Shown here: positions 1 to 64,000 of the stretch, piece after piece | Position numbering within the stretch: position 1 is the stretch's first letter | Layout: each line of letters opens with the position of its first letter | Assembly (NCBI GenBank): GCA_963814845.1 | Contig: CAWFEP010000003.1 | Coordinates: 223,485 to 287,484, forward strand | Source: an uncultured Actinomycetota bacterium | GTDB lineage: Bacteria; Actinomycetota; Actinomycetes; JAFAQI01 | DNA: 64,000 nt | Direction: 5' to 3' | The notes under the pieces: generated by a model | The model's database searches: none | Told to the model about the DNA's origin: nothing | The model's input: only the letters and a program-made list of their open reading frames with translations | Program-made: the position numbers and the translations under genes

Positions 1-942
1 GAGCTTGAAGTACAGCGTCTCGGCGAGGAAGTTGAAGAAGATGACCGACAGCGCGATGAAGAGGAAACCGCCCTGCATCATCGGGTAGTCACGGGTCACG
101 ACCGAGTTGTAGAGCGCAGATCCGATCCCTGGCCAGGTGAAGACGATCTCCACGAGGATCGCGCCGGCGACGATGTAGCCGAAGGACAGCGCGACGAGTG
201 TGACAACCGGAAGCAACGCGTTGCGAAGCGCATGCCGGCGCAGGATCGTGCCCGGCGCAAGTCCCTTCGCCCTGGCGGTGAGGATGAAGTCCTCGCCCAA
301 GACCTCGAGCATCGCCGAGCGGATGATGAGGGTGCTGCTGCCGTAGATGGTCAGCACCAGCGTCGTTCCCGGCAGGATCATGTGCTTGGCGATATCGAGG
401 ATGTGTTGCCAGAACGGCGGCGTCGTGAAGACGAACGGGCTGCTCATCCCCGCCGATGGGAGATAGCGACCGAGCAGCACCAGCAGCACGAGGCCAATCC
501 ACTGCGTCGGCAGCGCATAGAGGACGACCGCGGTGCCGGTGCTGAGGTGATCAAGGGTCGAGCCGCGCCGTCGTGCCGACAAGATGCCAGTCCACAACCC
601 GAGGAGCAGCGCGATCACGGTCGAGATGCCCACCAACGGGATCGTGTTGCGCAAAGCGATCACCAGGTTGTGGAGCACCGGCTGTTGGTTGGTGAATGAG
701 ATGCCCATGTTTCCGTGGGCGAGCTGTTTCAGATACAGCAAGTACTGCTCGGGCTTGGAGTGATCGAGGCCGAACTGCGCCTTCAACGACCGCTGCAGGG
801 CGAGCGAGGAGTTAGGAACGTGGGCCCAGTTGGAGACGGCGTTGCCGGGAAGCACACGAAACAGGAAGAAGTTGATCGTCACCGCGACGAAGGCAGTCGC
901 CAAGGCGAAGAAGGCCCGTTTCAGGATCCCGTATCTCGCCAC
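1..942 (-). CDS. ABC transporter permease, DppB/OppB family (C-terminus runs off window start)
   Basis: Minus-strand translation from GTG at 940-942 gives VARYGILKRAFFALATAFVAVTINFFLFRVLPGN...EIVFTWPGIGSALY, a typical DppB/OppB N-terminus and permease signature. It is absent from the ORF track because there is no stop inside the window. Confidence 0.8.
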   Translation of the reverse strand, partial: MARYGILKRAFFALATAFVAVTINFFLFRVLPGNAVSNWAHVPNSSLALQRSLKAQFGLDHSKPEQYLLYLKQLAHGNMGISFTNQQPVLHNLVIALRNTIPLVGISTVIALLLGLWTGILSARRRGSTLDHLSTGTAVVLYALPTQWIGLVLLVLLGRYLPSAGMSSPFVFTTPPFWQHILDIAKHMILPGTTLVLTIYGSSTLIIRSAMLEVLGEDFILTARAKGLAPGTILRRHALRNALLPVVTLVALSFGYIVAGAILVEIVFTWPGIGSALYNSVVTRDYPMMQGGFLFIALSVIFFNFLAETLYFKL

Positions 943-1051
943 GCATGCCCTCTCGTGCCCTAGCGCCGTTCCCCGCAGGCACTGTCAACCGCTGCAGTGT
1001 TGACAGTCTGCCAGATTACCGTCGAAAAGAAAGCCTGTATTTTTCCCCCGC

Positions 1052-2039
1052 TCAGGCCAGGACGCATGCCGCCTCGTGATCGGACGTTTTCGAGCCCGCC
1101 GGCCGTCGTAACTGCGGATCGACGTCCTTGCATCGCTCCTCCGCGATCGGACACCGCTGCGCAAACCGGCAGCCGTCCGGCAAGTTGGCCGCGTTGGGCG
1201 TCTCGCCCTTGAGCAACGTCGCGGTGCGAGATTGGCGCGGGTCACCCTTCGGGATGACCGAGACCAGCGCCTTTGTGTACGGGTGTTGCGGGTTCTCCAC
1301 GACTTCCCAGGCGGGGCCGCACTCGACGATCCGGCCGAGATACATCACTGCGATCCGGTCGGCGAAGTGTGCCGCGGTCGACAGGTCGTGGGTGATCATG
1401 AGGATCCCCATCTGCCCGTCACGGCGTAACGCGTCAAGCAGCGAGAGGATGCCGGCGCGCACCGAGACGTCGAGCATGGACACCGGCTCGTCGGCGAGAA
1501 GCAGCTCGGGCTCCAACACCAGACTCGTCGCGATCGCGACGCGCTGCCGTTGGCCACCTGAGAGCTCGTGGGGGTAGCGGTCCATATAGAGGTCGGCCGG
1601 TGAGAGCCCGACCCGCTCCAGAGCCTGGCGTACCTGTTCGCGGCGCCCCCGACGAGGGCCCGCCAGCCCGTGGATCAGCAACGGCTCCTCGACCAGTTGA
1701 CGCACCAGGAACCGAGGGTCAAGGGATTCGTACGGGTCCTGAAAGATCATCTGCAACCGCTTGCGCATCGACCGCATGCGCTCCGAGGACAACTTCGTGA
1801 TGTCGACGCCGTCGAAGGTGATCGAGCCACCGGTCGGCTCGATCATGCGGAGCAGGGATTGGACGGTCGTGGTCTTGCCGCAGCCGGACTCCCCCACCAG
1901 CGCGAGCATCTCGCCGCGGGCCAGATCGAAGGAGATGCCGTCCAGCCGCGTGCACTGAGCGCTTCGGGCGCCGGGCAAGGCGATCGCCGATGCCCTGTCG
2001 CACTGGGTAGTAAGTGGAAAGGTCCTGCACCGAGAGCAA
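1052..2039 (-). CDS. ABC transporter ATP-binding protein (DppF/OppF-like); one apparent 1-nt frameshift near 1930-1950
   Basis: Walker [10 protein letters not shown], signature LSGGQRQRV, Walker B LLLADEP, and a C-terminal oligopeptide-ABC extension. The N-terminus [13 protein letters not shown] is in another frame than the body. Confidence 0.8.
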
Positions 2040-2090
2040 CGGGGAGTGCGCCCGCGACGACGCCGCGTCGGCGTGCGTGCTCGACGATGC

Positions 2091-3065
2091 TCACGATGCA
2101 CTTCCCGCGGTGACGTTGTCGTTCAGATGGCACGCCGCGACGCGGCCGGAGCCGACGCACTTGCAGCTCGGGCGCCTCGACTGCGCATCGATCGAAGGCC
2201 CGATCGCAGCGAGGACGAAACGCGCAGCCGGTGATCTCGCGGTCAAGCCGCGGCGGTGCGCCCGGGATCGACATCACCCGCTCGTGCCGGCTCAGGTCCG
2301 GCGTCGCGCCGAACAACATCCGGGTGTAGGGATGGCGCGGGTCGTGATAGAGCGAGTCAAGGGTGCCCATCTCGACGAACCGGCCGGCGTACATCACCGC
2401 CGCCCGGTCACAGACCTCAGCGACCACCGGAAGGTCGTGCGTCACCAGCACGAGCGCAAGGCCCAAGTCATCGGTCAGCTTGGTCAGCAGCTCGAGGATC
2501 TGCCCTGGACCATCACGTCGAGAGCGGTCGTGGGCTCGTCCGCGAGCAGCACGCGCGGGTTGCAGGCCAGCGCCATCGCGATGGCCGCGCGCTGGCGCAT
2601 GCCCCCGGAAAACTCATGCGGATAGCGTTTCGCCGCCTCGCCCGGGATGCCGACCAGATTGAGCAGGTGCTCGGCTTTGTGCCATGCCTCCTGACCGCTC
2701 ATGATCCCGTGCAGGACCATCGGCTCGACGATCTGCCAGCCCACCGTCTTGACCGGGTTCAGTGCGTTCATCGCGCCCTGGAAGACCATCGCGATGTCTC
2801 GCCAGCGGTAGGGCCGCACCGACTCCTCGCCGCCGGCAAGAATGTCGACTCCGTCGAGAACCACATTGCCGGCAGCCGACGCGGACGGGGGCAGCAGTCC
2901 CATCAGCGCGAGCAACGCGGTCGTCTTGCCGCAGCCCGACTCACCAACCAGCCCAAAGCGCTCACCCGGCTCGAGCTCGAAGCTCACTCCCTGGACGGCG
3001 CGAAGCTCCCGACCGGCGCGCACGTCGAACCAGACGTTGAGGTCACGGACCTCGATGAGACTCAT
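2091..3065 (-). CDS. ABC transporter ATP-binding protein (DppD/OppD-like); frameshifts near 2505 and 2130
   Basis: N-terminus [13 protein letters not shown], Walker [10 protein letters not shown], signature FSGGMRQR, Walker [12 protein letters not shown], then [14 protein letters not shown]...[11 protein letters not shown]. The corrected C-terminus [11 protein letters not shown] ends at TGA 2091-2093. Confidence 0.75.
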
Positions 3066-3158
3066 GATCTCGGGGCACGCCGGGATGCATCGTTCAACGC
3101 CTCATCCACTCTGCCGGTGTCTGGAATAGACGAGAAAGTACTGTTCAGATGACGAACT

Positions 3159-3171
3159 GTCAACAGTTGAC
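3159..3171. promoter_or_regulatory. 13-bp palindrome GTCAACAGTTGAC between the amidohydrolase and dppD-like gene (putative operator)
   Basis: Perfect inverted repeat read directly. It shares the TGTCAAC half-site with the repeats in the locus-B promoter (28955-29053). Confidence 0.4.
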
Positions 3172-3201
3172 CATCGGCCTGACCGCGGCTCGACCGCGCT
3201 A

Positions 3202-4621
3202 CTAAACCAGGCTCGAACCTTGGTGCACGACCACGCCGTCAAGCACCGTCAGCACCACTCGAGCGTCGGCAATCGTCGCGTCCGCCTCGCCGCCCGACCT
3301 CCGGTCGAGCACGATCAGATCGGCGAGCTTGCCGATACTGAGGTCCCCGGTCTCATCGAGATGGTTGGTGTAGGCCGAGCCCGAGGTGTAGGCCGTCAGT
3401 GCCGCGTCGAGGGACATCCGTTCGGTCGGGATGAAGGCGTCGCCGGCGTCGCCGGGGAGCTCACGGTTGACTGCGACGTGGATCCCGTCCTGTGGGTTCG
3501 CGGTGCTGACCGGCCAGTCGCTGCCGCCGGCGAGGTGCGCGCCCGAACGGCGAAGGCTCTCAAACGGATACCACCACTGCGCCCTGGGCTCGCCGAGATA
3601 GATGCATTCGCGGATCATGTCCGGGCTCGCGACCTCCCAGTACGGCTGGATGTTGGCGCTGACCCCTAACGCCGCGAACCGCGGAATATCGTGCGGATAC
3701 ACCAAGCAGGCATGGGCGATCTGGTGCCGCAGATCAGACCACCCGTTGGCCCGCCTGGCTGCCTCGACCGCGTCCAGCGCATGACGCACAGCAGCTTCAC
3801 CGATTGCATGAAAGTGGACTTGGAAGCCGAGCGCATCCAACTTGGTCACGGCACTGACAAGGCGCTCTGGCTCAATGAAATCCATGCCGCAGTTGCACGT
3901 CGGAGCGCCGGTTGCATCGAACGTACGGATCCAACACCGACGCCGAGAAGTTGCCGGTCGTGCCGTCAACCATCATCTTGATCGACGTCGCCTTGAGCCG
4001 GCCGATCTGAGACGCCGCTCGACTCGCCTCGAAGCCTTCGATCTGCTCCTCGCCGGCGAGCCGCTCCCACCACAACGCCGCGGTGACCCGCGCGCTGAGC
4101 TCACCCGCCCGGCCAGCCGCTGATAGGCCGCCCATCGCTGGGATCTGGCGTTTCGCGATCGATGCCGGCCGCAGCCAGCGCGGCGCTGTTGACCCAGCCG
4201 TCGTGCCCACCGGCACTCATCAAGAACACCGGCCGGACAGAGACAACCTCGTCCAGGAATGCCTTGTCGATCGAACCGTCGATCGCGGCGACCTCCCAGC
4301 CGGAGCCGAGGATCCAGGTCTCGGCCGGGTGCTCGGTGGAGTACGTCGCGATCACCTGGCGCACCGCGTCACGGCCGACGAGGTCATGCAGGTTGCATCG
4401 CATCATCGACAGGCCACCCCAGTTGGCGTGGATATGGGCATCCTGGAACGACGGCAGCACCGCGAGCCGTTGGCATCGATGACCCGGGTGCTGGGTCCGC
4501 GGAAGTCTCGAAGCTCGTCCGCCGTACCAATCGCGACGATGCGCCCGGACCGCACCGCGACATCGGTGTACGGCGCCCGCTGCCACAGCCGGCCGTTGGT
4601 GATGAGCAGGTCAGCCGACAC
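3202..4621 (-). CDS. Amidohydrolase-3 family metal-dependent hydrolase, paralog A; at least 3 frameshifts
   Basis: Three successive frames give MSADLLITNGRLW..., FQDAHIHANWGGLS...PVFLMSAGGHDGWVNS, ...ATSIKMMVDGTTGN, and C-terminus CNCGMDFIEPERL...HFHAIGEAAVRHALDAV...GGSDWPVS. It closely resembles the intact paralog at 24292-25920. Confidence 0.75.
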
Positions 4622-4635
4622 AACTCGCCCCTGGT

Positions 4636-5310
4636 TTAACTCGCGGAACCTTCAGCCGGCTTCGGGACCGACAGCCTCGCCGCGGAGGCATCCATGTGCA
4701 GCAGCAGAAGCTGATCCACGCCCTCGGCGTCGCCGGCGGTGATCGCGTCGAGGATCGCCTGATGCTCGGCCGCGACCTCTTCTCCGGTCTCGTAGAACGG
4801 CTCGAGCCGCTGCAGGCACAGCCGCGTCTCAGCGATCAGGGTGTGAAACATCCGGGTCAGCCGCGGGCTCCCGGCGGCATCGACCAACGTCTGGTGAAAC
4901 TCGAGGTCGTGGCTGATGAGCTCCATCCACGACCCGCCGGAGGACTCCGACATCGTGTTCGCGATGCGCTGCAGCTCCGCCAGTGTCTCGGGCGGACGCT
5001 GTTGCGTCACGATCGCCGCTGCCGCGCGCTCGACCGCGCCTCGGGCGAGATAGACATCCCTCGCGTCGTCCTGGTCAAGCTGCACGACGAAGACGCCGCG
5101 ATTGCGCTCTGCGCGCAACAAGCCTTCCTGGATCAGTCGTTGCATCGCCTCGCGGATCGGCCCGCGGCTGATCCGCAACTGGCGGGAGAGCTCAACCTCG
5201 GACAGCTGCGCATCGGGCGAGAAGTGACCCTCGAGAATCTCCGAGCGCAACTGGTCGGCAATCAGTGCGGGCGTGCTTTGCAAATGAAGCGGCTCGAGGT
5301 GACTGGGCAT
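4636..5310 (-). CDS. GntR-family transcriptional regulator (FadR/FCD subfamily)
   Basis: wHTH motif LSEVELSRQLRISRGPIREAMQRLIQEGLL plus a C-terminal FCD-like helical domain. Start chosen at MPSHLEPLHL; the track start at 5409 overlaps the upstream gene. Confidence 0.8.
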   Translation of the reverse strand: MPSHLEPLHLQSTPALIADQLRSEILEGHFSPDAQLSEVELSRQLRISRGPIREAMQRLIQEGLLRAERNRGVFVVQLDQDDARDVYLARGAVERAAAAIVTQQRPPETLAELQRIANTMSESSGGSWMELISHDLEFHQTLVDAAGSPRLTRMFHTLIAETRLCLQRLEPFYETGEEVAAEHQAILDAITAGDAEGVDQLLLLHMDASAARLSVPKPAEGSAS

Positions 5311-5405
5311 CAACGTCCCCCTGCTCGACGGAAGCTCACTCGGCCACTTGATCGAATGTGGACAACTGTACAACCACGAGTGACGCGTCCGGTCGCAAAT
5401 CAACG

Positions 5406-6776
5406 TCACGCCAGCAACTCGCCGACGATCTCCTCAAACACTGCCGTGTGAACGTCGATCTGGTCGGCGGTCGTCGCCGGTGACATCAGCGCCATGTTGT
5501 GGAACGGCGTCAGCAGCACACCCCGGTTGAGCATCGCGAGGTGAAGCAGCCCGTCGAGATCCTCATCGTCCGCAGCGGCCGCCTCGGCGCCGTTGCGTGG
5601 CGGCGAGGCGACGAACAGATATTCGGCTCGGCAGCCGAGCCGCGTGACGTGCCACGGCGCGTGATGAGCCGCGATCACCGACTCGATGCCGTCGCAAAGC
5701 CGCACCGCAAGAGCTTCCATCGTCTCGAATGCGGAGTCGGTCAGCACCTCGGACAGCGTCGCTCGCGCGGCCGCCAGCGATAGCGCGTTGCCGGCCAAGG
5801 TGCCACCGACGCCCCCGACGTCGGCCTCATGCCAGAACGTCTGCTCGACGATCGACGCCGCGACTGCATCACTCATCCCGTACGCCGCGATCGGCACACC
5901 GCCCCCGATCGTCTTGCCGATCGTCAGGAAGTCAGGCTCCAGCCCGTAGCGAGCGGTGTAGCCACCCGGCCCCGCGCAGATCGTGTGCGTCTCGTCGATG
6001 ACCAGCAGCGTGCCGGTCTCGCGGGTGATGCGGCGCAGTTCGCGGTGGTAGTCCTCGTCCGGCAACACGATGCCGATGTTGGTCAACGCCGGTTCGACCA
6101 ACACCGCCGCGACTTGGTGGTCCGACAGTGCCTGCTCGAGCGCGACAAGGTCGTTGATCTCGACCACACGTGTCGACTCCGTGACGTCGAGCGCGGGACC
6201 GACGCTGCCAACTCGAGCGATCACCGTCCCGGAAGCATCGAGGGACGCGACCGTCTCGTCGACGGAACCGTGGTAGCACCAGTTATGCACCACGATCTTG
6301 GACCTGCCGGTGATCTGGCGGGCGAGTCGCAGCACAAACCGGTTGGCGTCCGACGCGGTAAGGCAGAACTGCCAGCGCGACATACTGAACCGGCGAGCCA
6401 TCTCCTCCGCCACCCAGATCGCGTCCTCGGTGGGCAACATGAAGGTCGCGCCCTGACTCATCTGCGCCGCAATCGCGTCGACGACCGGCTGTGGGCCGTG
6501 GCCCGCCATCGCCCCGGTGTCACCGAGACACAGGTCGACGTAGGAATTGCCGTCGATGTCGGAGACCTCGGCGCCATGAGCTGAGGCAACCACGATCGGA
6601 CTCGGGCTGGCCCACCGTGTCATCCAGTTCATCGGTACGCCATAAAGCATTGAGCTTTCGGCCCGCCGGCGAAAATCGACGGACTTCGGGTGGGAGGCCA
6701 CGAAGCGCTCCCGCTCGCGGTCGAGCATTGCCTTGACCCGCACGCCATCGACGCCCGTCGTGGAGTTCGCCGCCAT
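5406..6776 (-). CDS. Class-III (ornithine/GSA-type) PLP-dependent aminotransferase
   Basis: 456-aa intact ORF with motifs DETHTICAGPGG, TIGKTIGGGVPIAAYG and GTLAGNALSLAAARATL, typical of aminotransferase class III / GSA-aminomutase-like proteins. Confidence 0.8.
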   Translation of the reverse strand: MAANSTTGVDGVRVKAMLDRERERFVASHPKSVDFRRRAESSMLYGVPMNWMTRWASPSPIVVASAHGAEVSDIDGNSYVDLCLGDTGAMAGHGPQPVVDAIAAQMSQGATFMLPTEDAIWVAEEMARRFSMSRWQFCLTASDANRFVLRLARQITGRSKIVVHNWCYHGSVDETVASLDASGTVIARVGSVGPALDVTESTRVVEINDLVALEQALSDHQVAAVLVEPALTNIGIVLPDEDYHRELRRITRETGTLLVIDETHTICAGPGGYTARYGLEPDFLTIGKTIGGGVPIAAYGMSDAVAASIVEQTFWHEADVGGVGGTLAGNALSLAAARATLSEVLTDSAFETMEALAVRLCDGIESVIAAHHAPWHVTRLGCRAEYLFVASPPRNGAEAAAADDEDLDGLLHLAMLNRGVLLTPFHNMALMSPATTADQIDVHTAVFEEIVGELLA

Positions 6777-6778
6777 GC

Positions 6779-7441
6779 CTATTCGCCTTCCTGCGATGTC
6801 GTCAGATGTGCTGCGCTTTCGGCCATGTGGGCATGCACCAGCTCAGTAATCAGCGCCGGATCATCGCCGCGAATCGCCTCGACAATGGCGCGGTGCTCCT
6901 CGATCAGCGAGGCACGATCGTCGTAGTAAGCCTCGAGGGAGGACAAGCACAGGCGGGTCTGGGCGTAGAGCGGCTCGAACGCCCGGTTCAGCCGCTCGCT
7001 GCCGGCGCCGCTGACCAAGCACCGATGAAACTCCAGGTCGAGGACGACCACCTCGGGCCAATCACGGTCGATCGCTTCCTCGAGCCTCGCCAGGATCGCG
7101 TCGAGTGCGCGCAAGGCAGGTTCGTCGCGGCGTTCGTTGATCCGCAGTGCGGCCGCCTGCTCGACCACTTCGCGTGCGAAGTAGACGTCGCGAATGCTCT
7201 CGTCATCGAGCGCGACGACAAACACGCCCCGATTGCGTTCCCGACGGAGCAGGCCCTCGTGGATCAGCCAGGTGAAGGCATCGCGGATCGGGCCTCGGCT
7301 GACGTTGAGCTCATGGGCGAGCTCGACCTCGTTGAGCTGGGAGTCAGGCGGAAACTTGCGCGCGAAGATCCCGGCCCTGATCCGGGCCGCGACGACTGCC
7401 GGCGTGCTCTCGACCTGAATCGGCGCGAGTTGGCTCGGCAT
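6779..7441 (-). CDS. GntR-family transcriptional regulator (FCD), paralog of 4636-5310
   Basis: LNEVELAHELNVSRGPIRDAFTWLIHEGLLRRERNRGVFVV is highly similar to the other GntR here. Confidence 0.8.
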   Translation of the reverse strand: MPSQLAPIQVESTPAVVAARIRAGIFARKFPPDSQLNEVELAHELNVSRGPIRDAFTWLIHEGLLRRERNRGVFVVALDDESIRDVYFAREVVEQAAALRINERRDEPALRALDAILARLEEAIDRDWPEVVVLDLEFHRCLVSGAGSERLNRAFEPLYAQTRLCLSSLEAYYDDRASLIEEHRAIVEAIRGDDPALITELVHAHMAESAAHLTTSQEGE

Positions 7442-7468
7442 ACTGCAGATTGTCGCACAACACTGCAA

Positions 7469-8650
7469 TCAGACAATCAGACTCATCGGCATGTCGGACT
7501 GAGCCGGGCGTGGTTCGACCTCTCGCATCCGCCAGATCAGCGGCAGTGAGCAAATCAAGAGTCCCGAGATCGCCGCGGCGCCCACGAATGGCACCCACGG
7601 CCCGATCCCGAACAGCACGCCACTGGCCGCCGCGGAAGCAGCCATGGCAGCAGTTTGGGTCGCGTTCGACAGACCTTGGGCCCGGCCGAGCGCCGTCGCG
7701 GGCACGCTTTGGGCCAGCAACGACTGCGCCGCCGGGTAGGCGACCGCTACCCCGATCGACTCCACCGCACCCAGCCCGATCAACAACGGCAGGTAGTGCA
7801 GGTACGGATAGAGCGCCGCGAAGAAGACCGAGGACGCGAGCGCAGCGACCGTGAGCTTCGCCCGGTTGAAGCGATCCGCCATGCGCCCGGCCAGCGGGGA
7901 GAACGCTGCGAACGGCGCGGCGAACAGCGTCCACGACAACCCGACCTGCCAGGCGTGTGCGCCGCGCAGGTCGAGCAACAACGTCCAGCACGTCTCGTAC
8001 ACACCAGTGATCAGCCCGCCGATCAGCCCGGTGATCACGACTCCGAGCAGGAGCCGGTTGACGACGAGCCGGGTCCGCACGGCGTCGCGGGTGCTCGCCA
8101 CTCGAGGCAAGCTCGAGAGCACCCAAATGCTCGCGATTGTCGACGTCGCGGCCGTCACGACAAAGAGCACACCCATGCCGGAGATCCCCGCAATGCTGCC
8201 GGCGAGTGGACCGATCGCGGCGCCACCAAGCTGGCCAGCAAACAGCATCGAAAAGGCTCGGCCGCGACGATCGGCAGGCACTGCGGCACCGACGAGCGCG
8301 AACGACGCCACCTGCACTGCGCCGGCGCCAGCTCCCTGCGCGCCGCGCAACAGGATGTAGCCACCCGCCCCCGGGTGGAGCAGAAAGCCAAGGCTGCCCA
8401 GCGCATAACAGAGCAACCCACCGACCAGGATCGGGCGATGGCCGATGCGATCGCCGAGATGCCCCAACGGATATTGCACGACCAGCCCGGCGACGAAGTA
8501 CGCCGACATGACCAGGCCGACAACTCCGGTCGAGCTGCCGTGGTGGCGCAGGTAGGCAGGCAACAGCGGCAGGATCGCGCTGGCACCCAACCACTCGATG
8601 AACGCCGTCCCGGCCAGTACAAAGATGAAGCGGCGCGCAGTGCCAGTCAT
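7469..8650 (-). CDS. MFS transporter
   Basis: 393 aa with about 12 predicted TM helices and the MFS motif GHLGDRIGHRP. The overlapping 474-aa Arg-rich ORF in another frame is an artefact. Confidence 0.8.
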   Translation of the reverse strand: MTGTARRFIFVLAGTAFIEWLGASAILPLLPAYLRHHGSSTGVVGLVMSAYFVAGLVVQYPLGHLGDRIGHRPILVGGLLCYALGSLGFLLHPGAGGYILLRGAQGAGAGAVQVASFALVGAAVPADRRGRAFSMLFAGQLGGAAIGPLAGSIAGISGMGVLFVVTAATSTIASIWVLSSLPRVASTRDAVRTRLVVNRLLLGVVITGLIGGLITGVYETCWTLLLDLRGAHAWQVGLSWTLFAAPFAAFSPLAGRMADRFNRAKLTVAALASSVFFAALYPYLHYLPLLIGLGAVESIGVAVAYPAAQSLLAQSVPATALGRAQGLSNATQTAAMAASAAASGVLFGIGPWVPFVGAAAISGLLICSLPLIWRMREVEPRPAQSDMPMSLIV

Positions 8651-9204
8651 CGCCCGAGGTCCTCAAGAAACGCGGCGACCTGACCCCGAAGCGGCTCGGC
8701 CAGCGGGGCAAATCCGAACAGCTCGACGAGCCACATCCCGTCGGCGGCCAGCCGAGCGACGGTGGCACGCACCGGGTCGACGCCGTCGGACGTCAGCCGG
8801 TCTTGCCAACGGTCGAAAGAGCGGCGCAGCGGCTCGAGCAGTTGCGGCTCGCATGCCATGGCCGCGAGCACTGCGGCCCCCGCGCGCTCGCGCCTGACAT
8901 CTTCCGGCGTGCGGGACGGACGAACCGTGGCTCGGACATAGGAGCGGACATAGCGGCCGGACGCGGCCGCGTCGGTCGTCGCATCGGCTGCGCTCTCGTC
9001 CATGAGCTCGCTGTCGAAGGCTGCGACCAGTCGCTCGACCATCGCAGAAACGAGGGCGTCGCGGGTGCCGAAGTGGTAGAGCACGCCGCCCTTGCTCAGC
9101 CCGGCCTCCGCCGCCGCGGCATCGAGGGTCAGCCGAGACACGCCGTCCCGGATCACGATGCTTTCGCAGGCATCGAGGATCCGGTCTCGGGAGTTAATGG
9201 CCAC
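8647..9204 (-). CDS. TetR-family transcriptional regulator
   Basis: N-terminal HTH LTLDAAAAEAGLSKGGVLYHFGTRDALV. It overlaps the MFS gene by 4 nt, consistent with an operon. Confidence 0.85.
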   Translation of the reverse strand: MAINSRDRILDACESIVIRDGVSRLTLDAAAAEAGLSKGGVLYHFGTRDALVSAMVERLVAAFDSELMDESAADATTDAAASGRYVRSYVRATVRPSRTPEDVRRERAGAAVLAAMACEPQLLEPLRRSFDRWQDRLTSDGVDPVRATVARLAADGMWLVELFGFAPLAEPLRGQVAAFLEDLGR

Positions 9205-9210
9205 GCTCTA

Positions 9211-9232
9211 CTGTACCGTCCGGACGGTACAG
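9211..9232. promoter_or_regulatory. 22-bp perfect palindrome CTGTACCGTCCGGACGGTACAG upstream of tetR (putative TetR operator, or bidirectional terminator)
   Basis: Read directly. It lies between the tetR start (9204) and the stop of the upstream PAS-GGDEF-EAL gene (9245). Confidence 0.5.
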
Positions 9233-9244
9233 TGCGCGAGCGAT

Positions 9245-11752
9245 TTATACCGGGTCGAGCTGCCAGCGATGACTCTCGGCGATGAGCTGGCCGAGCTGCG
9301 CTGCCGGCATCGGCCGGGCGAGGTAGAAACCCTGGGCACGGCGGCAGCCGAGCCGCATGAGGTTGTCGAGCTGGCCATGAGTCTCGACGCCCTCAGCGGT
9401 GACCTCCAGCTCGAGCGCAGAGGCCATCGCGACGATCGCCGCCACCAGCGCGGAGTCGTGCGGATCGCCGCCCAGACCGTCGACGAAGGCACGATCGACC
9501 TTGACCGCGTCGACCGGGAAGCGCTTCAGGTAGCTCAACGATGAGTAGCCGGTGCCGAAGTCATCGATCGCCAGCCGGACACCGAGTGCCTTGAGGCTCT
9601 CCAGCGTCCACCGCGAGGACTCCACATCGTCCATCAGCACGCTCTCGGTCAGCTCAAGACACAAGCTCTCAGCGCGGGCGCCGGTCCGGAGAAGCACATC
9701 TCTCACGACGGACACGATGTCCGGTGCGCCGACCTGGCGGACCGAGAGGTTAACAGCGACCGACATGGTGATCTGGGTGTCCTGCCACTCGGCAAGCTGG
9801 GCACACGCCTGCTCCAGGACCCAGGCACCGATCGGCACGATGAGGCCGGTTTCCTCGGCGATCGGGATGAACTCCTCCGGGCTGATCGACCCGCGCACAG
9901 GGTGATTCCAGCGAAGTAACGCCTCCGCGCTCACCATGGCGCCGGTCGTGAGATCGATAATCGGTTGGTAGTGAACCGTGAGCTCTTGCCGGTCGATCGC
10001 ATGCCGAAGTGATGAGGCCGTGGCCAGATGCTGCGCGGCCTGCGCGCGCACCGCATCGTCGAACAACGCAATCTGGCCAGCGCCAGCAGACTTAGCGCGG
10101 TGCATCGCCGCGCCCGAGTCACGAAGCAGCGATTCAGCGGTCGCGTCGTCGTCGGCGACCGCGATGCCGACACACGCGGTCATGTCCACGTCGTGGATCC
10201 CGATCATGCCTGGCTGGCTCAGCGCGAGGAGGACGCGTCTCGCAACGGCTTCGGCTCCCAGCGGCGTGATGTCGTCGCAGACGACCACGAACTCGTCACC
10301 GCCAACCCGCGCGACCGTGTCACCTGGCCGGATCGCCTCGGAGATCCGGTCCGCAGTAAGCCGTAAGAACGCATCGCCGACTGAGTGGCCTAGGGAGTCG
10401 TTGACGCCTTTGAAGTGATCGACATCCAGAAACAGCACACCAAGCTGAGAGCGGCGCCGGCGCGAACCGGCGAGGCTGTGAACGAGCCGGTCGTTGAGCA
10501 GCGCGCGGTTTGCCAGACCGGTGAGCGGATCGTGCAGCATCTGATGCGCAAGGTCGTCCTCCACCCGCTTGCGCCCGGTGATGTCTTGCAGCTGGACAAA
10601 GAAATACCTGTACGCGCCTGCTTCGTCTCTGACCACCGTGACGTGGGTGGACGCCCAGATGTCCGTGCCGTCTGGCCGGGTGAACCGACGTTCATCGGCA
10701 TAGGTGTCACGACCAATGGCAGCGCCGGCCAAGACCTGGTCCCACAACGGCGGATCGTCGTCGTGCGCGTTGCTCACCCATGGAGTGCTCGTGAGTTCCT
10801 CGGCGCTCTTGCCGAGCAGCGTGCAGATCGCCTGGTTGGCCCGTGTCGGCACCCCGTCGAGATCGACGATGGCCGTACCGATCGCGGCCTGTTCGAAACC
10901 AACCTCGAACTGCGCCTCCGCGGCGCGCCGAACGGCTTCAGTGGCGATTCGGTCGGTCTCGTCCATCACCGTGCCAATGATCTTGACGACGGTGTCGCTG
11001 TCTACGGTCTCCGCTGTCATCCGCAGCCGAAGGCTGCGGGGTGTGCCGTCTGCCCGCGCGATCCGGAACTCCACGTCGATGTCCGTGCCGAGGCTTTCCA
11101 CCGCGCGCCAAGCATCACCGACGATCGGCACGTCGTCCGGATGCGCCATCGCCGAGAGCAGGTCCTTGCCGAGTTCGGTGCCGATCGGAAGACCAAGGAT
11201 CCGGTAGAACTCATCCGAGCGTGTGCGTGCACCGGAGACGAGGTCATGCTCGAAGCTGCCGATGTGGGCGATCTGCTGCGCCTCTGCGAGCTGTCGCTGG
11301 CTCGCCTCCAACGCCCGTTGGTCGTGACGCCGATGACTGATGTCGTGGGCGATCATCGACAAGCCGGTCACAGTCCCAGCAGCGTCGACGATCGGGGATG
11401 CCGTGAGCACAACTTCCACCAGGCTGCCGTCCTTGCGGCAGCGGGTCGTCTCGATTCGTTGTGCCGGACCGCCCGAGGTCAACGTCATTCGCATCTGCGC
11501 CTGTTCAGCGACCAGCAGACCTGGCGCGAGGAGCGACACCGGTTGTCCGATGGCCTCCGCAGCCGTGTAACCGAACAACTGCTCGGCTGCGGTGTTCCAG
11601 CTAGTAATTTCGCCTTCATTGGACACGCCCAGAATGGCATCGCCCGACGTCTCGACAATTGCCGCTAGCTGACGGCGAGCCTGCTCGCCAGCCTCAGGTC
11701 GCCGCCGATCATGGAGCGGCTCGCGCTCAGCGCGCAACAACCGGCCGATCAT
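9245..11752 (-). CDS. PAS/PAC sensor diguanylate cyclase/phosphodiesterase (PAS-PAS-GGDEF-EAL)
   Basis: 835-aa intact ORF with GGDEF motif [12 protein letters not shown] motif EALLRW and multiple PAS blocks. Confidence 0.9.
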
Positions 11753-12804
11753 GTGATCGCCTGTCGCGGCTCTGGTGCAATCACGATTGACGTTGCTGCC
11801 GTCCCGTTGAGGACAGCGGTCGGCTGATCGAGAGCCGATTCCCCACCAGCGAGCTCGACCCGGTTGCGACCGAGCCGCTTGGCGCGATACAGCGCTTCAT
11901 CCGCTTCCTTGAGAACCTCGCTCGCCGAGGTTCGGCGGTCCGGATCAAGAATCGCAATTCCCCCGCTGAAGGTCAGTACGCCGTGGGGATTGCCCGGGTG
12001 CGGGATCGCGAGTGACTCGATGCCCGAACGCATGCGTTCGATGGCCTGCCGCCCGGTCTCGATCGATTGTTCGGTGAAGATGCACAAGAACTCTTCGCCG
12101 CCGTAGCGATAGATCGAGTCGCCGCTTCGCAACAGTGCAGTCAGCTCGGCGGCAACGGTTTGCAAGATCTCGTCACCCGCCTGGTGACCGTAGCTGTCGT
12201 TGTAGGACTTGAAGTGATCGACATCGAGCACGGCCATGCAATAGCGGTGGCCATAGCGGCTGACTCGCGCCTCGAGGATCTCGAGGTCCTCGCTGAGAGC
12301 TCTGCGATTCGGCAATCCGGTCAGCGCATCGCGGCGCGCGATCGCGGTCAACTCGATGTTTCGCTCACCGAGTTGTTCGACCGACTGCTGGGCGGCACGC
12401 GCCTTGGTGGCCAGCGCCTCAGCCTGGCGGTAGAGGTTGGCAAACACCGACACCTTCGCGCGCAGCTCATTCGGTGGGACCGGAGCAAAGATGAAGTCCA
12501 CCGCACCCTGGGCGTAGTGATCGCCATGCGCGACTTCGTCGCGGTCGTGAGCAGTGATGAAAATAATCGGAGTCATCTCCGACTGCCGACGTTCCCTGAT
12601 AAGTGCGGCGGTTTCGAAGCCATCCATTCCCGGCATGATCACGTCGAGCAATATGACAGCGAAGTTCTGCACCATGAGACATCGAAGCGCCTCCATCCCG
12701 GACGCGGCTTCGACCACCGCATGACCGAGCGGCGCCAGCACCGCCCGGAGCGCAAAGCGTTTAGATGCGTTGTCATCGACCAACAAGATCGGTACGGATG
12801 ACAT
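11749..12804 (-). CDS. Response regulator receiver fused to GGDEF diguanylate cyclase (PleD/WspR-like)
   Basis: REC domain ILLVDDN...DVIMPGMDG, then coiled linker, then GGDEF motif [11 protein letters not shown]. It overlaps the downstream gene by 4 nt. Confidence 0.9.
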
Positions 12805-12813
12805 GAGGGACCG

Positions 12814-15784
12814 TCACGCCGGAGACAACTCCGGCTTCGAGAGCCACGGACCAATGGCTGCAATCAACTCAACGGTGTCAACCGGCTTTGGCACGTAGTC
12901 GTTGGCGCCAGCGGCCAGGCACCGCTCGCGCTCCCCGAACACGACCTTGCCAGTGACTGCGATAATCGGCAGCGACTGAAACGCCTCGATCTCGCGGATC
13001 GCGCGGATGGTGGCATAGCCATCCATGCCCGGCATCATGATGTCCATCAGCACGAGGTCGATGTCGGGTGAGTCGTTCAGCACGTCGAGCGCCTCGCGCA
13101 CCACCCTCGGCGACGCGCACGACGGCGTCGCCGCGCTCGAGCAGTGCGCTCAGCGCGAAGACGTTGCGGAAGTCGTCGTCGACGACGAGGATCTTCGTCC
13201 CGTCAAACGGCGAGCGTCCAATGCCTTGTTCTGGTCGGCCTTGCGCCTTCGCGCGGGGCTTCGGCTTGCGACCGTGCCGGAGCGCGGCGAGCGGCTGCAT
13301 TGAATGTCCGGGCGCACCTAGCGGCAGGTAAACGGTGAACGTGCTGCCCGGCTCGGCGCGCTGTCGACAGTGATCTCGCCGCCGAGCAGACCGACCAGCT
13401 CACGACTGATCGACAAGCCAAGCCCGGTGCCGCCGTAGTGTCGAGCGGTCGTTCCGTCGCCTTGTGCGAACGCCTCGAAGATCCGCTGCTGGTCGGCGAC
13501 ACCGATGCCGATCCCGGTGTCCTGCACCGAGATCGGCGAAGACCGATGCCGCATCGGACAGGGAGCGCCGATCTGAGTTCCGCCCGCCTAGCGTCGCATC
13601 GAAGCGGACCCGAACCTCGCCGCGCTCGGTGAACTTGAAGGCGTTCGCCAGCAGGTTTTTCAGGATCTGACGGAACCGTTGCGGGTCGGTGACGATCTGT
13701 TCGGGACCTCTGGCCCGATCTCGATCGAGAACCCGACGCTGCGGTCGTGAGCAACATGCTCGAACTCCCGATACAGGGTGTTGCGAAGGTCGATGACATC
13801 GACGACGCTTCCATATCGACGATCACCGTGCCGGACTCTGCCTTGGCCAAGTCGAGGATGTTGTTGAGCAGCTCAAGCAGGTCGCGGCCGGAAGCGAGAA
13901 TGACCGTCGCGTACTCAACCTGCTTCTCGGTCATCGTGTGGTCGGGGTTGTCCTCGAGCTGCTCGGCAAGGATGAGCAAGCTGTTAAGCGGTGTACGAAG
14001 CTCGTGCGACATGTTCGCGATGAACTCGGACTTGTACTTCGATGAGATCGCGAGCTGGCCGGCCTTCTCCTCGACGAGCTGCTTCGACTGCTCGACTTCC
14101 TGATTCCGTTGCTCCGCCTCGAGGTTCTGCTCCGCGAGCAAGGTGGCCTGCCGGCCAAGGTCCTCGTTGGACTCGCGAAGCTCTTCCTGCTGCGCGCTGC
14201 AGCTCCTCGGCCTGCGACTGGGACTGCTTGAGCAGGTTGTCGGTGAGGGTGTTGGCCTCGATCGTGTTGAGGACGAGGCCGATGCTCTCGGTGATCTGGT
14301 CGAGGAATGCTTGGTGGGTCACGCTGAACGGCGAGAACGACGCGAGCTCGACGACCGCGCGCACGACGCCTTCGAACAGCACGGGCAACACGATGATGTT
14401 CAGCGGAGTCGCCTCGCCGAGCCCAGAGTTGATCTTCACGTAGTCATCAGGAACGTCGGTGAGCAGGATCCGCTTCTTCTCCTTGGCGCACTGCCCGATC
14501 AGTCCCTGGCCGAGACTGAACGACGTCGAGAGGTGCTTCCGCTCCTCGAAGCCATAGCCGGCCTGAAGCTCCAGCAACGGCTCACCGCCATCGGTCGGCG
14601 TCACCATCGAGTAGAAGACCGCGTGCTGCGCTGAGACCAGCGACGCCAGCTCCGATCCAGGATCATGCTCGACGTCGTCGGTGAGGTCGCGCTCGCCCTG
14701 CAACATCCGAGTGAAGCGCTCGCGGTTGGTCTTCAACCAGTCCTGCTCGACGTTCTGCCGCGTCGTCTCCCGCAGGTTGCGGATCATCTCGTTGAGGGTG
14801 TCCTTCAGGACCGCGACCTCGCCGCTCGCCTCGACGCGGACCTGGCGGGTGAGGTCGCCCTCGGTCACCGCGGTGGCCACCTCGGAAATTGCCCGCACCT
14901 GGTTGGTGAGGTTGGCGGCGAGCTGGTTGACGTTGTCGGTCAGGTCCTTCCAGACGCCACCGACCTCCTTGGACTGAGCCTGGCCGCCGAGCTTTCCTTC
15001 GACACCGACCTCGCGGGCAACTCGAGTCACCTCACTGGCGAACGCGTTGAGCTGGTCGACCATCGCGTTGATCGTGTTCTTCAGCTCGAGAAACTCGCCT
15101 TTGACGTCGATCGAGATCTTCTTGCTCAAGTCGCCGTTGGCGACCGCCGTGGTGACCTCGGCGATGTTTCTCATCTGGCCGGTCAGGTTGCCGGCCATCA
15201 CGTTGACGTTGTCGGTCAGGTCCTTCCAGACCCCGCCGACCTCGATCGTGACCGCTGCGGCCTGGCCGAGCTTTCCTTCCGTGCCGACCTCGCGGGTCAC
15301 TCGGGTGACTTCGGAGATGAAGCCGTTGAGCTGGTCGACCATCGCGTTGATGGTGTTCTTCAGCTCGAGCATCTCGCCGCGGACGTCAGCGGAGACCTTC
15401 TTGCTCAGGTCACCGTCGGCGACTGCGCCGATCACCCGCTGCATCTCGATCGTCGGGCGTACCAGGTCGTCGATCAGGGTGTTGACCGACTCGACCGGCC
15501 CGGCCCAGCGGCCACCGAGCGAGCACCCGCTGCGAGAACCGGCCTTCTTTGCCGACGACCTGGCTGATCGCGCGCAGCTCCGCCTCGAGCGCCTGATTGC
15601 CCATGATGATCGTCGTTGAGCCCGTCGGCGACCTTGCCGGCGACGCCGGTCCAGTCCAAGCGGCATCCGGGCGGTGAGGTCGCCCGCTCTTGAACTGCGC
15701 GAGGACGTGCAGCAGCGTCTCGGCGTCGAGTCGCGTCGTGAGCGACCGCGGCAGCGCAGGAGCGGCTTCGCCGGCTCGCGCCAT
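12814..15784 (-). CDS. Hybrid sensor histidine kinase with tandem HAMP repeats, GAF, HisKA, HATPase_c and a C-terminal REC; at least 6 frameshifts
   Basis: Pieced from several frames. The N-terminus is MARAGEAAP...[17 protein letters not shown]. At least three ~92-aa HAMP repeats ([20 protein letters not shown]) follow, then a GAF domain, His[17 protein letters not shown], HATPase [14 protein letters not shown], and a REC domain KILVVDDD...[10 protein letters not shown]. Confidence 0.7.
14690..15500. repeat. Tandem ~276-bp DNA repeats encoding the HAMP modules
   Basis: Near-identical nucleotide blocks (…gttgacgttgtcggtcaggtccttccagac…) recur at ~276-bp period. Confidence 0.6.
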
Positions 15785-16117
15785 TGGTTCCGCGGGGAGG
15801 GCGACAGGCAGGCTGGGCGATGGGCATAGGGCGTCCGTTCTAGCGTTGTCGGGCTAGAGCGACAGCGGTCCGGGCTCTCGGGAGAGTGCTTCGACACGCC
15901 CACCCCTGAACTGATGCTTTCTGGTTATTCCGAAACCGTGAGCGTCAGGGAGGCTTAGAGGGTCTGGCGCAACATTACTCGCGATCTTGGGATCGCGAGC
16001 GTGCGACAGGGACAGGTTCTCCGATTTTTCCGCGCAAAACGCATCAGTTGGGCGGTCAGGTTGTCGAAGTTCACCGCAGAGCCTGGAACCGTTGCTCTAG
16101 CCCGCCACCGCTAGATC

Positions 16118-16599
16118 GGACACCCGTGATCTCCCTCATCCTTGGCGTACTGCTAGTTCTCGCCCTCGCCGTGATCCTGGTGCTTGTGCGGCGCCTCCAG
16201 TCAGTCAGCGCCGCTGCCAGTAGCGAGGAAGCACCCGACGAGCCCGCTCGGGCTGCGGCGGACGGCGACGCTGCCGACGCAGCTGAGTCGGTTGAGCCAG
16301 CCCACCCGGTCCAAGCCGCCCAGCCAGTCCAAACAGCGCCACCCGTCCAAGCGGCGCCAGCGCCCGCAGCACCGCCAGCGCCCGCAGCGGCGCCAGCGCC
16401 CGCAGCACCGCCAGCGCCCGCAGCACCGGCTGCCCCGGCCCCGCAATTCGCACCACCAGCCGCACCGGTCGCGCCAGCCGCGGCAGCCGCGGCAGCACCG
16501 CCAACGCCCGCGGCGGCCACCGCTCCTGCCGCCGCCTTCGTCCCGCCGGTCACCGGCAGGCCGGGGACATACGGCGTCGACATCCTGCCGGGGCGTTAG
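16118..16599 (+). CDS. Membrane-anchored Pro/Ala-rich repeat protein (hypothetical)
   Basis: One TM helix ISLILGVLLVLALAVILVLV, then PVQAAQ/PAPAAP repeats. Start taken at GTG ~16118; the track ORF starts earlier at 16048. Confidence 0.55.
16303..16428. repeat. Tandem 18-bp repeats (3x PVQxxx unit, 4x ccagcgcccgcagcaccg unit)
   Basis: Direct tandem copies read directly from the sequence. Confidence 0.7.
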
Positions 16600-17039
16600 C
16601 TCGGCGCGGGAACGTTCAGCGCGCGAACCACGAGCTCGGCGCTCTTGCGGTGGACCTTCGGGATCTCGAACTCCCACTGACCGCCGCCGACGAAGCCGAT
16701 CTTTAGCGCTGCCTTGAGCATGCCGCCGTCGAGCTCAACCGAGGTGATCTGGTCGCGCGGTGCCCGCGCAATCACCTCGTTGCCCACGCTTGGCTTGAAT
16801 GCGCCAGATTTGCCCTTCACGATTGCCAGCTCGGTGCCGGTGACAGCGACATAGCCGAGGGAACCGAACGGCGGTGCCCCGCCCTCGCCCACCATGGCGT
16901 TGACTGCAGCGCGTCCCGCAACGCCGGCGACCATGCCCGCCGCTGTAGCGCCGGTCATCTTCTTGGTCAGACCCTTCGGGCTGACGAAGCAGCCGGCGAC
17001 CTCGGCCGAACCCAGCGCCTCACTTGCATCTGCCGCCAC
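16596..17039 (-). CDS. Hypothetical protein
   Basis: 147-aa ORF with protein-like composition and no recognisable motif. Confidence 0.5.
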   Translation of the reverse strand: MAADASEALGSAEVAGCFVSPKGLTKKMTGATAAGMVAGVAGRAAVNAMVGEGGAPPFGSLGYVAVTGTELAIVKGKSGAFKPSVGNEVIARAPRDQITSVELDGGMLKAALKIGFVGGGQWEFEIPKVHRKSAELVVRALNVPAPS

Positions 17040-17211
17040 GATTTTCCCCCTCGATCCGGTCGCTATCCGGTGCTGAGTTTCACAGCAACTGCGGATATCG
17101 CCAAATTGCCAAGATCAAAGTCATCGCGCTCCGCACCTTCAGCAGGACGCTCGCGCGGTCGATGACATTGCGAGGCACGCGTCGTCGCCTCTGTGTAACG
17201 ACGGCCGCCGG

Positions 17212-18753
17212 GTGCCGCTGGCGACCAGCCGGCCGCTAGCTCGAGCAGGCGACACAGTGAGGCGCGTGGTGGCGGTGCTCCATCGTCTGCGTACCCATCG
17301 CTGGGCTGCGCGTTTGCTCATCGCCGTCATATCGGTCTGCCTCATCGGCGGCGCCGCCGGGCTGCTGTCCGCCTCGCAGGCGAGCGCTCACCGCGGCGTC
17401 AGCCAGCGGTACGACGCCCGCGCCGGTCTGGCCGCCAACTTCGTCAGCACGTACGTGTCTCAGCTCACCAGCCGCGAGCGATCGGTCGCGCTGGCCACGC
17501 TGACGGGCCGCGATCCGACGGCCGCGTTTGATCAAGACGTCCGCGCGTTCGGCTTCCAAACGGCGGTGGTGCTCGACGATCACGGCCGAGCGTTGAGCAT
17601 CGTGCCCAGCGCACCATCACTGATCGGCCAGCAATACAGCAGTACCTACGCCGAGCTCGGCACTGCGCTCGCCGGCCACATCGCCGTATCGAACATCGTC
17701 ACGTTCGCCGGTCGCGGCTCGCCCGTCGTCGCATTCTCGGTGCCGTTCTCCACTCAGTACGGTCTGCGCGTGTTCAGTGGCGCATACGCCATCAGCCAGA
17801 CCCCACTTGCAGCGTTCCTCAGCGACACCACTACCCAGACTGACGCGCAGGTCTATCTGACCGACGACGCCGGAGCTGTCCTGGCCTCAAACGGTGCGCA
17901 GCCGAAAGCAGTCCGCACCCTGGGCCAACGCGAACCCGCACTGGGTCGGGCCATGGCGGCGCACGCCAGTGGCCAATACCGAGTGAACTCCACGAGCTAC
18001 ACGTTCGTCCGCAAACCGGTAGCGGGCACGCCGTGGTCGCTGACGATCGTGATCCCGACGGCCGAGTTGTACGTCTCTGTAGTCGGCGCGAGCCACTGGT
18101 TGCCTTGGCTCATCCTGGTCGCACTGTCGCTCTTGATGGCGTTGGCCGCACTCCTGACGGTGCGCATGCTCGAAGGTCGTCGCCGGCTCGCCCACGCCAA
18201 CCGAAAGCTCGCGACCCTCGCACGGACCGACGGGCTGTCGGGCCTGTTCAACCGGCTCTATGTCACCGAACAGCTCGAGACCTTGCTGGCCAACTCAAGC
18301 CGATACCACTTCCCGGTCTGCGTGCTCATGATCGACATCGATCACTTCAAGCAGCTCAACGACAAGCATGGACACCAAGCTGGCGACGAAGCGATCCGGC
18401 ACATCGCCGACCGGCTTCGCATCTCGGTGCGCGACGGTGACCTGTTGGGTCGCTGGGGCGGCGAGGAGTTCCTCGCAGTGCTCCCCCACACCTCACTCGA
18501 GGAGGGCCTCGAGGTGGCCGAGCGGCTGCGCCGACTCGTCGCCTTGGTGCCGATCGAGATCAATGCGAAGGCCGACGTGGTGACGATCCAGATCAGCATC
18601 GGCGTCGCGCAATCCGGTGACGACTCATTGGCCGCCCTCGTCCACCGAGCAGACCTCGGCCTCTACGAAGCGAAGGCGGCGGGGCGCAACGCCGTCCGCG
18701 TCTTCACCCCGACCGCGGACAACCCTGCTCCGCTCGTGTCACCTCGACTCTGA
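17212..18753 (+). CDS. Membrane sensor diguanylate cyclase (periplasmic sensor-TM-GGDEF)
   Basis: TM helix near the N-terminus, ~270-aa extracytoplasmic region, second TM, then GGDEF motif RWGGEEFLAV. The start codon is uncertain (GTG 17212 or 17257). Confidence 0.85.
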   Translation: MPLATSRPLARAGDTVRRVVAVLHRLRTHRWAARLLIAVISVCLIGGAAGLLSASQASAHRGVSQRYDARAGLAANFVSTYVSQLTSRERSVALATLTGRDPTAAFDQDVRAFGFQTAVVLDDHGRALSIVPSAPSLIGQQYSSTYAELGTALAGHIAVSNIVTFAGRGSPVVAFSVPFSTQYGLRVFSGAYAISQTPLAAFLSDTTTQTDAQVYLTDDAGAVLASNGAQPKAVRTLGQREPALGRAMAAHASGQYRVNSTSYTFVRKPVAGTPWSLTIVIPTAELYVSVVGASHWLPWLILVALSLLMALAALLTVRMLEGRRRLAHANRKLATLARTDGLSGLFNRLYVTEQLETLLANSSRYHFPVCVLMIDIDHFKQLNDKHGHQAGDEAIRHIADRLRISVRDGDLLGRWGGEEFLAVLPHTSLEEGLEVAERLRRLVALVPIEINAKADVVTIQISIGVAQSGDDSLAALVHRADLGLYEAKAAGRNAVRVFTPTADNPAPLVSPRL

Positions 18754-18838
18754 CTGCACGGTCACTCGGCCGTGTTCGACCGGGCCAAGACTTGCAAAGA
18801 CAATTCGCCACCACGACGAACATGGGACAGTCGAGCAA

Positions 18839-19639
18839 GTGACCCGAAAACGAATCGTGGCAACGATCGCCGTCATCGCCGTCGTCGCGATACTCGCGAT
18901 CGGCGGCAAGATCGCATGGTCGAGGTACGGGCCAATTCCTGGCCCGGATGCGACCGTCACTCACGCCGTGCTTGATGGTCAAGCGATCATGATGGCCGTG
19001 CCGCCGCACCCGAACGGCCGGCTCATCCTGTGGGCTCACGGCTACGCCGCCGACCAGAACGAAATCCTCACTGAACGCCAGGCTGTGCCGCTACGCAATG
19101 CGCTGTTGAAGGCGGGCTACATCCTGGCCGGCACCGATGGCCACGGCAACGCGTTCGGCAACGACGCCAGCATCGCCGACTTGCTGCACCTTGATCAATG
19201 GGTGTCCGCCCGACAAACGATCACCGGGACGTATCTGGTTGGCGAGTCGATGGGCGGCCTCTCGTCGTTATTGGTGCTGCCGAAGATTCCGGCCGTCAAA
19301 GGGTGGATCGGGGTGTACCCGGCGTGCAATCTCGCCACCGTCGCCGCGGCGTATCCCGAAGTCGGCCCGGCGTACGGCACCTCACACTGGGTGCCTGCGG
19401 ACGCGCCCGATCGCAGCCCGGTCCGCATCAACGGCCCGGCCTACCGCAACCTGCCGATGTTGTTCCTCGCTTCCAACAGTGACACCGTCGTGTCGAAGGC
19501 GAAGAACACCGACCTGTGCGCAGCCGAGGCACGAGCAGATGGCGCGCGCGTCACCGTCATCACGACACAGGGCAATCACGGCGACAAGTCGAACTTCCGG
19601 CCAGATCCGATCCTGGCGTTCCTCTCGCGCGGGTCATAG
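18839..19639 (+). CDS. Alpha/beta-hydrolase (esterase/lipase-like), membrane anchored
   Basis: TM helix IVATIAVIAVVAILAIGG and nucleophile elbow GESMGG. Start taken at GTG 18839; the track start at 18617 overlaps the GGDEF gene. Confidence 0.65.
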   Translation: MTRKRIVATIAVIAVVAILAIGGKIAWSRYGPIPGPDATVTHAVLDGQAIMMAVPPHPNGRLILWAHGYAADQNEILTERQAVPLRNALLKAGYILAGTDGHGNAFGNDASIADLLHLDQWVSARQTITGTYLVGESMGGLSSLLVLPKIPAVKGWIGVYPACNLATVAAAYPEVGPAYGTSHWVPADAPDRSPVRINGPAYRNLPMLFLASNSDTVVSKAKNTDLCAAEARADGARVTVITTQGNHGDKSNFRPDPILAFLSRGS

Positions 19640-19702
19640 CGCGCTGCGGCGCCGGCGCCGTTCGCGGGTCGGGCGTGTGGGCAGAGTGGTGCCGTGTGCG
19701 GT

Positions 19703-20878
19703 TTAGGTGCGGCTGATTTCGATGGTGCCGTGGGTGTTTCTGGTGATGGTCCAGTTGGTGTGGTGGATGAGCCAGTGGTGGAACGCGCAGAGGTAGGCGC
19801 TGTTCGTGTGGTTCGTGGGTCCGCCGTGTTCCCAGTGGTTGAGGTGGTGGAGGTCGCAGCGGGCGAGTGGGGTTTGGCAGCGGGGGAAGGTGCAGCCGTG
19901 GTCGCGGAGGGCGGCGGCGCGGCGTTGCGCGCGGCTGAAGGAGCGGCGGGTCCGGCCGAGGTCGAGGATCTCGGAGTGGGTGCCGAGGATGGCGGGGATG
20001 AGGTTCGCGTCGCAGGCGAGCCGCCGGGCGGTGGTGGGGGTGACTGGGGTGCCGTTGAGGGTGGCGTGTCCGAGTTGACCGGTGTTGATCCCGTCGCGGA
20101 GCTCGGTGTAGGGGATGGTGAGGATGACCTGGGGGCGTTCCCCGCCGTGGTCGGGCAGGTCGGCGTGGGTGAGGCTGAACCGGGCGAGGTCGGTCAGCGC
20201 GTCGGCGCGGCGTTGTGATGTCGTCCGGGTGTCTTCGGGTCCGGTGGGGGTGGCGACGAGCGGGGTGAGCGCGGCTTGGAGGATCGCGCCGGACTCCGGG
20301 TCGAGCATCCCGTCGAGGTGGATCATCCCGTCAAACGTGGAGCTGACGGTGAGCTGGCGGGCAGCGTGGCGGCGGGCTTCGGCGGCCTCGGCGTCCTCAT
20401 CGGCGCCGGACCGGACCCGAAGCGCGGCGCACAGCCGGGCGAGCGTGGCCGGGTCGTTCGCGGTCGCGAACTCGCACAGCTCGTTCTCGGCTGGTTCCCG
20501 CCAGTCGACCGGGAGCTTGGTGACGCAGTTGATGATCAGCTGCGCGTGGTCGTGGCTGATCCGGCCGGCGAGCAGCAGGTCGGCGAGCTGCGGGTGAGCG
20601 GGCAGCCGGCGCGCCACCCACATCCGCCGGGACGCCTCGGCTGGTGAGAGGTGTTGATCCTCGACCAGCCATGACCGGGTGGTCCGGCCACACTCGGCCA
20701 CGGTCACGTCCCGGACGTCAGCGGCTTGCAGCCGGACCGCGATCAGCCCGTCGAGGGTGTTGCGGGTGGCCAGCAGCGTCTCGGTCTCGTCCAACAGGTC
20801 GGTGTCGCTCAACCCGTGCGCGTCGACCGTGGCGAGCGAGCTGATGACGGTGTCGAGGTCACTGAGCAGGTCTGGCAT
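19703..20878 (-). CDS. DUF222 / HNH endonuclease-domain protein (13E12-repeat family)
   Basis: C-terminal HNH motif CTFPRCQTPLARCDLHHLNHWEHGGPTN...CAFHHWLIHH, with an N-terminal DUF222-like region. Confidence 0.75.
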   Translation of the reverse strand: MPDLLSDLDTVISSLATVDAHGLSDTDLLDETETLLATRNTLDGLIAVRLQAADVRDVTVAECGRTTRSWLVEDQHLSPAEASRRMWVARRLPAHPQLADLLLAGRISHDHAQLIINCVTKLPVDWREPAENELCEFATANDPATLARLCAALRVRSGADEDAEAAEARRHAARQLTVSSTFDGMIHLDGMLDPESGAILQAALTPLVATPTGPEDTRTTSQRRADALTDLARFSLTHADLPDHGGERPQVILTIPYTELRDGINTGQLGHATLNGTPVTPTTARRLACDANLIPAILGTHSEILDLGRTRRSFSRAQRRAAALRDHGCTFPRCQTPLARCDLHHLNHWEHGGPTNHTNSAYLCAFHHWLIHHTNWTITRNTHGTIEISRT

Positions 20879-21093
20879 CCCGACCACCCCCACCAAGCAC
20901 TCTGGCATCGAACGTATGTTCGACTGGTATCCAACGTATCCGGTGGGTGGGACCGTTTCAAGGGCATGAGAACCGTTGGGGATAAACAAAAAACGGTCAC
21001 TTCGCGCACCTCGGCCACAACGGCGGTTAGCTGGCCGCTCGCATCACCAACGTCGAGATCGACGCAAAAGGCTCGTGAGCCGCGTCCACGTCA

Positions 21094-21552
21094 TCAGCCG
21101 CCTAAGGGGCGACGTTCGTGACGGTGCTCCGCGACGAGCGGGTTGGCTGAGGTTCCGGCGGCGGCCGCCCAGGTCTTCACGGTGAGCGCACCGAGGCCGA
21201 GGGTGCCGACGAAGCCGCCAGCGACGAGGCCGATCGGCAGGCCAAGCCCGCGGGTATACGCCGTACCACCGCGAACGGTGACGGAGAGTGCCTTGCCCAC
21301 ATCCCGTCGTTCCGCACCATCGACGACGCCAACCACAACGTGACCGCCGTCCAACAGCGAGCCGCCGACAATCCAACTACCGGTGCACTGGTCGCTCGCG
21401 TGGTACGCGCCGGAGATCTCGTGGCACTCAGCGATCGTGGCCTCGGCGCGGGTGCCGGTGTCTCGTTGCACGATGAGGAAGATGCCGCCACCGAGCACGC
21501 CGACCGCCGTGAGGGTGAAGCAGATGAAGATTCCCCGCAGAAACCACTTCAT
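21094..21552 (-). CDS. Hypothetical membrane protein
   Basis: 152 aa with an N-terminal TM helix (IFICFTLTAVGVLGGGIFLIV). Confidence 0.5.
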   Translation of the reverse strand: MKWFLRGIFICFTLTAVGVLGGGIFLIVQRDTGTRAEATIAECHEISGAYHASDQCTGSWIVGGSLLDGGHVVVGVVDGAERRDVGKALSVTVRGGTAYTRGLGLPIGLVAGGFVGTLGLGALTVKTWAAAAGTSANPLVAEHRHERRPLGG

Positions 21553-21671
21553 GGCTATCTGTCCCCGTCCCCGCCACGGTGATCATTCTCGCGGTGCTTG
21601 TGTATCGCAGATTTCGACGAGCCACAGGCAAATCAGCGGGTTGTCATCACCTCGCGCGATCGGCACCCGCG

Positions 21672-22598
21672 TTAGTGAGTGAGTGCCGCATAGGCCGTGG
21701 CGACCTCAGCGCCGAGCCGGGCGTTGTTGTTCACCAGCGCGATGTTGGCGGTAAGGCTGGCGCCGTCGGTGAGTTCCACGATCCGACGAAGCAGGAAGGG
21801 GGTGGCCTCCTTGCCGTGAATACCGCTGGCGTTCATCTCCTCGATGGCGTGCTCGATGATGCTGTCGATCTTCTCGGCGGGTATCTCGTCGGCAGTGGGG
21901 ATCGGGTTGGCCAACACAATGCCGCCGCCGATGCCGAGCTCCCACTTCGTCGCCATGATCGCGGCAATCTCGTCGGGAGTGTCGACGCGTACCGGCGCCT
22001 GATGCCCGCTGGTACGGGAGAAGAACGCGGGGAATTCATTCGTGCGGTACGCCAGAACTGGCACCCGCAACGTTTCCAGCGCCTCCAGCGTCAGTCCGAT
22101 GTCAAGAATGCTCTTCACTCCGGCGGAAATCACCGCGACGTCGGTAGTGGACAGCTCGGTGAGGTCGGCGCTGACATCGAGGGTGCGGTGACCGCCGCGA
22201 TGAACACCGCCGAGACCGCCGGTGACAAACACCCGGATCCCGGCGAGAGCCGCCAGCCGCATCGTCGCGGCGACGGTCGTCGCGCCGTGGCCGCCACTTG
22301 CGATGATGACCGGGAGGTCGCGCACACTGACCTTCGCGACCTCGGGGCTTGTCGCCAGCAGCTCGAGGTCCGCCGGCTCCAGGCCGATGCGTGGCGAGCC
22401 GCCCAGCACGGCGATCGTCGCCGGCACGGCGCCGAGGTCCCTGATGACCCGCTCCACGCCGGTCGCCATCTCGACGTTCTGCGGGTAGGGCATGCCGTGG
22501 CTGATGATCGTGCTTTCTAGCGCGACCACAGCGGCGCCATCTCGCAACGCTTGCGTCACCTCGTCGGTCACGACGAGAGAAGGGTTCCGGGTGGGCAC
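21672..22598 (-). CDS. psuG: Pseudouridine-5'-phosphate glycosidase
   Basis: Motifs ALESTIISHGMPYPQNVE and GGLGGVHRGG are typical of the PsuG / IndA-like family. Confidence 0.85.
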   Translation of the reverse strand: MPTRNPSLVVTDEVTQALRDGAAVVALESTIISHGMPYPQNVEMATGVERVIRDLGAVPATIAVLGGSPRIGLEPADLELLATSPEVAKVSVRDLPVIIASGGHGATTVAATMRLAALAGIRVFVTGGLGGVHRGGHRTLDVSADLTELSTTDVAVISAGVKSILDIGLTLEALETLRVPVLAYRTNEFPAFFSRTSGHQAPVRVDTPDEIAAIMATKWELGIGGGIVLANPIPTADEIPAEKIDSIIEHAIEEMNASGIHGKEATPFLLRRIVELTDGASLTANIALVNNNARLGAEVATAYAALTH

Positions 22599-22607
22599 AG
22601 GGTCTCC

Positions 22608-23749
22608 TCAGTGTGCGGCGGCTAAGGCGGTCTCGATGAGCCGCGGCGTGAGATCAGGGCGGACCGTGTGCGGACTAGCGAGGGTCAACACCGCGGCCGC
22701 CTGACCGAAGCGGGCTGCCTCGATCGGTTTCCAGTCATTGAGCACGGCGTAGCAGAACGCGGCGAGCATCGCGTCGCCCGCACCGGTCACGTCCTCAACC
22801 GCGGCCGCCATGGCAGCCTCCAACCACACCGAGCCGGACGAGGCAGTGCTGAACAGCGATCCTTGGGCGCCGAGGCGTACCCAGACATGTTCCACTCCGC
22901 GCCGATGCAGGCTGTCGGCTGCCTTGTGGAGTTGTTTATCGGTACGCGTGGAAAGCCCGGTCAGTGCTGCGAGCTCATCGCGGTTGGGGGTCACCGCGTA
23001 CAACGGCCGGTCCGCCGTAATGTACGACGCGATCAACGCCGCCTTGGGCACGCTGACCGGCTCGAGGATGGTGCGAACGTTGGCCGCCGCGGCGAGGTCG
23101 GTGGCATAGGTGAGCGCCGACATAGCAAGATTCCCATCCAGGACAAGCAGGCCCGCGGTCGTGATGACGTCGCGGGCCTCGTTGATCGGCCCTGGCCCAA
23201 GGGCGCCACCGCCGCCATGTCGGCAACGGCGACAATCAGTTCGCCGTCGCTGTCGAGCACGGCCGTATAGGTGCCGGTGGACAGCTCGGTGCGCTTCACG
23301 TACTCGCAGTGAACGCCGGCCGCAACAGTCTGGCCCAACAGCGTGTCGCCCAACGCGTCGCGACCAATCGCGCTGACGAGGAAGGTGCGCACCCCAAGGC
23401 GCGCAAGGTTTTCCGCGATGTTGCGACCTACCCCGCCAGGAGTCATCGAGGCCCAACCCGGGTTGCTGGTCGCCGGCCTGGCCCGATCGGTGCTACGAGC
23501 TTTGACGTCGACGTTCGCGCCGCCGATGACGACGGCTCCCGGCCGGTCGCCAAGGATGTAACCCCGGCCGAGGATGACGCCCTTCTTGCCGAGATTGGAC
23601 AAGTGCACATTGACCGACGCCCGAGAAGTGCCGAGCCGCTCGGCGATCGCTTCGGAGCCAATAAGTGGATCGCGGCGCAACATCTCCACGATCTCGCGTT
23701 CTCGCTCCGTCAAGCTCACGTTTAGCAGGCTAAGTCGGGCTTGTGACAA
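22608..23749 (-). CDS. HTH-fused PfkB-family carbohydrate kinase (pseudouridine kinase-like); 1 frameshift near 23225
   Basis: N-terminal wHTH ERLGTSRASVNVHLSNLGKKGVI. PfkB motifs VVIGGANVDVKA, GGVGRNIAENLARLG and DVTGAGDAMLAAF are split across two frames. Confidence 0.75.
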
Positions 23750-23770
23750 TAAGCAAAGCCTGACTCGCGG

Positions 23771-24097
23771 CTACTCGCGTACGGCGAGTTCCCCGAGCTC
23801 CGACCAACCCTCACCTGCTGCTTTCGTATTGATGATGAGCGGGGTTGACGCAAGATAAGGCGGGAGGTCCTGCATCGCCGCCTTGAAATGATCCGACTGC
23901 ACGTGCGCGGCCCCGGCGTCGTCATCTCGAAACGCTTCGATGAGGACGTACTCGTCTGCCTGGTCCAGGCTTCGCGACCAGTCGAACCACAGACACCCTG
24001 CTTCGGCACGTGTGGCCGTCGTGAACGCCGACGCGATCTCGGGCCAGGTTTCGACGAACTCGGGTTTGACCCGAAACTTCGCGGTGATGACGATCAT
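23771..24097 (-). CDS. Antibiotic-biosynthesis-monooxygenase (ABM) domain protein
   Basis: 108 aa with the ABM fold signature IVITAKFRVKPEF...VLIEAFRDDDAGAAHVQSDHFK. Confidence 0.7.
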   Translation of the reverse strand: MIVITAKFRVKPEFVETWPEIASAFTTATRAEAGCLWFDWSRSLDQADEYVLIEAFRDDDAGAAHVQSDHFKAAMQDLPPYLASTPLIINTKAAGEGWSELGELAVRE

Positions 24098-24291
24098 GAC
24101 TCTCCTGCCGTCAGTTGGCTATGACCCGGATCCGAGCAATCGGTGATCTTCAGCGTCGCGTCCAAAAGGCTACGACGCGCCGAGAGAACCTAATCTCCTG
24201 ATCTCGGGGCACCAGAATCCAGAATCTCCGCTCCGGAGAACTCAGACACCACATGACGTCACGATGGCGAGATCATTTCCCGCCCGCCGAG

Positions 24292-25920
24292 TCAGCCGGC
24301 GGCTTCGAGTTGAGGGTCCTCGTGGACGGCTATGCCGCCCTGCAGCGTCAGCAGCACCTTGGTGTCTGCCAGTGCGCCGGGATCGACGGCACGCAGATCA
24401 CGGTCCAGCACGACGACGTCGGCGAGCTTGCCGATCGTCAAATCACCGGTCTGCTGCTCGAGATGGTTGACATATGCCGCGCCTGAGGTGAACGCACGCA
24501 CCGCCTCGGTCACCGAGATCCGCTCGTGCGGCAGGAACGAGTCCATGTCATCGCCCGGCAGTACCCGGTTGACCGCGACGTGCATCTCGCTGAACGGGTC
24601 CGGTGTGCTGACCGGCCAGTCGCTGCCACCCGCCAGCCTGCCGCCGGCCGCCCGGATGCTTTCGAACGGATACCACCAGTTTGAGCGCGGATCACCCAGA
24701 ACCCGGCTCTCGCGAACCATGTCCGGGCTGGCGGCGGCCCAGAGCGGCTGAATGTTGGCACTCACGTCGAGCGCAGCAAACCGGGCGATGTCATCGGGGT
24801 GAACGAGACAGACATGCGCGATGTGGTGGCGTCGATCGGACCAGCCGTTCGTTCGGCGGGCTGCCTCCACCGCGTCGAGCGCGCTGCGAACTGCGCCCTC
24901 GCCGATCGCGTGCATGTGCACCTGGAACCCGGCTGCGTCGAGCTTGGTGACCGCGCTTTTGAGCGCGTCCGGCTCGACGAAGTTGATCCCGCAGTTGCAG
25001 GTCGGCAGGCCATCTGCGTCGAGATATGGCTCGAGTAACGCGGCACTCCCGTTGCCGGTCGTGCCGTCGACCATGATCTTGATCGAGGTCGCCTTCAGCG
25101 TCCCGATGAACGAGTTCGCTCGGCTTTCGATGAACCCGTCGATCTGCTCCTCGCCGATCAGTCGGTCCCACCACAGCGCGGCGGTCACCCTCGTGGTTAG
25201 CTCGCCTCGACCAGCCAGCCGTTGGTAGGTCGCCAGCGCCTCGGGTGTGGTCCACGCGTCCTGCCACGCCGTGATGCCGAACCGATGTAAGTACGCCTGT
25301 GCGTTCAGCATCGCCGCCTCAGTGCCGGCGTCGCTCTCGATGGGCGCGACTCGTTCGGCAAACCGCACCGCGCCCTCGTGAAGCAGGCCATTGGGCTCAC
25401 CGTCGCCGTACTTCCCGATCCGACCGTCAGGCGGGTCTGGATACGTCGCGTCGATGCCCGCCATCTTCAGCGCGATGCTGTTCACCCACGCGTCGTGCAG
25501 GCCGGCGCTCATCAGGAACACCGGCCGATCCGCAACGATCGCATCAAGGAACCGCTTGTCGAGCCATTCTTCGGAGGTGTCTTCTTCCCATCCGAATCCC
25601 ATGATCCAGTCGGTGTCCGGATGATCGGCGGCGTACGACCGTACCCCCGCTGCGAGCGCCTCTGGCCCGGTCGCGCCGTGAAGGTTGCACCGCGACATCG
25701 CGAGCCCGGCGGGCAACGGGTGAACGTGAGCGTCCTGGAAGGCCGGAAGCACACTACGGCCACGCGCATCGATCACTCTCGTCGACCGACCGGCCATTTC
25801 ACCGAGCGCGTCGTCGGTGCCGATCGCAATGATGCGATCCCCCGTGATGGCGAGTGCGGAGTACGGCTCCCGACCCCATAGGACCCCGTTGGTCACCAGC
25901 ACGTCCGCGTCCACGTACAC
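24292..25920 (-). CDS. Amidohydrolase-3 family metal-dependent hydrolase, paralog B (intact)
   Basis: 542-aa ORF with FQDAHVHP, GFQVHMHAIGEGAV and GGSDWPVS. It is a close paralog of 3202-4621. Confidence 0.85.
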   Translation of the reverse strand: MYVDADVLVTNGVLWGREPYSALAITGDRIIAIGTDDALGEMAGRSTRVIDARGRSVLPAFQDAHVHPLPAGLAMSRCNLHGATGPEALAAGVRSYAADHPDTDWIMGFGWEEDTSEEWLDKRFLDAIVADRPVFLMSAGLHDAWVNSIALKMAGIDATYPDPPDGRIGKYGDGEPNGLLHEGAVRFAERVAPIESDAGTEAAMLNAQAYLHRFGITAWQDAWTTPEALATYQRLAGRGELTTRVTAALWWDRLIGEEQIDGFIESRANSFIGTLKATSIKIMVDGTTGNGSAALLEPYLDADGLPTCNCGINFVEPDALKSAVTKLDAAGFQVHMHAIGEGAVRSALDAVEAARRTNGWSDRRHHIAHVCLVHPDDIARFAALDVSANIQPLWAAASPDMVRESRVLGDPRSNWWYPFESIRAAGGRLAGGSDWPVSTPDPFSEMHVAVNRVLPGDDMDSFLPHERISVTEAVRAFTSGAAYVNHLEQQTGDLTIGKLADVVVLDRDLRAVDPGALADTKVLLTLQGGIAVHEDPQLEAAG

Positions 25921-25959
25921 CTCCGAGTTCGTTCACGCACCGCAAACCGCAGAACGTGC

Positions 25960-25992
25960 GGGCGCGTCCTCCCTTACCAGAAGGACGCGCCC
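25960..25992 (-). terminator. GC-rich hairpin (11-bp stem GGGCGCGTCCT / AGGACGCGCCC) downstream of the SBP gene
   Basis: Inverted repeat read directly. A weak U-containing tail follows on the minus strand. It may act as an attenuator, since the amidohydrolase follows co-directionally. Confidence 0.4.
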
Positions 25993-26009
25993 GTGCTTTC
26001 GCCCGCGGG

Positions 26010-27122
26010 TCAGCCGCCGGACGCCTTAACGTCCTGCCACAACTGGGTCCACGCCGCGTTGTCCGCCGGCGTGCCGAATGTCGCAGCACTGTGGTACTTG
26101 CTGATGTTGTTCTGTCCCGAGCGGGCGAGCACCGCCGACGACAGCGACGCTACCGACCTCTTGTTCGAAACCAGATAACTGAAGCTCTTCGCCTGCACGT
26201 CCTGCACCAGCGGCGACAGCGCATAGTTGAGATACGCATAGACCGCGTTCAGGTTCCCTGCGTGCGCTCCGATCGAGTACCCGCACGTCCATGCGAGCGG
26301 CGGATCCATCGGCGCGAACGCGATGTCCTTGCCCTTCAACTCATTCACCAGGGTGATGTCGATTGGCGTGATGTCGACCTCGTCATTCGCCCACAGGGTG
26401 TTTATCGCTGAACCCTGGTAGTAGGTAACGACGTGTGGCTTCTGCGCGATCAGGAGCTTCTTGACGTTGCTCAGCTGGGCCGGGGTCATCGACTGCGGCG
26501 GGAAGTAGCCGAGCGCAAGACCGGCAACGATGATGTTGTCCAGCGGGTCATCGGGCTCGGTCACCCGCTTGTCCGTCGTGAACAAGTCCATCCAGGACGT
26601 CGGGGGCTTCGGGAACGCGGAGGGCCGGTAGACCAGGCCGTAGGCACCACCGACAAGCGGCAGCATGTAGATCTTGCCACCGACATCGACACCCTTAATC
26701 TTCTTGAAAAACGGATAGATCTGCTTCCAGTCGGTGATTCGCGAGGTGTCGATCGGCTGGAGGTCGCCGTTCTCCCGCTCCTGGTCGATCGGACCGGCGC
26801 AGGTGTTGACGACGTCGGCTTGGAAGCCGGCCTTCAACTTCGCAACCCCCTCCTCATCGCTGGAAATGTCCGCCTTCTCTACCGATACTTTGGGGTACTG
26901 CTTATTGAAGTTGTTGAAGACGGCAGGCGCGAACGCGTCGTCATAGGCGAAGATCGTCAACTTTCCTGAGACCTGCCCGGACGCCGCCGTCGAGGTGCCG
27001 GTTGGCGCCGACGGCGAGCCCGCGGGAGCAGCGGTGCTGCCCGATGAGGAACACGCGCTCGCAACGGCAAGCATCGCGACTGCAAGCGCACCTACTCTGA
27101 CTTTCATTGGGGGTGATGACAC
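26010..27122 (-). CDS. ABC transporter substrate-binding lipoprotein, PotD/PotF (polyamine-type) family
   Basis: Signal peptide with lipobox LAVASAC; the length and composition fit an SBP_bac_1/PotD-type protein. Confidence 0.8.
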   Translation of the reverse strand: MSSPPMKVRVGALAVAMLAVASACSSSGSTAAPAGSPSAPTGTSTAASGQVSGKLTIFAYDDAFAPAVFNNFNKQYPKVSVEKADISSDEEGVAKLKAGFQADVVNTCAGPIDQERENGDLQPIDTSRITDWKQIYPFFKKIKGVDVGGKIYMLPLVGGAYGLVYRPSAFPKPPTSWMDLFTTDKRVTEPDDPLDNIIVAGLALGYFPPQSMTPAQLSNVKKLLIAQKPHVVTYYQGSAINTLWANDEVDITPIDITLVNELKGKDIAFAPMDPPLAWTCGYSIGAHAGNLNAVYAYLNYALSPLVQDVQAKSFSYLVSNKRSVASLSSAVLARSGQNNISKYHSAATFGTPADNAAWTQLWQDVKASGG

Positions 27123-27178
27123 GCCGTTCTCCTCAGTTGTGATTCGTTCGCACGGTTGTTGAGTGCTTCACGCTCGGC

Positions 27179-28057
27179 TCAGCTGCCATACGCCCGCCGG
27201 GATATCCGTTGGGCCGCCGTGATCAGCACCACGGCGATGACGAGCAGCAACGTCGCACCCGCGGCAGCCGCGGGCCAGTTGCCGACCTCGAGCAACTGGT
27301 CGCTGACCAGGTTTCCCACCATCAGCGAGTTTGGGCCGCCAACGAGCTGCGGCGTCGCGAACTCGCTGAGCAGCGGGACGAACACCACGATGAACGCGCC
27401 GAGGATGCCAGGCGCGGACATCGGCACAATCACGTTCCGCAGCACCGCAAACGGGCTGGAATACAGGTCCTTGGCCGCCTCGAGGAGGCTGCGCTCGATC
27501 GTTCGCATCGCCGCGTAGATCGGAATCACGACGTACGGCAGCCAACCTGCGGCCAGCACCAGAACGACGGCAAGACGACTGAAAAGGATCACCGTGATGG
27601 GGCTGTGGATAATGCCGAGCTTGAGCAGTCCTTCGTTGAGAATGCCGTGATAGCCGAGCAACGTGTACCAAGCGAAGATTCGCACGATGTCGCTCACACT
27701 GCCGGAGATGATGAGAATCAGCAGCACGGGGAGGTGGGATGACCGCTTCATCTTGAACGTGATGATGTAGGCAAGCGGGTAGCCGATCAGGAGCATCGCC
27801 ACGAAGGTGATTCCGGCGATCGTGAACGACTGACGCAGGATCGGAAGCAGATCTCCTTGCGACAGCATCTGGCTGTAAGCGCTCCACCAGTGACCGTGAG
27901 CGGGCCGCACACTTCGCACGAGCAATGCGAACAGCGGCACGTAGAAGAACGGCAGAAGGAACAGCATGCCGAGCGGGGTCATCGCGACAGCGACCCGCTG
28001 GATCCGGTTCAACCCGGGCCTACGGCGGGGTGCCGAGACCGTCACCGCTAGAGCCAC
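27179..28057 (-). CDS. ABC transporter permease (PotB/PotC-type)
   Basis: 6-TM permease with an EAA-like loop EAAKDLYSSPFAVLRNVIVP. Confidence 0.8.
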   Translation of the reverse strand: MALAVTVSAPRRRPGLNRIQRVAVAMTPLGMLFLLPFFYVPLFALLVRSVRPAHGHWWSAYSQMLSQGDLLPILRQSFTIAGITFVAMLLIGYPLAYIITFKMKRSSHLPVLLILIISGSVSDIVRIFAWYTLLGYHGILNEGLLKLGIIHSPITVILFSRLAVVLVLAAGWLPYVVIPIYAAMRTIERSLLEAAKDLYSSPFAVLRNVIVPMSAPGILGAFIVVFVPLLSEFATPQLVGGPNSLMVGNLVSDQLLEVGNWPAAAAGATLLLVIAVVLITAAQRISRRAYGS

Positions 28058-28866
28058 GACACGTCATCCCCATCACGACGGGTGAGCAGGTACACCAGCC
28101 CGAACACGATCACCGTGATTGCGAGCATCACTGTCGATGCCGCGTTGACGACCGGAAGGTCCTGCGCGTGACGAAGCGAGCTGTATGCCCACACCGGGAT
28201 CGTGACGTTGTAACCACTGACGAAGAAGGTGACGACGAAGTTGCCCAGTGAGGAGATGAAGGCGAACAATCCGCCCACGATGATCGGCGTGACCAGCTGC
28301 GGCAGAACTACTCGGCACAAGACGCCGACCCGGCCCGAGCCGAGGTCGAAGGCGGCTTCTTCCACCGACTCTGACATGCCGGCGAGGCGGGCGTAAAGGA
28401 TCAGCGTGATCAGCGGGAAGGTAACGACGACCTGCATCACGATCACGGTCAGGGTCGAGGCCTGTACCCCAATCGTGGTGAAGAACAACAGTCCGGCGAC
28501 GCCGATGACCAGCCACGGCACGACCAACGGGATGCTGAAGAACCCCAGGCACAGACCCTTCCAGACGCCGGTGAGGCGCGCGGCCGCGTAGGCACTGGTC
28601 AGCCCGGTCAGGATGCAGATCGGCGTGACGATCGCGGCTACCAGCATCGAGCTCTTGAACGCCTGGACCGCGTCCGGCTCGTCGACCAGCGCATGGAACC
28701 ACTCGAGACTGAAACCGGTGAACGGCAGGCTGATCGTGCCCGCGGAGTTGAAGGAGAAGAGCAGCAGGACAGCAAGTGGCGCGATGAGGATCAGGAAGCA
28801 CAACCCGACATAGAGGCGCGCGAGCAGGCCCATCCCTCCAGCCCTGCGCGGCGCCCTTCGCATCAC
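28048..28866 (-). CDS. ABC transporter permease (PotB/PotC-type)
   Basis: 6-TM permease with EAA loop EEAAFDLGSGRVGVLCRVVLP. The start may lie downstream at MGLLARLY. Confidence 0.8.
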   Translation of the reverse strand: MMRRAPRRAGGMGLLARLYVGLCFLILIAPLAVLLLFSFNSAGTISLPFTGFSLEWFHALVDEPDAVQAFKSSMLVAAIVTPICILTGLTSAYAAARLTGVWKGLCLGFFSIPLVVPWLVIGVAGLLFFTTIGVQASTLTVIVMQVVVTFPLITLILYARLAGMSESVEEAAFDLGSGRVGVLCRVVLPQLVTPIIVGGLFAFISSLGNFVVTFFVSGYNVTIPVWAYSSLRHAQDLPVVNAASTVMLAITVIVFGLVYLLTRRDGDDVSWL

Positions 28867-28954
28867 GAACCTCCTCGCGCCCGTTTTCGAGGTGACGCAG
28901 CGGGCCCCGGGACCGACGGCGCGACGGGCGCGTCATCCGCCCCCCAGGCAAGTC

Positions 28955-29053
28955 TTGTCGACATACCTCCGTGCGAATTGTCAACAACCTAGGTCTCGAG
29001 CCTGCATAGGTCAAGAGTATCCGCCGATATTCCTACAAGCAGGTTGTTGACAA
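28955..29053. promoter_or_regulatory. Divergent promoter region with three TGTCAAC-type sites
   Basis: The sites are TTGTCGACA (28955-28963), TTGTCAACAACCT (28978-28990) and its exact inverse AGGTTGTTGACAA (29041-29053). The region lies between the permease operon and the potA-like gene. Confidence 0.45.
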
Positions 29054-29080
29054 CTGGGCGTACTGGTTTAGTCTTCGCGC

Positions 29081-30244
29081 ATGGTCTCGCGGCCCGACGA
29101 ACTCTCCGGGCCTACAGCGACCGTCGGCGTCGCGACAGTGGCCGAGCCTCGGCCCGCGATCGAGCTGATCGGTGTGGGCAAGAGGTTTGGCATGAAGGAC
29201 GGCAATGTCCAGGCCGTCAATGGCATCGACCTCACGATCCACCAGGGTGAGTTCTTCTCGCTTCTGGGACCGTCCGGCTGCGGGAAGTCGACCACGCTGC
29301 GGATGATCGCTGGACTCGAGGTGCCGGACGACGGCGAGATCTTGCTGAACGGGACGAGCACCACCGGTGTGCCGCCAAACCGCCGCGACGTCAACATGGT
29401 GTTCCAGGACTACGCGCTGTTCCCGCACATGACGGTGTTCAACAACATCGCTTACGGGCTTCGCCGCCGCAACGTGGCCGCTGCGGAGGTGACCCGGCGA
29501 GTCAACGAGATCCTTGAACTGGTCGAGCTGGCCGGCCTTGGATCGAGGCGTTCCCGAGACCTTTCCGGCGGCCAACAGCAACGGGTCGCGTTGGCTCGGG
29601 CGTTGGTCAACCGCCCAGGCGCACTGCTTCTCGACGAGCCGCTCGGGGCGCTCGACCTGAAGCTGCGGCAGGCGATGCAGACGGAGCTCAAACGGATTCA
29701 GCGCGACGTGGGCATCACCTTCGTGTACGTGACGCACGACCAGACCGAGGCGCTCGTCATGAGCGATCGCCTCGCGATTATGAACGGCGGAAGAGTCGAA
29801 CAGCTCGGCACTCCGCACGACGTCTACGAATACCCGGCGACCCGATTCGTCGCCGGCTTCGTAGGCGTCTCGAACATCCTGACCGGCCAGGTCTCGGAGA
29901 TCGTTGATGGCGTCGGCGTCATCGCATTCGGAGAATTCGGCCGAGTGCTGGTCCACCAGAACGACCGGGTCACGCGCGACTCGCCCGTCCATCTGACCGT
30001 GCGCCCGGAGAAGATATCGATCTCCACCGATGTCGAGCCGCCTGACTCGGACTGCCGGCTGAGGGGGCGGGTGCGGGAGGTCATCTATCTCGGCACGTCG
30101 ACTTCGTACGCCGTCTCGACCGTGACCGGCGACGAGATCGTCGTGCACCTGCTGAACTCCGCGTCGGCTGGCCGGCCGATCACACGAGACGCCGACGTGT
30201 GGCTGCACTGGAGCACACCGCATTCGTACGCAATCGGCGCCTGA
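29081..30244 (+). CDS. ABC transporter ATP-binding protein, PotA/MalK-type with C-terminal TOBE domain
   Basis: Walker A GPSGCGKST, signature LSGGQQQRVALARAL, Walker B LLLDEPLGALD and a C-terminal transport-associated OB fold. Confidence 0.85.
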   Translation: MVSRPDELSGPTATVGVATVAEPRPAIELIGVGKRFGMKDGNVQAVNGIDLTIHQGEFFSLLGPSGCGKSTTLRMIAGLEVPDDGEILLNGTSTTGVPPNRRDVNMVFQDYALFPHMTVFNNIAYGLRRRNVAAAEVTRRVNEILELVELAGLGSRRSRDLSGGQQQRVALARALVNRPGALLLDEPLGALDLKLRQAMQTELKRIQRDVGITFVYVTHDQTEALVMSDRLAIMNGGRVEQLGTPHDVYEYPATRFVAGFVGVSNILTGQVSEIVDGVGVIAFGEFGRVLVHQNDRVTRDSPVHLTVRPEKISISTDVEPPDSDCRLRGRVREVIYLGTSTSYAVSTVTGDEIVVHLLNSASAGRPITRDADVWLHWSTPHSYAIGA

Positions 30245-30248
30245 ATAC

Positions 30249-31355
30249 GTGGATGATGAACAGGCGCTGCGCTGGGCGCAAGCGCTGCTCGTCGACATCG
30301 TCAACATCCGCTCCTACAGCCACCACGAACACACGCTCACAACGCACCTGCACGACCTGCTGAGCGACGATGGGTGGCCCGTGTATGCCGACCCGGTCGA
30401 CGGCTGCGGGCCCAATCTGCTGATCGGTTGGCATCCTTCGCCGACGCTCTTGCTCACCGCACACACCGACACAATCACGCCGGACTGGGTATGCGGCGAT
30501 GCTCGCGTCGACGGCAGTGTCGTCCATGGCCTCGGAGCACAAGACGACAAAGGAGGTGTGGTCAGCTGCCTGCTCGCCTTCCGGTTTGCGCAAGAGGCCG
30601 GCGTCGACCTCCGTCGCATGGCGGTCGGTATCGGGTTGTGTGTCGACGAGGAGATGGGCGGTACCGGTTCGCTGCAGATGGCGGCAACGCTCAGGCCGTC
30701 ATACGTCGTGGCACTGGAAGGTACCGACCTGCAAGTTGCGACCGCGGAAGCGGGATATGTCGACGGGTGGGTCGACGTCGACGGCACCACGGCACACCAT
30801 TCCTTTGGCGCCGAGGGCGACAATGCGATCGTCCACGCGGCCAGACTGATCCAGGAATGCGTGGAGGCCGAGTTCACCAAGATGCCACACCCGCTGGGCG
30901 CGCCGAACCGGGCGTCGATCCACGCGATCTCGAGTCCGGCTGCGGTCAACGTGGTGCCCGACGCGGCGCGCTTCTTCCTCGAAGCGCAGATCTTCGCGCC
31001 GATCACACCCGCCCAGGTGGTCGCCGAGCTGGACACGCTCTGCGCTCGGCATCGGGCCAACTACCGTCCGGGCGAGTCGGTCGTCGGCTTCGACACCCCG
31101 GTCGACGCCCGGCTGCCACAGGCGATGTTGGCAGCGACCGCCGCAGTCCTCGGCGACGCCCGCGGGCCGACCTACATGCCGGCCTGGACTGACGCTCACA
31201 ACTTCGTCGAGGCGGCCGGCGCAGAGGCAGTGGTGTTCGGGCCGGGCCGGCTCGCCAGCGCGCACGGACCAGACGAACACATCGACGTCCGTGACATCGT
31301 CAAAGCAGCCCGGGCGCTTGCCCGCGTGATCGCGACTTTCGAGCCAGTGGCGTGA
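30249..31355 (+). CDS. M20-family metallopeptidase/deacylase (ArgE/DapE-like)
   Basis: Motifs HTDT...P, GAQDDKGG and DEEMGGTG are typical of M20 zinc peptidases. Confidence 0.8.
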   Translation: MDDEQALRWAQALLVDIVNIRSYSHHEHTLTTHLHDLLSDDGWPVYADPVDGCGPNLLIGWHPSPTLLLTAHTDTITPDWVCGDARVDGSVVHGLGAQDDKGGVVSCLLAFRFAQEAGVDLRRMAVGIGLCVDEEMGGTGSLQMAATLRPSYVVALEGTDLQVATAEAGYVDGWVDVDGTTAHHSFGAEGDNAIVHAARLIQECVEAEFTKMPHPLGAPNRASIHAISSPAAVNVVPDAARFFLEAQIFAPITPAQVVAELDTLCARHRANYRPGESVVGFDTPVDARLPQAMLAATAAVLGDARGPTYMPAWTDAHNFVEAAGAEAVVFGPGRLASAHGPDEHIDVRDIVKAARALARVIATFEPVA

Positions 31356-31454
31356 AGTTCGGTCATCGTGTCCGGCTCGCAGAGCTCAATGGCTAAGCGA
31401 ATGGCTACCCGTTGATCTTGAAGTGCACGTCGTGGCCGTCGCGAGGCCAACGTG

Positions 31455-31490
31455 CACTTTTGGTTGGAACTGAGAGGATTCGAACCCCTG
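31455..31490 (-). repeat. 36-nt fragment matching the 3' end (acceptor/T-arm) of tRNA-Ala; probable att direct repeat of a genomic island
   Basis: tggaactgagaggattcgaacccctgaccccttgca matches 50382-50417 at 34 of 36 positions, then diverges. No D-arm or anticodon 5' half is present. Confidence 0.65.
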
Positions 31491-31516
31491 ACCCCTTGCA
31501 GATATGGCACCCGGCC

Positions 31517-34123
31517 TTACAGGCGCGGGTCGACGGGTTCCGACTCGAGCGCGAGTACGGCAAACACGCACTCGTGGACCCGCCACAGCGGCTCGCCTCG
31601 TGCCGCCCGCTCGAGGGCCTCGAGCCCGAGCGCGTACTCGCGAGCGGCCAGAGACCGCTTGTGAGCGAGCCCACGTTGGCGGAGCCGTTCGAGGTTGGCG
31701 GGTTCGGTGTAGTCCGGGCCGTAGATGATTCGCAGGTATTCACGGCCGCGGACCTTGAGGCCTGGTTGCACGACGCCCTTGCGACCGCGGGCGAAGTTGA
31801 CGGTCGGCTTGACGACCATTCCCTCGCCCCCCGTCGCGGTGAGGTCGCTCCACCACCCGGCGGCGGCATCGGTTGCGGCCGGATCCGTGGTGTCGACCAG
31901 CCGTCGCTGTGTGGTGGCGATGAGTTCGGGATCAGCCGCCGCGAGCCGGTCAGCGACCTCGAGGTGCCAGGTGTGCGGGCGGTCGTGGTACGTCGAACCT
32001 TCTGTGGCGAGCACCTGAAACACGGCGATCTTGATGCCGTCGAGCCCTTCGGTGGGCCAGCAGTAGTGCCGGTAGGCGGCGGTGAAACCGTCGGCGTTGG
32101 TCCGACGGGAACGGGTCCGGGCGAGCAGTTCGCGGACGTCAAGGCCAGCCGTCGCAGCCTGCTCGAGGGTGCCGACGGCCGCCGGCAGCGCGTTGTGGGC
32201 GGCGGCGCCGACGGCGGCGTACTGGTTCTTCAGCAGGTCGAGCGCCTTGGCGCTCCACGGCATGAGCTCCGCATCGAGGACCAGCCAGTCGGTGTTGAGC
32301 TCGTCGAACAGTCCCGCGGCGTCGGCCGCGGCGCGCAGCCGGTGGACGAGTTGCTCGGTGAGCTCGTGGCCGAAGAAGGGTCGACCGGTCCGGGTGTGGA
32401 CTGCGCCCGGCGCCCCACCGGGCGCGCCGAACCTGCGTTGTGCGGCGTCATCGGATCGGGGCACCACGAGGACCGCGCGTGATCCCATGTGCTTCTCTTC
32501 GCAGATGACCGAGTCGATGCCGTCGGCCCGATAGGCGTCGAAGGCCTGGTCCGGGTGCTCGAGGATCCCGTCGCGGGACGAGGTGGCGACCGGGCTCATC
32601 GTGGGCGGCAGGTAGACCAGCCAGCGCGGGTCTAGGGCAAACCGGCTCATCACCTCAAGTGCGGCCGCGGCGTTCTCGGCTCGAACGCTGACCCGGCCGT
32701 GGTGCTGGGTCTCGACCACCCTGGTGCCGGTGACATCAGCGATGTCGAGCACGTCCGGGTCGACTCGGCCCGCGCTTCCGTCGCCGGTGGCCGATTCGTT
32801 CACCGGGAACGGCTTGACGGGTGCGTAGTAGACCTCGGCCGCCGGCACCGAGACCAACTCTCGCTCGGGATAGCGCAGCGCGGTGAGCTGGCCGCCGAAG
32901 ACACAGCCGGTGTCCAGGCACAACGTGTTGTTCACCCACTCGGGAGCGGGGATCGGGGTGTGGCCGTACAAGACCATCGCCCGGCCGCGGTAGTCGTTGG
33001 CCCACGGGTAGCGGACCGGCAACCCGAACTCGTCGGTCTCACCAGTGGTGTCGCCGTACAGGCAGAACGACCGCACCCGACCCGAAGCTCGACCTTGATA
33101 GCGCTCGGAGATGCCGGCGTGAGCGATCACGAGTTGCCCGGCGTCGAGCACATAGTGAGAGATGAGCCCGTCGAGGAACGCCTCGACCGCGGCCCGGAAC
33201 TCGCCCGGCTCGGTCTCGAGCTGCGCGAGGGACTCGGCCAGCCCGTGAGTGATCTGCACCTTGCGGCCACGCAGAGCGCGCAGGAGTTTGTTCTCATGGT
33301 TGCCGGCGACGCACATCGCATCGCCGTCCGCGACCATCCCCATGACCAGCCGCAGGACACCCGGCGTGTCCGGCCCACGGTCGACCAGGTCGCCGACGAA
33401 CAACACCCGCCGACCGTCGGGCCGGTGAGCCCCGACGGGACGACCTCGGTCGTCACGGGCGATCAAGTAGCCGAGCTCAGCGAGCAGCTCCTCGAGCTCC
33501 GCACGACAGCCGTGGATGTCGCCGATGACGTCGAACGGTCCGGCCTCGTGGCGCAGGTCGTTATACAGCCGGTTGCGCACGATGGTTGCCGCATCGACCT
33601 CTGCCGGACCCTTGAGCACGTGGACGGTGCGGAAGCCCTCGCGCTGCAGGCCGCGAAGGCTGCGGCGCAGCATCGAGTGCTGCCGGCGGATGACGTGCTC
33701 GCCGAAGTCGCGGTCGGACCTGGCCGCGTTGCGCTCGACGCAGATCCGCTCCGGAACGTCGAGGACAATGGCGACCGGGAGTACGTCGTGGTCGCGCGCC
33801 AGGGCGACCAACGCCTTGCGTGCCTCCGGCTGCACGCTGGTCGCATCGATCACCGTCAGCCGGCCAGCGGCCAGGCGCTTGGCCGCGATGTAGTGCAGCA
33901 GGTCGAACGCGTCAGGAGTCGCCGCTTGGTCGTTCTCGTTGTCAGCGACCAGACCACGACAGAAGTCGCTGCTGATGACTTCGGTCGCGGCGAAGTTTCG
34001 GGCGGCGAACGTCGATTTGCCGGAGCCCGTCACGCCCATCAGCACGACCAGACTGAGGGCCGGCACGGCAAGCTCGCGAGGAGTGGCCTCGGTGATGCCC
34101 GAGGCCTCGAGGGTGTCGGTCAT
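31517..34123 (-). CDS. pnkp: Bacterial polynucleotide kinase-phosphatase with C-terminal ligase-like domain (Pnkp, RNA repair)
   Basis: 868-aa intact ORF. N-terminal P-loop kinase GVTGSGKST; central calcineurin-type phosphoesterase GDIHGC / GDLVDRGPD / GNHE; C-terminal nucleotidyltransferase-like domain with EEKHMGSRAV. Confidence 0.85.
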   Translation of the reverse strand: MTDTLEASGITEATPRELAVPALSLVVLMGVTGSGKSTFAARNFAATEVISSDFCRGLVADNENDQAATPDAFDLLHYIAAKRLAAGRLTVIDATSVQPEARKALVALARDHDVLPVAIVLDVPERICVERNAARSDRDFGEHVIRRQHSMLRRSLRGLQREGFRTVHVLKGPAEVDAATIVRNRLYNDLRHEAGPFDVIGDIHGCRAELEELLAELGYLIARDDRGRPVGAHRPDGRRVLFVGDLVDRGPDTPGVLRLVMGMVADGDAMCVAGNHENKLLRALRGRKVQITHGLAESLAQLETEPGEFRAAVEAFLDGLISHYVLDAGQLVIAHAGISERYQGRASGRVRSFCLYGDTTGETDEFGLPVRYPWANDYRGRAMVLYGHTPIPAPEWVNNTLCLDTGCVFGGQLTALRYPERELVSVPAAEVYYAPVKPFPVNESATGDGSAGRVDPDVLDIADVTGTRVVETQHHGRVSVRAENAAAALEVMSRFALDPRWLVYLPPTMSPVATSSRDGILEHPDQAFDAYRADGIDSVICEEKHMGSRAVLVVPRSDDAAQRRFGAPGGAPGAVHTRTGRPFFGHELTEQLVHRLRAAADAAGLFDELNTDWLVLDAELMPWSAKALDLLKNQYAAVGAAAHNALPAAVGTLEQAATAGLDVRELLARTRSRRTNADGFTAAYRHYCWPTEGLDGIKIAVFQVLATEGSTYHDRPHTWHLEVADRLAAADPELIATTQRRLVDTTDPAATDAAAGWWSDLTATGGEGMVVKPTVNFARGRKGVVQPGLKVRGREYLRIIYGPDYTEPANLERLRQRGLAHKRSLAAREYALGLEALERAARGEPLWRVHECVFAVLALESEPVDPRL

Positions 34124-35607
34124 CCGGCGATGCTCATCTCGTCGGCGTCCTTGGTGAAGACGACCATCTGAGTCGGCGGACCGACGTCGGGGTCATCGGT
34201 GCCGACCGGCAGGAACCGAGCCCCGTACGAGTACGTCGCCGCGACCCGCGCCGCCCAGTCCTGAAACTCCTGTCGGGTCCACTCGAACCGGTGGTCGCGA
34301 TGGCGCATCGCACCCGCTGTCAAGCTCTCGAAGCGGACGTTGTGCTCGACGTTCGGCGTGGTCACGATGACCGTCGTCGGAGCCGCGTCGCCGAAGACCG
34401 TGCGCTCGAGCGCTGGCAGCCGCGGCAGGTCGACGTGCTCGATCACTTCCATCAGCACCGCCGCGTCAAGACCTGCAAGCCGGTTATCCCGGTAGGTCAG
34501 TGCTGACTGCAACAGCGAGATGCGCTCGAGCTGCCGGTCGGTCATCCGATCGAGCTTGAGCCGGCGAGCCGCGACGTCCAATGCGCGAGCGGAGACGTCC
34601 GCACCGACGACATGGACGAACGCCGAGTCACCGACGAGCTTCACCAGCAAAGCGCCGTCACCGCACCCGAGATCGGCGATGCGGCGAGCACCCGAGGAAT
34701 GCAGCGCTGCGATGACCGCCCCTTGCCGCTGCTGGGCGAGCGGAACCGGACGGTCCGGCTCGTCACCGACATTTGCGGCGTCAGTCGCGTTGTCGAGGTC
34801 CTCCGGCTCGGTGTCATCGACCTCGGCGATCCGCGCAACGGCGGTCCGTACCAGGGCGGATCGATGCGAGAGGTAGCGGCGGGTGATCAGATCTCGTTCC
34901 GGATGGGTGGCCAGCCAGCCCTCCCCCGCACGGACCAATTTGTCTACCTCGTCCGTGCTCACCCAGTAGTGCTTCGCGTTGTCCAGGACCGGCAGCAGCA
35001 CGTACAGGTGGTTCAGCGCATCCGCCAGCCGGTGCGTCCCCGTGAGGCGAAGGTCGACATACCGGGAGTCGCCCCAGTCCGGGAACTGTTCGTCGAGTGG
35101 CACCGCGGCCGCCGAGACAGTCCAGCCAAGCGGATCGAACAGGCTCCTCGCCAGCTCCGTGCCTCCGCTGCAGGGAAGGGCCGGCAGGTGGATTTCAAGC
35201 GGAAGTGCCGTGGCCACGAGCTCGGGGCGAGCGTCGCACCGACCGGCCATCGCGGTCTTGAATACTCGCGACATCGCGACGGCCAGCATGCTTGACGCGG
35301 CGTACGGGCGATCGTTGACGTACTGCCGCAGCGCGAAGTCGCCACCACCGCGCCCCTTGTGCCCCCGCACCAGCCCTACCGGATCGATCTCCAGTAGCAG
35401 TGCCACGGTGCATCGGTCGTCGGCAGAGTCCGGGTAGAACACGTGGGCAACACCACTCGCGATCTCGAACGACTGGACCTTGGCCGGGTGCTTATGCAGG
35501 AGAAAGCCCAGATCGGTCGCCGGGGCCCGGGTCGTGGTCAAGGTGAGCAGCACAAGGACAGTCTCCCCTGGCAGACCTCCTTCAGCCTGAGCATTTTTCA
35601 TCAGCAA
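34120..35607 (-). CDS. hen1: Bacterial Hen1 RNA 3'-terminal 2'-O-methyltransferase
   Basis: C-terminal SAM-binding motif IADLGCGDGALL and the Hen1 metal-site motif EVIEHV. The N-terminus VLLTLTTTRAPATDLGFLLHKHP is typical of bacterial Hen1. It overlaps pnkp by 4 nt. The true start may be at ~35559. Confidence 0.8.
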   Translation of the reverse strand: MLMKNAQAEGGLPGETVLVLLTLTTTRAPATDLGFLLHKHPAKVQSFEIASGVAHVFYPDSADDRCTVALLLEIDPVGLVRGHKGRGGGDFALRQYVNDRPYAASSMLAVAMSRVFKTAMAGRCDARPELVATALPLEIHLPALPCSGGTELARSLFDPLGWTVSAAAVPLDEQFPDWGDSRYVDLRLTGTHRLADALNHLYVLLPVLDNAKHYWVSTDEVDKLVRAGEGWLATHPERDLITRRYLSHRSALVRTAVARIAEVDDTEPEDLDNATDAANVGDEPDRPVPLAQQRQGAVIAALHSSGARRIADLGCGDGALLVKLVGDSAFVHVVGADVSARALDVAARRLKLDRMTDRQLERISLLQSALTYRDNRLAGLDAAVLMEVIEHVDLPRLPALERTVFGDAAPTTVIVTTPNVEHNVRFESLTAGAMRHRDHRFEWTRQEFQDWAARVAATYSYGARFLPVGTDDPDVGPPTQMVVFTKDADEMSIAG

Positions 35608-35730
35608 CCCGCAACCTCGACGGTCAAACCGATCTGTGCGTCCTGCGTGCCCGCATCATGCGCGCCGGGTCTAACGAACGCGCAGCAAGAGTCGTCGACC
35701 ACTTTGGCGTCGCTAGTGATCGCTGCCGCG

Positions 35731-36006
35731 ATGAAGTTGAGCGCGCCGGACGACGGGCATGAAGTGACGACAGGCCCAGAACTCCAACGGGAATACAACG
35801 CCGAAGACGAGAACCCCGACCCTTGGACCTACGTCCGCGCCATCAAGGTTCAGGTCGACATGGCAACCGAGCAATACAAAGACCGCGCTTCGCACCGCCC
35901 AGCACTTTCCGCACCCGCGTCATATCGACGCTGGCACGTCTACGCCGGACTCACAATCACTTTCGCCCTCATCTTGATCGGCTGGGTCGCGATCTCGGCT
36001 CTGTAA
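35731..36006 (+). CDS. Small membrane-anchored hypothetical protein
   Basis: ~91 aa with a C-terminal TM helix GLTITFALILIGWVAISAL. The upstream part of the track ORF looks non-coding. Confidence 0.4.
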   Translation: MKLSAPDDGHEVTTGPELQREYNAEDENPDPWTYVRAIKVQVDMATEQYKDRASHRPALSAPASYRRWHVYAGLTITFALILIGWVAISAL

Positions 36007-36092
36007 CTTGGCGCGTTCGAGCCAGCAGAATTTGACGCGCCGACGCCCGGGCTGGGAGACAGCGGATCGGAAACGAACGGAAAAGTATGCGG

Positions 36093-36683
36093 TCAGCTCG
36101 CGCTTCCCGCGGAGACTTCCGGCACAGCCATCGGACTCTCGAACGCGTTGATGAGTTGCTGCTGAGTCCAGGTCGGGGAGACGAGTGCGTAAAGCTGGTC
36201 GTTGTTGCCATCCGAGAACTGGACGTACAGCGCGTTGTCCCCGGTGTTCGGCTCCGTGCCAATCCAGGTCTTCGCATTCGGATTGGTCGTGGTCACCGGT
36301 GTGGCGCCATCGGGGACACTTGAGAAGCCCACCTCGGCGTAGAGCTGAACTGGCGAGCCTGCCGTTGCTTGATACGAAATCGTGAAGCCCGCCAGCCTGA
36401 CCTTCCTGATCACCAGCGCCTTCTTGGCTGGATGAGCCGCCGGCGTTGAGGACGGGTGGTGGGGCGCCGGCCTCGCGCTCGCGCCAACCGCGGGTGTCGA
36501 GGGGTGGTTGATCTCGATGGCCGCGACGGCGGCTCCGGTCAGCACCGCTCCTGCGGCCACCGCCGGCAGGACCGTGGACAGCACCTGGCGAGGCGGGCGG
36601 GTCCGTCCGGTGTAGATCAGGCCCTCGGTCGCATCCTGAAAAGCACTCCCGAGCGAGCGGGTCAGATCGTCATCAGTCAACAT
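36093..36683 (-). CDS. Putative anti-sigma factor (membrane-spanning)
   Basis: A TM helix follows a short N-terminal cytoplasmic segment. It lies directly downstream of the ECF sigma gene and overlaps it. Confidence 0.55.
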   Translation of the reverse strand: MLTDDDLTRSLGSAFQDATEGLIYTGRTRPPRQVLSTVLPAVAAGAVLTGAAVAAIEINHPSTPAVGASARPAPHHPSSTPAAHPAKKALVIRKVRLAGFTISYQATAGSPVQLYAEVGFSSVPDGATPVTTTNPNAKTWIGTEPNTGDNALYVQFSDGNNDQLYALVSPTWTQQQLINAFESPMAVPEVSAGSAS

Positions 36684-37176
36684 GTGCGGTCTCCTGTGTA
36701 GGTGTGAGGGCGGCCCGGAGGTTGTCCAAGGCTCGTGCGGTCTGTGACTTGACGGTGCCGGTGGTGCAGCCGAGTACGGCAGCGGTCTCCTCGATGCTCA
36801 AGTCGTCGAAGTACCTGAGCACCAGGACAGTCCGCTGCCCGAGTGGGAGCCGGTGGGCCGCCCGCAGGATCGCGTCACGGTCCTCAACGCTTCCGACGTT
36901 CGGCGCGGGGAGGTCGATCTCCAGCGGTCCTTCGGCGGGTCGATGGCTCAGCTCGCGCCAACGATCCTTGGCCAGGTTGACTACCACCCGACGGGCATAC
37001 GCCTCGGGGCGATCCCGGGCTCGCCGCCACTGACGCGCGGTGCGCATCAAAGCGGTCTGGACCAGGTCCTCGGCGTGCCCTCGATCACCGCACAGCAGGT
37101 ACGCCGTACGCAGCAACCGGCTCGACGATGACAACACGAACGAGTCGAACGCGGGCCGGTCACGCCGCGAGATCAT
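36673..37176 (-). CDS. ECF-type sigma-70 family RNA polymerase sigma factor
   Basis: Region 2 DLVQTALMRTARQWRR; region 4 QRTVLVLRYFDDLSIEETAAVLGCTTGTVKSQTARAL. Confidence 0.85.
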   Translation of the reverse strand: MISRRDRPAFDSFVLSSSSRLLRTAYLLCGDRGHAEDLVQTALMRTARQWRRARDRPEAYARRVVVNLAKDRWRELSHRPAEGPLEIDLPAPNVGSVEDRDAILRAAHRLPLGQRTVLVLRYFDDLSIEETAAVLGCTTGTVKSQTARALDNLRAALTPTQETAHVD

Positions 37177-37356
37177 CGGATACCCATCGTCGTCACACCT
37201 CTACTAACGCCCACAATCCCCGCAAAGTTGTCACCGCACAGTGAGAACCTGTCGCGCGATCACGCCGCCACGCAGGGCTACCCGCCGCGAGCAGGAGGTC
37301 GCTTGCGTCGATTAGTGTCACGCCGGATCGCGAGCACCTATTTGTCTCGCTAGCGG

Positions 37357-37854
37357 CTACGACTGGTTCTCGCGAGGAGTGAATCGACGCGAGGGACTGC
37401 GGTGCTTGGTGTCGGGAAGCCACAGCCGGTGACTGATTTCGAAACGTGGACCCGACCGTGTCAGGGTTGGCATCGTCAGGACTGCTGCACCGGCTGGGTT
37501 GCGAAACTCCGCTGTGAACTCGCGATCCCTAACGCTGACGTGGACACGGGCGCCCTCCACGGGCCAGTACAGCCGAAACGGGTCCTCATCCGACCGTACG
37601 GGCCGCCGGTCGGCACCGAGACCCCGGGCCGCCCACTCGTATACCTCTTGCACTGCCAGGCGCCACTTGGTCCGCGACGGCATCGGCGGCCACGGCAGGC
37701 TTCCCAGCGGAATGCCGAACCAGCCACCGCCATCCGGGGCGCGACCATCGAACACGCGGCCGGTCAACTCCATCGATGACCCCGGTGGCATGACCGGCTC
37801 AAAACTCGCGAGGATCTCCTCGACAAGTGCAATCGGTAGCGCCCGAATGCTCAT
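37357..37854 (-). CDS. Hypothetical protein
   Basis: 165-aa ORF inside the lower-GC island with no recognisable motif. Confidence 0.45.
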   Translation of the reverse strand: MSIRALPIALVEEILASFEPVMPPGSSMELTGRVFDGRAPDGGGWFGIPLGSLPWPPMPSRTKWRLAVQEVYEWAARGLGADRRPVRSDEDPFRLYWPVEGARVHVSVRDREFTAEFRNPAGAAVLTMPTLTRSGPRFEISHRLWLPDTKHRSPSRRFTPRENQS

Positions 37855-37977
37855 TGGTGCAAGTGTCCCATTCGGCGCACGCGATCCTCAGCGTTCAGCG
37901 GCTGCGAGCGCACGGCAGAGCCAGACCATTGCGCCGAAGAACGGCACTCATGCGCGGTCGGCCACCGCAGAGTACGA

Positions 37978-38400
37978 CTAGTGGCAGCCGACTGTCGTAG
38001 CTCGCGTTCCTGCTGCTGCCGGCGGGAGGATGCCGCGTATCGCGTTGTCCAGCTTGCACTTGGTGTCGACATACCCGGCTGGCTTCGAGCCCGGACGAGT
38101 GATGATGACCAATGCAGCGCATCGATACCCAGTAATCACCGTGCCGCTTGCGATGCGCTTGGCGTGCACCACCGTCACTCGGTAGTCGAGGTCTAGCGGG
38201 TCCATGCAGTCAACATGGGACGCCTCGGGAAGCGCTGCGATCAGGCTGAAGACTCGCTCGGATTGCGATCGGGTGAGGTCCACCGACACCGCACCAGATG
38301 TCTTGAACACCGTCACTGACCTGTATCCGGTGAGTTGGGCGGCGGGTGGCGATCCACCCGCACAGGACGACACAACGACCACTAAGCCGACAGCAGCCAT
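37978..38400 (-). CDS. Putative lipoprotein
   Basis: Signal peptide with lipobox AAVGLVVVVSSC. Start chosen at the internal Met; the track start is at 38493. Confidence 0.5.
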   Translation of the reverse strand: MAAVGLVVVVSSCAGGSPPAAQLTGYRSVTVFKTSGAVSVDLTRSQSERVFSLIAALPEASHVDCMDPLDLDYRVTVVHAKRIASGTVITGYRCAALVIITRPGSKPAGYVDTKCKLDNAIRGILPPAAAGTRATTVGCH

Positions 38401-38559
38401 CCGAGGTAAGACCTTCACCAAGTCAGACTCCCACGACAGACCGGCGCCTTCGGTACCACAAATCGGGGAACCAAACCTGCGCGCGCGGCACATCGCGATC
38501 GGCTCTGGTGCCTACACAAATAGTGGTTCTTTGCACCGTGAGCCTGCCAGGCTGTTCGG

Positions 38560-39156
38560 GTGACGACATTTGATGAGGACGGGGTTCCAACTCTCACGTG
38601 GGGGATCAGTGCCTCGCACAACCCGTCCGAGCTCGTCGTCCCGTTGTATGTGCGTGACCGGCTCGGGCTGCGAACAACGACAAACGTTCCGGCGCTGTCG
38701 CCGCGCGTGCGAGCTATCCCGAGCAAGGATCTCGACGTCGCGTCCGCGTCGGCGTCATGGGACCGCGTGTGGGAGGTGATCACCCTCGATCTAGATGGCT
38801 ACTCCCCGTTCACACCGGCGCGGTTCTACGGCCTGACCGCGCACCCGGGATTGATCGGGCCGTGGACGTTGCTCTACGAGGAAGCCTGCGCCTGGGTGGC
38901 TGCGCTTCCCGGGGGCAGGGAGTTGGTAGCGCGCGAGAAACGTCACCCGCTACACGTCCAGATGCTTGTGGAGAATCTTGAGAACGAGCTGGGGCGACCC
39001 GTCAAGCCATTCCATCTGGAGTTCACGGTTCTGCCCGTCGACGGAGTCTGGTGGGACCGCACGGCTGACGGTCGCGTCTATCTCTCCGACGCGCTTGTTG
39101 CAAACACCGACACGTACACGTCTGTGTTACGGCAGCTTCTTGAACCCATTGCCTGA
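38560..39156 (+). CDS. Hypothetical protein
   Basis: 198-aa ORF in lower-GC DNA with no motif. Confidence 0.5.
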   Translation: MTTFDEDGVPTLTWGISASHNPSELVVPLYVRDRLGLRTTTNVPALSPRVRAIPSKDLDVASASASWDRVWEVITLDLDGYSPFTPARFYGLTAHPGLIGPWTLLYEEACAWVAALPGGRELVAREKRHPLHVQMLVENLENELGRPVKPFHLEFTVLPVDGVWWDRTADGRVYLSDALVANTDTYTSVLRQLLEPIA

Positions 39157-39195
39157 CGCCTCATCGAACGCTCGGGAACGACGGATCGAGTGCGC

Positions 39196-40502
39196 GCGAG
39201 CGGCAGGGATGTTGACTGGTGACGTTCTCCCGCCCGGCCTGACTCGAATGAGCGGCCGGCACCTTTCGAGGTTGTCCTGTAGGTGATCCGTCGACCGGGC
39301 GGGAGAACACCTTTGCACGTACCGCTGGTGGGAGTGACCTAGTAGGAGCCTGGTCTAGAGGCCCCGTCCCTGTCCTGTCCGACCTTCGGCTGTGCGTGCC
39401 TGCCCTGCTCATACGACTGAGAGGACCGGCGTGACCACGATTGCATCTACGACGCTCAATGTCATTGGGGGTGTGGACACGCATGCGGATGTTCATGTCG
39501 CTGCGGCGTGTGACCAGCTCGGTTCGGTGCTCGGGGTTGAGTCCTTCCCGACGACGCCGCGTGGTTACCGGTCGCTGCTGGCCTACCTGCGCGGGTTCGG
39601 TCCGCTGGCGAAGGTCGGGGTGGAGGGCACCGGTTCCTACGGTGTCGGGTTGGCGCGGCATCTCGCGCGTGAGGGTGTTGAGGTGATTGAGGTGAACCGG
39701 CCGAACCGTCAGGTCCGTCGCCGGCACGGCAAGACCGATGTGGTCGATGCGATCGCGGCGGCTCGAGCGGTGATCAATGGGGACGCGACCGGGCGCCCGA
39801 AAAGTCATGACGGTGGGGTGGAATCGTTGCGGGTGCTCACGATGGTGCACCGCAGCGCGAACAAGTCACGCACCCAGGCGTTGAACCAGATCCGGGACCT
39901 GATCACGACCGCACCCGAGCAGCTGCGCACCGAACTGCGGGAACTGAAGCGTCCCGCGCTGCTCGCGACCTGCGCGGCGTTCCGGCCGGCTGACCGTGAC
40001 GACCTGGCCACCGTCACGAAACTGTCACTGCGCGGGCTGGCGCGTCGATCATCGACCTCGACGACGAACTCGTCATGCTCGACGCCCGCCGCCGGCGGAT
40101 CACCACCACCATCGCACCCGAGCTCTGCGCCGCGTTCGGGGTCGGCCCCGACACCGCCGCCGGGCTGCTGATGGCCGCCGGTGACAACCCGCAACGTCTG
40201 CGCAACGAACAGTCCTGGGCGGCGCTGCTCGGGTCCAACCCGATCGAAGCGTCATCAGGCAAGATCGTGCGGCACCGGCTCAACCGCGGCGGTGACCGGC
40301 AAGGAAACAGCGCCCTATGGCGGATCGTGTTCGTCCGGATGGGCAACGACCCCACCACCAAGGCCTACGTCGAACGACGTACCAAAGAAGGCAAAACCAA
40401 GTCCGAGATCATGCGATGCCTCAAGCGCTACGTCGCCCGCGAAACCTTCGACCTACTGCCCCGCGAACTCCAAATTTGACAGTAGGAGCATCACCTATTC
40501 GA
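39196..40502 (+). mobile_element. IS110-family insertion sequence, copy 1 (~1.3 kb)
   Basis: Nucleotide identity with copy 2 begins at gcgcgcgagcggcag and ends at aatttgacagtaggagcatcacct. It encodes a DEDD-type IS110 transposase and has no terminal inverted repeats. Confidence 0.8.
39392..40479 (+). CDS. IS110-family transposase; 1-nt deletion near 40050 relative to copy 2
   Basis: NVIGGVDTHADVHVAA is the DEDD transposase N-terminus. The two track ORFs 39392-40171 and 40075-40479 join into a protein identical in pattern to copy 2. Confidence 0.75.
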
Positions 40503-40586
40503 CGGTGAGCGTCGAGTCGTCGAGCGTCAACAACCAACCTCCGCGTTCTCCACCAGAGGACGATTGAAGCCGCTACTGTCAGGCGC

Positions 40587-40973
40587 ATGACGGCACCCGA
40601 CGACCTGACCTACCTGGGGATGGTCGCCGCGTTCAGCCTTGGCGCCCTAATGGCCGTTGATCACCAGCGTGCTAGCAGGACCCTTCACAGAGTCCGGAAC
40701 TCGCTGATTGTGGTGACCATCGCGTTGTACGCCGGGAACATCGCCAACGTGAAGGGCAATAACCCCCTCGGGATCCCCAGCCTGACTGGTGCCCTCAACT
40801 GTGGTCACGGCTGTCCGGACTATGTCTCCGCGCCGGGCGTCAACCCTGACTCGTTCCAGGCGTTCGCGCTTGACGCGCTTCTGCTGTTTGGTGCCGTCGC
40901 GGTTGGGTACCTGGTTGTCGCCCTGATCAGGAGTGCCACCATCCGAGGTCACGGCAGCACCTCCAACATCTGA
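40587..40973 (+). CDS. Small integral membrane protein (hypothetical) between the two IS copies
   Basis: 128 aa with 3 TM helices. Confidence 0.45.
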   Translation: MTAPDDLTYLGMVAAFSLGALMAVDHQRASRTLHRVRNSLIVVTIALYAGNIANVKGNNPLGIPSLTGALNCGHGCPDYVSAPGVNPDSFQAFALDALLLFGAVAVGYLVVALIRSATIRGHGSTSNI

Positions 40974-41019
40974 GCCACCAGCCTTCGGCAACCCAACCAC
41001 AGGTCACTGGGAGCCAAAC

Positions 41020-42326
41020 GCGCGCGAGCGGCAGGGATGTTGACTGGTGACGTTCTCCCGCCCGGCCTGACTCGAATGAGCGGCCGGCACCTTTCGAGGT
41101 TGTCCTGTAGGTGATCCGTCGACCGGGCGGGAGAACACCTTTGCACGTACCGCTGGTGGGAGTGACCTAGTAGGAGCCTGGTCTAGAGGCCCCGTCCCTG
41201 TCCTGTCCGACCGTTGGCTGTGCGTGCCTGCCCTGCTCATGTGACTGAGAGGACCGGCGTGACCACGATTGCATTAACGACGCTCAATGTCATTGGGGGT
41301 GTGGACACGCATGCGGATGTTCATGTCGCTGCGGCGTGTGACCAGCTCGGTTCGGTGCTCGGGGTTGAGTCCTTCGCGACGACGCCGCGTGGTTACCGGT
41401 CGCTGCTGACCTACCTGCGCGAGTTCGGTCCGCTAGCGAAGGTCGGAGTCGAAGGCACCGGTTCCTACGGTGTCGGGTTGGCGCGGCATCTCGCGCGTGA
41501 GGGTGTTGAGGTGATTGAGGTGAACCGGCCGAACCGTCAGGTCCGTCGCCGGCACGGCAAGACCGATGTGGTCGATGCGATCGCGGCGGCTCGAGCGGTG
41601 ATCAATGGGGACGCGACCGGGCACCCGAAAAGTCATGACGGTGGGGTGGAATCGTTGCGGGTGCTCACGATGGTGCACCGCAGCGCGAACAAGTCACGCA
41701 CCCAGGCGCTGAACCAGATCCGGGACCTGATCACCACCGCACCCGAGCAGCTGCGCACCGAACTGCGAGAACTGAAGCGTCCCGCGCTGCTCGCGACCTG
41801 CGCGGCGTTCCGGCCCACCGACCGTGACGACCTGGCCACCGTCACGAAACTGTCACTGCGCGGGCTAGCGCGTCGCATCATCGACCTCGACGACGAACTC
41901 GTCATGCTCGACACCCGCCGCCGGCGGATCACCACCACCATCGCACCCGAGCTCTGCGCCGCGTTCGGGGTCGGCCCCGACACCGCCGCCGGGCTGCTGA
42001 TGGCCGCCGGTGACAACCCGCAACGTCTGCGCAACGAACAGTCCTGGGCGGCGCTGCTCGGGTCCAACCCGATCAACGCGTCATCAGGCAAGATCGTGCG
42101 ACACCGGCTCAACCGCGGCGGTGACCGGCAAGGAAACAGCGCCCTATGGCGGATCGTGTTCGTCCGGATGGGCAACGACCCCGTCACCAAGGCTTACGTC
42201 GAACGACGTACCAAAGAAGGCAAAACCAAGACCGAGATCATGCGATGCCTCAAACGCTACGTCGCCCGCGAAACCTTCGAACTACTCCCACGCGAACTCC
42301 GAATTTGACAGTAGGAGCATCACCTC
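41020..42326 (+). mobile_element. IS110-family insertion sequence, copy 2 (~1.3 kb)
   Basis: Near-identical to copy 1 over the whole length, in direct orientation 517 bp downstream. Confidence 0.8.
41214..42308 (+). CDS. IS110-family transposase (intact, 364 aa)
   Basis: Carries the DEDD_Tnp_IS110 N-terminus and the C-terminal transposase_20 domain LLGSNPINASSGKIVRHRLNRGGDRQGN. Confidence 0.85.
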   Translation: MAVRACPAHVTERTGVTTIALTTLNVIGGVDTHADVHVAAACDQLGSVLGVESFATTPRGYRSLLTYLREFGPLAKVGVEGTGSYGVGLARHLAREGVEVIEVNRPNRQVRRRHGKTDVVDAIAAARAVINGDATGHPKSHDGGVESLRVLTMVHRSANKSRTQALNQIRDLITTAPEQLRTELRELKRPALLATCAAFRPTDRDDLATVTKLSLRGLARRIIDLDDELVMLDTRRRRITTTIAPELCAAFGVGPDTAAGLLMAAGDNPQRLRNEQSWAALLGSNPINASSGKIVRHRLNRGGDRQGNSALWRIVFVRMGNDPVTKAYVERRTKEGKTKTEIMRCLKRYVARETFELLPRELRI

Positions 42327-42455
42327 TGTGCGCTGCCAACTGGTCTTAGACATGGGAGCAGACCTGGCGCTTGGGTTGTCGCAGGCGACAGCTCAAAGGG
42401 CAACTCCATCCGACGAGTGCCGCCTGGCCAGTCCAGGGGCTTCTATCCTCGGCGG

Positions 42456-43019
42456 ATGGCAACAGAGGTGCTGCCGGCGACTGGCCGCTGGGATGACTTC
42501 GCATCGTTCATGGTGCCGCGACGCGGAGGCAGCGGATGCGTGTGCATGGCGTACCGCAACTCCAGCCTGGACATGACGGGCCGGGTCGGACACATGAAGT
42601 CGCTGTGCGAAAGCGACCCAGGCCCGGGGGTTCTGGCTTACGTCGACGGCGAGGTGGCAGGCTGGTGCTCCATCGCGCCGAAGGAGTCGTATCGCGCTCT
42701 GGTCAACTCACGCACGATCCCGCATCTCGACGACGACGGTGTTTGGTCCGTGGTGTGCTTCGTCGTTCGGCCCGGCTACCGACGCCGCGGGCTGATGCAC
42801 CACCTCCTGGACGGTGCCGTCGCGCATGCGCAAGGGATGGGTGCCCCCGCGTTGGAGGGCTACCCGGTCGATGCTGGCGACGACCGGATTGACCAGACCA
42901 GCGGTTACGTCGGCACGGTGAAGCTCTTCGAGACTCACGGGTTCGACCGAAGCTGTCAGACCTCCGGTCGCAGAGGCGGCAAGCCTCGCTGGCTTGTCCG
43001 GCGGGACCTGTCGCCATAA
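42456..43019 (+). CDS. GNAT-family N-acetyltransferase
   Basis: Acetyl-CoA-binding motif VVRPGYRRRGLMHHLLDGAVAHAQGMG. Confidence 0.7.
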   Translation: MATEVLPATGRWDDFASFMVPRRGGSGCVCMAYRNSSLDMTGRVGHMKSLCESDPGPGVLAYVDGEVAGWCSIAPKESYRALVNSRTIPHLDDDGVWSVVCFVVRPGYRRRGLMHHLLDGAVAHAQGMGAPALEGYPVDAGDDRIDQTSGYVGTVKLFETHGFDRSCQTSGRRGGKPRWLVRRDLSP

Positions 43020-43247
43020 CCCATCTCGTCATCATCGTCGACCGACGACTCACCGAGGCGAAGAGAAACTAAAGCAAGATCAACGTCTGTTTCCGAACGA
43101 AAATGTCCGTCACTCGCTCGTCCACTCGCCCGACCCGGAAGTGATCAAGAACGCCGGTTCTGTTCGGCGCGCGCGAGACGAATGAAGGCCGCGCGCCTTC
43201 TCCGAACCGAGTGCCTCTCGGGCCTTACTCGCGGCCGAGAGCTCAGG

Positions 43248-44150
43248 TCAGTCGGCCGAGGCGAGGATCGAGTGTTGGATTGCTAGGAGGGCCCGTTCGG
43301 CTATCTCATAGCCAGATGCGTCCCAACCGGTCTGTGTAAGCAGCGCTCTCGACGCGACGCAGAGTGCGCTGAGGCTGGCTGAGATCTGCGCGGTGGCCTC
43401 GGCCGGAGCTATGTCGCGCAGCCTGGCTCGGTACTTCTCCGGGGCTGGGCTACGGAATTCGAGATGCTTAAGAAGTACGTTCAGCGTTGCGTGAGTGATC
43501 CCGGACGTGTCGCGATAGAACATCGCCGCGTACGTTGAGTTGCCGATCGTCTCACCCAATAGCGCCATGGTTGAGATGCGCTGTTCGCCGACCCAACCTG
43601 CACGTCGGTTGGTCGGTCGTTCTGTCGCCAAGTGGTGTTCCGATTCGGCGACATCGAGCAGGCGATTAGCCGTGACCATCTGCCAAGAACTGTCCAGGGC
43701 GGCAACGGCGCTCGTGTAGCGCCAATCCTCGTGAAGCGCGTACAGCCTCTCGTTGATCATGCGACGGATGCGCTCATCGGGATCAACGGAGGTCGTTAGC
43801 AGAAGCCAAGATCGGGCGGCGGCCTCTCCAAGTGGTCTGCTGGCCGACAGGAGGGCCAGTGAGCGAGCGGAATCCAACAGGTCGGCCACAGCGAGCGCCT
43901 GGTCGTTGACCACGTACCAGAGGATCGCGCCGGTGCGATAGGCGTCCTGCAACGGTTCGTCTCCCCAGCCGCTCGCTCTCTCGTGTGCGTCCCAGTCCGT
44001 GACTGCCGGTGAGTCCGGCGTGAAGTCCCAGTTGTTGGAGTCGCCCGCCCGGTTAACCTCTGCGACCAGGGCTCTGATCGCCCCCGCGAGGGCCTCGCGC
44101 AGTGACTCGATCACCGTGTCCATCTGCCAATCATCTCCGGCCGACGCCAT
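43248..44150 (-). CDS. Hypothetical protein
   Basis: ~300-aa ORF with no motif. Start taken at MASAGDDWQ. Confidence 0.45.
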   Translation of the reverse strand: MASAGDDWQMDTVIESLREALAGAIRALVAEVNRAGDSNNWDFTPDSPAVTDWDAHERASGWGDEPLQDAYRTGAILWYVVNDQALAVADLLDSARSLALLSASRPLGEAAARSWLLLTTSVDPDERIRRMINERLYALHEDWRYTSAVAALDSSWQMVTANRLLDVAESEHHLATERPTNRRAGWVGEQRISTMALLGETIGNSTYAAMFYRDTSGITHATLNVLLKHLEFRSPAPEKYRARLRDIAPAEATAQISASLSALCVASRALLTQTGWDASGYEIAERALLAIQHSILASAD

Positions 44151-44273
44151 CAGTGTTGGGCGAACATAGCCGGCGCTCTGTCCGTCGCTGATCTTCGGCT
44201 TCGTCACCGGTTTTCGCTCAACACGCCGCCGCACTGGTCGCGAGCGCGAAGATCAGCGGACCGCGCTGGCAGC

Positions 44274-44774
44274 TCAAGCACTCGGCCCTTCCCAAAACAG
44301 TTCGAGCTGGATGTTGTCCGGATCCCGAAAGGTGATCATTCGATTCGCGGTGTAGGCGGGGGACTTCACACCTGAGTGAGTCACGCCGAGCTCGTCGAGC
44401 CAACTCGCCCAACCGTCTAACTCATCGCCCGCTGAAACGAAGAACTCAACGTGGTCAAGCCCGGCTCGTGTCTCGTTGAAAGGCTCACCGCTGTTCTGGC
44501 CATGGCTCAGCAGACAGAGGGTGAAGCCGGAGTGGCTGTCCTGAAGGCAGATCTGCTGGACCAGACCTTCGACATCCATCTGCTGTCCAGTGACTTCGAA
44601 GCCGAAGACACTCTGGTACCAAGCGGCACTCACCACCGGATCACGGACCGTGAGAATCAAGCCAATCCGACCATTGATCGCGGGCATGGCCGAAGTCTGC
44701 CGCAAGGGGGCTTGTTGGGTCACCCGCGCGCCGAACCGAGGTGCCGTTATCGGGCGGGTGGTCGGCATGATCAT
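44274..44774 (-). CDS. VOC (glyoxalase/bleomycin-resistance/dioxygenase) family protein
   Basis: A VOC-fold protein with the motif HVEFFV. The start codon is uncertain. Confidence 0.6.
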   Translation of the reverse strand: MIMPTTRPITAPRFGARVTQQAPLRQTSAMPAINGRIGLILTVRDPVVSAAWYQSVFGFEVTGQQMDVEGLVQQICLQDSHSGFTLCLLSHGQNSGEPFNETRAGLDHVEFFVSAGDELDGWASWLDELGVTHSGVKSPAYTANRMITFRDPDNIQLELFWEGPSA

Positions 44775-45248
44775 TACCTCGCACACGTGCCTGTGAGAGA
44801 TGATGGGCCGGTGCCGGACGCTCACCGACAATTCCGCGTGGTCACAGGAGTAGCGAGAGTGACGCTCGCCCTAAGAAAGGAGGGCTGTCGAACCCCTTGA
44901 CGCTGCCGACCTCGAGCATCACCTTCAGGTTTGTGGACGGACCGAACACCGGAGCTGGAACGGTCGCCATCCTGGACATCATTGGCGGATCGGAGATCGC
45001 GGCCAGGACGGTGGCCGATCCCGGTGACGTTCCCGATGCTCCTGAGGGCGAGGACTTCGGTTCCAGACGCTTCGAGTTGTGGGCGGGGCGACCGATCGGC
45101 GAGGCTGTCGTCACTGCCTTCGATGAGCGCTCATAGGCCGATAGTCCCGCCGCGCAGAGGCGACGTTCTGCGCGCGGCAGGGGCTCGACGTTCTCGATTG
45201 GTATGCGGAAAGATCCAACTAGAGGCTCGTTATCCGCGTCTGTCAGTC

Positions 45249-45939
45249 ATGAGGTTCCTTCGAGTCGGTTTACTTGCCGCGATCGTTCTGTTGCCTGCCT
45301 GCTCGGGACCGTTGCAGCCGGTCGCCGCACCGGAGAACCCCGTCGGGTCGAGCGCGGGGACGTCCGGCTTGATCGGGGAGCCATCGGTGTCACCTGCTCG
45401 GTCCAACCGGTCGATGACAGGCGGGTTGAAGCCATCGCGACAGGTCGAACGTGTCGTCGCTTCCAAGGTGTTCGGCGGGTGCTCTCGTTGTTTCCTTCCA
45501 ATACTTGGATGCGGGAACGATGGACTCCTACGGCGCGATCCAGGTGGTGAACGCAGGCAAGGCCGCGTGCCGGATATTACGGAATCTGACAGTACGAACA
45601 CGAGGCGAGGGACCAATGCCGCGACTGACGAGTGTCCGAGGAGCCGTCTCCCGTCAGCAAGCAGTTCTCAAGCCCGGTAGCGCGCTGCGGGCGGCTACGG
45701 GCACGGTGCCTGACAACTTGTTGCACGCGCGAGGTTGCAACGCTGCCACGAAGGTCGAAGTGCACGTTGAGGGCATGAGGCCTCCCATCGCGATACCAGT
45801 GTCATCCCTGCACGGTAAGTCGCGACTCATCCTGCACTTCTGCCACGTACGGATGACAGTTGGACCGCTCCGAAGCGCCCACCGCGGACGTGAAACGCCC
45901 AGTGAGCAGTCACCGCATCCTTACAGCGACCAGAGGTGA
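45249..45939 (+). CDS. Putative lipoprotein (hypothetical); 1 frameshift near 45450
   Basis: Lipobox MRFLRVGLLAAIVLLPACSG. The body continues in the frame of track ORF 45451-45939. Confidence 0.4.
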
Positions 45940-46246
45940 CGTTATCCGACAGTCGATGACCGTGGCGCGAAAGATGAATAACGGGTCCCCTCTGCGCGGT
46001 TTGATGATCCTGAATCAGGCGGGCTTGTGCCCGGGCATGGGATTCTTGTCGTAGATTCCGATGGGTGACGTTGATCGGTAGTGCTGAAGGGGCTATCAGC
46101 ACCGACTTCGCGATTATGAATGCCCACCAAACGAGCGCGCATTAGGAACTCAGCGGGCCAATGGCGTTCGCGACCTCTCACCCGGGGTTTGTCGACTTGA
46201 TCTGCGGCACCAAGTATGCCGAGGTCTCAGTCCCGGTTGGAGGTCC

Positions 46247-47170
46247 ATGACGTGGTGCCCGGAGCCGGCGGGCTATGAGGATAGCGACGAGGTTCCGTGG
46301 CGAGGGGTCGATGACGGCCCGGTCGTCATCGCCGGATTCGACTATGACCAACCGGTCGCGTCGCTCGACGTGAACGACATCGATCCGACTCGGGTTCGGA
46401 TCTGTGCGTCGGGCCGTTACCGCTTTGACTACGACGACGCAAGCGAGGGTCTGCCGCCTGAAAAGTGGCTACTGCAGTTCTGGCCAGACCATGACGGAAC
46501 CGATGAGCTGTATCGACGGCCGAGACGCATGGGTGGGCCGCCTCCGTTCTCGCTGAGGTTTTCATCGGCGTGGCTTACAGCCATGCACGCCTGGCGCAGT
46601 GCGGGTTGGCCGGCGCTGCTGGGCTCCATCCGCAGCGTGCACTGGGTACGGGTGCCGCTGATCCGGGAGCAACGGCCACTGACCGCCGAGGAGCTCTCCG
46701 TTGCTGGCGACACCTCGGGTGCGTTACCTGCGCACGACGCGGAACTACTCGCGCCCGCGTTCGGCACGGTCGACTCCTGGGGATCGCTCATCGAGGCTAT
46801 GAACCGGGTCGGCCTGTTGGCTGTGGTCCCGACCGCTGACGGTCCTGCCTTCCTGCCCAACCCTGCGCCGCCACCCGTGTGGACCGTCGTCGACATGGAC
46901 GACAGCCGAGCCGAACACCTCAAACGCAGAGCACAGATCCAGGTCTATGGGACCTACGTGCCCGACATTGAGCAGCTAGTCCGCTGGAGCCCGGCGCCGT
47001 TCACCGCCACCCCACGAATGATCGCAGTCCGGCTCGCACTACCAGTCGACGATATCGTCGAGACGCTTCGCCTTGTGGACCTCACCGACCCGGGTCGGGT
47101 TCAAGGCGACCTCGACGACCTCGACTTGCCCATCACGATCGCACCTCCTCCAGACCCGGCCAACCGCTGA
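46247..47170 (+). CDS. Hypothetical protein
   Basis: 307-aa ORF with no motif. Confidence 0.5.
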   Translation: MTWCPEPAGYEDSDEVPWRGVDDGPVVIAGFDYDQPVASLDVNDIDPTRVRICASGRYRFDYDDASEGLPPEKWLLQFWPDHDGTDELYRRPRRMGGPPPFSLRFSSAWLTAMHAWRSAGWPALLGSIRSVHWVRVPLIREQRPLTAEELSVAGDTSGALPAHDAELLAPAFGTVDSWGSLIEAMNRVGLLAVVPTADGPAFLPNPAPPPVWTVVDMDDSRAEHLKRRAQIQVYGTYVPDIEQLVRWSPAPFTATPRMIAVRLALPVDDIVETLRLVDLTDPGRVQGDLDDLDLPITIAPPPDPANR

Positions 47171-47222
47171 AGCGCGAGCAAGCGCTTACTTAGAAGGCTG
47201 GATCAAGTGTGCTGGACCGGCA

Positions 47223-47651
47223 CTACTGATCGTTGCTTAGTCGACGGCCGAACCAGCCAGAATCCCGATCTTGAGGCGGATCGGCAGACCGGTCACGCAG
47301 GTAGTTCGGGGTCCGATCAAGTCGACGGACAACGAGCCGGTCGGGGAACTTAATCTCGACTCGTTGACCGCCGATCTCCCAGCGACATCCCCAAAACGGA
47401 CCCATCATCAGTATCGGCACGGGGCTGTCGCCGACCGTCACCGCATCTGGCACACCATCGTGAACCCGGCCCCACACGAATCGGTGTCCGGCAGTGATGT
47501 CTGCATTCTGTTCGACCGGCCACCAGTCATCAGGCTCAAGTTCAATGGCCCCCGCTCGCTCGTCAGCTAGCTGATCGGGCGAGACTTCGCGACATAGGCC
47601 GTCTTCACGCTGTTGAAGAATGCAGTCGCCAAGGTCAAGGCTCTGAATCAC
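47223..47651 (-). CDS. Hypothetical protein
   Basis: 142-aa ORF with no motif. Confidence 0.4.
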   Translation of the reverse strand: MIQSLDLGDCILQQREDGLCREVSPDQLADERAGAIELEPDDWWPVEQNADITAGHRFVWGRVHDGVPDAVTVGDSPVPILMMGPFWGCRWEIGGQRVEIKFPDRLVVRRLDRTPNYLRDRSADPPQDRDSGWFGRRLSNDQ

Positions 47652-47798
47652 GACCGCACGATAACGCCTGATGTCCGAGTCCGAGCGGCTTTTCAGTTCG
47701 AGTACCGCGTGGGTCCTTCGTGAGGAAGCGAGATCACTCCGGTCGGTCCCCGACCTGATCTAGACCCGCAGGAGCGGCATCCGAGCCTTCGCCTGTCC

Positions 47799-48215
47799 CT
47801 ACCCGGTTCGCAGGGTGACGATCGTGGTGTCTGACAGTGTCGGTTGGTTGAGGGTCACGACCACGGTGTAAAACACGAGGTCCGCGGTGCAGCCTCGGTG
47901 CGGCGATGTGATCGGGATGACTAAGGTTCCGTGAGGTCGACTGGCGGTCCTCGCAACGGGTGGGCATGAGCTGCTGCCACCCATCGCGAACTCAACGCTG
48001 TCCGGTGAAAGGACGATCGCCCCGTGATCGCGCAATCGACGCGCAACGCCAAGGTGGGCGGTTGAACGGCGTACGGCCAGCGATCCGCCGGCGGCCTCGG
48101 TGGGTGCCGACGCGACGTGATGTGCCGGTGCCGCACCGGGCTGAGTCGCGTGACCACCAGAGCATGATGCCAATGCCGTCACCGCGAGCCCTGCCACCGC
48201 TAGCGCCCTGTACAT
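47799..48215 (-). CDS. Putative lipoprotein
   Basis: Signal peptide with lipobox LAVTALASCSGG. Confidence 0.5.
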   Translation of the reverse strand: MYRALAVAGLAVTALASCSGGHATQPGAAPAHHVASAPTEAAGGSLAVRRSTAHLGVARRLRDHGAIVLSPDSVEFAMGGSSSCPPVARTASRPHGTLVIPITSPHRGCTADLVFYTVVVTLNQPTLSDTTIVTLRTG

Positions 48216-48755
48216 GCTCTATAGACTCCTAGCGCCGTCGAACGGTTCCGAGGACGCATTCAGTCAGCGTCCCACGCAGAGGCCGCGTCCCGGCCGCATC
48301 TAGCGGCTTGTATCGGTCGTAGGAGACTCAGCCTTGACGAACCCCCATGTCAGAGCGTTCTCCGAGCGCGACCTACGCGTCAGTTAGGTTCGCCCAGCCG
48401 CTTTGGTCCGCCGTAGCAAGTAGAGTCCGCCAACCACCGCGACACAGGCAACAAACAGCAGCAACCAACCCGCCAGAACCAACGACCGTTTGTCCGGCGA
48501 ACCCATGTATCCCGCCGCTAACAGCCATCCTGCGACCACCGTGATCGGCGCAGCGACCTACACCACAGCGACACAAACCGGGTGCGCCTGCCGTAGGTCT
48601 CGCGCCGTCGCCACGACGACAATCATGCCTCAGATGTTGTGCGGCAACGCCGCATCGAGTGCGCGCGAACGAAGGCACTTCAGTTCGGTTGCGATCCTGA
48701 GATATCGCCTGGCGAAGTGCGCCGGTTTGGACTCGTCGGTTCGATCCGACGATCC

Positions 48756-50006
48756 TCAGGAAAGGGGTGAGCCGACGGTGTAAGCGATGCGCGGCTTGGC
48801 GCTCGCAGGCACGAGGTAGGCGTCGCTTACGTGTGTCGACGCCACGCCCGTGCTTACCCGCTTCCAGTGGCTTCCGACGAACACTTCCTCCCGCACTTGA
48901 CCTTCGATCCAGCCGTGCACACGGCGAGCCGGTCTGATGAAGGTCGCATAGACCCGGTCGCCGACCGTGGCGAATGAGACCGAGAAGTCTCCTGCCGTGG
49001 TGCCGGGCAGCGGGTGAGTTGCGGACACGGTCCCGCCCGTACTTACTACGGCGTACCGCGGTCGCAGTGTCGAGCTGGGATGGCTGATGCGGAACCGGTC
49101 AATCGCAAGGAAGTACCGGCCGCCGGGCTCTGGCGCCAGCGGTGCGGCGATCGTGTCTAGGTAACCCGCCGGTGGATGGGTTGCCACCACAGGCTGCGGA
49201 GTCGACCAGGTGCCGCCTGATTGCTGCTTGCTGAAGTACAGATCGACCCGGCCGTCATTCTCGTCAGCGCCGGAGCCGCTCAGCTTCTCGAGCACGGCGG
49301 TGAGATGGCCGACCGTGCGCCCGAGCAGTCCCTCGAGCAGATATTCGGTGCCGGCGATGAGATTGGTGCCGGGCAGGTCGGTCGCAGCGATCCGGAAAGG
49401 GTGGCCGGGTGTGCCGACGAACAACGTATTGCCCTCATCGGGTGCGGGCGTGTCGTCCGACGCGGTGACGATGGCCATCTGACGACCCGCAAGGCCGTCC
49501 AAAGCCCGCACCACTGTGTCCCCGTTCGAGCAGAGACCGCGGCCGACGTCGGCGTCCACAAACGGCTTCAGCCGGCGGGCTCCAACAGGGGTCGATGAGG
49601 CAACAACACCACCGCACTCCATGGCGACGGTGTCGATGCGGGTGCCATCACCGGACAGCTCCATGATCGGACTGTGCTGGGTGCCGACTCCCAGCTGCAA
49701 GGTGTGCTGAGTGGTTCGACCGGTCCGCGGATCATGCACGTAGTAGGCCAGAGCGCGCGGATACGGGTTGCCGCCGAGAATCGTCCGTATCGCGTGCACC
49801 CGGTGCTGGTCGTCGACAACCACCGCGGTAAGACCGGGATGTGCGAACACCCGGCCCACGCCCGTCAGGTAGAAGCCCTGCGCCAAACCCGAATGTGAGC
49901 TTCGCGTCGAGGCATGCGACGCGATCGGCGCTGCGACCACACCGGCCACGCCGACCGCGCTCGCCGTCACGGCGACCACCCTGCGGCGCCAACTAGTGCG
50001 TTTCAT
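48756..50006 (-). CDS. Secreted hypothetical protein
   Basis: 416 aa with N-terminal signal peptide RRRVVAVTASAVGVAGVVAAPIASHA. Confidence 0.55.
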   Translation of the reverse strand: MKRTSWRRRVVAVTASAVGVAGVVAAPIASHASTRSSHSGLAQGFYLTGVGRVFAHPGLTAVVVDDQHRVHAIRTILGGNPYPRALAYYVHDPRTGRTTQHTLQLGVGTQHSPIMELSGDGTRIDTVAMECGGVVASSTPVGARRLKPFVDADVGRGLCSNGDTVVRALDGLAGRQMAIVTASDDTPAPDEGNTLFVGTPGHPFRIAATDLPGTNLIAGTEYLLEGLLGRTVGHLTAVLEKLSGSGADENDGRVDLYFSKQQSGGTWSTPQPVVATHPPAGYLDTIAAPLAPEPGGRYFLAIDRFRISHPSSTLRPRYAVVSTGGTVSATHPLPGTTAGDFSVSFATVGDRVYATFIRPARRVHGWIEGQVREEVFVGSHWKRVSTGVASTHVSDAYLVPASAKPRIAYTVGSPLS

Positions 50007-50381
50007 CTATCTGTCCCATCTGGGCGAGTCCGGTGAGACTCACCTACGTACCTAACGGCCGGGCACACCACCAGGTTGACGACTGCCCTGAGATTGTTGT
50101 GACAGTCAGCCCGACCAGCCACCCGATCCAGAACAAGTAGCCGGCTATGCGCGCCTTAGCGAACGACCTAAGCAAACTAATCGCGACTATCTGTCGGCCG
50201 TTGCCAACCATCCTCGCGCGAACGCCTCGGCGGTCTTTGCGAGCGGATAACAGCCCTGACAGCCCGGAGTCAGCGGGGCTCGCTGCGGTCGGTGTCCAGC
50301 GGTGCCTAGCGCGCATGGCGCCCAGTTCGGAAACCCGCAGGACCAAGATCGTTGATCATGGCCCTGACCTGCACCTTTGAG

Positions 50382-50454
50382 TGGAGCTGAGGGGATTCGA
50401 ACCCCTGACCCCTTGCATGCCATGCAAGTGCGCTACCAGCTGCGCCACAGCCCC
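50382..50454 (-). tRNA. tRNA-Ala (anticodon GGC)
   Basis: The reverse complement folds as a cloverleaf: acceptor GGGGCTG, D-arm GCGCAGCTGGTAGCGC, anticodon stem-loop CTTGC-ATGGCAT-GCAAG (anticodon GGC), and T-arm GGGGTTCGAATCCCC. It has the G3:U70 Ala identity pair. Confidence 0.85.
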
Positions 50455-50495
50455 AAAGCGTTGGTCAGTCTACAGACGCCCGGGCTGGCAAGCGA

Positions 50496-51542
50496 TCAGC
50501 TCACGGTGTCCTGATCGATATCGGCGGGCAGGTTGGGCAGTTTGAAGGGCCCTTCGATCTGCTCGTGGACGGTCAGCGGCGATTTCCCGTTCTTGTACGG
50601 CGCTGCCCATTGGTTGGTGACCTCCGTACCCGACTTCCCACAGGAGATCGAGAACGGCGAACTGGGCGTTGTGCTCACCAGGCTGGCCGAGCCGGTGACA
50701 GCGCCGCCCGCGCCGACCTGCACAGTGGGCAGGCCCGCAGCGAAGGTGAAGGTCATGTGCTTGTCAGGGACGGTGAGGCTGTCGAATCGTTCCGCTCCTT
50801 TTGGCTTGTTCAGCGAGACGTTGCGGAACGCCGAGATCTCTGTGTGGGTCTTGCCATTGACCTTCTGCCTGCTGCCTTCGATCGACGTGAAGTTGGCACC
50901 GGCGGTCTTCTCGCCCGACCAGGAGATGTCCGACATGCACGGCTCACGGGTAAGACCGCAGAACTGAAGATCACCGAACTGTTCGCTGACCTCGCTCTTC
51001 CCGCCGAAGCTGTGGGCGGCATGCTTGCTGACCTTGCCCCAACGACCGGCCCCGGTCGAACGGGTGTTGAACGAGAACGAGCCGTGGACGGTGACCGGCT
51101 GCATGACGGTCCGGCTGCTGTGACAGACCGTCGTGTGTTTCTTGCCGGTGGCAGTGAACGTCAACGTCATCGCTGCGTACGGCTTCAGCGCCGCGCCAAC
51201 CTTTAGCGAACCGTTGCCGGACGCTGGGTTGAACTTCAGCGATCCTTTCTTGAGAGCGAAATCCCAGTCGTGGAACTCGGCGAGGCCTTTGCGGGTGACA
51301 GCGATCCCGGCAGATTCAGCGTGTTGCCCACCGGTACTCGACTCGCTGGCACTGAACGAGACGTGCAGCTGCTTGTGGGTAGTCGAGGACAACGTGAGCG
51401 TTGCCAAGTCGAAGCTGATGCTCCGCGGAGTCGGCGCTGGTTTCGCCGGTGCCGCGAGCGAAACGCCCGAGACTGTGAGCCCCAGCAACACACTTGCTGT
51501 CGCGATCAGCACAAACGAGCGTCGTAACTTGGACTCTGCCAT
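50496..51542 (-). CDS. Secreted hypothetical protein
   Basis: 348 aa with a signal peptide and a Ser/Thr/Gly-rich composition. Confidence 0.55.
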   Translation of the reverse strand: MAESKLRRSFVLIATASVLLGLTVSGVSLAAPAKPAPTPRSISFDLATLTLSSTTHKQLHVSFSASESSTGGQHAESAGIAVTRKGLAEFHDWDFALKKGSLKFNPASGNGSLKVGAALKPYAAMTLTFTATGKKHTTVCHSSRTVMQPVTVHGSFSFNTRSTGAGRWGKVSKHAAHSFGGKSEVSEQFGDLQFCGLTREPCMSDISWSGEKTAGANFTSIEGSRQKVNGKTHTEISAFRNVSLNKPKGAERFDSLTVPDKHMTFTFAAGLPTVQVGAGGAVTGSASLVSTTPSSPFSISCGKSGTEVTNQWAAPYKNGKSPLTVHEQIEGPFKLPNLPADIDQDTVS

Positions 51543-51630
51543 TTCGGACCCCCACCGTTGGCTGCGTGGATGGTCGCATCAGCACCCAGCAACCGCAAGC
51601 GATCTGGCACATCCGGTCACTTCGGATGTC

Positions 51631-52276
51631 TCAGCGGGCGTCGTCGCCGGTCTCCTCCTCGGGTGGGCTGCCGGCGTTGTGCTCCTCGAGCCGCCAGCCT
51701 CGACCCATGTCGGCGAGCAGCGACCACCGGCAGTTCGACAGCGGCGCGAGCCGCCACCAGGTGTCCGGCGCCATGCCGAGCAACGTGCCGATCGTCGCCC
51801 GAGCCGTGCCGCCGTGGGTCACCGCGACGCAGCAACGAGCCCGGGCCGAGCTCGGTCCAGCCACTCGTGCACGCACGCGGCGGCCCGCGCGCCAACCTCT
51901 GCGTACGTCTCGCCGCCGCCGCGCCGCGCGTCCTCGCCGGCTCTGCCACCGGGCGTACTCCTCGGGGAACCGGGCCCGCGCCTCCGCCCGGGTCAGACCC
52001 TGCCACTCACCGAGGTGGATCTCGCGCAGCCGCGGGTCGATGGCGATGTCCATGCCGGCCTCAGCGCTCACCGCAGCCGCCGTGTCGAGCGCCCGCGACG
52101 AGGTCGGAGGAGACCAGCGCGTCAGGCTGCATCGGCGCGACGGCGACCGCGGCTGCCGCAGCCTGAGCGCGCCCGACCAGGTCGAGCGGCGAGTCGAGCT
52201 GGCCCTGGAACCGGCCGGTGGCATTCCACTCGGTCCGGCCGTGACGCAGCAGGACGACCCGGCGCACCTGGCTCAC
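51631..52276 (-). CDS. Histidine phosphatase (phosphoglycerate-mutase-like) family protein; frameshift near 52065
   Basis: N-terminal catalytic motif VVLLRHGRTEWN. The body, in another frame, has EIHLGEWQG and VAVTHGG. Confidence 0.7.
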
Positions 52277-52694
52277 GATGCGGGCGGCAGCGCGTCAGCG
52301 GGCAGCGGCAGCGACGGGCAGTCCTTCCACAGCCGCTCGAGGGAGTAGAAGACGCGCTCCTCGCTGTGCTGCACGTGCACGACGATGTCGAAGAAGTCGA
52401 GCAGCACCCACCGACCCTCGCGCTCGCCCTCGCGCCGTACCGGCTTCGCGCCGAGGGTCCGAGCAGCCGCTCCTCGATCGCGTCGACGACGGCGTTGACC
52501 TGGCGCTCGTTCGGCGCCGAGGCGAGCACGAAGCAGTCGGTGATCGCGAGATGCTCGCTGACGTCGATGATGCTCAGGTCGGTGGCGAGCTTGTCGGCGG
52601 CAGCGCTGACGGCGGCCTCGGCCAGCTCAATGCTGCGGGCAGTAGCGGTCAACAGGATCCTCGGTCGAGTCGTACCTGGCAATGGAGGCAACAC
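52273..52694 (-). CDS. rsfS: Ribosomal silencing factor RsfS (Iojap family); frameshift near 52440
   Basis: LAITDCFVLASAPNERQVNAVVDAIEE is followed in the other frame by GRWVLLDFFDIVVHVQHSEERVFYSLERLW. Confidence 0.75.
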
Positions 52695-54293
52695 GGAAAT
52701 CAGTCTCAGTACGGTCTACAGCCTGCCACGGCTCAGCCTGCTGGTAGTCGTTGCCCAGGATCACGATGACGTCTGCGACGGTCTGGTCGTCGGTGGTGCG
52801 CACGACATCGCTGGTTGGCAGGCCGAGCGCGTGGGCAACCTGGTCGCCGAGCTGATGACCACGTCGGAGTCGGACTTGATCTCGACGCTCGACTTCGGGT
52901 TGTTGAACGTCGCCGCATTTCCGCTGCCGGCGTAGGTGAAGCCGCGCGCCGTCGAGCCGTGGGCAGGCGGTCAGCACCAGCCCGGGCGTGCCGACGCCGT
53001 TGAGCAGCTCCACACTCGGATGCGCCTTGTTGGCGTCCGCCGGCACGGAGTTGGCAGCTGTGCGCTGACCAAGCTGGTCCACCCCAGAGCCCAGTCGACT
53101 CCGGTACGACGGTGCGCCACCACCAGCATCGACAGGGGTCACGGGCAGGTCGGTGCGGCAACACGCCGTTCGCACTGCGGTCTGTCCGCGGCCAGACCCG
53201 GCGAGCAGCGTCGTCAGCCTGGTGCGCATCCGAGTGTCGACGTGCCGCCCGGCGCCGAGCTGGCGCAGGTCCGCCGCGATCGGCGCTGGCGATTGCTGGG
53301 CAGCGCCTGAAGCATGGCGTCGACGACGAGTTCATCCGGGCCTGCTGCGGCGGCGGCATCGGCGGTCGGAGAGGTGTTGTAGAGCGCGTATTCGACCGCC
53401 TGGGTGCCGTTGAGCTTGCTGGTTCGGACCGGCCGGGATGAGCACCTGGCGTTCCGCCGCTGGCCGGCGTGCCGCACGACGTTGACGTCAACGTCGACCG
53501 TGACACCGCCAAAGACGTCGATCAGCTTGGCGAGCTGTGCCGGCGTCAGCACCCAGGACCCGTCGATCGGTGACGCCGTTGAGCATCGCCGACAGCGCCT
53601 GCTGCGAGGCGGGACGCCATTCGGCAGCGCCAGCACGTCGCCGAAGTTCTGCGAGCCGTAGCCGCAGACGTCGGTGATCACCCGCGACGGGACGAGCACC
53701 TCGACACCCGGTCTTGGTGGCGGGTCTGGGCGAGCAGGACGCTCGCCGCGGCTGTCCGGTTCGAGCCCTGCGATCTGCAGCAGCACCGTGGTCTGGGTGC
53801 GGGTCGTGCCGTTGTGGTGCGTGACGACCTTGTGTACCCCGAACGCCAGGGCGGCGACCACAATGATCGCGGCGACCGCGATCGCCAGCGCCGCCGAGCA
53901 GTCCGACCCGGCGCTGTTGCTGGCGGCGACGGCTTGTGCCGGGCCTGCCGGCGGGTCACCGGCGGCGCCATCACCACGCGGCGGCGGACGTCGGCGGCGT
54001 GCCAGCGCGCAGCCGGCGGCAGGCGGCGGCGGTGCGACCGGCGGCGGTGGCGGGGCGGCGGCAGGCGGTGGCGGTGGCGGAGGCGGTGGCAGCGGTGACC
54101 GGCGGCGGGGTGACCGGTGGCGGCGACGGAGCTGGCGGAGGCGGGGTGGTGGCGGCCGGCGGCGGCGGCGGCGGCGCGGCGGCTGCTCGACCGGCGGCAG
54201 CTGACAGCCGGCGTCGGCCGGCGTGTCGGACGGGCGGTGTGACGTGACGGTGCAACTCGACCGGGCGTGGGCGGGACGGGTCCCGTCCCTTTC
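52627..54293 (-). CDS. LytR-CpsA-Psr (LCP) family protein with Pro-rich N-terminal region; multiple frameshifts
   Basis: N-terminus [12 protein letters not shown] plus a poly-Pro tract. LCP-like blocks [25 protein letters not shown] and [10 protein letters not shown] are spread over three frames. The 3' end is uncertain and the gene appears to overlap rsfS. Confidence 0.55.
53990..54200. repeat. Low-complexity GGC/GGT-rich tract (encodes the poly-Pro/Ala region of the LCP protein on the minus strand)
   Basis: Runs of ggcggcggtggcgg read directly. Confidence 0.6.
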
Positions 54294-54308
54294 TTCGCTT
54301 GCCGGCCA

Positions 54309-54913
54309 TTACCCTACTTTCGCGTACAAGTTGCGCTTGGAGATGTATTGCACGACGCCGTCCGACACGAGGTACCAGACCGGCTCGCCTGCCCGCACCC
54401 GTAAGCGGCAGTCGGTCGAGCTGATCGCCAGCGCCGGGACCTCGACCAGGCTGACCGTGCCTTCCGGGAAGCCCTGGTCGGACAGGTGGTGCCCCGGGCG
54501 AGTCACGCCGATGAAGTGCGCCAGCGTGAACAGCTCGGCTGACCGGTGCCAGCCGAGGATCGCCTCTAGAGCATCGGCGCCGGTGATGAAGAACAACTCG
54601 AGCATCCGGGCCGAATCGGTCCCGCAGGTCGGTCAGGGTGTCGATCGTGTAGGTCGGGCCCGGCCGGTCGATGTCGACCCGGCTGACCGAGAACCGCGGG
54701 TTGGACGCGGTGGCGATGACGGTCATCAGATAGCGGTCCTCGGCCGGGCGACACCGGGTCCTTGGACTTCTGCCACGGCTCGCCGGTCGGCACGAACACG
54801 ACCTCGTCGAGGGCAAACCGGCTCGCGACCTCGCTGGCCGCCACGAGGTGGCCGTGGTGCACGGGGTCGAACGTGCCGCCCATGACCCCGATGCGACGTG
54901 GCGCGACAATCAC
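54309..54913 (-). CDS. nadD: Nicotinate-nucleotide adenylyltransferase; 2 frameshifts
   Basis: N-terminal [15 protein letters not shown] (HxGH), then the middle and C-terminal parts in the other two frames. Confidence 0.8.
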
Positions 54914-54972
54914 CGCGATCGCTCACGCTGAGCAAGGCTACCGGCGCAGCTGCGGCCCGCCTAACCGCGGGC

Positions 54973-56420
54973 TCAGACCGGCAGCAGGCCCTCGACGAAC
55001 TGCTGCAGCTGGGCGACGTTGCGGCACTCGACCATCGGCATCGCCTCGCCGTAGACCGCGGCCGCCGAGTCACCCGAGGACCAGTACTGCCGCGGCTCGG
55101 GGTTGAGCCAGAACGCGTGCCGCGCCTGCTCGCACGACCGAACGCAGCGCCGGCAGCGACGGGCGCGCGGTAGTTGGTGCGCGCATCGCCGAGCACGAGC
55201 AGCGACGTCTTCGGGCCGACCGCGTCGGGCCATTTCTGCGCGAACACCTCGAAGGCGTGGCCGTAGTCGCTGTGCCCGTCGAACCAGACGACGTCGGCCT
55301 CGGCCGACATCCGCGCCAGCGCATCGACGACGTCGCCACCCCGGTCGAAGAACCGGGTCACCTCGTCGGTGGTGTCGACGAAGGCGAACACCCGCACCTT
55401 GGCGAACTGCTCCCGCAGCGCAAACGCGAGCAGCACCGTGAAGTGCGCGAACGCCGCCACCGACCCGCTGACGTCGCACAGCACGACCAGCTCGGGCTTG
55501 TGCGGCTTGTGCGGCTTGAAGATCGTCGTGAGCGGCACGCCACCGGTCGACAGCGAGGCCCGGACCGTACGACGGACGTCGAGCCGGCCGCTGCGCCCGA
55601 GCCGGCGCCGGGCGGTCAGCCGGGTCGCCAGCCGGCGGGCGATCGGGTGCACCTGGCGTCGCAGCGCGGCGAGGTCGTCGCGGGACGCGCGCAGGAACTC
55701 GACCTGCTCGATCAGCGGCTTGACCGCAGTCTTCGCGATCGTCTCGGCGCCGCGTTCCTCCGCGAGCCGGCGGCGTACCTCGGACTCGACGAGCTCCTCG
55801 AACGCCTTCATCCGCTCGGTCAGCATCTGGCGGGCGACCTTCTCGGCCAGGCCGCCGCGCTCCTGGCCGCGCAGCACCTCCTCGAGCAGCGAGGCCATCA
55901 GGGTCTCGGGGTTGAGCGCGCGCAGCACGCGGTAGGTGAACCACGACTGCCGGCCGGGCTGACCGCCCTCGGTGCGGCCGAGGCCGTTGACCGCCTCGCG
56001 GGCGAGCCGCCGCAGCGACTCGTCGTCGCCGGAGAGCAGCACGTCGCGCAGCCGGTCGCGCAGCTCGTTGCGCATCGCGTGCAGGTCGGCCGGGATCGAC
56101 CTCCTCGGCGTCACTCGGTCGCGTCCTCGACCGTCGCCGTGACCCTCGCCGTCACCGAGCGCGGACGGCCACCACAGGTCGAAGAGCCGGTCGAAGGCGG
56201 GCCGGTGCGCGGCGTGCTTGACGACGGTCGCGGCGTACGCCGCCCGCAGCTGTTCGCGGTCGAGCAGGTCGACCGCCGCCATCGCCCGACCGGCATCGAG
56301 CGACTCCGCCATCGACACCGGCAGGCCCGACGCCACGCAGCGCGCCCATGAACGAGACGTGCCGGTCGACCAGCCCGCCGGCCGGCCGGCAGTCTCGCAT
56401 CGTGGCGTCGGTCATGGGTT
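54973..56420 (-). CDS. VWA-domain protein (CoxE-like partner of MoxR ATPase); at least 2 frameshifts
   Basis: VWA MIDAS block VVLCDVSGSVAAFAHF, and a conserved C-terminus HAFWLNPEPRQYWSSGDSAAAVYGEAMPMVECRNV in another frame. Confidence 0.7.
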
Positions 56421-57272
56421 CAGGCCCAGCTCCTTGACCGCGCGGGCCTGGTCGGAGGAGTGCTTGAGCACGACGCCGAGCGTGCTGGCCACGGCGTCCT
56501 CGTCGAGGGTGTCGATGCCGAGCACGACGAGCGTGCGGGCCCAGTCGATGCTCTCCGCGATGCTCGGCGCCTTCTTGAGCTCGAGCGCCCGCAGCGTGCG
56601 GATCGTACGGACCAGCTGCTCGGCGAGCTCGTCGACGACCTCGGGCACCCGGCTGAGCACGATCGCCTTCTCGCGCTCGGCGTCGGGGTAGTCGACGTGC
56701 AGGAACAGGCAGCGGCGCTTGAGCGCCTCGGAGAGCTCGCGGGTCGCGTTCGAGGTGAGGACGACGAACGGCCGGCGGACCGCCTCGATCGTGCCGAGCT
56801 CGGGGACCGTGACCTGGAAGTCGCTGAGCACCTCGAGCAGCAGGCCCTCGACCTCGACGTCGGCCTTGTCGGTCTCGTCGATGAGCAGGACGGTCGGCTC
56901 GCTCTGCCGGATCGCGGTCAGCAGCGGCCGCGCGAGCAGGAACTCCTCGGAGAAGATGTCGTCGTGGGTCTGATCCCACGCCTGGTCGCCCGCCGCCTGG
57001 ATCCGCAGCAGCTGCTTGCGGTAGTTCCACTCGTACAGCGCCCGCGCCTCGTCGAGGCCCTCGTAGCACTGCAGCCGGACCAGGCCGGCACCTGCCGCGG
57101 TCGCGACCGCCTTGGCGAGCTCGGTCTTGCCGGTGCCGGCCGGGCCCTCGACCAGCAGCGGCTTGCCGAGCGCGTCGGCGAGGAAGACCGTCGTGGCGAT
57201 GGCGTCGTCGGCGAGGTAGCCGGTGGCGGCCAGCCGCTCGCGGACGTCGTCGGGCGAGGCGAACAACGTCAT
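56412..57272 (-). CDS. MoxR-family AAA+ ATPase (CoxD-like)
   Basis: Walker A GPAGTGKT and Walker B LLIDETDKA in a 286-aa intact ORF. Confidence 0.85.
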   Translation of the reverse strand: MTLFASPDDVRERLAATGYLADDAIATTVFLADALGKPLLVEGPAGTGKTELAKAVATAAGAGLVRLQCYEGLDEARALYEWNYRKQLLRIQAAGDQAWDQTHDDIFSEEFLLARPLLTAIRQSEPTVLLIDETDKADVEVEGLLLEVLSDFQVTVPELGTIEAVRRPFVVLTSNATRELSEALKRRCLFLHVDYPDAEREKAIVLSRVPEVVDELAEQLVRTIRTLRALELKKAPSIAESIDWARTLVVLGIDTLDEDAVASTLGVVLKHSSDQARAVKELGLNP

Positions 57273-57308
57273 GCGGACTCCCGGCGGGATCGACGAACAG
57301 AACGTGAT

Positions 57309-57898
57309 TCTAGCGGGGTCGCGTGGCCTCGACGTCGACGAAGCCCAGCTCGGCCGCGGCGTGCAGCTGGGCGGCCTGCGTGCTGCTTCGCTCGATCAGC
57401 CAGCGGGTGACCGTCTCGTTGACCACCTGGGCGTGCCGGGCGATCCACAGCGAGAGCAGCGCGAGCGGGATCTCGAGCACGGCGGCAGCGGCGATCGACT
57501 GCGTCAGCTGCCAGCCCGGGCGTGGCGGTCATCAGGTCGAACCAGGCGTCGACGATCAGCAGCGTCGCGGTCGCGGTCGCGGCCATGTCGACCCAGGTCG
57601 AGCGGCGGTAGGCGAGCCAGGCGGTCAGCGCCAGCGCGATCGCCTCCATCGCGTCGAGGCCGACCCAGGCCGCCCGGTAGTGGCCGTCGCCGAACTCCGC
57701 CGGGCGGGCGAAAGCGAGGTAGACGATCCACGGGACCAGCAGGACGGACAGCGTGAGGTAGAGCGGCGCGACCCAGCGCGGCGCGGGCGCAACCGTCGGG
57801 TGCCGGACGAAGCGGCGCCGCGGCGGCTCGAGCGGCTGGTCGAGCGGGAGGTCAGGCAGATCGTCGAACGCCATCGCACCCACCTCCTCCTGCCACAA
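57309..57898 (-). CDS. Hypothetical integral membrane protein; frameshift near 57530
   Basis: Four predicted TM helices. The C-terminus in the other frame ends AELGFVDVEATRPR-stop at 57309. Confidence 0.5.
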
Positions 57899-57932
57899 CC
57901 TCCGCCCGCAACGCCCTGTTCCCCACCAAGCG

Positions 57933-57971
57933 ATGTGGCATCGCTATCGCCGGGCGATAGCGATGCCACAT
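57933..57971. promoter_or_regulatory. 39-bp perfect palindrome (19-bp arms, 1-nt spacer) ATGTGGCATCGCTATCGCC-G-GGCGATAGCGATGCCACAT, followed by a second 15-bp palindrome at 57988-58002
   Basis: Read directly. It lies between the proA stop and the downstream membrane-protein gene and could be a terminator, attenuator or operator. Confidence 0.5.
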
Positions 57972-58001
57972 TGCTATCGCGGGCGGAGCGATGTCACATC
58001 G

Positions 58002-59248
58002 CTAGGTACGGATCTGGCCTTCGCCGGTCACGATCCAGGTGGTCGTGGTCAGCTCGGCCAGGCCCATCGGGCCGCGGGCGTGCAGCTTCTGGTTCGAGAT
58101 CCCGATCTCGGCGCCGAAGCCGAACTGCTCGCCGTCGGTGAACCGGGTCGACGCGTTGATCATCACCGCGGCCGAGTCGAGCCCCGACACGAACGCCTGC
58201 GACGCCGGCAGCGACCGGGTCACGATCGCCTCGGTGTGCCCGCTCCCCCACCGCCGGATGTGCGCGACCGCCGCGCGGCAGGCTCGGCACGACGCCGACC
58301 GCAAGGTCGAGCGAGAGGTATTCCGCCGCCCAGTCCTCGTCGGTCGCCGGGACGACGGCATCGGAGTACGCCGCGACCGCCTCGTCGCCGTGGATCGTGA
58401 CGCCGGCCGACTGCAACGCCTCGAGCGCGCGCGGCAGGAAATCCGCCGCGACGTCGGCGTGCACCAGCATCGTCTCGGCCGCGTTGCACACGCTCGGCCG
58501 CTGCGTCTTGGCGTTGAGGATGATCGCGATCGCCATGTCGAGATCGGCATCGGCATCGACGTACACGTGGCAGTTGCCGACGCCGGTCTCGATCACCGGC
58601 ACCGTCGACTCCTCGACGACGCTGCGGATCAGCCCGGCGCCGCCGCGCGGGATCAGCACGTCGACGAGCCCGCGGGCCCGCATCAGGTGCTTCGCCGACT
58701 CGTGGTCGTCGCCGGGCACGAGCTGGACGCTGTGCTCCGGCAGTCCCGCGGCAGTCGCCGCCGCGGCGAGGACGTCGACGAGCGCCGCGTTGCTCTCGCG
58801 GGCACTCGACGAGCCGCGCAGCAGCACCGCGTTGCCGCTCTTCAGGCACAGCCCGGCGGCGTCGGCGGTGACGTTCGGCCGGGCCTCGTAGATGATGCCG
58901 ACCACGCCCATCGGCACCCGCACCTGACGCAGCTGCAAGCCCGTTGGCCAGCGTCGAGCCGCGCAGCACCTCACCGACCGGGTCGGGCAGCTGCGCGACC
59001 TGCCGCAGGCCGTCGGCCATCGCCGCGACGCGGCCCTCGTCCAGCCGGAGCCGGTCGATCAGCGGGTTGTCGGCGTCGCGCGCGACGTCGCGCGCGTTGG
59101 CCTCGAGCACCTCGCGGTGTCGCGCGACCAGCGCGTCGGCCATCGCGAGCAGCGCGCGGTCCTTCGCGGCCCGCGGGAACGGCGCGAGCGCAGCGGCCGC
59201 CGCGCGGGCCCGCTGCGCGGTGGCCAGCACGTCCTCGGCAGTGGTCAT
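58002..59248 (-). CDS. proA: Gamma-glutamyl phosphate reductase; 2 frameshifts
   Basis: N-terminus [15 protein letters not shown]...; core [24 protein letters not shown]; C-terminus [34 protein letters not shown]. The pieces are spread across three frames. Confidence 0.8.
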
Positions 59249-59272
59249 GCCCGAAATCGTACGGCGCCGCCC

Positions 59273-59758
59273 TCACCGTAGCTGGAAGCGGGTGGCGGAG
59301 GTCGGGAAGTCCTGCTCGCGCCAGGCCAGCACCCGCGACGGGAGCGACCCGGTAGAAGCCGAACGCCGGATCGGCAGGGTCGACGCGGACGGCGTACTTC
59401 TCCTCGTAGCGCGTCGACGAAGTCCGCCGGCAGCTCGGAGCCGGTCAGCCGCTCGGCCCGGCCGTCGACGACGACGACGTCGTCGCCGCTCTCGAGGTGC
59501 ACCACGACGTCCGGCCGGGCAGCGAGGTTGCGGGCCTTGACCGACTCGGGGTCGGTCGAGAACAACACCGCGTCGTCGAGCCACAGCCCCCAGACCGGCA
59601 TCGCGTGCGGCCGGCCATCCGCGCGGGTCGTGCAGACCCAGTAGTTGCGGCGCGGCGAGCAGCTTGTCCTCGGCCCACGACCACGGCAGCTCGCCGCGTG
59701 CGTCTGGCTCGGCGATGCCATAACCGGCCGGCATGTCGGGGCGATCGACAGCGTCCAT
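59273..59758 (-). CDS. Pyridoxamine 5'-phosphate oxidase-like (PPOX/F420-dependent) family protein; 2 frameshifts
   Basis: PPOX-fold motifs HAMPVWGLWLDDAVLFSTDPESVKARNL and VVVVDGRAE, with the ends in a different frame. Confidence 0.55.
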   Translation of the reverse strand: MDAVDRPDMPAGYGIAEPDARGELPWSWAEDKLLAAPQLLGLHDPRGWPAARDAGLGAVARRRGVVLDRPRVGQGPQPRCPAGRRGAPRERRRRRRRRRPGRAADRLRAAGGLRRRATRRSTPSASTLPIRRSASTGSLPSRVLAWREQDFPTSATRFQLR

Positions 59759-59779
59759 GACCTGCGGAAGGCTAGCGAG

Positions 59780-60897
59780 TCAAGCAGGACAAGATCGTCG
59801 CGGTGGACGACCTCGCGGGAGTACGCCGACCCGAGGGTCTCGCCGAGCTCGCGGGTCGAGCGGCCGAGCAGCGCCGGCAGCTCGGCCGCGTCGTACGCGA
59901 CCAGGCCGCGCGCGACCGCAACGCCGCTCTCGTCGAGCAGGTCGATCGGGTCGCCGGCCGAGAACGTCGCCCTCGACGGCCACGATGCCGGCCGGGAGCA
60001 ACGAGCTTGCGCCGCTGCGACGACCGCCGTGACCGCACCGGCATCGAGGCGCACGCCACCGCGAGCGGTCGTCGCGTGCGCCAGCCAGAGCAGCCGGGCC
60101 GGCGCGCGCTTGCCGGTCGGATGGAAGCAGGTGCCGACGTCGGCTCCGGCGAGCACCTGCGCGACCTGGTCGGCGTGCGCCAGCAAGCGTCGGCACGCCC
60201 GCACCGGCCGCGATCCGCGCCGCGGCCACCTTCGTCGCCATCCCGCCGCTGCCGACGCCGCGCTTGCCCACCGAGCCGAGCCGCACGTGTGCCAGGTCGG
60301 CTTCGCTGCGGACGTCACTGACCCGCGTCGCCGGGCCCGTGCGCCGGGTCGTCGTCATAGACGCCGTCGACGTCGGAGAGCAGGACCAGGGCATCGGCGC
60401 TGACCAGGTGGGTGACGAGCGCCGCCAGCCGGTCGTTGTCGCCGAACCGGATCTCCTCGGTGGCGACGGTGTCGTTCTCGTTGACCACCGGCACGACGCC
60501 AAGCCCGAGCAGCCGCTCGAAGGTGCGGGCGGCGTTGCGGTAGTGCGCCCGCCGGACCACGTCATCGGCGGTCAGCAGCACCTGGCCGACGGTCAGGTCG
60601 TGCCGCGCGAAGGCGGCGCTGTAGTGGGCGACCAGCATGCCCTGACCGACGCTCGCCGCGGCCTGCTGGGTCGCCAGGTCACGCGGGCGGGTCGACAGGC
60701 CGAGCGGTTTGAGCCCGGCCGCGATCGCGCCGGAGGAGACCAGGACGACCTGCGCCGCCGGCTGCGACTCGGGCGGCCGTCGCGTCGACGAGCGCGTCGA
60801 GCCGTGCCGCGTCGATGCCCCCGCCCGGGCTGGCCAGCGAGGACGACCCGATCTTGACGACCAGCCGGCGCGCGGCGGCGACGACCTCGCGGCTCAC
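59780..60897 (-). CDS. proB: Glutamate 5-kinase; several frameshifts
   Basis: N-terminus [12 protein letters not shown]; then [43 protein letters not shown], and a C-terminal PUA domain. Its GTG start overlaps the obg stop (GTGA). Confidence 0.75.
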
Positions 60898-62393
60898 GAC
60901 TCCTCGCTGTCGCGCCGCCGCTCGAGACCGGCCGTCGAGGCGCGCGCTGCCTCGACCTCTTCGTCGTAGGCGGACCGGCGGGCCTTGCGGGAGGCCTTGC
61001 GCTCGTCCGCGCCGACCCGGTTGTTGTTCTCGAGCCGGGCGTCGGTGCCCCGGCCGCCGTACGGCACGCCGACCCCGCTGCGCAGCGTCGGCTCCCAGTC
61101 GAAGGTGACCGTGCCGATCGTGACCTCGGCGCCCTTGCGCGCGCCGAGCTTGGCCAGCTCGTCCTCGACGCCGAGCCGGGCCAGCCGGTCGGCGAGGTAG
61201 CCGACCGCCTCGTCGTTGGTGAAGTCGGTCTGCAGCACCCAGCGCCCCGGCCGTTCGCCGTAGACGACGAACGCCTGCTCCCCGATCGCTCCACGCGTGA
61301 ACCCGCTGTCGCGGGCCGGCGCCGGGCGCAGCACGATCCGGGTCGGCTCGAGGTCGAGCGTCGCGGCGCGCGCGGCGGCGACCGACTCGGCCATCGCGAA
61401 GCCCGAGCTCACGCAGCCCGGCGTGGGTGGCGGCCGAGATCTCGAAGACCGGGTAGCCGAACCGCTCGGCGACATCGGCGCGCACCAGGTCGGCGAGGTC
61501 ACGGGCGTCCGGCACGTCGATCTTGTTGAGCGCGACGATCCGCGGCCGGCTGGCCAGCCCGCCCGCGACGGCGTCGTCGTACGCCGCCAGCTCGGCCTCG
61601 ATCTGCACCAGGTCACTGACCGGATCGCGACCGCTCTCGGCAGTCGCGAGGTCGACGACGTGCACGATGACCGTGCAGCGCTCGATGTGGCGCAGGAACT
61701 CCAGGCCGAGCCCGCGCCCGCTGCTCGCGCCGGGGATCAGCCCGGGCACGTCGGCGACGGTGAACACGGTGTCGCCGGCCTCGACCACGCCGAGGTTGGG
61801 CACCAGCGTCGTGAACGGGTAGTCGGCGATCTTCGGTCGGGCCGCGGACATCGCGGCGATCAGCGAGGACTTGCCGGCGTTGGGATAGCCGACGAGGGCG
61901 ACGTCGGCGACGCTCTTGAGCTCGAGCACGGCCTCGAGCGCCTCGCCGGGCTCGCCGAGCAGCGCGAAGCCGGGCGCCTTGCGCCGCGACGAGGCGAGCG
62001 CGGCGTTGCCGAGACCACCGCGGCCGCCGCGGGCGGCGACGAAGCGGGTGCCGACGCCGACCAGGTCGGCGATCAGCTCACCCGACTCGGCGTCGCGTAC
62101 CACTGTGCCGTCGGGCACCCGGATCACCAGGTCGCCGCCCTCGGCGCCGGAGCGGTTGGAGCCCTGGCCGGGCTTGCCGCTGGCGGCGCGCTGGTGCGGA
62201 TGGCGATGCAGGTCGAGCAGCGTGGTCACACTCGGGTCGACGAGCAGCACGACATCGCCGCCCCGGCCGCCGTCACCGCCGTCCGGGCCGCCGAGCGGCT
62301 TGAACTTCTCGCGATGCACCGACGCGCAGCCATGGCCGCCGTCGCCGGCGGTGGCGTGCAGGAGCGCGTGGTCTACAAAGGTCGCGGCCATGC
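60894..62393 (-). CDS. obg: GTPase Obg/CgtA; frameshift near 61440
   Basis: N-terminus [46 protein letters not shown]-domain [10 protein letters not shown], and a C-terminal OCT domain in another frame. Confidence 0.85.
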
Positions 62394-62401
62394 CGCGGGA
62401 T

Positions 62402-62683
62402 TCAGACCGAGCTGTCGGCCGTCGCCGCAGCGTCGACCGTGGTGATGTTGATGACGTTGCGCCCGCGCCGGCGGCCGAACTGCACCGCGCCGGCGACCAG
62501 GGCGAACAACGTGTCATCGCCACCGCGGCCGACGTTCTCGCCCGGGTGGAAGTGGGTGCCGCGCTGGCGGACGAGGATCTCGCCGGCGTTGACCTGCTGG
62601 CCGCCGAACCGCTTCACGCCGAGCCGCTGGGAGTTGGAGTCGCGCCCGTTCCGGCTGGAGGACGCACCCTTCTTGTGAGCCAT
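62402..62683 (-). CDS. rpmA: 50S ribosomal protein L27
   Basis: [29 protein letters not shown] is a near-universal L27 N-terminus. Confidence 0.85.
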
Positions 62684-62690
62684 GGTGGCC

Positions 62691-63009
62691 CTACTTTCCG
62701 GTCTCGATGCCGGTGACGCGCAGCGTCGTCAGGCGCGAGCGGTGCCCCTGACGCCGGTGGTAGCCGGTCTTGTTCTTGAACAGGTGGATCTGGATCTTCG
62801 GGCCCTTGGTCTCTTCGACGACCTCGGCGGTGACGGTCGTCTTCGACAACGCGTCGGCGTCGGTCGTGATCGCGCCGCTGTCATCGACGAACAGGACCGC
62901 CGGCAAGCGTGATCGACTCGCCCGGCGCGTTGGACAGCCGGTTGACCGACAGGGTGTCACCGACCGCAACCTTGTGCTGGTGGCCGCCACTGCGCACGAT
63001 CGCGTACAC
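62691..63009 (-). CDS. rplU: 50S ribosomal protein L21; frameshift near 62900
   Basis: The C-terminal part [43 protein letters not shown] is in the track ORF. The N-terminus [18 protein letters not shown] is in another frame, from GTG 63007-63009. Confidence 0.8.
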
Positions 63010-63596
63010 GGTCGAACTCCCTGCTGCTCTGTCCTGGACATCGGGACCCGGACGCGACTCGTTGACCGTGATGGTCGTGAGGCGGTCCGGATCGGGTCCG
63101 CGCGAGGCGCACCGACCGTTCAGCCTACGGAGTCCCTCCCGGCCTGGTCAAACGGCTCCTGGCCGCCGCGTGGCCAGCCGGGATGGCACTTAGTGACCAT
63201 CTTCGCGCCGCGGCGCTTCAGCGCCCGTGCGGCCAGACACGACAACTAGCGAAGGCGAACGCAGGAGGCGCACGTGACGGTGCGGTCGGCTCACGGCGAA
63301 CGGCGACCACGACCGTCCGCTGACCTCGAACGCAGGCGACGACATCGTCCAGCAGCTCTCGATCGCGAAGTACGCGCTCGCCGTCGGCGACACCGACCAG
63401 GCAATGGACGCCATCGACGCCGCCCTGAGCACCTCGCGCGGCTCGCTGAGCGACCTCGTCGACCCGGCGGCCCGCCGCACACTCCGACGCTACGCCGGAG
63501 CCCTGGTACGCAGCCACCCGCCGCTCGGTCACCCCGCCGGGCGAGCCATCGCCTAGCCGACAGACGTCTGGCACGCACCCGCCCCAACTGCGCTCA

Positions 63597-64000
63597 CTAC
63601 GAGTGAGTCCGGCGGTTTGTCGGGTAACGTCCGATTCTTTCCAGTCGCGAGCCCGGCCCCGAAAACCGACGTCGCGCGAAGCCGCTGGCCACGCCCCTGC
63701 GTAGTGAGCGCTTTTGGGTTGACGCTCGCCCTACGGCGTGGCGGCGACTGGTTCGCTGGTCCTCGGCGTCCTTGGCCGGCTTCGCCGCGTCACCGATGGT
63801 ACGCCGCTTGCGCCCGGACCCGCTCCCCGAATCATCCGATGTGTCTAGGCCATTCGAGTCTGCCTTCGCTGCGGCGGCCCGCTTCGTCGGCTTGGCCGGC
63901 TTCGCCGCACCGGCTACCGCGGTCGGCTTCGGCGGCCGCTTGGCGGCAACCGGGTCGATCGTGAGCACGACGCCGCTGCCGCCACAGGTCTTGCAGGTCT
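63597..64000 (-). CDS. rne: Lys/Ala-rich C-terminal tail of a protein running off the window end; probably RNase E by synteny (rne upstream of rplU in actinobacteria)
   Basis: Open frame to the window edge. The Lys/Ala/Arg-rich low-complexity tail is typical of actinobacterial RNase E C-termini. The position fits the conserved rne-rplU-rpmA-obg-proB order. Confidence 0.45.
   Translation of the reverse strand, partial: TCKTCGGSGVVLTIDPVAAKRPPKPTAVAGAAKPAKPTKRAAAAKADSNGLDTSDDSGSGSGRKRRTIGDAAKPAKDAEDQRTSRRHAVGRASTQKRSLRRGVASGFARRRFSGPGSRLERIGRYPTNRRTHS

Follow-up and report, generated by a model that had tools for sequence, protein, structure and literature searches.

Palindromes at two amidohydrolase-transporter loci of an uncultured actinomycete are most likely operators of a neighboring GntR-type repressor

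Regulators of the FadR subfamily of GntR proteins recognize TKGT/ACMA boxes with extra half-site boxes at 7 to 12 nt, and the distance from GT to AC is typically 3 nt (PMC4494728). For Escherichia coli DgoR, several inverted repeats are reported to overlap the promoter of a catabolic and transport operon (PMC7674646). Streptomyces coelicolor HypR, an FCD-type GntR repressor of hydroxyproline utilization, autoregulates via a site over its own -10 and acts in trans on catabolic and peptidase genes scattered elsewhere (PMC6608401). In Corynebacterium glutamicum, the paralogues GntR1 and GntR2 are reported to be functionally equivalent (PMC2230225).

We analyzed a stretch of 64,000 nucleotides (the window) from an uncultured Actinomycetota bacterium and compared it to these systems. 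The two GntR regulators of the window, here called GntR1 and GntR2, share the GntR wHTH and FCD domains with the FadR subfamily, and the motif described below fits TKGT/ACMA. However, GT and AC lie 2 nt apart at the window sites, and sequence similarity to characterized FadR-subfamily members is low. As for DgoR, several palindromic sites are predicted from the sequence to overlap catabolic and transport promoters. The HypR motif, CTNTGC(A/C)ATGTCAC, lacks symmetry and bears no relation to the TKGT-NN-ACMA of the window, and the HypR pathway differs. The C. glutamicum system also has two GntR-family paralogues per genome, but it governs gluconate and glucose uptake, unlike the window, where both GntR genes also differ in lying in one cluster. 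The predicted GntR/FCD regulon would be of an ordinary, well-known kind.

By Pfam, locus A lies on the minus strand throughout and comprises, in order, permease, dppF-like, dppD-like, Amidohydro_3, GntR/FCD, class III aminotransferase, and GntR/FCD genes. The putative target genes (1 to 4586) are the dppB-like permease (1 to 942), the dppF-like gene (1052 to 2101), the N-terminal part of the dppD-like gene (2484 to 3065), and the amidohydrolase (3202 to 4586, in three frames); the frame breaks fall at single-base indels relative to sibling contigs (99.1% identical). Locus B (24292 to 31355) has two permeases (28048 to 28866 and 27179 to 28057), a substrate-binding protein (SBP_bac_1; 26010 to 27122), and an Amidohydro_3 protein (24292 to 25920) on the minus strand. 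A potA-like ATPase (29081 to 30244) and an M20 peptidase/deacylase (30249 to 31355) diverge from them on the plus strand. Locus B is syntenic in L001, L003, and L060, and the amidohydrolases of the two loci are 64% identical. The Pfam assignments agree with a first-pass annotation of this DNA in placing two paralogous GntR genes in locus A and none in locus B.

The TGTCAAC/GTTGACA strings noticed in that annotation are real, and all are present where it had placed them: GTCAACAGTTGAC (3159 to 3171) in locus A, TTGTCGACA (28955 to 28963), TTGTCAACAACCT (28978 to 28990), and AGGTTGTTGACAA (29041 to 29053) in locus B, and ATTGTCGCACAAC (7449 to 7461), 8 nt before the start codon (7441) of a GntR gene. 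In a repeat search, TTGTCAACAACCT and AGGTTGTTGACAA formed an inverted pair of 13 nt that is 100% complementary, with arms 50 nt apart. The proposal of a GntR-like motif common to both loci was supported, but TGTCAAC is not its half-site; what is conserved is a palindrome of 10 bp, (T/C)TGT-NN-ACA(A/G). Since the arms are invariant and the center is variable across genomes, the recognized unit is most likely the whole 8- to 10-bp palindrome, TKGT-NN-ACMA. Such sites often have an extra TKGT box 8 bp off or a second site 14 to 23 bp off. The search pattern suggested earlier, TGTCAAC-N(1-3)-GTTGACA, would match only the 3159 site, and two sites had been missed: an inverted pair at 981 to 1007 and one more site (5357 to 5364) in front of the first GntR gene.

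The bare 7-mer TGTCAAC shows no enrichment (7 in the window versus 5.3 ± 2.9 expected), but its placement is strongly non-random. All four copies of TGTCAACA in the 64 kb fall inside control regions of loci A and B. Within bases 1 to 35607, six of the seven TGT-NN-ACA sites lie in the 550 bp made up by four control regions (947 to 1051, 3066 to 3201, 5311 to 5405, and 28867 to 29080), and the rest of the intergenic DNA (2.1 kb) contains none. GGTTGTTGACA occurs exactly twice, with every other match carrying at least one mismatch. Chance, or a remnant of the duplication behind the paralogous amidohydrolases, could also make the two loci alike; the unenriched 7-mer would fit, as would our rough estimate of about one or two 6+1+6 palindromes in a few kb of intergenic DNA. 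This is contradicted by the concentrated placement, by conservation across genomes, and by recovery with a matrix of foreign sites (see below). Moreover, the control regions are not duplicates of each other, because one transporter system is Dpp-type and the other belongs to a different family (Pot-type). We consider such an origin extremely improbable.

Three operators, O1 to O3, are predicted in the divergent control region of locus B. O1 (TTGTTGACAA, 29044 to 29053), in one arm of the 13-nt pair, overlaps the -35 of a predicted plus-strand promoter (29047 to 29083) with -35 TTGACA (29047 to 29052), a 16-nt spacer, and -10 TAGTCT (29069 to 29074). With the potA-like ATG at 29081, this transcript may be leaderless. 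The corresponding sequences are TTGACA-N16-TAGGGT in L003 and TTGACA-N19-TACCCT in L001, and the potA-proximal (A/G)(G/A)TTGTCAACA is conserved in L001, L003, and L060. O2 (TTGTCAACAA(CCT), 28978 to 28990), the other arm, spans -10/+1 of a predicted minus-strand permease promoter (28986 to 29014) with -35 TTGACC (29014 to 29009), a 17-nt spacer, and -10 TAGGTT (28991 to 28986). Both hexamers and the 17-nt spacing are identical in L001, where the spacer sequence has diverged; the O2 position holds TTGTCCACAA in L001 and CTGTAAACAG in L003. O3 (TTGTCGACAT, 28955 to 28964) would lie at about +17 to +24 of the permease transcript. Its counterpart is identical in L001 (ATGTCGACAA) and reads CTGTAGACAA in L003; the distance from O2 is 23 bp in each of the three genomes. 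The window sites at 28955, 28978, and 29044 are 23 and 66 bp apart, compared to 66 and 23 bp in L001 (6901, 6967, and 6990) and 69 and 23 bp in L003 (6975, 7044, and 7067). The TGT/ACA arms of these sites are invariant in the three genomes and the central dinucleotides vary, with proteins 57 to 89% identical.

Upstream of the dppD-like gene, a predicted operator (3154 to 3172) combines TGTCAACA (3158 to 3165) with the overlapping palindrome GTCAAC-A-GTTGAC (3159 to 3171) and reads TGGTCAAC followed by TGTTGACA on the gene strand. Because an E. coli-type scan made no call here, we inferred the minus-strand dppD promoter (3135 to 3163) from the actinobacterial TANNNT -10 pattern: -35 TTGACA (3163 to 3158), a 17-nt spacer, and -10 TACTTT (3140 to 3135). 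The same scan made no call for the permease-side promoter and found none on the potA side. In L085, GTCAACAGTTTACAATCG is kept upstream of the orthologous dppD, and the promoter position reads TTGACC-N17-TACTTT.

Within the 13-mer, AGGTT falls on the predicted -10 box of the permease promoter, which is conserved, and GTTGACA (29046 to 29052 and 3158 to 3164) includes the predicted -35 hexamer, so the operators overlap promoter elements. With TTGACA exactly at the expected -35 of several sites, part of the conservation may reflect promoter function. The strings could even be only strong sigma-70-type -35 hexamers and their flanks, both loci having consensus promoters and no dedicated regulator. 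At the potA-like and dppD promoters, TTGACA is indeed followed after 16 to 17 nt by a TANNNT hexamer, the same arrangement (18 nt) occurs in operons beside GntR1 orthologues, and L001, L003, and L085 keep these promoter geometries. However, the same 11- to 12-mer also sits at the permease -10/+1, where the promoter has its own conserved TTGACC-N17-TAGGTT. O3 (TGTCGACA), the GntR1-upstream TGTGGACA, and the L001 and L003 variants TGTCCACA, TGTAAACA, and TGTAGACA lack TTGACA, yet all are conserved in position. Conservation also reaches 3 to 5 nt past the hexamer on both sides, no other intergenic region of bases 1 to 35607 contains TTGACA, and the E. coli-type scan was empty. We therefore regard promoter hexamers as an unlikely explanation and retain the reading as operators.

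The predicted operator pair ACTGTCAAC-N9-GTTGACAGT (981 to 1007) is flanked by the stop of the dppF-like gene (1052) and the start of the permease gene (an in-frame GTG, 942) and overlaps no recognizable promoter. In L001, the orthologous permease (81% identical) is preceded by GACTGTCAAC-N9-GTTGACAGTC; the arms are unchanged, the spacer has diverged, and the upstream gene is different. The pair follows the permease gene. Inverted pairs, mainly this one, might instead form RNA stem-loops serving as an intercistronic stabilizer, processing site, or attenuator. The hairpin lies between two codirectional genes and would be stable (-21 kcal/mol, z = -2.9), as would its L001 counterpart (-17.7 kcal/mol, z = -2.3), in which the arms are conserved and the loop has diverged. 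Against this, the arms are identical in both genomes, so there are no compensatory changes, and the arm sequence is the motif also found at sites unable to pair. At the 3159 palindrome, the loop would be 1 nt long (z = -0.17), O1 and O2 flank the predicted divergent transcription starts, and neither terminator-like sites nor Rfam families were found. An RNA role is very unlikely, and DNA operators are the preferred reading here as well.

What links the motif to GntR1 (4636 to 5310, minus strand, 224 amino acids, on record as the exact protein P0001) is the comparative evidence. Upstream of GntR1, on the gene strand, an element at 5353 to 5375 reads GGTTGTACAGTTGTCCACATTCG (TKGT-N4-TTGT-NN-ACA), with its core, TGTGGACA, at 5357 to 5364 on the plus strand. 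In about 30 other genomes or contigs, GntR1 orthologues (60 to 78% identical) have the motif both in front of their own genes and on the operon next to them. The upstream pattern, TKGT-N4-TTGT-NN-RCA, was present in strict form in 16 of 27 distinct regions and absent from 11, of which 6 lack any TGT-NN-RCA; in a 12-sequence alignment, the TGT and CA positions are invariant. On the adjoining operon, (A/G)GGTTGTTGACATTCC was seen by eye at 14 loci, with more matches in others. CAGGTTGTTGACAATCCGCAC, beside the GntR1 orthologue of L148, matches O2 of the window (TAGGTTGTTGACAATTCGCAC) over about 20 nt. Using a position weight matrix trained on non-window sites only, we recovered 28975, 29041, 5353, 994, and 3154 as five of the window's six best matches. 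The scores were 18.5 for O2 (the top match), 15.1 for O1, 14.8 upstream of GntR1, 14.7 at 994, and 14.1 at 3154, with a short matrix whose null maximum averages about 14 bits. Seven matches reached at least 12 bits (2.2 expected), two of these top seven being inside coding DNA.

Orthologous control regions from three to four other genomes retain the sites, with diverged flanks. P0073, the GntR1 orthologue in the closest genome, adjoins dppD/dppF and lies about 25 kb from the locus B orthologue on the same contig. In Nocardioides bigeumensis (L060), GATTGTnnACAATC occurs four to five times in 21 kb, before the locus B orthologue, an amine oxidase/aminotransferase/M20 operon, and other genes. 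On the other side, none of 80 amidohydrolase loci had a GntR1/2 homologue within 10 kb. These motifs at GntR1 orthologues, the foreign-site matrix, and the conserved sites support the earlier idea of one regulon controlled in trans from locus A. The strings are most likely binding sites of the neighboring GntR-type repressor, joining two nutrient-uptake/amidohydrolase clusters. By this association, the motif instances are probably operators of an FCD-type (FadR-subfamily) repressor, with GntR1 the best candidate.

Another transcription factor, either the TetR regulator at 8647 to 9204 or one encoded outside the window, could also own the sites: no GntR gene adjoins locus B in the window, L001, L003, or L060, and in L148, as in the window, a TetR-MFS pair stands before the aminotransferase cluster. 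But a TetR regulator normally controls its adjacent efflux gene, and the motif accompanies GntR1 orthologues with no called TetR nearby (e.g., in L145 and L147). It also has the shape of the GntR/FadR consensus and stands directly upstream of GntR1 genes, the usual mark of autoregulation. Such a factor is improbable, and GntR1 is kept as the candidate.

GntR2 (6779 to 7441, minus strand), a GntR/FCD paralogue, is 47% identical to GntR1. The recognition helix SRGPIR, the wing RNRGVFV, and residues D135, H139, H183, and H205 are invariant in GntR1 orthologues and GntR2; the FCD Asp and His residues are consistent with a metal-containing ligand pocket. With identical DNA-contacting residues, GntR2 probably recognizes the GntR1 boxes too, which suggests overlapping targets and redundancy. 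Upstream of GntR2 (7449 to 7478), the gene strand carries GATTGTCTGATTG (7478 to 7466) and TTGTGCGACAA (7460 to 7450), the latter overlapping a putative -10, GACAAT, 7 nt before the ATG at 7441. These elements are conserved at GntR2 orthologues of L091, L107, L109, and L138; in L092, which lacks GntR2, they stand before the aminotransferase instead.

In our model, without inducer, repressor dimers would sit on O1 at the -35 of the potA-like/M20 promoter, on O2 (-10/+1) and O3 (about +20) of the divergent permease/SBP/amidohydrolase promoter, and on and just upstream of the dppD promoter -35. The pair before the dppB-like permease would be occupied, as would the sites at the GntR genes' own promoters, giving autoregulation. 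Occupancy would block RNA polymerase. A small-molecule ligand in the metal-containing FCD pocket would then release the repressor and jointly induce the two uptake systems and the two amidohydrolases as well as the M20 deacylase and the aminotransferase, presumably for catabolism of a nitrogen-containing compound.

The nearest solved structure to the GntR proteins is 2hs5, an uncharacterized Rhodococcus GntR (E = 2e-21). PhnR (NCBIfam TIGR03338), a GntR regulator associated with phosphonate utilization, was the best-scoring named family model for both, at full length, with 136 and 127 bits, far below the equivalog cutoff of 271.5 bits. The association of PhnR with a PotABCD-like aminophosphonate transporter (PhnSTUV) and an aminotransferase resembles the gene content of the window, but we saw no genes for a phosphonatase or a C-P lyase.

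Beside the GntR orthologues lie genes for an enolase paralogue, glycerate 2-kinase, amine oxidase, and aminotransferases.

We read the TGTCAAC/GTTGACA palindromes that the first-pass annotation had reported as shared by the two amidohydrolase-ABC loci directly from the sequence, and each of them was present. For locus A (the gene cluster at bases 1-7441), these are GTCAACAGTTGAC (3159-3171) and ATTGTCGCACAAC (7449-7461), the latter shortly 5' of the ATG of the regulator gene GntR2 at 7441. For locus B (the divergent cluster at 24292-31355), they are TTGTCGACA (28955-28963), TTGTCAACAACCT (28978-28990), and AGGTTGTTGACAA (29041-29053). In a repeat search, the last two formed a 13-nt inverted pair that is 100% complementary and has a 50-nt spacer. 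Two additional sites were found, ACTGTCAAC-N9-GTTGACAGT (981-1007) in the dppF-like/permease intergenic region and TGTGGACA (5357-5364) upstream of the regulator gene GntR1. The bare 7-mer was not enriched in the window (7 copies versus 5.3 expected), but the sites were clustered. All four copies of TGTCAACA in the 64 kb fell within the control regions of loci A and B, and unbiased counting of k-mers in these regions ranked GTTGACA/TGTCAACA first. Across bases 1-35607, where 7.5% of the DNA is intergenic, 6 of the 7 TGT..ACA matches lay inside 550 bp of four control regions, and the remaining 2.1 kb of intergenic DNA had zero matches.

Pfam searches bore out the gene map of the first-pass annotation, with two paralogous GntR genes in locus A and zero regulator genes in locus B. 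Locus A, on the minus strand, holds a dppB-like permease (1-942), a dppF-like gene (1052-2101), the N-terminal part of a dppD-like gene (2484-3065), an Amidohydro_3 gene read in three frames (3202-4586), GntR1 (4636-5310), a class-III aminotransferase (5406-6776), and GntR2 (6779-7441), both regulators having GntR and FCD domains. An MFS-TetR pair lies farther upstream of GntR2; the order TetR, MFS, aminotransferase is common to window positions 7469-9204 and to positions 1325-4481 of contig L148 from a Mycobacteriales metagenome-assembled genome (MAG), relative to which GntR2 is inserted before the aminotransferase in the window. Locus B has an Amidohydro_3 gene, an SBP_bac_1 gene, and two permeases on the minus strand (24292-28866), with a potA-like ATPase and an M20 deacylase (29081-31355) diverging from the permease side. 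The two amidohydrolases are 64% identical and the two GntR proteins 47% identical. A database look-up gave an exact 224-amino-acid protein for GntR1 (P0001) and none for the permease at 28048-28866 or the potA-like protein. In the 2100-4610 stretch, the amidohydrolase occupies three frames and the dppD frame breaks after 193 amino acids, which may reflect indel errors of long-read sequencing, genuine gene decay, or a combination of the two. Four sibling metagenome contigs were 99.1% identical to the window, with 8 to 9 single-base indels per 4.6 kb; they carried an intact dppD of 324 amino acids, and their amidohydrolase was likewise called in pieces. Because these indels resemble sequencing errors, a pseudogene reading of the two genes is weakened. 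Of the motif sites, the dppD operator and the one upstream of GntR1 were compared with a sibling contig, and both had the same sequence there.

The closest genome available was an uncultured Actinomycetota MAG (contig L001; proteins 66 to 89% identical), in which locus B is syntenic and is followed directly by the locus-A permease orthologue. Alignment of the divergent control region gave four groups of conserved blocks separated by diverged stretches: AGTTGTCAACA; CTCTTGACC, 17 nt, and CCTAGGTTGT; ACAATTCGC; and ATGTCGACAA. TGT-NN-ACA sites fell at 28955, 28978, and 29044 in the window (spacings of 23 and 66 bp), at 6901, 6967, and 6990 in L001 (66 and 23 bp), and at 6975, 7044, and 7067 in the Marmoricola contig L003 (69 and 23 bp). 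The potA-proximal site was found in Nocardioides bigeumensis (L060) too. There, GATTGTnnACAATC occurs four to five times in 21 kb, preceding an amine oxidase/aminotransferase/M20 operon, the locus-B orthologue, a dehydratase, and a divergent pair of an APH-aminotransferase fusion and an LD-carboxypeptidase. The 981-1007 pair is retained before the L001 permease with identical arms, a diverged spacer, and a different upstream gene, and the dppD-upstream palindrome is retained as GTCAACAGTTTACAATCG in L085, from the same genome as L001 (contig CAVYQE010000001.1).

Across genomes, the TGT/ACA arms of the locus-B sites were constant and their central dinucleotides differed (CA/CC/AA and CG/CG/AG). 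On this comparison, the recognized unit is most likely an 8- to 10-bp palindrome, (T/C)TGT-NN-ACA(A/G), and not a TGTCAAC half-site. A model of constant-spacer inverted pairs with TGTCAAC as the half-site was rejected: the arm spacings were 1, 9, and 50 nt, and orthologous sites retain TGT/ACA with a different center. As a second candidate, GTTGT-N10-ACAAC fit the GntR1-upstream and enolase-operon sites but failed in locus B. FadR-subfamily operators consist of TKGT/ACMA boxes, with additional half-site boxes at 7 to 12 nt (PMC4494728). An NyGT-Nx-ACNy operator with these boxes was matched by TTGTCAACAA, TTGTTGACAA, TTGTCGACAT, CTGTCAACAG, and TTGTCCACAT, although the GT-to-AC distance is usually 3 nt in the subfamily and is 2 nt in the window sites (PMC4494728). 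Of the GntR-like motif first proposed, the GntR/FadR-type shape is supported and the half-site is most likely not the unit. The TGTC core is followed by one 10-mer, CAACACTGCA, at 990-1002 (reverse strand), in the 981-1007 pair, and at 7457-7467, in the GntR2-upstream site; from this repeat, the recognized sequence may extend past the core.

Both regulators scored above the gathering score for the GntR-type winged helix-turn-helix domain PF00392 (E = 3e-16 for the open reading frame [ORF] at 4636-5409 and 1e-12 for that at 6779-7468), and both matched the all-helical C-terminal FCD domain PF07729 (E = 5e-25 for GntR1 and 6e-24 for GntR2). A search with GntR1 returned 3,492 homologues, many about 70% identical. 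The best named model for these proteins was PhnR (TIGR03338); their scores of 136.2 and 126.6 bits are below the equivalog cutoff of 271.5, so they are not PhnR equivalogs. The closest solved structure is 2hs5, an uncharacterized Rhodococcus GntR, and among the papers listed for the literal motif and for the PhnR operator, short of their full texts, no description of this regulator or motif came up. Residues D135, H139, H183, and H205 were invariant among GntR1, GntR2, and five orthologues in a sequence alignment and may correspond to metal ligands of the FCD pocket, which include three histidines (PMC6608401), as in TM0439 and HypR. The SRGPIR recognition helix and RNRGVFV wing were likewise invariant in both paralogues and the orthologues. 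Given the invariance of these residues and motifs, GntR1 and GntR2 could read the same boxes.

We then collected about 30 contigs with GntR1 orthologues. Among the distinct regions upstream of the orthologues, 16 of 27 had a strict TKGT-N4-TTGT-NN-RCA pattern, and the TGT and CA positions of the alignment were invariant; the window version of this element is GGTTGTACAGTTGTCCACATTCG. On contigs L100, L092, L145, L147, and L148, the adjoining conserved operon has as its first genes an enolase paralogue (an additional copy of enolase) and a glycerate 2-kinase (DUF4147 plus MOFRL), often joined by an amine oxidase, class-III aminotransferases, a Dpp-type ABC transporter, or an FGGY kinase. Such a gene content suggests a pathway whose end products are glycerate, 2-phosphoglycerate, and phosphoenolpyruvate (PEP). 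At its -35 we found (A/G)GGTTGTTGACATTCC, and the L148 element, CAGGTTGTTGACAATCCGCAC, is a near match to TAGGTTGTTGACAATTCGCAC of O2, the candidate locus-B operator at 28978-28990. The element upstream of GntR1 and its orthologues fits the conserved autoregulatory site expected of FadR/FCD regulators. Because domain content, operator shape, and this autoregulatory site all fit the FadR subfamily, the motif sites qualify as predicted operators of a FadR-subfamily GntR regulon.

A position weight matrix (PWM) was trained solely on these orthologue-linked sites, all outside the window, and then scanned over it. Seven matches reached at least 12 bits, versus 2.2 expected. Those in control regions were at 28975 (18.5 bits), 29041 (15.1 bits), 5353 (14.8 bits), 994 (14.7 bits), and 3154 (14.1 bits), and those in coding DNA at 24749 (15.4 bits) and 13358 (13.6 bits). 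Chance resemblance is excluded, being contradicted by this foreign-trained matrix, the clustering of the sites, and their positional conservation. A 12-mer, TGTCGACATACC, is common to the candidate operator O3 (at 28956-28967) and to 38064-38075, where codon bias is lower; it scored 9.8 and could be a second operator or chance. By tblastn, none of 80 related loci had a GntR1 or GntR2 homologue within 10 kb of the amidohydrolase, so adjacency gives no link between the regulator and locus B. The L001 genome has its GntR1 orthologue next to dppD/dppF, with the locus-B orthologue about 25 kb away on that contig. Taken together, orthologue co-occurrence, the PWM, and conservation favor the earlier proposal of one regulon under the locus-A GntR protein(s) acting in trans, with binding predicted from sequence.

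The predicted operators appear to overlap conserved promoter-like elements. TANNNT is the actinobacterial -10 pattern, and putative promoters were assigned from TTGAC(A/C), TANNNT, and cross-genome conservation. The permease-side promoter would be TTGACC (29014-29009), N17, and TAGGTT (28991-28986), with O2 over -10/+1 and O3 (28955-28964) near +20; the AGGTT in the 13-mer of the first-pass annotation corresponds to this predicted -10 box. The potA-side promoter would be TTGACA (29047-29052), N16, and TAGTCT (29069-29074) before the ATG at 29081, with the operator O1 (29044-29053) over -35; the potA-like mRNA may be leaderless. For dppD, we propose TTGACA (3163-3158), N17, and TACTTT (3140-3135), for which L085 has TTGACC-N17-TACTTT. 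The sites are unlikely to be mere -35 boxes, since the permease promoter has the same element at -10/+1 and variants that lack TTGACA keep their position. A scan for Escherichia coli-type sigma-70 promoters (at least 4/6 per hexamer and 9/12 overall, 16- to 18-nt spacing) gave zero matches in 28850-29100, 3060-3210, and 940-1060, and no terminator-like site (G+C-rich stem plus T-run) occurred in these regions. No convincing -35/-10 pair was seen downstream of the 981-1007 pair or upstream of GntR1. For 981-1007 only, an RNA hairpin is possible but improbable (-21 kcal/mol, z = -2.9); no Rfam family matched in bases 1-32000.

We propose that an FCD-type GntR repressor, GntR1 and probably GntR2 too, sits on these operators, where it would obstruct RNA polymerase at positions -35 and -10/+1 and past +1. 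Release would follow ligand binding in the FCD pocket, and both transport/amidohydrolase loci and the regulator genes would be induced jointly. That another regulator (for instance, the TetR at 8647-9204) uses the sites instead seems quite improbable, as this would leave the association with GntR1 orthologues unexplained in loci without a called TetR nearby. The GntR arrangement is in kind an ordinary repressor-operator system. A bolder reading, which we consider doubtful, joins a higher-order GntR assembly silencing both divergent promoters with an undescribed degradation pathway. Because the locus-B spacing is near-fixed (66 or 69 and 23 bp) and TKGT boxes repeat every 8 bp, such an assembly could be looped or tetrameric, possibly a GntR1/GntR2 hetero-oligomer. 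The pathway would be widespread in soil Actinomycetota and could take up an N-acylated or amino-alcohol-type compound and lead to glycerate, 2-phosphoglycerate, and PEP. Its enzymes could include the YtcJ-like amidohydrolase, M20 deacylase, amine oxidase, class-III aminotransferases, APH-aminotransferase fusion, glycerate 2-kinase, and enolase paralogue.

The predicted regulon is testable and belongs to an uncharacterized GntR/FCD family common in soil Actinomycetota. In this genome it would tie together two ABC importers, two YtcJ-like amidohydrolases, an M20 deacylase, and an aminotransferase and, in relatives, would tie the same regulator to the enolase paralogue, glycerate 2-kinase, and amine oxidase. 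Together these genes limit the candidate substrates and point to an N-compound catabolic pathway. Related genomes can be annotated directly with the operator model, which places a 10-bp TKGT-NN-ACMA unit at -35, at -10/+1, and near +20.

Several other features of the window were observed. A bacterial Pnkp/Hen1 RNA-repair pair (31517-35607) directly adjoins locus B, the Pnkp gene having PNKP ligase, kinase, and phosphatase domains and the Hen1 gene Hen1_L and a methyltransferase domain. At 21672-23749, a pseudouridine-5'-phosphate glycosidase-like gene (Indigoidine_A) lies beside an HTH-PfkB kinase fusion that is apparently split over the overlapping ORFs 22608-23456 and 23033-23749. A dense c-di-GMP/two-component cluster (PAS-GGDEF-EAL, response regulator-GGDEF, response regulator, HisKA, HAMP-GAF, and dCache-GGDEF) spans 9245-18753. 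Positions 39192-42176 hold a tandem duplication of about 1.83 kb, with 300-nt blocks at 39192/41020 and 40048/41877 that are 98 to 99% identical; this duplication accounts for the same TGTGGACA 20-mers at 39472 and 41300. Over 52000-64000, the G+C content climbs from about 0.64 to 0.70-0.75, which could mark a boundary in base composition, for example the edge of an island or a join in the assembly.

What the first reader, a model, noticed from the sequence alone, without database searches (positions are those of the whole stretch)
9245..15784. Three-gene c-di-GMP phosphorelay operon: multi-HAMP/GAF hybrid kinase, then REC-GGDEF, then PAS-GGDEF-EAL
The three genes are co-directional, and the last two overlap by 4 nt. 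A cytoplasmic hybrid kinase with a poly-HAMP array and GAF domain sits directly upstream of a PleD-like REC-GGDEF and a PAS-PAS-GGDEF-EAL enzyme. This predicts a dedicated signal-to-second-messenger cascade, and poly-HAMP/GAF kinases are poorly characterised. A fourth GGDEF sensor lies nearby at 17212-18753. The tandem HAMP DNA repeats coincide with the densest frameshift cluster, which suggests a repeat-collapse problem or genuine repeat instability.
Basis: partly seen in the sequence, partly recalled or inferred. Interest (0 to 1): 0.6.

Follow-up and report, generated by a model that had tools for sequence, protein, structure and literature searches.

The report
Poly-HAMP kinase operon controlling c-di-GMP
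This is a real three-gene c-di-GMP signalling operon from an uncultured soil actinomycete: its kinase only looks broken, most likely because of assembly errors, and its cyclase is a natural gene fusion that appears to shorten a longer phosphorelay to a direct kinase-to-cyclase link.

Summary

- **Kinase (12814-15827):** a soluble AskA-type kinase with 7 HAMPs, then GAF-HisKA-HATPase-REC.
- **REC-GGDEF (11749-12804):** starts 9 nt after the kinase stop.
- **PAS3-GGDEF-EAL (9245-11752):** overlaps the REC-GGDEF by ATGA.

All catalytic motifs are intact.

**Frameshifts.** The kinase carries 21 frame-breaking indels. Eight independent metagenome contigs of the same locus were found; the six that span the gene encode an intact 997-aa kinase. 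The indels lie in a 3-kb tract that differs by 6.5% from those contigs, against 0-1.3% in the other flanking genes (2.6% in the adjacent REC-GGDEF). Most of those differences are synonymous and there are no in-frame stops. No indel lies in the 279-bp HAMP DNA repeat. I read this as assembly noise, not gene decay or repeat collapse.

**New finding.** In most related loci the kinase is followed by REC-HK2-REC-Hpt, then REC-Hpt, then REC-GGDEF. Here the cyclase is a chimera: aa 1-~135 match the HK2 N-terminal receiver, and aa ~140-315 match the terminal GGDEF. No Hpt is left. That receiver group always lacks the conserved Lys (Ala106 here) but keeps Asp54.

The "phosphorelay" and "PleD-like" labels are only partly right. 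Interest is moderate.

The parts
12814..15827 (-). Hybrid histidine kinase HK1 (AskA-type): 7 HAMPs, GAF, HisKA, HATPase_c, REC. It is 997 aa in intact copies. In this window it is interrupted by 21 frame-breaking indels.
   Evidence: Frameshift-aware alignment to the intact orthologue L003. Base-by-base mapping to the intact 997-aa gene L078:6999-9992.
14704..15731 (-). [quoted passage not shown] There is no transmembrane segment.
   Evidence: Pfam gives HAMP x3 and HAMP_2 x3, plus a weak N-terminal HAMP recorded for the intact JGI copies. phmmer to the AskA poly-HAMP crystal structure 9TRK gives E 3e-80. Hydropathy scan.
14905..15423 (-). 279-bp tandem DNA repeat (1.9 copies, 80% match), equal to one di-HAMP module of 93 aa. 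It contains no indel.
   Evidence: TRF. Indel positions.
14269..14643 (-). GAF domain of HK1
   Evidence: Pfam GAF_2, E 1.7e-13 and 1.5e-13.
13830..14033 (-). HisKA (DHp) domain with H-box SHELRTPLN
   Evidence: Pfam HisKA, E 1.7e-18. Sequence shown.
13315..13705 (-). HATPase_c catalytic domain. N box: [11 protein letters not shown] boxes: [15 protein letters not shown]. It is visible only after frameshifts are bridged.
   Evidence: Pfam HATPase_c, E 4e-27 on the repaired protein. Three-frame translation.
12850..13190 (-). C-terminal receiver of HK1 (orthogroup RECk). It has the full DD-D-T-K set.
   Evidence: Pfam Response_reg. Residue census: K present in 37/37.
11749..12804 (-). REC-coiled coil-GGDEF diguanylate cyclase (351 aa), a chimera of the RECa receiver and the terminal GGDEF
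   Evidence: Pfam. WspR 3BRE, E 4e-43, aligned end to end. Sliding-window identity shows a crossover at aa ~125-145.
12451..12789 (-). Receiver domain RECa: D10, D11, D54 (12643-12645) and T84 are kept. The conserved Lys is replaced by Ala106 (12487-12489, motif DFIFAPV).
   Evidence: Alignment to CheY and census over 32 loci and 124 database homologues.
11860..12336 (-). GGDEF domain with I-site and active site [14 protein letters not shown] (12088-12129)
   Evidence: Pfam GGDEF, E 7.5e-46. Motif positions.
9245..11752 (-). PAS x3-GGDEF-EAL protein (835 aa), similar to MucR and MorA. PAS 10613-11671, GGDEF 10079-10537, EAL 9311-10012.
   Evidence: Pfam. PDB 5M3C, E 2.7e-118, and 4RNH, E 5.5e-104. 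Motifs [40 protein letters not shown].
11749..11752 (-). ATGA stop/start overlap between REC-GGDEF and PAS-GGDEF-EAL, which suggests translational coupling
   Evidence: Sequence read. The same overlap occurs in the JGI contigs.
17266..18753 (+). Divergently oriented membrane sensor cyclase: TM, weak dCache match, TM, GGDEF (GGEEF with RxxD)
   Evidence: Pfam. Hydropathy shows two TM segments. Motif. The JGI gene call is 495 aa.

Best explanation
**What the locus is.** It is a three-gene, probably co-transcribed, c-di-GMP control module of an uncultured soil actinomycete.

**Gene 1, the kinase.** It is a soluble AskA-type sensor kinase. An array of seven HAMP domains and a GAF domain control a HisKA/HATPase core that carries its own receiver.

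**Gene 2, the cyclase.** It is a WspR-like enzyme: receiver, coiled-coil linker, then GGDEF with an intact GGEEF site and an RxxD product-inhibition site.

**Gene 3.** It is a PAS3-GGDEF-EAL enzyme of the MucR/MorA type with both catalytic motifs intact. It is translationally coupled to gene 2.

**Proposed mechanism (inferred, not shown).**
- An unknown cytoplasmic signal, read by the HAMP array and GAF domain, sets kinase autophosphorylation.
- The phosphoryl group passes from the kinase His directly to Asp54 of the cyclase receiver.
- The kinase's own receiver acts as a competing sink or regulator.
- Phosphorylation drives linker-mediated oligomerisation of the cyclase and c-di-GMP synthesis.
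- The PAS-gated GGDEF-EAL enzyme sets turnover.

**Evolution (shown by comparison).**
- In most relatives the same kinase heads a long relay: REC-(PAS)-HK2-REC-Hpt, then REC-Hpt, then REC-GGDEF.
- The cyclase here is a fusion of the first receiver of that relay with the last GGDEF.
- This is as if about 3 kb had been deleted, which would short-circuit the relay.

**The kinase frameshifts.** They are assembly or sequencing noise in a 3-kb tract that derives from a divergent or poorly covered strain. The gene is intact in the natural population.
For: **Domains and motifs**
- The operon structure is a 9-nt gap and a 4-nt overlap, with no convincing terminator (3 terminator-like sites against 3.6 expected).

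**Family assignments**
- The HAMP array matches the AskA structure 9TRK at E 3e-80.
- The architecture matches the kinase-type poly-HAMP family defined in PMC13446029.

**Conserved linkage**
- In 32 of 33 related loci the receiver orthogroup RECa is encoded immediately after the kinase.
- A PAS-GGDEF-EAL gene accompanies the cluster in 14 of the 33 loci: upstream in 12, and downstream in the window and in L018.

**Long relay in relatives**
- Pfam on L004 and L037 ORFs shows REC-HisKA-HATPase-REC-Hpt, REC-Hpt and REC-GGDEF.

**Chimera**
- The five REC orthogroups separate cleanly in an NJ tree, and the window receiver falls in RECa, not in RECd.
- Window aa 1-~130 are 63-90% identical to the HK2 N-terminus and only 20-37% identical to the terminal regulator's receiver.
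- Window aa ~140-315 are 57-90% identical to the terminal GGDEF.
- The crossover lies in the linker.
- A second fusion class, RECa-PAS-GGDEF, has a different breakpoint. It sits right after a poly-HAMP kinase in L087.

**Frameshifts as artefact**
- Eight independent JGI contigs carry the same gene order; the six that span the kinase encode an intact 997-aa protein that is identical among them to within 0-4 nt.
- Compared with L078, the other flanking genes differ by 0-1.3% and no annotated gene downstream of the kinase has a gap.
- The kinase tract differs by 6.5% and has 23 gap events. Of these, 16 are 1-2-nt insertions and 5 are 1-nt deletions.
- Of 194 substitutions, 135 are synonymous. That gives a rough dN/dS of about 0.14, my estimate from those counts.
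- There is no in-frame stop on the repaired path.
- Essential genes at 51-63 kb, such as obg, are broken in the same way.
Against: - **No direct evidence of phosphotransfer.** The receiver lacks the conserved Lys, with Ala in 27/32 loci and 109/124 homologues. By the definition in PMC12632262 that makes it a pseudo-receiver, so phosphorylation may be slow, unusual or absent.
- **Alternative contact in Myxococcus.** In M. xanthus the reported contact between AskA and AskC is receiver to receiver (PMC7643160).
- **Hybrid kinases usually need Hpt.** They normally pass phosphate through an Hpt, and none is present here.
- **Direction of the deletion is weakly resolved.**
  - The direction rests on parsimony, not on a resolved tree.
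  - In the HK1 tree, short forms are monophyletic in 6/100 bootstraps.
  - Short forms plus L018 group in 31/100.
- **No reads or coverage were available.** A genuine strain-specific pseudogene is therefore not formally excluded.
- **The indel clustering is unexplained.** The sharp confinement of indels to the kinase, with none in 3.6 kb of the next two genes, is only explained by an assumed strain-chimeric or low-coverage stretch.
Confidence: 0.72

Rival explanations
1. The kinase is a genuine, strain-specific pseudogene. After it was inactivated, the two downstream c-di-GMP genes stayed under selection and now work without it.
For: - There are 21 frame-breaking indels in 3.0 kb, against none in the adjacent 3.6 kb.
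- The indels coincide with a tract of raised divergence.
- The exact window sequence could not be traced to reads.
Against: - The substitutions in the tract are 70% synonymous (135 of 194) and there is no in-frame stop on the repaired path. That is the signature of a gene evolving under purifying selection, not of neutral decay.
- A divergence of 6.5% exceeds what neutral decay could add, given about 1% divergence in the flanks.
- All the indels are 1-3 nt and they are insertion-biased. From general knowledge, this is the opposite of the deletion bias seen in bacterial pseudogenes.
- The kinase is intact and nearly invariant in all six contigs that span it, out of eight independent samples of the locus.
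- Essential genes elsewhere in the window (obg, proA/B, rsfS) are broken in the same manner.
- Nanopore MAG loci of relatives show the same fragmentation.
Confidence: 0.12
2. The operon is real, but the kinase does not phosphorylate the cyclase directly. The Lys-less receiver acts as a pseudo-receiver. It would be regulated by receiver-receiver contact with the kinase's own REC, or phosphorylated by way of that REC and an unlinked Hpt protein.
For: - The conserved Lys is absent in every member of the RECa group.
- The pseudo-receiver definition, and the note that such domains may work differently, come from PMC12632262.
- An interaction between AskA Rec3 and the AskC receiver was reported in M. 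xanthus.
- The kinase is a hybrid with its own complete receiver.
Against: - Asp54, the DD pair, Thr84 and the following Pro are strictly conserved across more than 150 sequences. That is hard to explain without phosphorylation chemistry.
- No Hpt is encoded in the 64 kb.
- According to PMC12632262, substitutions at the Lys position do not necessarily abolish phosphorylation.
Confidence: 0.3
3. The short kinase-to-REC-GGDEF arrangement is ancestral. The long relay arose later, by insertion of HK2/REC/Hpt modules into a REC-GGDEF gene.
For: - The HK1 tree does not robustly resolve short versus long forms.
- Short-form REC-GGDEF proteins are numerous in metagenomes.
Against: - An insertion would have to split one gene precisely in its linker, and deliver four receiver, kinase and Hpt modules in frame.
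- Long forms occur in Acidimicrobiia, Thermoleophilia and Frankiales MAGs. They lie on both sides of the midpoint root.
- Two fusion classes with different breakpoints exist, REC|GGDEF and REC-PAS|GGDEF. Independent deletions from the long form explain this more simply.
Confidence: 0.1

Closest known systems
AskA/AskB poly-HAMP hybrid histidine kinases of Myxococcus xanthus (kinase-type poly-HAMP family; PDB 9TRJ/9TRK) and fungal group III hybrid kinases (Nik1/Os-1)
   Same: - It is a soluble protein with no transmembrane segment.
- The N-terminal array alternates canonical and non-canonical HAMPs built from 92-93-aa di-HAMP modules.
- The array is followed by GAF, DHp/CA and receiver domains.
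- The array matches 9TRK at E 3e-80.
- askB is followed immediately by another hybrid kinase gene, askC. In most relatives of this locus, HK1 is likewise followed by REC-HK2.
   Different: - The array is short, with 7 HAMPs.
- There is one C-terminal receiver here.
- The downstream partner is a diguanylate cyclase, not a second kinase.
- No link between this kinase family and GGDEF outputs turned up in the literature searched.
- The organism is an uncultured actinomycete, and nothing here has been tested experimentally.
WspR (Pseudomonas aeruginosa, PDB 3BRE), a REC-coiled coil-GGDEF cyclase
   Same: - It has a single receiver, a helical linker and a GGDEF domain.
- The alignment runs end to end at E 4e-43.
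- GGEEF and the RxxD I-site occupy the same positions.
   Different: - The receiver lacks the conserved Lys (Ala106).
- The partner is a cytoplasmic poly-HAMP hybrid kinase, not the CheA-like WspE.
- The protein is of chimeric origin.
   Same: It is a receiver-controlled GGDEF cyclase with an I-site. The match to 1W25 is E 1.3e-35.
   Different: PleD has two receiver domains (REC-REC'-GGDEF). This protein has one, and only PleD residues 155-448 align with it.
MucR (PDB 5M3C) and MorA (PDB 4RNH), tandem GGDEF-EAL enzymes of Pseudomonas
   Same: - The GGDEF-EAL tandem aligns over about 415 residues, at E 2.7e-118 and 5.5e-104.
- Both catalytic motifs and all EAL metal and substrate residues are kept.
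   Different: - The N-terminus here consists of three cytoplasmic PAS domains, not membrane sensor modules.
- The activities are untested.
Multistep phosphorelays that end in a REC-GGDEF, for example hybrid kinase + Hpt + cyclase pathways such as CfcA/CfcR or HptB-linked systems in Pseudomonas
   Same: Relatives of this locus encode a full relay: hybrid kinase, REC-kinase-REC-Hpt, REC-Hpt and REC-GGDEF.
   Different: In the window the internal modules and both Hpt domains are missing. The comparison with CfcA/CfcR comes from memory and from abstracts listed, and was not tested.

Membership tests
Kinase-type poly-HAMP hybrid histidine kinases (AskA-like; PMC13446029) | [quoted passage not shown] | tested here: met
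   Pfam gives HAMP x3 and HAMP_2 x3, plus an N-terminal HAMP. There is a 279-bp di-HAMP DNA repeat. phmmer to the AskA array 9TRK gives E 3e-80.
Kinase-type poly-HAMP hybrid histidine kinases (AskA-like; PMC13446029) | Array lies upstream of GAF + DHp/CA + one or more receivers | tested here: met
Kinase-type poly-HAMP hybrid histidine kinases (AskA-like; PMC13446029) | Soluble protein, with no transmembrane segment before the array | tested here: met
   The Kyte-Doolittle scan of the intact 997-aa copy finds only one hydrophobic stretch, and it lies inside the GAF fold.
Kinase-type poly-HAMP hybrid histidine kinases (AskA-like; PMC13446029) | Open, translatable gene in this genome | tested here: inconclusive
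   The window copy has 21 frame-breaking indels. The gene is intact in all six independent contigs that span it, out of eight contigs of the locus. No reads were available.
Multistep His-Asp-His-Asp phosphorelay | An Hpt domain or protein between the hybrid kinase receiver and the terminal regulator | tested here: not met
   There is no Hpt in the operon or its neighbours. tblastn with two Hpt domains from L004 finds nothing in the 64-kb window at E<=1e-3. Hpt is present in relatives.
Canonical receiver domain (CheY-like) | Active-site quintet DD, D, T/S, K | tested here: not met
   D10, D11, D54 and T84 are present. The Lys position holds Ala106. The same holds in 31/32 loci and in all 124 database homologues.
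WspR-type REC-linker-GGDEF diguanylate cyclase | Single REC, helical linker, GGDEF with GG(D/E)EF and RxxD I-site | tested here: met
   End-to-end alignment to 3BRE. RSGD-x5-GGEEF lies at aa 226-239.
PleD-type cyclase | Two tandem receiver domains before GGDEF | tested here: not met
   Pfam finds one Response_reg (aa 6-118) in 351 aa.
Catalytically competent EAL phosphodiesterase | EAL(L)[20 protein letters not shown] and QG residues | tested here: met
   All are present and aligned with MucR and MorA. Enzyme activity cannot be tested here.
Decaying pseudogene | Relaxed selection: near-random codon-position spectrum, nonsense mutations, deletion-biased indels of mixed size | tested here: not met
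   137 of 194 substitutions are at codon position 3, and 135 are synonymous. There is no stop on the repaired path. All the indels are 1-3 nt and most are insertions.

The most novel reading that the evidence does not exclude
Poly-HAMP/GAF kinases of soil Actinomycetota have a dedicated, strictly adjacent partner receiver that has given up the universal active-site Lys but keeps the phospho-Asp. The multistep relay behind it has repeatedly been collapsed by in-frame deletions, of two classes (REC|GGDEF and REC-PAS|GGDEF). Each collapse wires the kinase directly to a diguanylate cyclase. If this is right, the locus family is a natural series of the same sensor and the same output joined by 1 to 5 phosphotransfer steps. 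It would also define a new functional class of Lys-less but phosphorylatable receivers.
Probability: 0.45. Interest if true: 0.65.

Novelty: new variant of a known kind. Interest (0 to 1): 0.45.

Why it matters
**Practical lesson.** The window comes from an assembly with local bursts of indel errors. Apparent pseudogenes in it should not be taken at face value. An independent-assembly check settled this case quickly.

**Biology.**
- AskA-type poly-HAMP kinases are widespread but have little known output biology. They are related to the fungal fungicide-target kinases.
- Here, and in hundreds of metagenomic relatives, they are hard-wired to c-di-GMP enzymes.
- Long and short versions of the same pathway coexist in related genomes, with clean fusion breakpoints. 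This offers a natural test of what extra relay steps contribute.
- The conserved Lys-to-Ala receiver is a simple, testable oddity in a very well studied domain.

None of this has been tested experimentally, and the organisms are uncultured.

Tried and rejected
- **Tracing the source contig.**
  - Exact-sequence look-ups with the window REC-GGDEF, the PAS-GGDEF-EAL and P0121 all returned "not on record".
  - The organism and its reads therefore stay unknown.
  - The near-identical cluster member P0241 gave the useful contigs instead.
- **RNA elements.**
  - An Rfam scan of the whole window found only a tRNA.
  - It found no c-di-GMP riboswitch and no other RNA family at gathering score in the roughly 370-nt gap upstream of the kinase (15828-16204).
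- **Promoters and terminators.** The scan gave counts at chance level.
- **First protein search.** The HAMP array query was swamped by long poly-HAMP proteins from many phyla and gave no orthologue information.
- **Homopolymer-type error.** I considered this and rejected it, because the indel contexts are mostly not homopolymer runs.
- **Repeat collapse.** Rejected, because the HAMP array has the same length as in the intact copies.
- **Single origin of the short form.** I tried to show this with a bootstrapped HK1 tree. Support was weak, at 6/100 and 31/100.
- **L029.** The kinase appears to be followed directly by GGDEF, with no receiver. The locus was too fragmented to interpret.
- **AskC sequence.** It could not be retrieved, so the homology of RECa to the AskC receiver was not tested.

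Full report
**1. What is at the coordinates**

All three genes lie on the minus strand.

- **9245-11752** is an intact 835-aa ORF. Pfam finds PAS domains (three stretches), GGDEF (E 1e-38) and EAL (E 2e-77).
- **11749-12804** is an intact 351-aa ORF with Response_reg (aa 6-118) and GGDEF (aa 157-315).
- The two ORFs overlap as ATGA.
- The kinase stop lies 9 nt before the REC-GGDEF start.

Upstream of 12814 there is no single ORF. Domain hits are spread over at least six pieces in three frames:
- HAMP/HAMP_2 and GAF in 13984-15903.
- HisKA in 13203-14141.
- Part of a receiver in 12814-13104.

I ran a frameshift-aware alignment to an intact orthologue (L003, 1007 aa). It bridges the pieces with 13 frameshifts and no in-frame stop. 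The repaired protein scores for HAMP_2, HAMP, GAF_2, HisKA, HATPase_c (E 4e-27) and Response_reg.

Mapping to a near-identical intact copy puts the true start at the ATG at 15827.

The nearby GGDEF gene (17212/17266-18753, plus strand) has two transmembrane segments around a weak dCache match. It also carries RDGD-x5-GGEEF.

**2. The frameshifts**

*Distribution in the window.* I trained a codon-usage frame model on the window's long ORFs. It shows that same-strand frame switches are very unevenly distributed:
- a few at 3.9-4.5 kb;
- the kinase;
- a large cluster at 51.4-63.1 kb;
- almost none in the 35 kb between.

The 51-63 kb cluster hits housekeeping genes. Obg has its GTPase part and its C-terminal domain in different frames. 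proA, proB and rsfS are partial. Broken essential genes already argue for sequence error.

*The decisive evidence.* A protein search found the window's REC-GGDEF at 100% identity. Its cluster includes members at 90% identity or more from JGI metagenomes.

- One member, P0241, lies on contigs from eight different samples (L078-L085).
- The longer contigs carry the gene order of the window: DUF222, hydrolase, the divergent GGDEF sensor, two small ORFs, the kinase, REC-GGDEF, PAS-GGDEF-EAL with the same 4-nt overlap, TetR and MFS; the shorter ones hold parts of it.
- All six contigs that span the kinase call it as one 997-aa gene.
- Those kinases differ from one another at 0-4 nucleotides.

*Window compared with L078.*

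| Region | Mismatches | Gap events |
|---|---|---|
| Other flanking genes | 0-1.3% | none, except one 1-nt insertion (149-aa ORF) and the repeat-length changes in the 120-aa ORF |
| REC-GGDEF | 2.6% | 0 |
| Kinase | 6.5% (194) | 23 |

The 23 gap events break down as follows:
- thirteen 1-nt insertions;
- three 2-nt insertions;
- five 1-nt deletions;
- two 3-nt insertions.

The divergent tract starts sharply at the kinase start and fades near its end.

*Substitution pattern.* Of the 194 substitutions, 137 are at third codon positions and 135 are synonymous. From those counts I estimate dN/dS at about 0.14. That is real divergence accumulated under purifying selection, not sequencing error and not neutral decay.

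*Interpretation.* A pseudogene old enough to collect 21 frame-breaking indels should show many nonsynonymous and nonsense changes. It should also show deletion-biased indels of mixed sizes. None of this is seen. The simplest reading is that this 3-kb stretch of the assembly derives from a different, poorly covered strain, or from a recombinant allele. On that reading it carries uncorrected indel errors.

Related loci from nanopore MAGs (the MFD series: L005, L020, L028, L030, L069) show the same kind of fragmentation.

*The repeat-collapse idea fails.* The only tandem DNA repeat (14905-15423, period 279) contains no indel. The array has the same length as in intact copies. The indel contexts are mostly not homopolymers.

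I could not obtain reads or the source contig. A real strain-specific pseudogene therefore keeps a small probability.

**3. What the proteins are**

*Kinase.*
- It has no transmembrane segment.
- Its array matches the crystal structure of the M. xanthus AskA poly-HAMP array (9TRK, E 3e-80).
- Its order is array, then GAF, DHp/CA and REC. That is exactly how the kinase-type poly-HAMP family is defined in PMC13446029.
- The same paper and PMC7643160 relate this family to fungal group III hybrid kinases.
- The H box, N box and G boxes, and the receiver's DD-D-T-K set, are all present.
- Hundreds of proteins of about 1000 aa, 60-98% identical over the GAF-to-REC part, occur in soil metagenomes. 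The same is true of MAGs of Acidimicrobiia, Gaiellaceae, Frankiales and Acidothermaceae. All are annotated only generically.

*Cyclase.*
- It aligns end to end with WspR (3BRE, E 4e-43), including the helical linker.
- It has one receiver, not the two of PleD.
- GGEEF and the RxxD I-site are intact.

*Third protein.*
- Its GGDEF-EAL tandem aligns with MucR (5M3C, E 2.7e-118) and MorA (4RNH).
- It keeps GGDEF, the I-site and every conserved EAL residue.
- It may therefore be bifunctional.

**4. Comparison with related loci: the main new result**

I scanned one genome per species with the REC-GGDEF as query and obtained 77 loci. The best matches were 65-68% identical and all came from uncultured Actinomycetota MAGs. 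Thirty-three of the 77 carry the poly-HAMP kinase.

*The long form.* Most of the 33 loci have this cluster, confirmed with Pfam on L004 and L037:
1. kinase (with one or two receivers);
2. REC-(PAS)-HisKA-HATPase-REC-Hpt;
3. REC-Hpt;
4. REC-GGDEF.

*The short form.* The window and L001, L002, L003, L020 and L069 have the kinase followed directly by REC-GGDEF.

*Receiver orthogroups.* The receivers of these clusters fall into five clean orthogroups in an NJ tree. The window's cyclase receiver belongs with the N-terminal receiver of the second kinase (RECa). It does not belong with the receiver of the terminal cyclase (RECd).

*Sliding-window identity against five long-form loci.*

| Window REC-GGDEF residues | Compared with | Identity |
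|---|---|---|
| aa 1-~130 | second kinase N-terminus | 63-90% |
| aa 1-~130 | terminal regulator's receiver | 20-37% |
| aa ~140-315 | terminal GGDEF | 57-90% |

The switch lies inside the coiled-coil linker (..[14 protein letters not shown] | ..[16 protein letters not shown]). The cyclase is therefore a chimera. It is equivalent to an in-frame deletion of about 3 kb. That deletion would remove the second kinase core, two receivers, both Hpt domains and the last receiver.

*No Hpt or second kinase remains.* Neither is found anywhere in the 64-kb window.

*A second fusion class.* REC-PAS-GGDEF proteins of 460-485 aa join the second kinase's REC+PAS to the same GGDEF. In L087 this protein sits immediately after a 1166-aa poly-HAMP kinase.

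*Closest arrangement.* L018 (a Gaiellaceae MAG) has the long form with a PAS-GGDEF-EAL gene directly downstream. The window's arrangement equals that of L018 minus the deleted block.

*The PAS-GGDEF-EAL gene.* It accompanies the cluster in 14 of the 33 loci: upstream of the kinase in 12, and downstream of the cyclase in the window and L018.

*Direction of change.* Long forms occur in several classes and on both sides of the midpoint root of a kinase tree. Short forms are nested within them. Bootstrap support is weak, at 6/100 for short forms alone and 31/100 with L018. I therefore infer that deletion is the derived state from parsimony, not from a resolved tree.

**5. An unexpected conserved feature**

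The RECa group lacks the receiver Lys that corresponds to CheY K109.

- In the window the motif is DFIFAPV, with Ala106.
- Across 32 loci the position holds Ala (27), Thr (2), Val (1), Ser (1) and Lys (1). The single Lys is a mislabelled internal receiver.
- The other four receiver groups of the same clusters always have Lys: 37/37, 25/25, 11/11 and 13/13.
- Among 124 database homologues of the cyclase, none has Lys (109 Ala). All 124 keep the phospho-acceptor Asp, and 121 keep RxxD plus GG(D/E)EF.

By the definition in PMC12632262 this is a pseudo-receiver that retains its Asp. The same paper notes that such domains may still be phosphorylated, less efficiently.

A search for the phrase "lacks the conserved lysine" alongside "receiver domain" returned no paper. 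A search combining AskA, AskC, poly-HAMP and GGDEF turned up nothing that links poly-HAMP kinases to GGDEF outputs.

**6. How it most likely works**

*Shown:*
- gene order and coupling;
- domain content;
- intact catalytic and acceptor residues;
- conserved adjacency of the kinase and RECa;
- chimeric origin of the cyclase;
- absence of Hpt.

*Inferred:*
- The kinase's HAMP array and GAF domain read an unknown cytoplasmic cue.
- The kinase His phosphorylates Asp54 of the cyclase directly.
- The kinase's own receiver competes or regulates.
- Phosphorylation activates the cyclase through its linker, as in WspR.
- The I-site limits output.
- The PAS-gated GGDEF-EAL enzyme, made from the same message, balances the c-di-GMP pool.

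*Main mechanistic alternative.* The Lys-less receiver may be controlled by receiver-receiver contact, as reported for AskA Rec3 and the AskC receiver. Or it may be phosphorylated through an unlinked Hpt.

**7. Verdict**

The locus is a new variant of known kinds of system. Its interest lies in three things: the relay-collapsing gene fusion, the conserved Lys-less receiver, and the link between AskA-type kinases and c-di-GMP. The frameshifts that drew attention are, with high probability, assembly noise.

Noticed in passing
window 51380-63100: This is a high-GC (70-75%) stretch of housekeeping genes broken by about 18-27 frame switches.
- Obg is split between 60679-62523 and 60894-61616.
- proA, proB and rsfS are partial; a likely nadD fragment was recognised by eye only (no Pfam hit).
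- The VWA (CoxE-like) ORF also runs out of frame; the adjacent MoxR-like AAA gene reads as one ORF.

This is the largest frameshift cluster in the window. Because essential genes are hit, it points to assembly indel errors.
   Followed up: partly
window 16205-16504 (tandem repeats 16298-16496): A small ORF (120 aa in the JGI gene calls) about 370 nt upstream of the kinase start is built of 9/18/36-nt tandem repeats (CAGCGCCCG). Compared with the near-identical contig L078, the window has a 54-nt deletion, an 18-nt deletion and a 9-nt insertion. All three are in frame, so this is a length-polymorphic repeat protein of unknown function.
   Followed up: partly
window 12814-15830 vs L078:6999-9992: A 3-kb tract with 6.5% mostly synonymous divergence is embedded in a background that is about 99% identical. 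It starts exactly at the kinase start. It is either a recombination import of a foreign allele or a strain switch in the assembly.
   Followed up: partly
window 12487-12489 (Ala106 of the REC-GGDEF); loci L001-L042: The receiver orthogroup encoded directly after poly-HAMP kinases always lacks the conserved active-site Lys (usually Ala). The other four receiver groups of the same clusters always keep it.
   Followed up: yes
L087:4495-9410; proteins P0179, P0206, P0212, P0214, P0237: A second fusion class, REC-PAS-GGDEF, has a different breakpoint at the PAS/DHp boundary of the second kinase. In L087 it is encoded right after a poly-HAMP kinase.
   Followed up: partly
L029:7700-10430: The kinase appears to lack its receiver and to be followed directly by a GGDEF segment. 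The locus is fragmented by frame breaks and could not be interpreted.
   Followed up: no
L005, L020, L028, L030, L069 (MFD nanopore MAGs): The orthologous genes are split into several HSPs in different frames over the whole locus. Frameshift noise therefore seems common in these public long-read MAGs.
   Followed up: no
window 3900-4500: The codon-usage model shows three more frameshift-like frame switches on the minus strand.
   Followed up: no
window 19703-20989 (-) and 50381-50454 (-): There is a DUF222 protein (428-aa ORF, E 1.5e-39) next to the sensor cyclase neighbourhood. A tRNA-Ala(GGC) is the only RNA family hit in the window.
   Followed up: no

Follow-up and report, generated by a model that had tools for sequence, protein, structure and literature searches.

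The tRNA-Ala(GGC) gene and the second copy of its 3' end

The window, i.e., the complete stretch of 64,000 nucleotides analysed here, contains an intact tRNA-Ala(GGC) gene on the minus strand at positions 50382..50454 (lower boundary at 50381/50382). Its identity, already proposed by a sequence-only reading of this DNA, was confirmed by ARAGORN as well as by the Rfam model RF00005 with a score of 66.2 bits. The 3' end of the gene points towards an interval of 18.9 kb, and at the far side of this interval a second copy of the tRNA end is found: bases 31465-31500 reproduce its 3'-terminal 36 nt with 34 identical positions and in the same orientation. The sequence-only reading had reported identity and orientation of this copy correctly, but had placed it ten bases too low, at 31455-31490. 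No other Rfam family is found at this site. As a 3' fragment located downstream of the tRNA in the same orientation, it lies on the correct side for a displaced 3' end.

A weaker similarity continues past the tRNA 3' end and extends the match to a repeat pair of 51 nt (45/51; 51 nt at 88% in the repeat search). The proximal, attL-like repeat on the minus strand at 50367..50417, aligned by eye, comprises the final 36 nt of the tRNA and a downstream tail of 15 nt, while the distal, attR-like repeat on the minus strand at 31450..31500 carries the displaced tRNA-Ala fragment and was delimited by repeat search and alignment. The similarity in the 15-nt tail is common to both copies in the window and does not occur in the tRNA flanks of two relatives (L002, L003). 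Zero chance matches to the 36-nt tRNA end are expected (100 shuffles), and no third copy of the fragment was found in the window. According to the alignment, the distal fragment starts with the final anticodon-loop base, followed by the 3' part of the anticodon stem. Its two deviations, both C-to-T changes in tRNA sense, affect the T-stem and the acceptor stem, respectively, and are stem-breaking, as expected of an unselected relic.

The distal repeat is situated between the convergent genes of an M20 peptidase, which ends at 31355, and Pnkp, which ends at 31517. The sequence running downward from window position 31464, past the distal fragment, begins ACCAAAAGTGCACGTTGGCC... Folding of this strand reveals a 15-bp hairpin directly after the fragment (31421..31459, minus strand), which lacks a U tract and gave a negative result in the terminator scan. 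It may have served as the tRNA's own original terminator, or else terminate transcription from both sides.

Gene content and composition of the interval

The distal end of the interval is occupied by two genes for RNA repair, both on the minus strand. Pnkp (31517..34123) carries kinase, phosphatase and ligase domains (PF16542, 1.7e-184, together with AAA_33 and Metallophos), and the RNA 2'-O-methyltransferase Hen1 (34120..35607; PF12623, 1.9e-119) overlaps it by 4 nt; the coordinates of hen1 are those of the maximal open reading frame, whose homologues are called at 478 aa. The pair resembles the bacterial Pnkp-Hen1 RNA repair system in forming an overlapping two-gene operon with full domain sets, including Hen1_L and the methyltransferase domain; a related RNA repair system is the Pnkp1-Rnl-Hen1 complex (PMC4411300). 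In the window the system is cargo or neighbour rather than the island feature itself. With a GC content of 68.2%, GC3 values of 0.85 (Pnkp) and 0.80 (Hen1) and typical codon usage, this distal part of 4.1 kb is compositionally native, and the operon looks native as well. Pnkp homologues with 88-90% identity are located at other loci in relatives, and two contigs (L005, L006) match the window with 82-84% nucleotide identity over 31511-35571 only, at two other loci. An exact-sequence look-up of the two proteins returned no record, which is due to differing start codons.

Since the tRNA-Ala 3'-half copy lies in sense orientation 17 nt past the stop codon of pnkp, it might be taken for a co-transcribed tRNA-half mimic, serving hen1-pnkp as substrate, decoy or 3'-end stabiliser, rather than for a mere scar. 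We regard this as barely conceivable: the fragment is absent from the Pnkp 3' flanks of both contigs mentioned above, and the stem-breaking substitutions count against it, too. The close placement is most likely a coincidence.

The remaining part, from 35.6 to 50.4 kb, holds accessory genes. For the gene content of the interval as a whole, the sequence-only reading is largely borne out (Hen1 and Pnkp, the ECF sigma factor, both IS110 copies, GNAT, VOC/glyoxalase). Its anti-sigma factor is less certain. The ECF sigma factor (36673-37176, minus strand) shows Sigma70_r2 and r4_2 domains; the ORF overlapping it downstream (36093-36683, minus strand) matches nothing in Pfam, NCBIfam or PADLOC and may be an anti-sigma factor, judging by its position and a membrane segment. 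Three ORFs without family assignment follow within 37357..39156, encoding 165 aa (minus strand), a lipoprotein-like product of 171 aa (minus strand) and 198 aa (plus strand), with GC3 values of 0.70-0.75. An IS110-family element is present twice on the plus strand. Copy A (39192..40496) has its DEDD_Tnp_IS110 and Transposase_20 domains in separate ORFs, as a 1-nt indel splits the transposase by a frameshift, whereas copy B (41020..42325) encodes an intact transposase of 364 aa (41214-42308). Both are 97.3% identical over 1306 nt with one gap; a tandem duplication was rejected, as only the 1306-nt IS bodies match. Pfam scans of the ORFs further assign a GNAT protein (42417-43019, plus strand) and a VOC/glyoxalase protein (44274-44831, minus strand).

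Between the latter two, homologue searches characterise hyp328 (43248-44234, minus strand) as a rare protein: 9 homologues exist among 5.8 billion proteins, the best non-self hit shows 60% identity, and one homologue (L008) sits among serine and tyrosine recombinase genes. Within 45451..50006 lie the gene of a DUF4232 protein, two ORFs with lengths of 307 and 142 aa, a lipoprotein-like ORF of 138 aa and the gene of a secreted protein of 416 aa; this segment has the lowest GC3 of the interval (0.60-0.77). The secreted protein is very rare, too: a set of 1.84 billion representatives contains 7 clusters related to it. No Pfam family was detected in any frame of 46200-50382. NCBIfam and PADLOC yielded nothing significant for 10 unassigned ORFs and thus offer no defence or toxin assignment.

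The description of the whole interval as a lower-GC island holds for a part of it only. In bulk GC, the interval as a whole (64.8%) is close to the left flank (65.4%), the right flank reaching 71.4%, and its distal 4.1 kb are native-like. Only the segment 35.6-50.4 kb is atypical, with 63.9% GC and, when 16 genes located at ~36-50 kb are compared with 25 genes of the left flank, a GC3 of 0.74 vs 0.81 (Mann-Whitney p=7.5e-6). The codon usage of these 16 genes is atypical as well. No compositional step was observed at the distal repeat, and the interval does not differ from its flanks throughout, as a compositional definition of a genomic island would have it.

Recombinase search and the locus in related genomes

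The claim that no recombinase is present withstood all searches. ORF scans, six-frame Pfam scans (with X put in place of stop codons) and an integrase HMM detected neither a tyrosine nor a serine recombinase in the interval or in the whole window. PF00589 occurs in no ORF, nor in the six-frame translations of 35608-39192, 43020-46200 and 46200-50382. The HMM, built from 6 integrases, found no match in the six-frame window. As a positive control, 5 integrases beside tRNA-Ala copies scored 2e-17 to 6e-32. The sole phmmer match (50309-50464) was rejected, as it comes from translating across the tRNA and not from an integrase. The ORF and six-frame Pfam scans likewise revealed no genes or remnants for excision, phage functions, replication or conjugation; relaxases, FtsK-like proteins, Rep families, a Tra (FtsK/SpoIIIE) plus Rep module and phage structural genes were all absent from the Pfam results. 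A model of tandem islands with a third tRNA fragment further left was rejected, as positions 1-31 kb contain neither a further copy nor an integrase.

On the side of the tRNA, the core block rne-rplU-rpmA-obg-proB-proA-AAA-VWA-nadD-lytR-rsfS-HisPhos-tRNA-Ala is kept in L002, L003, L009, L011 and the P0017 contig, with the tRNA at the same locus 97-99% identical in L003 and L011 and a tRNA-Ala(GGC) also present there in L002 and L009. The DNA beyond the tRNA is different and unrelated in each of these five relatives, all of which lack the interval at this place. We regard the 3' flank of tRNA-Ala(GGC) as a general hot spot where genomes of this lineage vary. The relatives with usable contigs share 66-91% amino-acid identity, and none closer than ~90% has a contig long enough for an empty-site comparison. 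At such distances the variable DNA after the tRNA could also stem from ordinary rearrangement, and sec348, the gene 5' of the tRNA, is variably present among the relatives, too.

The distal side is rearranged. The M20 peptidase gene left of the distal repeat also occurs in L001 and L004, where it is followed by a homologue of the gene at window positions 1-942; relative to both, the window carries an inversion of ~30 kb, with junctions at ~1030 and 31356-31450, one end of which lies no more than 100 nt from the distal repeat. Because of this inversion an empty site could not be reconstructed. The junction of the tRNA flank to position 31449 exists in no relative (66-91% amino-acid identity), and M20 scans of genome contigs and of metagenome contigs retrieved one distant locus each, with 66% identity, neither of which is an empty site. 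An inverted repeat that might underlie the inversion was not found between 800-1200 and 31300-31600. An integrase-mediated inversion was rejected, since the 51-nt repeat is intact.

Origin of the interval and comparison with known systems

Implementing these observations, we classify the 18.9-kb interval as a decayed, mosaic, CIME-like island associated with a tRNA gene, which is an already known kind of element. The repeats were probably left by an insertion of the tyrosine-integrase type into tRNA-Ala(GGC), with an immobile mosaic as what remains today. The repeat with its geometry, the lack of recombinases, the composition, the variable locus and the rare cargo are observed; the role of an integrase in making the repeat and the sequence of the later events are inferred. 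The 51-nt repeats 31450-31500 and 50367-50417 would then be the attR-like and attL-like scars of an insertion that targeted the 3' part of the tRNA gene, beginning with the anticodon loop and reaching to its end. The incoming element would have rebuilt the tRNA, leaving the former 3' fragment beyond its opposite border, and integration and transfer genes would have been lost later. The resulting mosaic would consist of ~15 kb of atypical, rare accessory genes (35.6-50.4 kb, with the ECF sigma pair, lipoproteins, secreted proteins, GNAT, VOC and DUF4232), of one IS110-family element inserted twice, and of the native-like Hen1-Pnkp operon at the distal end, which may have come from a close relative or may have been placed there by rearrangement. 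With the recombinase gene gone, the interval appears as an ordinary, immobilised and reshuffled genomic island. As a remote possibility, an incoming element whose integrase is specific for tRNA-Ala might still mobilise it in trans.

The sequence-only reading had likewise seen the attL/attR footprint of a tRNA-integrated element and suggested a decayed, immobilised island. Geometry, start site, variability of the locus and rare cargo speak for the former, and the missing recombinase next to an att-like repeat pair for the latter; what is not supported is the single, uniform lower-GC unit. That the interval entered as one foreign, lower-GC island in a single acquisition and merely lost its integrase is fairly unlikely, although a single repeat pair brackets it entirely and both IS elements and accessory genes lie inside. 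Its composition is uneven, with a distal Hen1-Pnkp part of higher GC and typical codon usage; only this part is similar to contigs of relatives, where it resides at two other loci, and in bulk GC the interval matches the left flank. The same native-like operon, placed differently in relatives, might suggest the opposite, namely that no island was imported at all: the repeat would be an old integration scar whose DNA is mostly gone, and the present content native variable DNA moved beside the tRNA by chromosomal rearrangements. The inversion ending close to the distal repeat and the variability of sec348 would fit such a course of events. We nevertheless consider it unlikely in view of the 16 genes at 36-50 kb, which differ from the 25 left-flank genes in GC3 and codon usage, the extreme rarity of homologues of hyp328 and the secreted 416-aa protein, and the clustering of the IS110 copies in the same region.

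Doubts might also be directed at the fragment itself, as no recombinase vouches for the mechanism. That it arose without site-specific recombination, as a partial duplication of the tRNA gene or as a sequence resembling a tRNA by chance, is very unlikely given that no chance match is expected, that side and orientation are correct, and that the fragment starts where integrase-associated tRNA-Ala fragments start. Furthermore, the similarity runs past the tRNA end into sequence that is not found in the tRNA flanks of relatives.

Beyond annotation, the significance of the interval is slight. In a poorly sampled group of soil Actinomycetota (Mycobacteriales/Frankiales-like MAGs), it marks the tRNA-Ala(GGC) gene, with which the obg-proBA-nadD-rsfS core block ends, as a variable locus, and it illustrates cleanly how an att scar in a tRNA can outlast its integrase. 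Islander and other automated tools that depend on an integrase would overlook the interval, while composition-based tools would put its distal border ~4 kb off.

Islander defines tDNA-integrated genomic islands, accepts only candidates that contain a tyrosine integrase gene and regards the islands as "putatively active" (Hudson et al. 2015, PMC4383910). As in these islands, both ends in the window are marked by an intact tRNA and a displaced cognate 3' fragment, located downstream in the same orientation; the fragment starts at the anticodon-centred sublocation, which is a known crossover site like the T-stem, and the length is typical. The interval differs in that it lacks a tyrosine integrase gene and is not putatively active. 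It also qualifies neither as a prophage nor as an actinomycete integrative conjugative element.

The start site is in good agreement with IMG/VR proviruses at tRNA-Ala genes (L012, L016, L018, L019, and L017 with L020), which share the same 28-nt tRNA-Ala 3' end with the window. This 28-nt end occurs at 9 loci in viral contigs, in which the exact 36-nt repeat is absent. Partial tRNA-Ala copies beside tyrosine integrases at five IMG/VR loci start as the copy in the window does, i.e., in the anticodon loop or stem (L012, L016, L019, L020), and L017 and L020 belong to a single 38-kb provirus, of which they form the two ends, each with the repeat. A Phage_integrase ORF is located within ~1 kb of each provirus copy, whereas the window contains neither integrase nor phage genes.

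The definition of cis-mobilizable elements (CIMEs) comes from Firmicutes, where they are decayed ICEs or IMEs whose mobilisation by accretion was experimentally shown. Compared with them, the repeats in the window are diverged (45/51), and remnants of a parent ICE, IME or prophage were not found. The interval shares with CIMEs the att-like repeats, the absence of integration and transfer genes, and a decayed cargo accompanied by IS elements.

The tRNA-Ala gene and its displaced partial copy

The only tRNA gene that ARAGORN and Rfam detect in the window is tRNA-Ala(GGC), which occupies 50381/50382-50454 on the minus strand, with its 3' end facing lower coordinates. A search of the window with its last 36 nt returned one further copy in the same orientation, with two mismatches; in 100 shuffles no match to this 3' end was obtained by chance. 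The sequence-only reading had recognised this copy, which exists, and had placed it at 31455-31490; the correct position is 31465-31500, a shift of 10 nt. Gapless extension yields a repeat of 51 nt (45/51 identical; 31450-31500 versus 50367-50417) that takes in about 15 nt past the tRNA 3' end, and low-stringency BLAST found no third copy in the window. From the anticodon loop, of which it takes in just the last base, identity continues through the 3' anticodon stem, the variable loop, the T-arm and the acceptor strand.

The distal copy sits between two convergent genes, an M20 peptidase (ending at 31355) and Pnkp (ending at 31517), and matches no other Rfam family. Its two substitutions, both C-to-T in tRNA sense, affect the T-stem and acceptor stem, which is what an unselected relic would be expected to show. 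The similarity of the 15-nt tail is common to both window copies and missing from the tRNA flanks of two relatives (L002, L003), which would fit an attP resembling the attB flank. Directly after the displaced fragment, between the same convergent genes, lies a 15-bp hairpin (AAGTGCACGTTGGCC...GGCCACGACGTGCACTT; 31421-31459) without a U tract.

As a control, IMG/VR was searched with the 28-nt 3' end of tRNA-Ala. Nine viral loci matched, five of which carry partial tRNA-Ala copies likewise beginning within the anticodon loop or stem. A Phage_integrase ORF is located at most about 1 kb from the partial copy in L012, L016, L019 and L020, and beside the full tRNA in L018 (scores of 2e-17 to 6e-32). 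A single 38-kb provirus accounts for both L017 and L020, which are its ends: one carries the full tRNA, the other the fragment.

Gene content and composition

The first 26 kb hold one DUF222 protein and otherwise ordinary genes for metabolism, transport and c-di-GMP signalling, followed at 26-31.4 kb by ABC transporter and M20 peptidase genes. The DUF222 protein (19703-20989) tops the left flank in GC3 (0.88) and is located amid the c-di-GMP signalling genes; in actinobacteria, members of its family are often joined to HNH endonucleases. Amidohydro_3 is present in a second, fragmented copy (3202-3969 and 4101-4586; 62-67% identity to the orthologue of 24292-25920 in the MAG L001), which adjoins a truncated-looking ABC ATPase ORF (2484-3065); these ORFs, within 2256-4586, are likely pseudogenes of a duplicated transporter/amidohydrolase cluster.

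The interval between the repeats (31501-50366) comprises Pnkp (31517-34123), Hen1 (34120-35607), a possible anti-sigma ORF with an ECF sigma factor (36093-37176), three ORFs without assignment, and the IS110 copies A (39192-40496, frameshifted) and B (41020-42325), which share 97.3% identity over 1306 nt. GNAT, a rare 328-aa protein (hyp328; 43248-44234, minus strand), VOC, DUF4232 and further secreted or lipoprotein ORFs without assignment extend to 50006. On the right follow a secreted 348-aa protein (sec348), His_Phos, RsfS, LytR, NadD, VWA-CoxE, an AAA ATPase, ProA, ProB, Obg, L27 and L21, which from His_Phos onwards are core genes.

Only nine homologues of hyp328 occur among 5.8 billion proteins, one of them from the source genome itself (100%) and the next best at 60%; for the secreted 416-aa protein adjoining the tRNA, 1.84 billion representatives include seven related clusters. 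One hyp328 homologue (L008) is found amid a large serine recombinase, an HTH_17 protein, Phage_integrase, HNH, an M78 peptidase and HsdM, and another (L021) adjoins a DUF4232 protein, with mobility genes absent. The Logan contig L007 (ERR10755945) is 100% identical to 42299-44756. One of its ends lies inside IS110 copy B, and the other (1-536) carries 536 nt beyond the 44756/44757 junction that resemble nothing in the window, so that the contig is either chimeric or a strain variant within the island. The hyp328-VOC pair is bracketed by an imperfect inverted repeat of 41 nt (71% complementary; 43150-43190 and 44708-44748), whose right arm stops 8 nt short of the L007 divergence point, 44756.

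The absence of a recombinase, already proposed from the sequence, was borne out. ORFs of the interval match no tyrosine or serine recombinase family, and ten ORFs without assignment gave nothing significant against NCBIfam and PADLOC. The sigma factor, VOC and DUF4232 were the sole matches in six-frame translations with masked stops (35608-39192, 43020-46200 and 46200-50382). All 64 kb were also searched in six frames with an HMM built from six tyrosine integrases and, by phmmer, with a large serine recombinase; neither search found anything, and the lone apparent match is the tRNA sequence read as protein.

A lower GC content of the island, also claimed there, holds for its 36-50 kb genes and not for the interval as a whole. 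GC3 is 0.74 +/- 0.05 in these 16 genes versus 0.81 +/- 0.04 in 25 left-flank genes (Mann-Whitney p=7.5e-6). Their codon usage is less typical too, relative to a reference that is the flank genes themselves and of which the GC3 comparison is independent. Bulk GC amounts to 64.8% in the interval versus 65.4% in the left flank (1-31449), with 68.2% in Pnkp/Hen1 (31501-35607), 63.9% in the rest (35608-50366) and 71.4% in the right flank (50455-64000); thus, it is the core block at the right, rather than the island borders, that makes the largest GC step in the window. With GC3 values of 0.85 and 0.80, respectively, Pnkp and Hen1 look native by composition. The core block at 54000-62500 reaches 72-75% GC, far above the rest of the window, and its AAA (MoxR-like) gene (56412-57272) has a GC3 of 0.98.

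Comparison with relatives

The nearest named matches are MAGs of Mycobacteriales, Frankiaceae and Jatrophihabitans, and the group of the organism is poorly sampled. Anchoring on VWA-CoxE gave five relatives at 87-90% identity: L002, L003, L009, L011 and the P0017 contig. Each has the block rne-rplU-rpmA-obg-proB-proA-AAA-VWA-nadD-lytR-rsfS-HisPhos, which for P0017 is known from gene calls alone. In the four loci with readable DNA, tRNA-Ala(GGC) follows, with or without a 348-aa protein in between. The DNA after the block differs in each: three Vgb_lyase/fn3 genes in L002, an ABC transporter and a two-component system in L003, bioA/F/D in P0017, and unique sequence in L009 and L011, both of which stop 126-243 nt past the tRNA. 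The five lack any match to window 1-50 kb, which marks the 3' flank of the tRNA as a variation hot spot; at the evolutionary distance of these relatives, such variation does not prove that the particular interval 31501-50366 was inserted. The 5' side is variable too, as sec348 (50496-51542, between His_Phos and the tRNA; GC1 0.53, 61.9% GC) is patchy: a homologue occurs in L002 (14959-16044, 45% identity) and apparently in L009 (16549-17625; nucleotide matches and a 358-aa ORF without assignment at the same position), and it is missing from L003, L011 and the P0017 contig.

Homologues of Hen1-Pnkp show 87-91% identity. In L005 the pair is flanked by Usp and an aldo-keto reductase, and in L006 (5163-9199) it starts 44 nt past an intact tRNA-Met (5045-5119). 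Nucleotide similarity of both loci to the window (82-84%) is restricted to 31511-35571, so that the neighbourhood differs per genome, and the operon either came in from a close relative or was shifted by rearrangement. Its window counterpart stops 17 nt short of the tRNA-Ala half-copy; that a tRNA-repair operon adjoins tRNA sequence in both L006 and the window is probably a coincidence.

The distal flank appears rearranged. In L001 and the metagenome contig L004, the amidohydrolase-ABC-M20 block directly precedes a homologue of a DppB-like permease (81-84% identity; stretches 10001-12180 and 905-2879, respectively), which in the window occupies 1-942 of the opposite strand. The palindrome upstream of the permease (ACTGTCAACA...GTTGACAGT; about 960-1000), a putative operator, is conserved. 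An inversion of about 1030-31450 in the lineage of the window would be the simplest account. Its right end falls less than 100 nt from the distal repeat, and a search for an inverted repeat marking its two ends found none. As the 51-nt repeat is intact, the att core is not the inversion breakpoint. With the flank rearranged in this way, none of the available genomes offers the empty site that the sequence-only reading had suggested looking for, in which the tRNA flank would run on directly into the DNA beyond the distal repeat.

Origin of the interval

From these observations, we consider it fairly probable that the repeat pair is an attL/attR scar of an element inserted at tRNA-Ala(GGC), and that the content is a mosaic. 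A tyrosine-integrase-type insertion would have generated the scar, and the inserted element would then have lost all integration and transfer genes. The present content would combine rare accessory genes of atypical composition (about 15 kb) and two IS110 insertions with a native-like RNA-repair operon. The main uncertainty is which share of it came with the scar-making element. The Islander definition of tDNA genomic islands, which needs a tyrosine integrase gene inside the candidate, does not admit the interval. A tRNA-Ala scar with mosaic content is a known kind of feature, found here in a new lineage.

Follow-up and report, generated by a model that had tools for sequence, protein, structure and literature searches.

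The closest described relatives of the locus studied here are the Pnkp-Hen1 RNA-repair systems of C. thermocellum (PDB 4gp6, 4j6o, 3ty8, 4drf, 4dqz, and 3jwg) and Anabaena variabilis (3jwh and 3jwj). In the former, a three-domain Pnkp and a two-domain Hen1 are encoded by adjacent and co-oriented ORFs, and the Anabaena operon follows the same logic, with hen1 first and with coupled translation, which the literature describes as "Hen1 being synthesized first". The two proteins have also been termed "co-translational" (PMC4411300), and a figure legend from the Shuman lab lists them in the order "Hen1 and Pnkp". The same overall chemistry of repair and methylation characterizes the three-component Pnkp1-Rnl-Hen1 system of Capnocytophaga gingivalis (4xru and 4xrp), in which, however, a separate protein serves as the ligase and hen1 is not linked.

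Here we describe a pair of genes from an Actinomycetota host with a high-GC genome, located within a stretch of 64,000 nt that was analyzed as a whole (the window). We are highly confident that the pair forms a functional RNA repair cassette of the canonical bacterial Pnkp-Hen1 type, with the normal hen1-then-pnkp order. It shares with C. thermocellum the domain composition of both proteins and the adjacent, co-oriented ORFs, and its Pnkp is about 56% identical to the C. thermocellum protein, from which it differs in host, in a 15-residue N-terminal extension, and in being known from sequence alone. The Hen1 methyltransferase domain carries the same catalytic motifs as that of Anabaena variabilis, and no functionally significant difference from this system was detected. 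A three-component system of the Capnocytophaga type was considered and rejected, since the ligase is fused in Pnkp, hen1 is adjacent, and the similarity to the Capnocytophaga Rnl and Hen1 is weak (E about 1e-6 to 1e-7). The coordinates of all features are collected in Table 1.

Table 1. Features of the Pnkp-Hen1 locus and of the tRNA-bracketed segment, in positions of the window
Feature	Position	Strand	Basis or remark
Partial tRNA-Ala copy, candidate distal att site	31450..31500	-	Direct repeat D4, 51 nt, 88% identical
pnkp, polynucleotide 5'-kinase/2',3'-phosphatase/RNA ligase	31517..34123	-	868 aa; ATG start; TIGR04075
Pnkp ligase (adenylyltransferase) domain	31520..32665	-	PF16542; PDB 4drf E 2e-136, 3ty8 E 3e-127
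Pnkp binuclear metallophosphoesterase domain	32816..33571	-	PDB 4j6o E 5.9e-103
Pnkp kinase domain	33581..34075	-	PDB 4gp6 E 3.5e-59
hen1 TGA/pnkp ATG shared ATGA	34120..34123	-	Sequence reading
hen1	34120..35553	-	477 aa from likely GTG start at 35553; TIGR04074
Hen1 C-terminal Mn2+-dependent methyltransferase domain	34153..34755	-	PDB 3jwh (Anabaena) E 7e-68, 3jwg (C. thermocellum) E 8e-64
Hen1 N-terminal domain (Hen1_L, PF12623)	34828..35553	-	PDB 4dqz/4drf, C. thermocellum Hen1-N, E 1.4e-87
GGGGAG, Shine-Dalgarno-like	35563..35568	-	9 nt upstream of hen1 GTG; sequence reading
Low-GC interior of bracketed segment	35608..50380	.	Context, outside repair system
ECF sigma factor, segment interior	36673-37200
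IS110 copy, frameshifted, segment interior	39192-40496
IS110 copy, segment interior	41020-42325
Intact tRNA-Ala(GGC)	50381..50454	-	ARAGORN; Rfam RF00005 66.2 bits

Domain architecture and catalytic residues

Both proteins matched their NCBIfam equivalogs end to end. Hen1 scored 715 bits against TIGR04074 (cut-off 340), covering profile positions 1-462 of 462, and Pnkp scored 1422 bits against TIGR04075 (cut-off 750), covering positions 2-851 of 851. The sequence-only reading had identified the pair as a Pnkp/Hen1 cassette and had suggested a profile search for the domains of both proteins; the Pfam, NCBIfam, and PDB matches and the residue maps all agree with this identity, and the catalytic residues are present.

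In Pnkp, Pfam delineates an AAA_33 kinase domain (residues 25-151), a Metallophos domain (196-392), and a PNKP_ligase domain (PF16542, 487-863, E 1.7e-184), and the residues that are essential for their function are conserved throughout (17 of 17). The kinase contains the P-loop residues K36 and S37, the general base D53, and R56, R131, R135, and R138, such that all seven positions of the C. thermocellum kinase (K21, S22, D38, R41, R116, R120, and R123) are conserved, where we take R116 to be the seventh catalytic residue. The other six have been described as essential (PMC3902929). Likewise, the residue map of the phosphatase shows D202, H204, D245, R249, N275, H276, H335, H388, and D404, in agreement with all nine metal and phosphate ligands of the C. 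thermocellum enzyme (D187, H189, D233, R237, N263, H264, H323, H376, and D392; PMC3675462). The ligase lysine is K544, located in a KHMGS (KxxG) motif whose surroundings, EEKHMGSR, align with EQKHMGSR of C. thermocellum. The aligned lysine of the latter is K531. By analogy with this enzyme, Pnkp is predicted to possess kinase, phosphoesterase, and adenylyltransferase activity.

Hen1 shows an equally complete architecture, with Hen1_L (PF12623) at residues 19-260, matched at E 1.9e-119 over positions 1-241 of the 242-position profile, and a class-I methyltransferase domain in Pfam. PF12623 is the region of Hen1 that associates with the Pnkp ligase domain, which it binds and activates; its earlier description as a lantibiotic-associated domain was mistaken. 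The methyltransferase domain contains the SAM motifs ADLGCG and GADV and the Hen1-specific E-x-x-E-H ... H metal site formed by E387, E390, H391, and H439 (numbering of the 495-aa ORF), which align to the human metal ligands E132, E135, H136, and H181 (PMC10781085). Aligned counterparts of ADLGCG, GADV, MEVIEH, and HRDHRFEW are present in the enzymes of Anabaena, C. thermocellum, and human.

Operon structure, gene order, and selection

According to the ORF listing, hen1 and pnkp are co-oriented on the minus strand and share 4 nt (ATGA); at their junction, GGATGACC, the TGA of hen1 overlaps the ATG of pnkp. This bears out both the 868-aa length of Pnkp and the 4-nt overlap that had been read from the sequence. 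The overlap suggests translational coupling of the two genes, and in 61 of 82 loci a start codon is so placed that the identical overlap could form. The length of 495 aa that had been given for Hen1 is correct for the longest ORF (34120..35607, minus strand, with a TTG start at 35607), but not for the protein: since conservation with the closest relatives, L081 and L082, begins at the GTG at 35553, we placed the start there, which makes a 477-aa product likely, a form that is already present in public records. In both relatives, the Shine-Dalgarno-like element upstream of this GTG is conserved as an equivalent GGGAGA.

The order of the two genes had been called inverted, and this does not hold. 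hen1 lies upstream of pnkp in all 79 informative genome loci, in three close metagenomic relatives (88-93% identical), and on four plasmids, each from a different further phylum (Cyanobacteriota, Spirochaetota, Alphaproteobacteria, and Deinococcota). Together with the Anabaena literature, in which Hen1 is made first, this leaves practically no room for a novel operon variant whose order, inverted relative to the characterized Pnkp/Hen1 pairs, would imply a different regulation or assembly, and we reject it: the canonical order is hen1 then pnkp. No third gene was consistently linked to the pair, the best flanking cluster being found in 22 of 86 loci.

Both genes are under purifying selection, with dN/dS values of 0.07-0.13 for hen1 and 0.08-0.12 for pnkp when compared with three relatives. 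Low dN/dS, full-length profile matches, and retained catalytic residues agree with the earlier view that both genes are intact. Genuine frameshifts do occur elsewhere, in no fewer than two genes: an IS110 copy and PfkB.

Genomic context and origin of the cassette

The only tRNA gene in the window is an intact tRNA-Ala(GGC), and a partial copy of it begins 16 nt past the pnkp stop. This copy begins with the 3' strand of the anticodon stem, runs to the 3' end of the tRNA, and includes a further 14 nt of trailer; it aligns to tRNA positions 38-73 by BLAST and has its repeat partner at 50367-50417, which holds the 3' half of the intact gene; the 25-nt exact core of the repeat found 0 matches in shuffles. 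The two repeats bracket 18.9 kb with the cassette at the far end, and the previously described geometry, in which the cassette lies at the border of an island bounded by tRNA sequence, thus holds, with tRNA-Ala at one side and its partial copy at the other. An intact tRNA, a direct repeat that covers the tRNA from the anticodon-stem 3' strand onward, and an atypical interior are likewise found in tRNA-integrated genomic islands and in the pSAM2-type integrative elements of actinomycetes; unlike these, the segment is mosaic, its repeat is only 88% identical, and genes for an integrase, an excisionase, replication, or transfer were not detected. Besides the genes listed in Table 1, its interior encodes a GNAT protein, a glyoxalase, and a DUF4232 protein, along with numerous orphan ORFs. 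IS110 transposases are the only recombinase-type genes of the segment; a comparison of the interior ORFs with Pfam, NCBIfam, and PHROGs returned no integrase or other recombinase, and a six-frame Pfam scan of the 3.2 kb near the tRNA (47200-50380) found neither an integrase nor a remnant of one. In tetranucleotide and GC3 composition, the cassette resembles the flanks rather than the interior: its GC content is 0.682 (GC3 0.79-0.84, closest to the flanks) versus 0.639 in the interior (GC3 about 0.73), and its composition distance to the interior is 0.243, compared to 0.163 for interior chunks against the remaining interior.

The 4.06-kb cassette has the behavior of a discrete module that is exchanged horizontally, and it occurs in varied genomic contexts. 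In comparisons with four relatives (88-93% identical), homology sets in about 20-25 nt before the hen1 GTG and ceases at most 10 nt from the pnkp stop, with different neighbors each time. With one relative, L087 (91% nucleotide identity), homology breaks at 31510/31509; in that genome the cassette is linked to PfkB-IndA, which lies 8 kb outside the bracket here. Relative to L087, the cassette has a dS of 0.28-0.31, compared with 0.54 for IndA and about 0.8 for PfkB, although the last value may be inflated, since PfkB is a pseudogene here. The L082 cassette begins 44 nt past a tRNA-Met gene. Moreover, the cassette is found on at least 15 plasmids; a minimum of six plasmid records already annotate it, and four of these were checked in detail. 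Of the horizontal acquisition that the sequence-only reading had considered likely, module exchange is therefore upheld by boundaries, dS, and plasmids, while arrival as island cargo is not: no integrase was found, the composition of the cassette is unlike that of the interior, and L087 links it to PfkB-IndA.

How the cassette came to lie next to the repeat allows several readings. We give an even chance to an exchange of the 4.06-kb pair apart from the low-GC segment, where the tRNA fragment and the interior result from separate insertions or rearrangements on either side. The sharp homology boundaries, the dS below that of IndA and PfkB, the composition, and the presence on plasmids all argue for this reading; on the other hand, no mechanism of mobility is visible for the pair alone, no flanking recombinase is seen in the five closest relatives or in the window, and the att-like repeat abuts the cassette too closely for comfortable coincidence. 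Another reading, which we hold only tentatively, is that the cassette came in an element that inserted at tRNA-Ala(GGC) and of which 31501-50380 is now an integrase-less remnant, with the cassette at its distal end. The repeat, 16 nt past the pnkp stop, starts at the anticodon-stem 3' strand, the classical pattern of actinomycete integrative elements, and the enclosure of the cassette by the two repeats, an interior of low GC with IS110 copies and many orphan ORFs, and the tRNA-Met gene close to the L082 cassette all fit this picture. It is weakened by the absence of an integrase or remnant in three profile libraries and in the six-frame scan, by the flank-like composition of the cassette, and by the linkage in L087. 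Furthermore, an empty site was not found: among relatives of the flanking M20 peptidase, none that was close enough had a tRNA-Ala context, and a search for the junction sequences yielded nothing in two metagenome scans. Finally, it is tempting to speculate, although we consider it rather unlikely, that the distal att end of an element integrated at tRNA-Ala took up a discrete, horizontally circulating module of 4.06 kb, that the element subsequently lost its integrase, and that the module serves this element. If so, it may, for example, counter anticodon nucleases of hosts or competitors, or provide immunity to a ribotoxin encoded by one of the unannotated ORFs of the island, and would represent an actinobacterial analogue of phage T4 Pnkp/Rnl1.

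Proposed function

The enzymatic activities, the complex formation, and the in vivo substrate of the pair would follow, by analogy, from the systems of C. thermocellum and Anabaena. Translated in a coupled manner from the overlapping ORFs, Pnkp and Hen1 would assemble as (Pnkp)2(Hen1)2, with Hen1-dependent activation of sealing; the interacting domains are present and conserved. The metallophosphoesterase of Pnkp would take off the cyclic phosphate, the C-terminal Mn2+-dependent methyltransferase of Hen1 would methylate the 2'-OH of the 3'-terminal nucleoside, and the ligase domain of Pnkp, once activated by the N-terminal domain of Hen1, would seal the nick, such that the sealed junction would withstand renewed cleavage at the same site.

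Alternatively, the main role of the pair could be at DNA ends or in RNA maturation, and not in defense against ribotoxins. Even in the model organisms, the in vivo role of Pnkp-Hen1 is a proposed one, and the crystallized C. thermocellum kinase complexes contain DNA oligonucleotides as phosphate acceptors (PMC3902929). In addition, neither a ribotoxin nor an anticodon nuclease could be detected in the neighborhood, where the orphan ORFs had no match in Pfam, NCBIfam, PHROGs, or PADLOC. However, the chemistry of a ribose 2'-O-methyltransferase (Hen1) and a 2',3'-cyclic phosphodiesterase is RNA specific, and in vitro reconstitution by others worked on ribotoxin-cleaved RNA, which makes this alternative improbable.

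Significance

The locus belongs to a known system, of which it is an unremarkable example. Its exact proteins are already in public databases, and the gene order, the overlap-coupled translation, and the occurrence on mobile replicons have been documented, as has the system itself. The main use of the present analysis is thus a correct annotation, with little significance beyond. Of modest value are the clean demonstration of hen1-first as the universal order and the quantitative evidence, from a dS below that of syntenic neighbors and from flanks that differ in each close relative, that the pair moves among related actinobacteria as a sharply bounded unit. Of similarly modest value is the observation of an RNA-repair module that abuts a tRNA-derived, att-like repeat, which offers a test case for whether such modules travel with integrative elements.

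The locus is a standard Pnkp-Hen1 RNA-repair pair

Both genes of the cassette lie on the minus strand exactly where the sequence-only reading had placed them, and they overlap by 4 nt at the junction GGATGACC, in which the ATG of pnkp is overlapped by the TGA of hen1. The Hen1 of 495 amino acids is merely the longest possible ORF. The nucleotide homology of the nearest relatives begins at a GTG (35553) that follows a GGGGAG, and translation from this likely start gives 477 amino acids. The 477-residue Hen1 and the 868-residue Pnkp are already in public records, both from one NCBI/ENA contig, so that the locus has been sequenced before and its gene products are present in public collections.

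Profile searches confirm the identity of both proteins, as the sequence-only reading had proposed. Specifically, Pnkp matches the NCBIfam equivalog TIGR04075 from end to end (1422 bits; cut-off 750 bits) and Hen1 matches TIGR04074 (715 bits; cut-off 340 bits), and the Pfam domains are AAA_33 kinase, Metallophos and PNKP_ligase (E 1.7e-184) in Pnkp and Hen1_L (PF12623, E 1.9e-119) with a methyltransferase domain in Hen1. PF12623, initially taken for a lantibiotic-associated domain, is instead the region of Hen1 that associates with the Pnkp ligase. For every domain, a structure has been solved for a homolog in the characterised systems, and an alignment of Pnkp with the Clostridium thermocellum sequence, using the residues reported as essential by the Shuman laboratory, revealed that all mapped positions are conserved. 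Hen1 retains the SAM-binding motifs ADLGCG and GADV, and its metal ligands E387, E390, H391 and H439 (495-residue numbering) align with those of plant and human HEN1. The counterpart of ligase K544 in C. thermocellum is K531.

[quoted passage not shown]
Domain	PDB match	E value	Residues kept
Pnkp kinase	4gp6	3.5e-59	K36, S37, D53, R56, R131, R135, R138
Pnkp phosphatase	4j6o	5.9e-103	D202, H204, D245, R249, N275, H276, H335, H388, D404
Pnkp ligase	4drf, 3ty8	2e-136, 3e-127	K544
Hen1-N	4dqz	1.4e-87	
Hen1 methyltransferase	3jwh, 3jwg	7e-68, 8e-64	

The full-length profile matches and the dN/dS ratios of 0.07-0.13 for both genes against three relatives show that the pair is intact, as first thought, and under purifying selection. 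A promoter scan returned no sigma-70-like site, as expected in a high-GC actinobacterium. Taken together, the locus is a standard member of the well-characterised Pnkp-Hen1 system, of the kind that annotation pipelines name automatically.

Predicted repair pathway and the search for a toxin partner

By homology with the characterised systems, the two proteins would be made by coupled translation and assemble into a (Pnkp)2(Hen1)2 complex. The Pnkp kinase would then phosphorylate the 5' end of the broken RNA and the phosphoesterase would remove the cyclic phosphate, after which the Hen1 methyltransferase would methylate the terminal 2'-OH and the Pnkp ligase, with Hen1-N as its activator, would seal the break, leaving a junction that is predicted to be immune to renewed cleavage.

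The search for a ribotoxin or defence partner encoded at the locus was negative. The neighbouring orphan ORFs gave no match in Pfam, NCBIfam, PHROGs or PADLOC, the last of which covered 10 of them, and no conserved third gene is linked to the cassette across 86 loci; the most frequent flanking cluster is present in 22 of them and reflects genus-level synteny. On the small mobilizable plasmid pAMS5b of Methylobacterium sp. AMS5 (25.6 kb, MOBQ), a recombinase gene follows the cassette and a "ribonuclease domain-containing protein" is encoded about 1.8 kb downstream, which is a possible toxin partner.

Gene order is that of the family

The sequence-only reading had regarded the order as inverted, taking the characterised operons to run pnkp then hen1. 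This was wrong: the literature, in which Hen1 is the first product of the Anabaena operon, the plasmids and all 79 informative loci of our survey place hen1 first, which rules out an inversion. The survey took one genome per species, detected a relative in at least 579 species and retained the best 80 loci; in 79 of these, pnkp directly follows a co-oriented hen1, the 80th being cut at a contig end. The same order is found in the three closest metagenomic relatives (88-93% amino acid identity) and on annotated Nostoc, Leptospira and Methylobacterium plasmids. A start codon allowing the 4-nt overlap is present in 61 of 82 loci, with a 1-nt overlap possible in 14 more. The overlap is therefore a family trait, and the operon has no unusual features.

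On the Deinococcus ficus plasmid pDFI2, hen1 also comes first, and two genes with nucleotidyltransferase domains and a hypothetical gene separate it from pnkp, all co-oriented and with overlapping ends. They may correspond to the RlaP nucleotidyltransferases that a recent preprint (PMC12776372) associates with RNA ligases.

The pair appears to travel as a module with sharp borders

Four close relatives share homology with the window that extends from about 20-25 nt before the hen1 GTG to at most 10 nt from the pnkp stop, and the neighbours of the cassette differ in each relative and in the window. One relative (L081) has Usp upstream and an aldo-keto reductase downstream, another (L082) has UPF0182 and tRNA-Met upstream, and a third (L087) has a monooxygenase upstream and DUF1801 downstream. 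Among the 80 genome loci, no synteny with window genes was found beyond the cassette. By these boundaries, the pair seems to be transferred as one sharply delimited piece.

L087 is 91% identical at the nucleotide level over exactly window positions 35573-31510, with its homology breakpoint at 31510/31509, just before the tRNA fragment described below. Past its cassette and the small DUF1801 gene, it carries PfkB and Indigoidine_A genes matching window 23534-21669 at 82%, a pair that lies outside the tRNA bracket in the window, 8 kb beyond the fragment. The dS against L087 is 0.28-0.31 for the cassette, 0.54 for the Indigoidine_A gene and about 0.8 for PfkB; the lower value of the cassette suggests that it was exchanged later than its neighbours diverged.

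At least 15 plasmids in PLSDB also carry full-length Pnkp. Both genes are annotated in six of these entries, and all four plasmids that were inspected in detail have the pair, one of them being the 25.6-kb MOBQ plasmid. Carriage of the cassette on mobile replicons is already documented, and related modules have been reported from a jumbo phage and from Borgs. The varied flanks, the lower dS and the plasmid carriage thus support exchange of the module, in line with the horizontal acquisition initially considered likely.

Genomic surroundings of the cassette

Features of the window
Feature	Position	Strand	Remarks
DUF222 protein	19703-21043	-	left flank
Indigoidine_A gene	21672-22607	-	pseudouridine glycosidase-like; intact; after PfkB
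PfkB-family kinase	22614-23569	-	frameshifted; two tblastn pieces in different frames
Inverted repeat	31411-31449	-	perfect, 10 bp; directly after the tRNA fragment
Partial tRNA-Ala copy	31450-31500		51 nt, 88% identical, 25-nt exact core
pnkp	31517-34123	-	868 aa, ATG start
hen1, longest ORF	34120-35607	-	495 aa, TTG start
ECF sigma region	36093-37200	-	sigma factor and 196-aa ORF
ECF sigma factor	36673-37176	-	overlaps the downstream 196-aa ORF by 11 nt
First IS110 copy	39192-40496		ORF split by a 1-nt indel
Second IS110 copy	41020-42325		intact 373-aa transposase (DEDD_Tnp_IS110 and Transposase_20)
tRNA-Ala(GGC)	50381-50454	-	the only tRNA gene in the window

The ECF sigma factor and the 196-aa ORF run in the same direction as hen1-pnkp, about 540 nt upstream of hen1, in an arrangement not conserved in the relatives. 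The ORF, which gave no family match in the profile search, may encode an anti-sigma factor. The two IS110 copies are 97.3% identical over 1306 nt. In the left flank, the PfkB kinase appears from its translation to have an N-terminal HTH extension, and the DUF222 gene is a further sign that this part of the genome is variable; DUF222 is the "13E12 repeat" family, which is associated with HNH endonucleases and typical of actinobacteria. Past tRNA-Ala, the GC content climbs sharply from about 0.64 to 0.70-0.75 (window ~50.5-64 kb); among the products encoded in this part are a VWA CoxE-like protein, a MoxR/AAA ATPase and an aldehyde dehydrogenase, whose ORF covers only profile positions 121-300 of 461 and may be another frameshifted gene.

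An att-like tRNA-Ala repeat borders the cassette

The partial copy of tRNA-Ala is a direct repeat of its 3' half that begins 16 nt past the pnkp stop codon. It starts at tRNA position 38, in the 3' strand of the anticodon stem, and runs through the 3' end plus 14 nt of trailer; shuffles of the window gave no match to its core. Site-specific integration into a tRNA gene classically leaves such a footprint. The inverted repeat next to it, AAGTGCACGT ... ACGTGCACTT, has a GC-rich inner stem without a T-run and is a plausible terminator. The sequence downstream of pnkp, which contains this hairpin, has no significant fold overall (z -1.2).

The two tRNA copies enclose 18.9 kb, and the cassette occupies the distal edge of this segment, so that the tRNA-bounded island of the sequence-only reading is real as geometry, while its history, and with it the standing of the cassette as island cargo, is ambiguous. 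The interior (35.6-50.4 kb) has a lower GC content of 0.639 and holds, besides the ECF sigma factor and the IS110 copies, GNAT, glyoxalase and DUF4232 genes and many orphan ORFs. The window has no other degenerate tRNA fragments that would signal tandem islands. Neither an integrase nor a remnant was found among the sizeable interior ORFs with Pfam, NCBIfam and PHROGs, or when the 3.2 kb next to the tRNA (47200-50380) were scanned with Pfam in six frames. The search for an empty site found none: the more distant relatives of the flanking M20 peptidase are not syntenic, and two exact-pattern metagenome scans (the att fragment; the tRNA with its trailer) returned no matches. The composition of the cassette (GC 0.682, GC3 0.79-0.84) is like that of the flanks and furthest from that of the interior. 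These negative integrase searches, the flank-like composition and the linkage in L087 speak against regarding the cassette simply as island cargo.

A second case of a cassette abutting a tRNA is seen in L082, the 88%-identical relative, where a co-oriented tRNA-Met(CAT) gene (5045-5119 of that locus) ends 44 nt upstream of hen1; a search of the 13-kb contig showed no repeat of this tRNA. The one remaining peculiarity of the locus in the window is an RNA-repair module abutting a tRNA-derived, att-like repeat.
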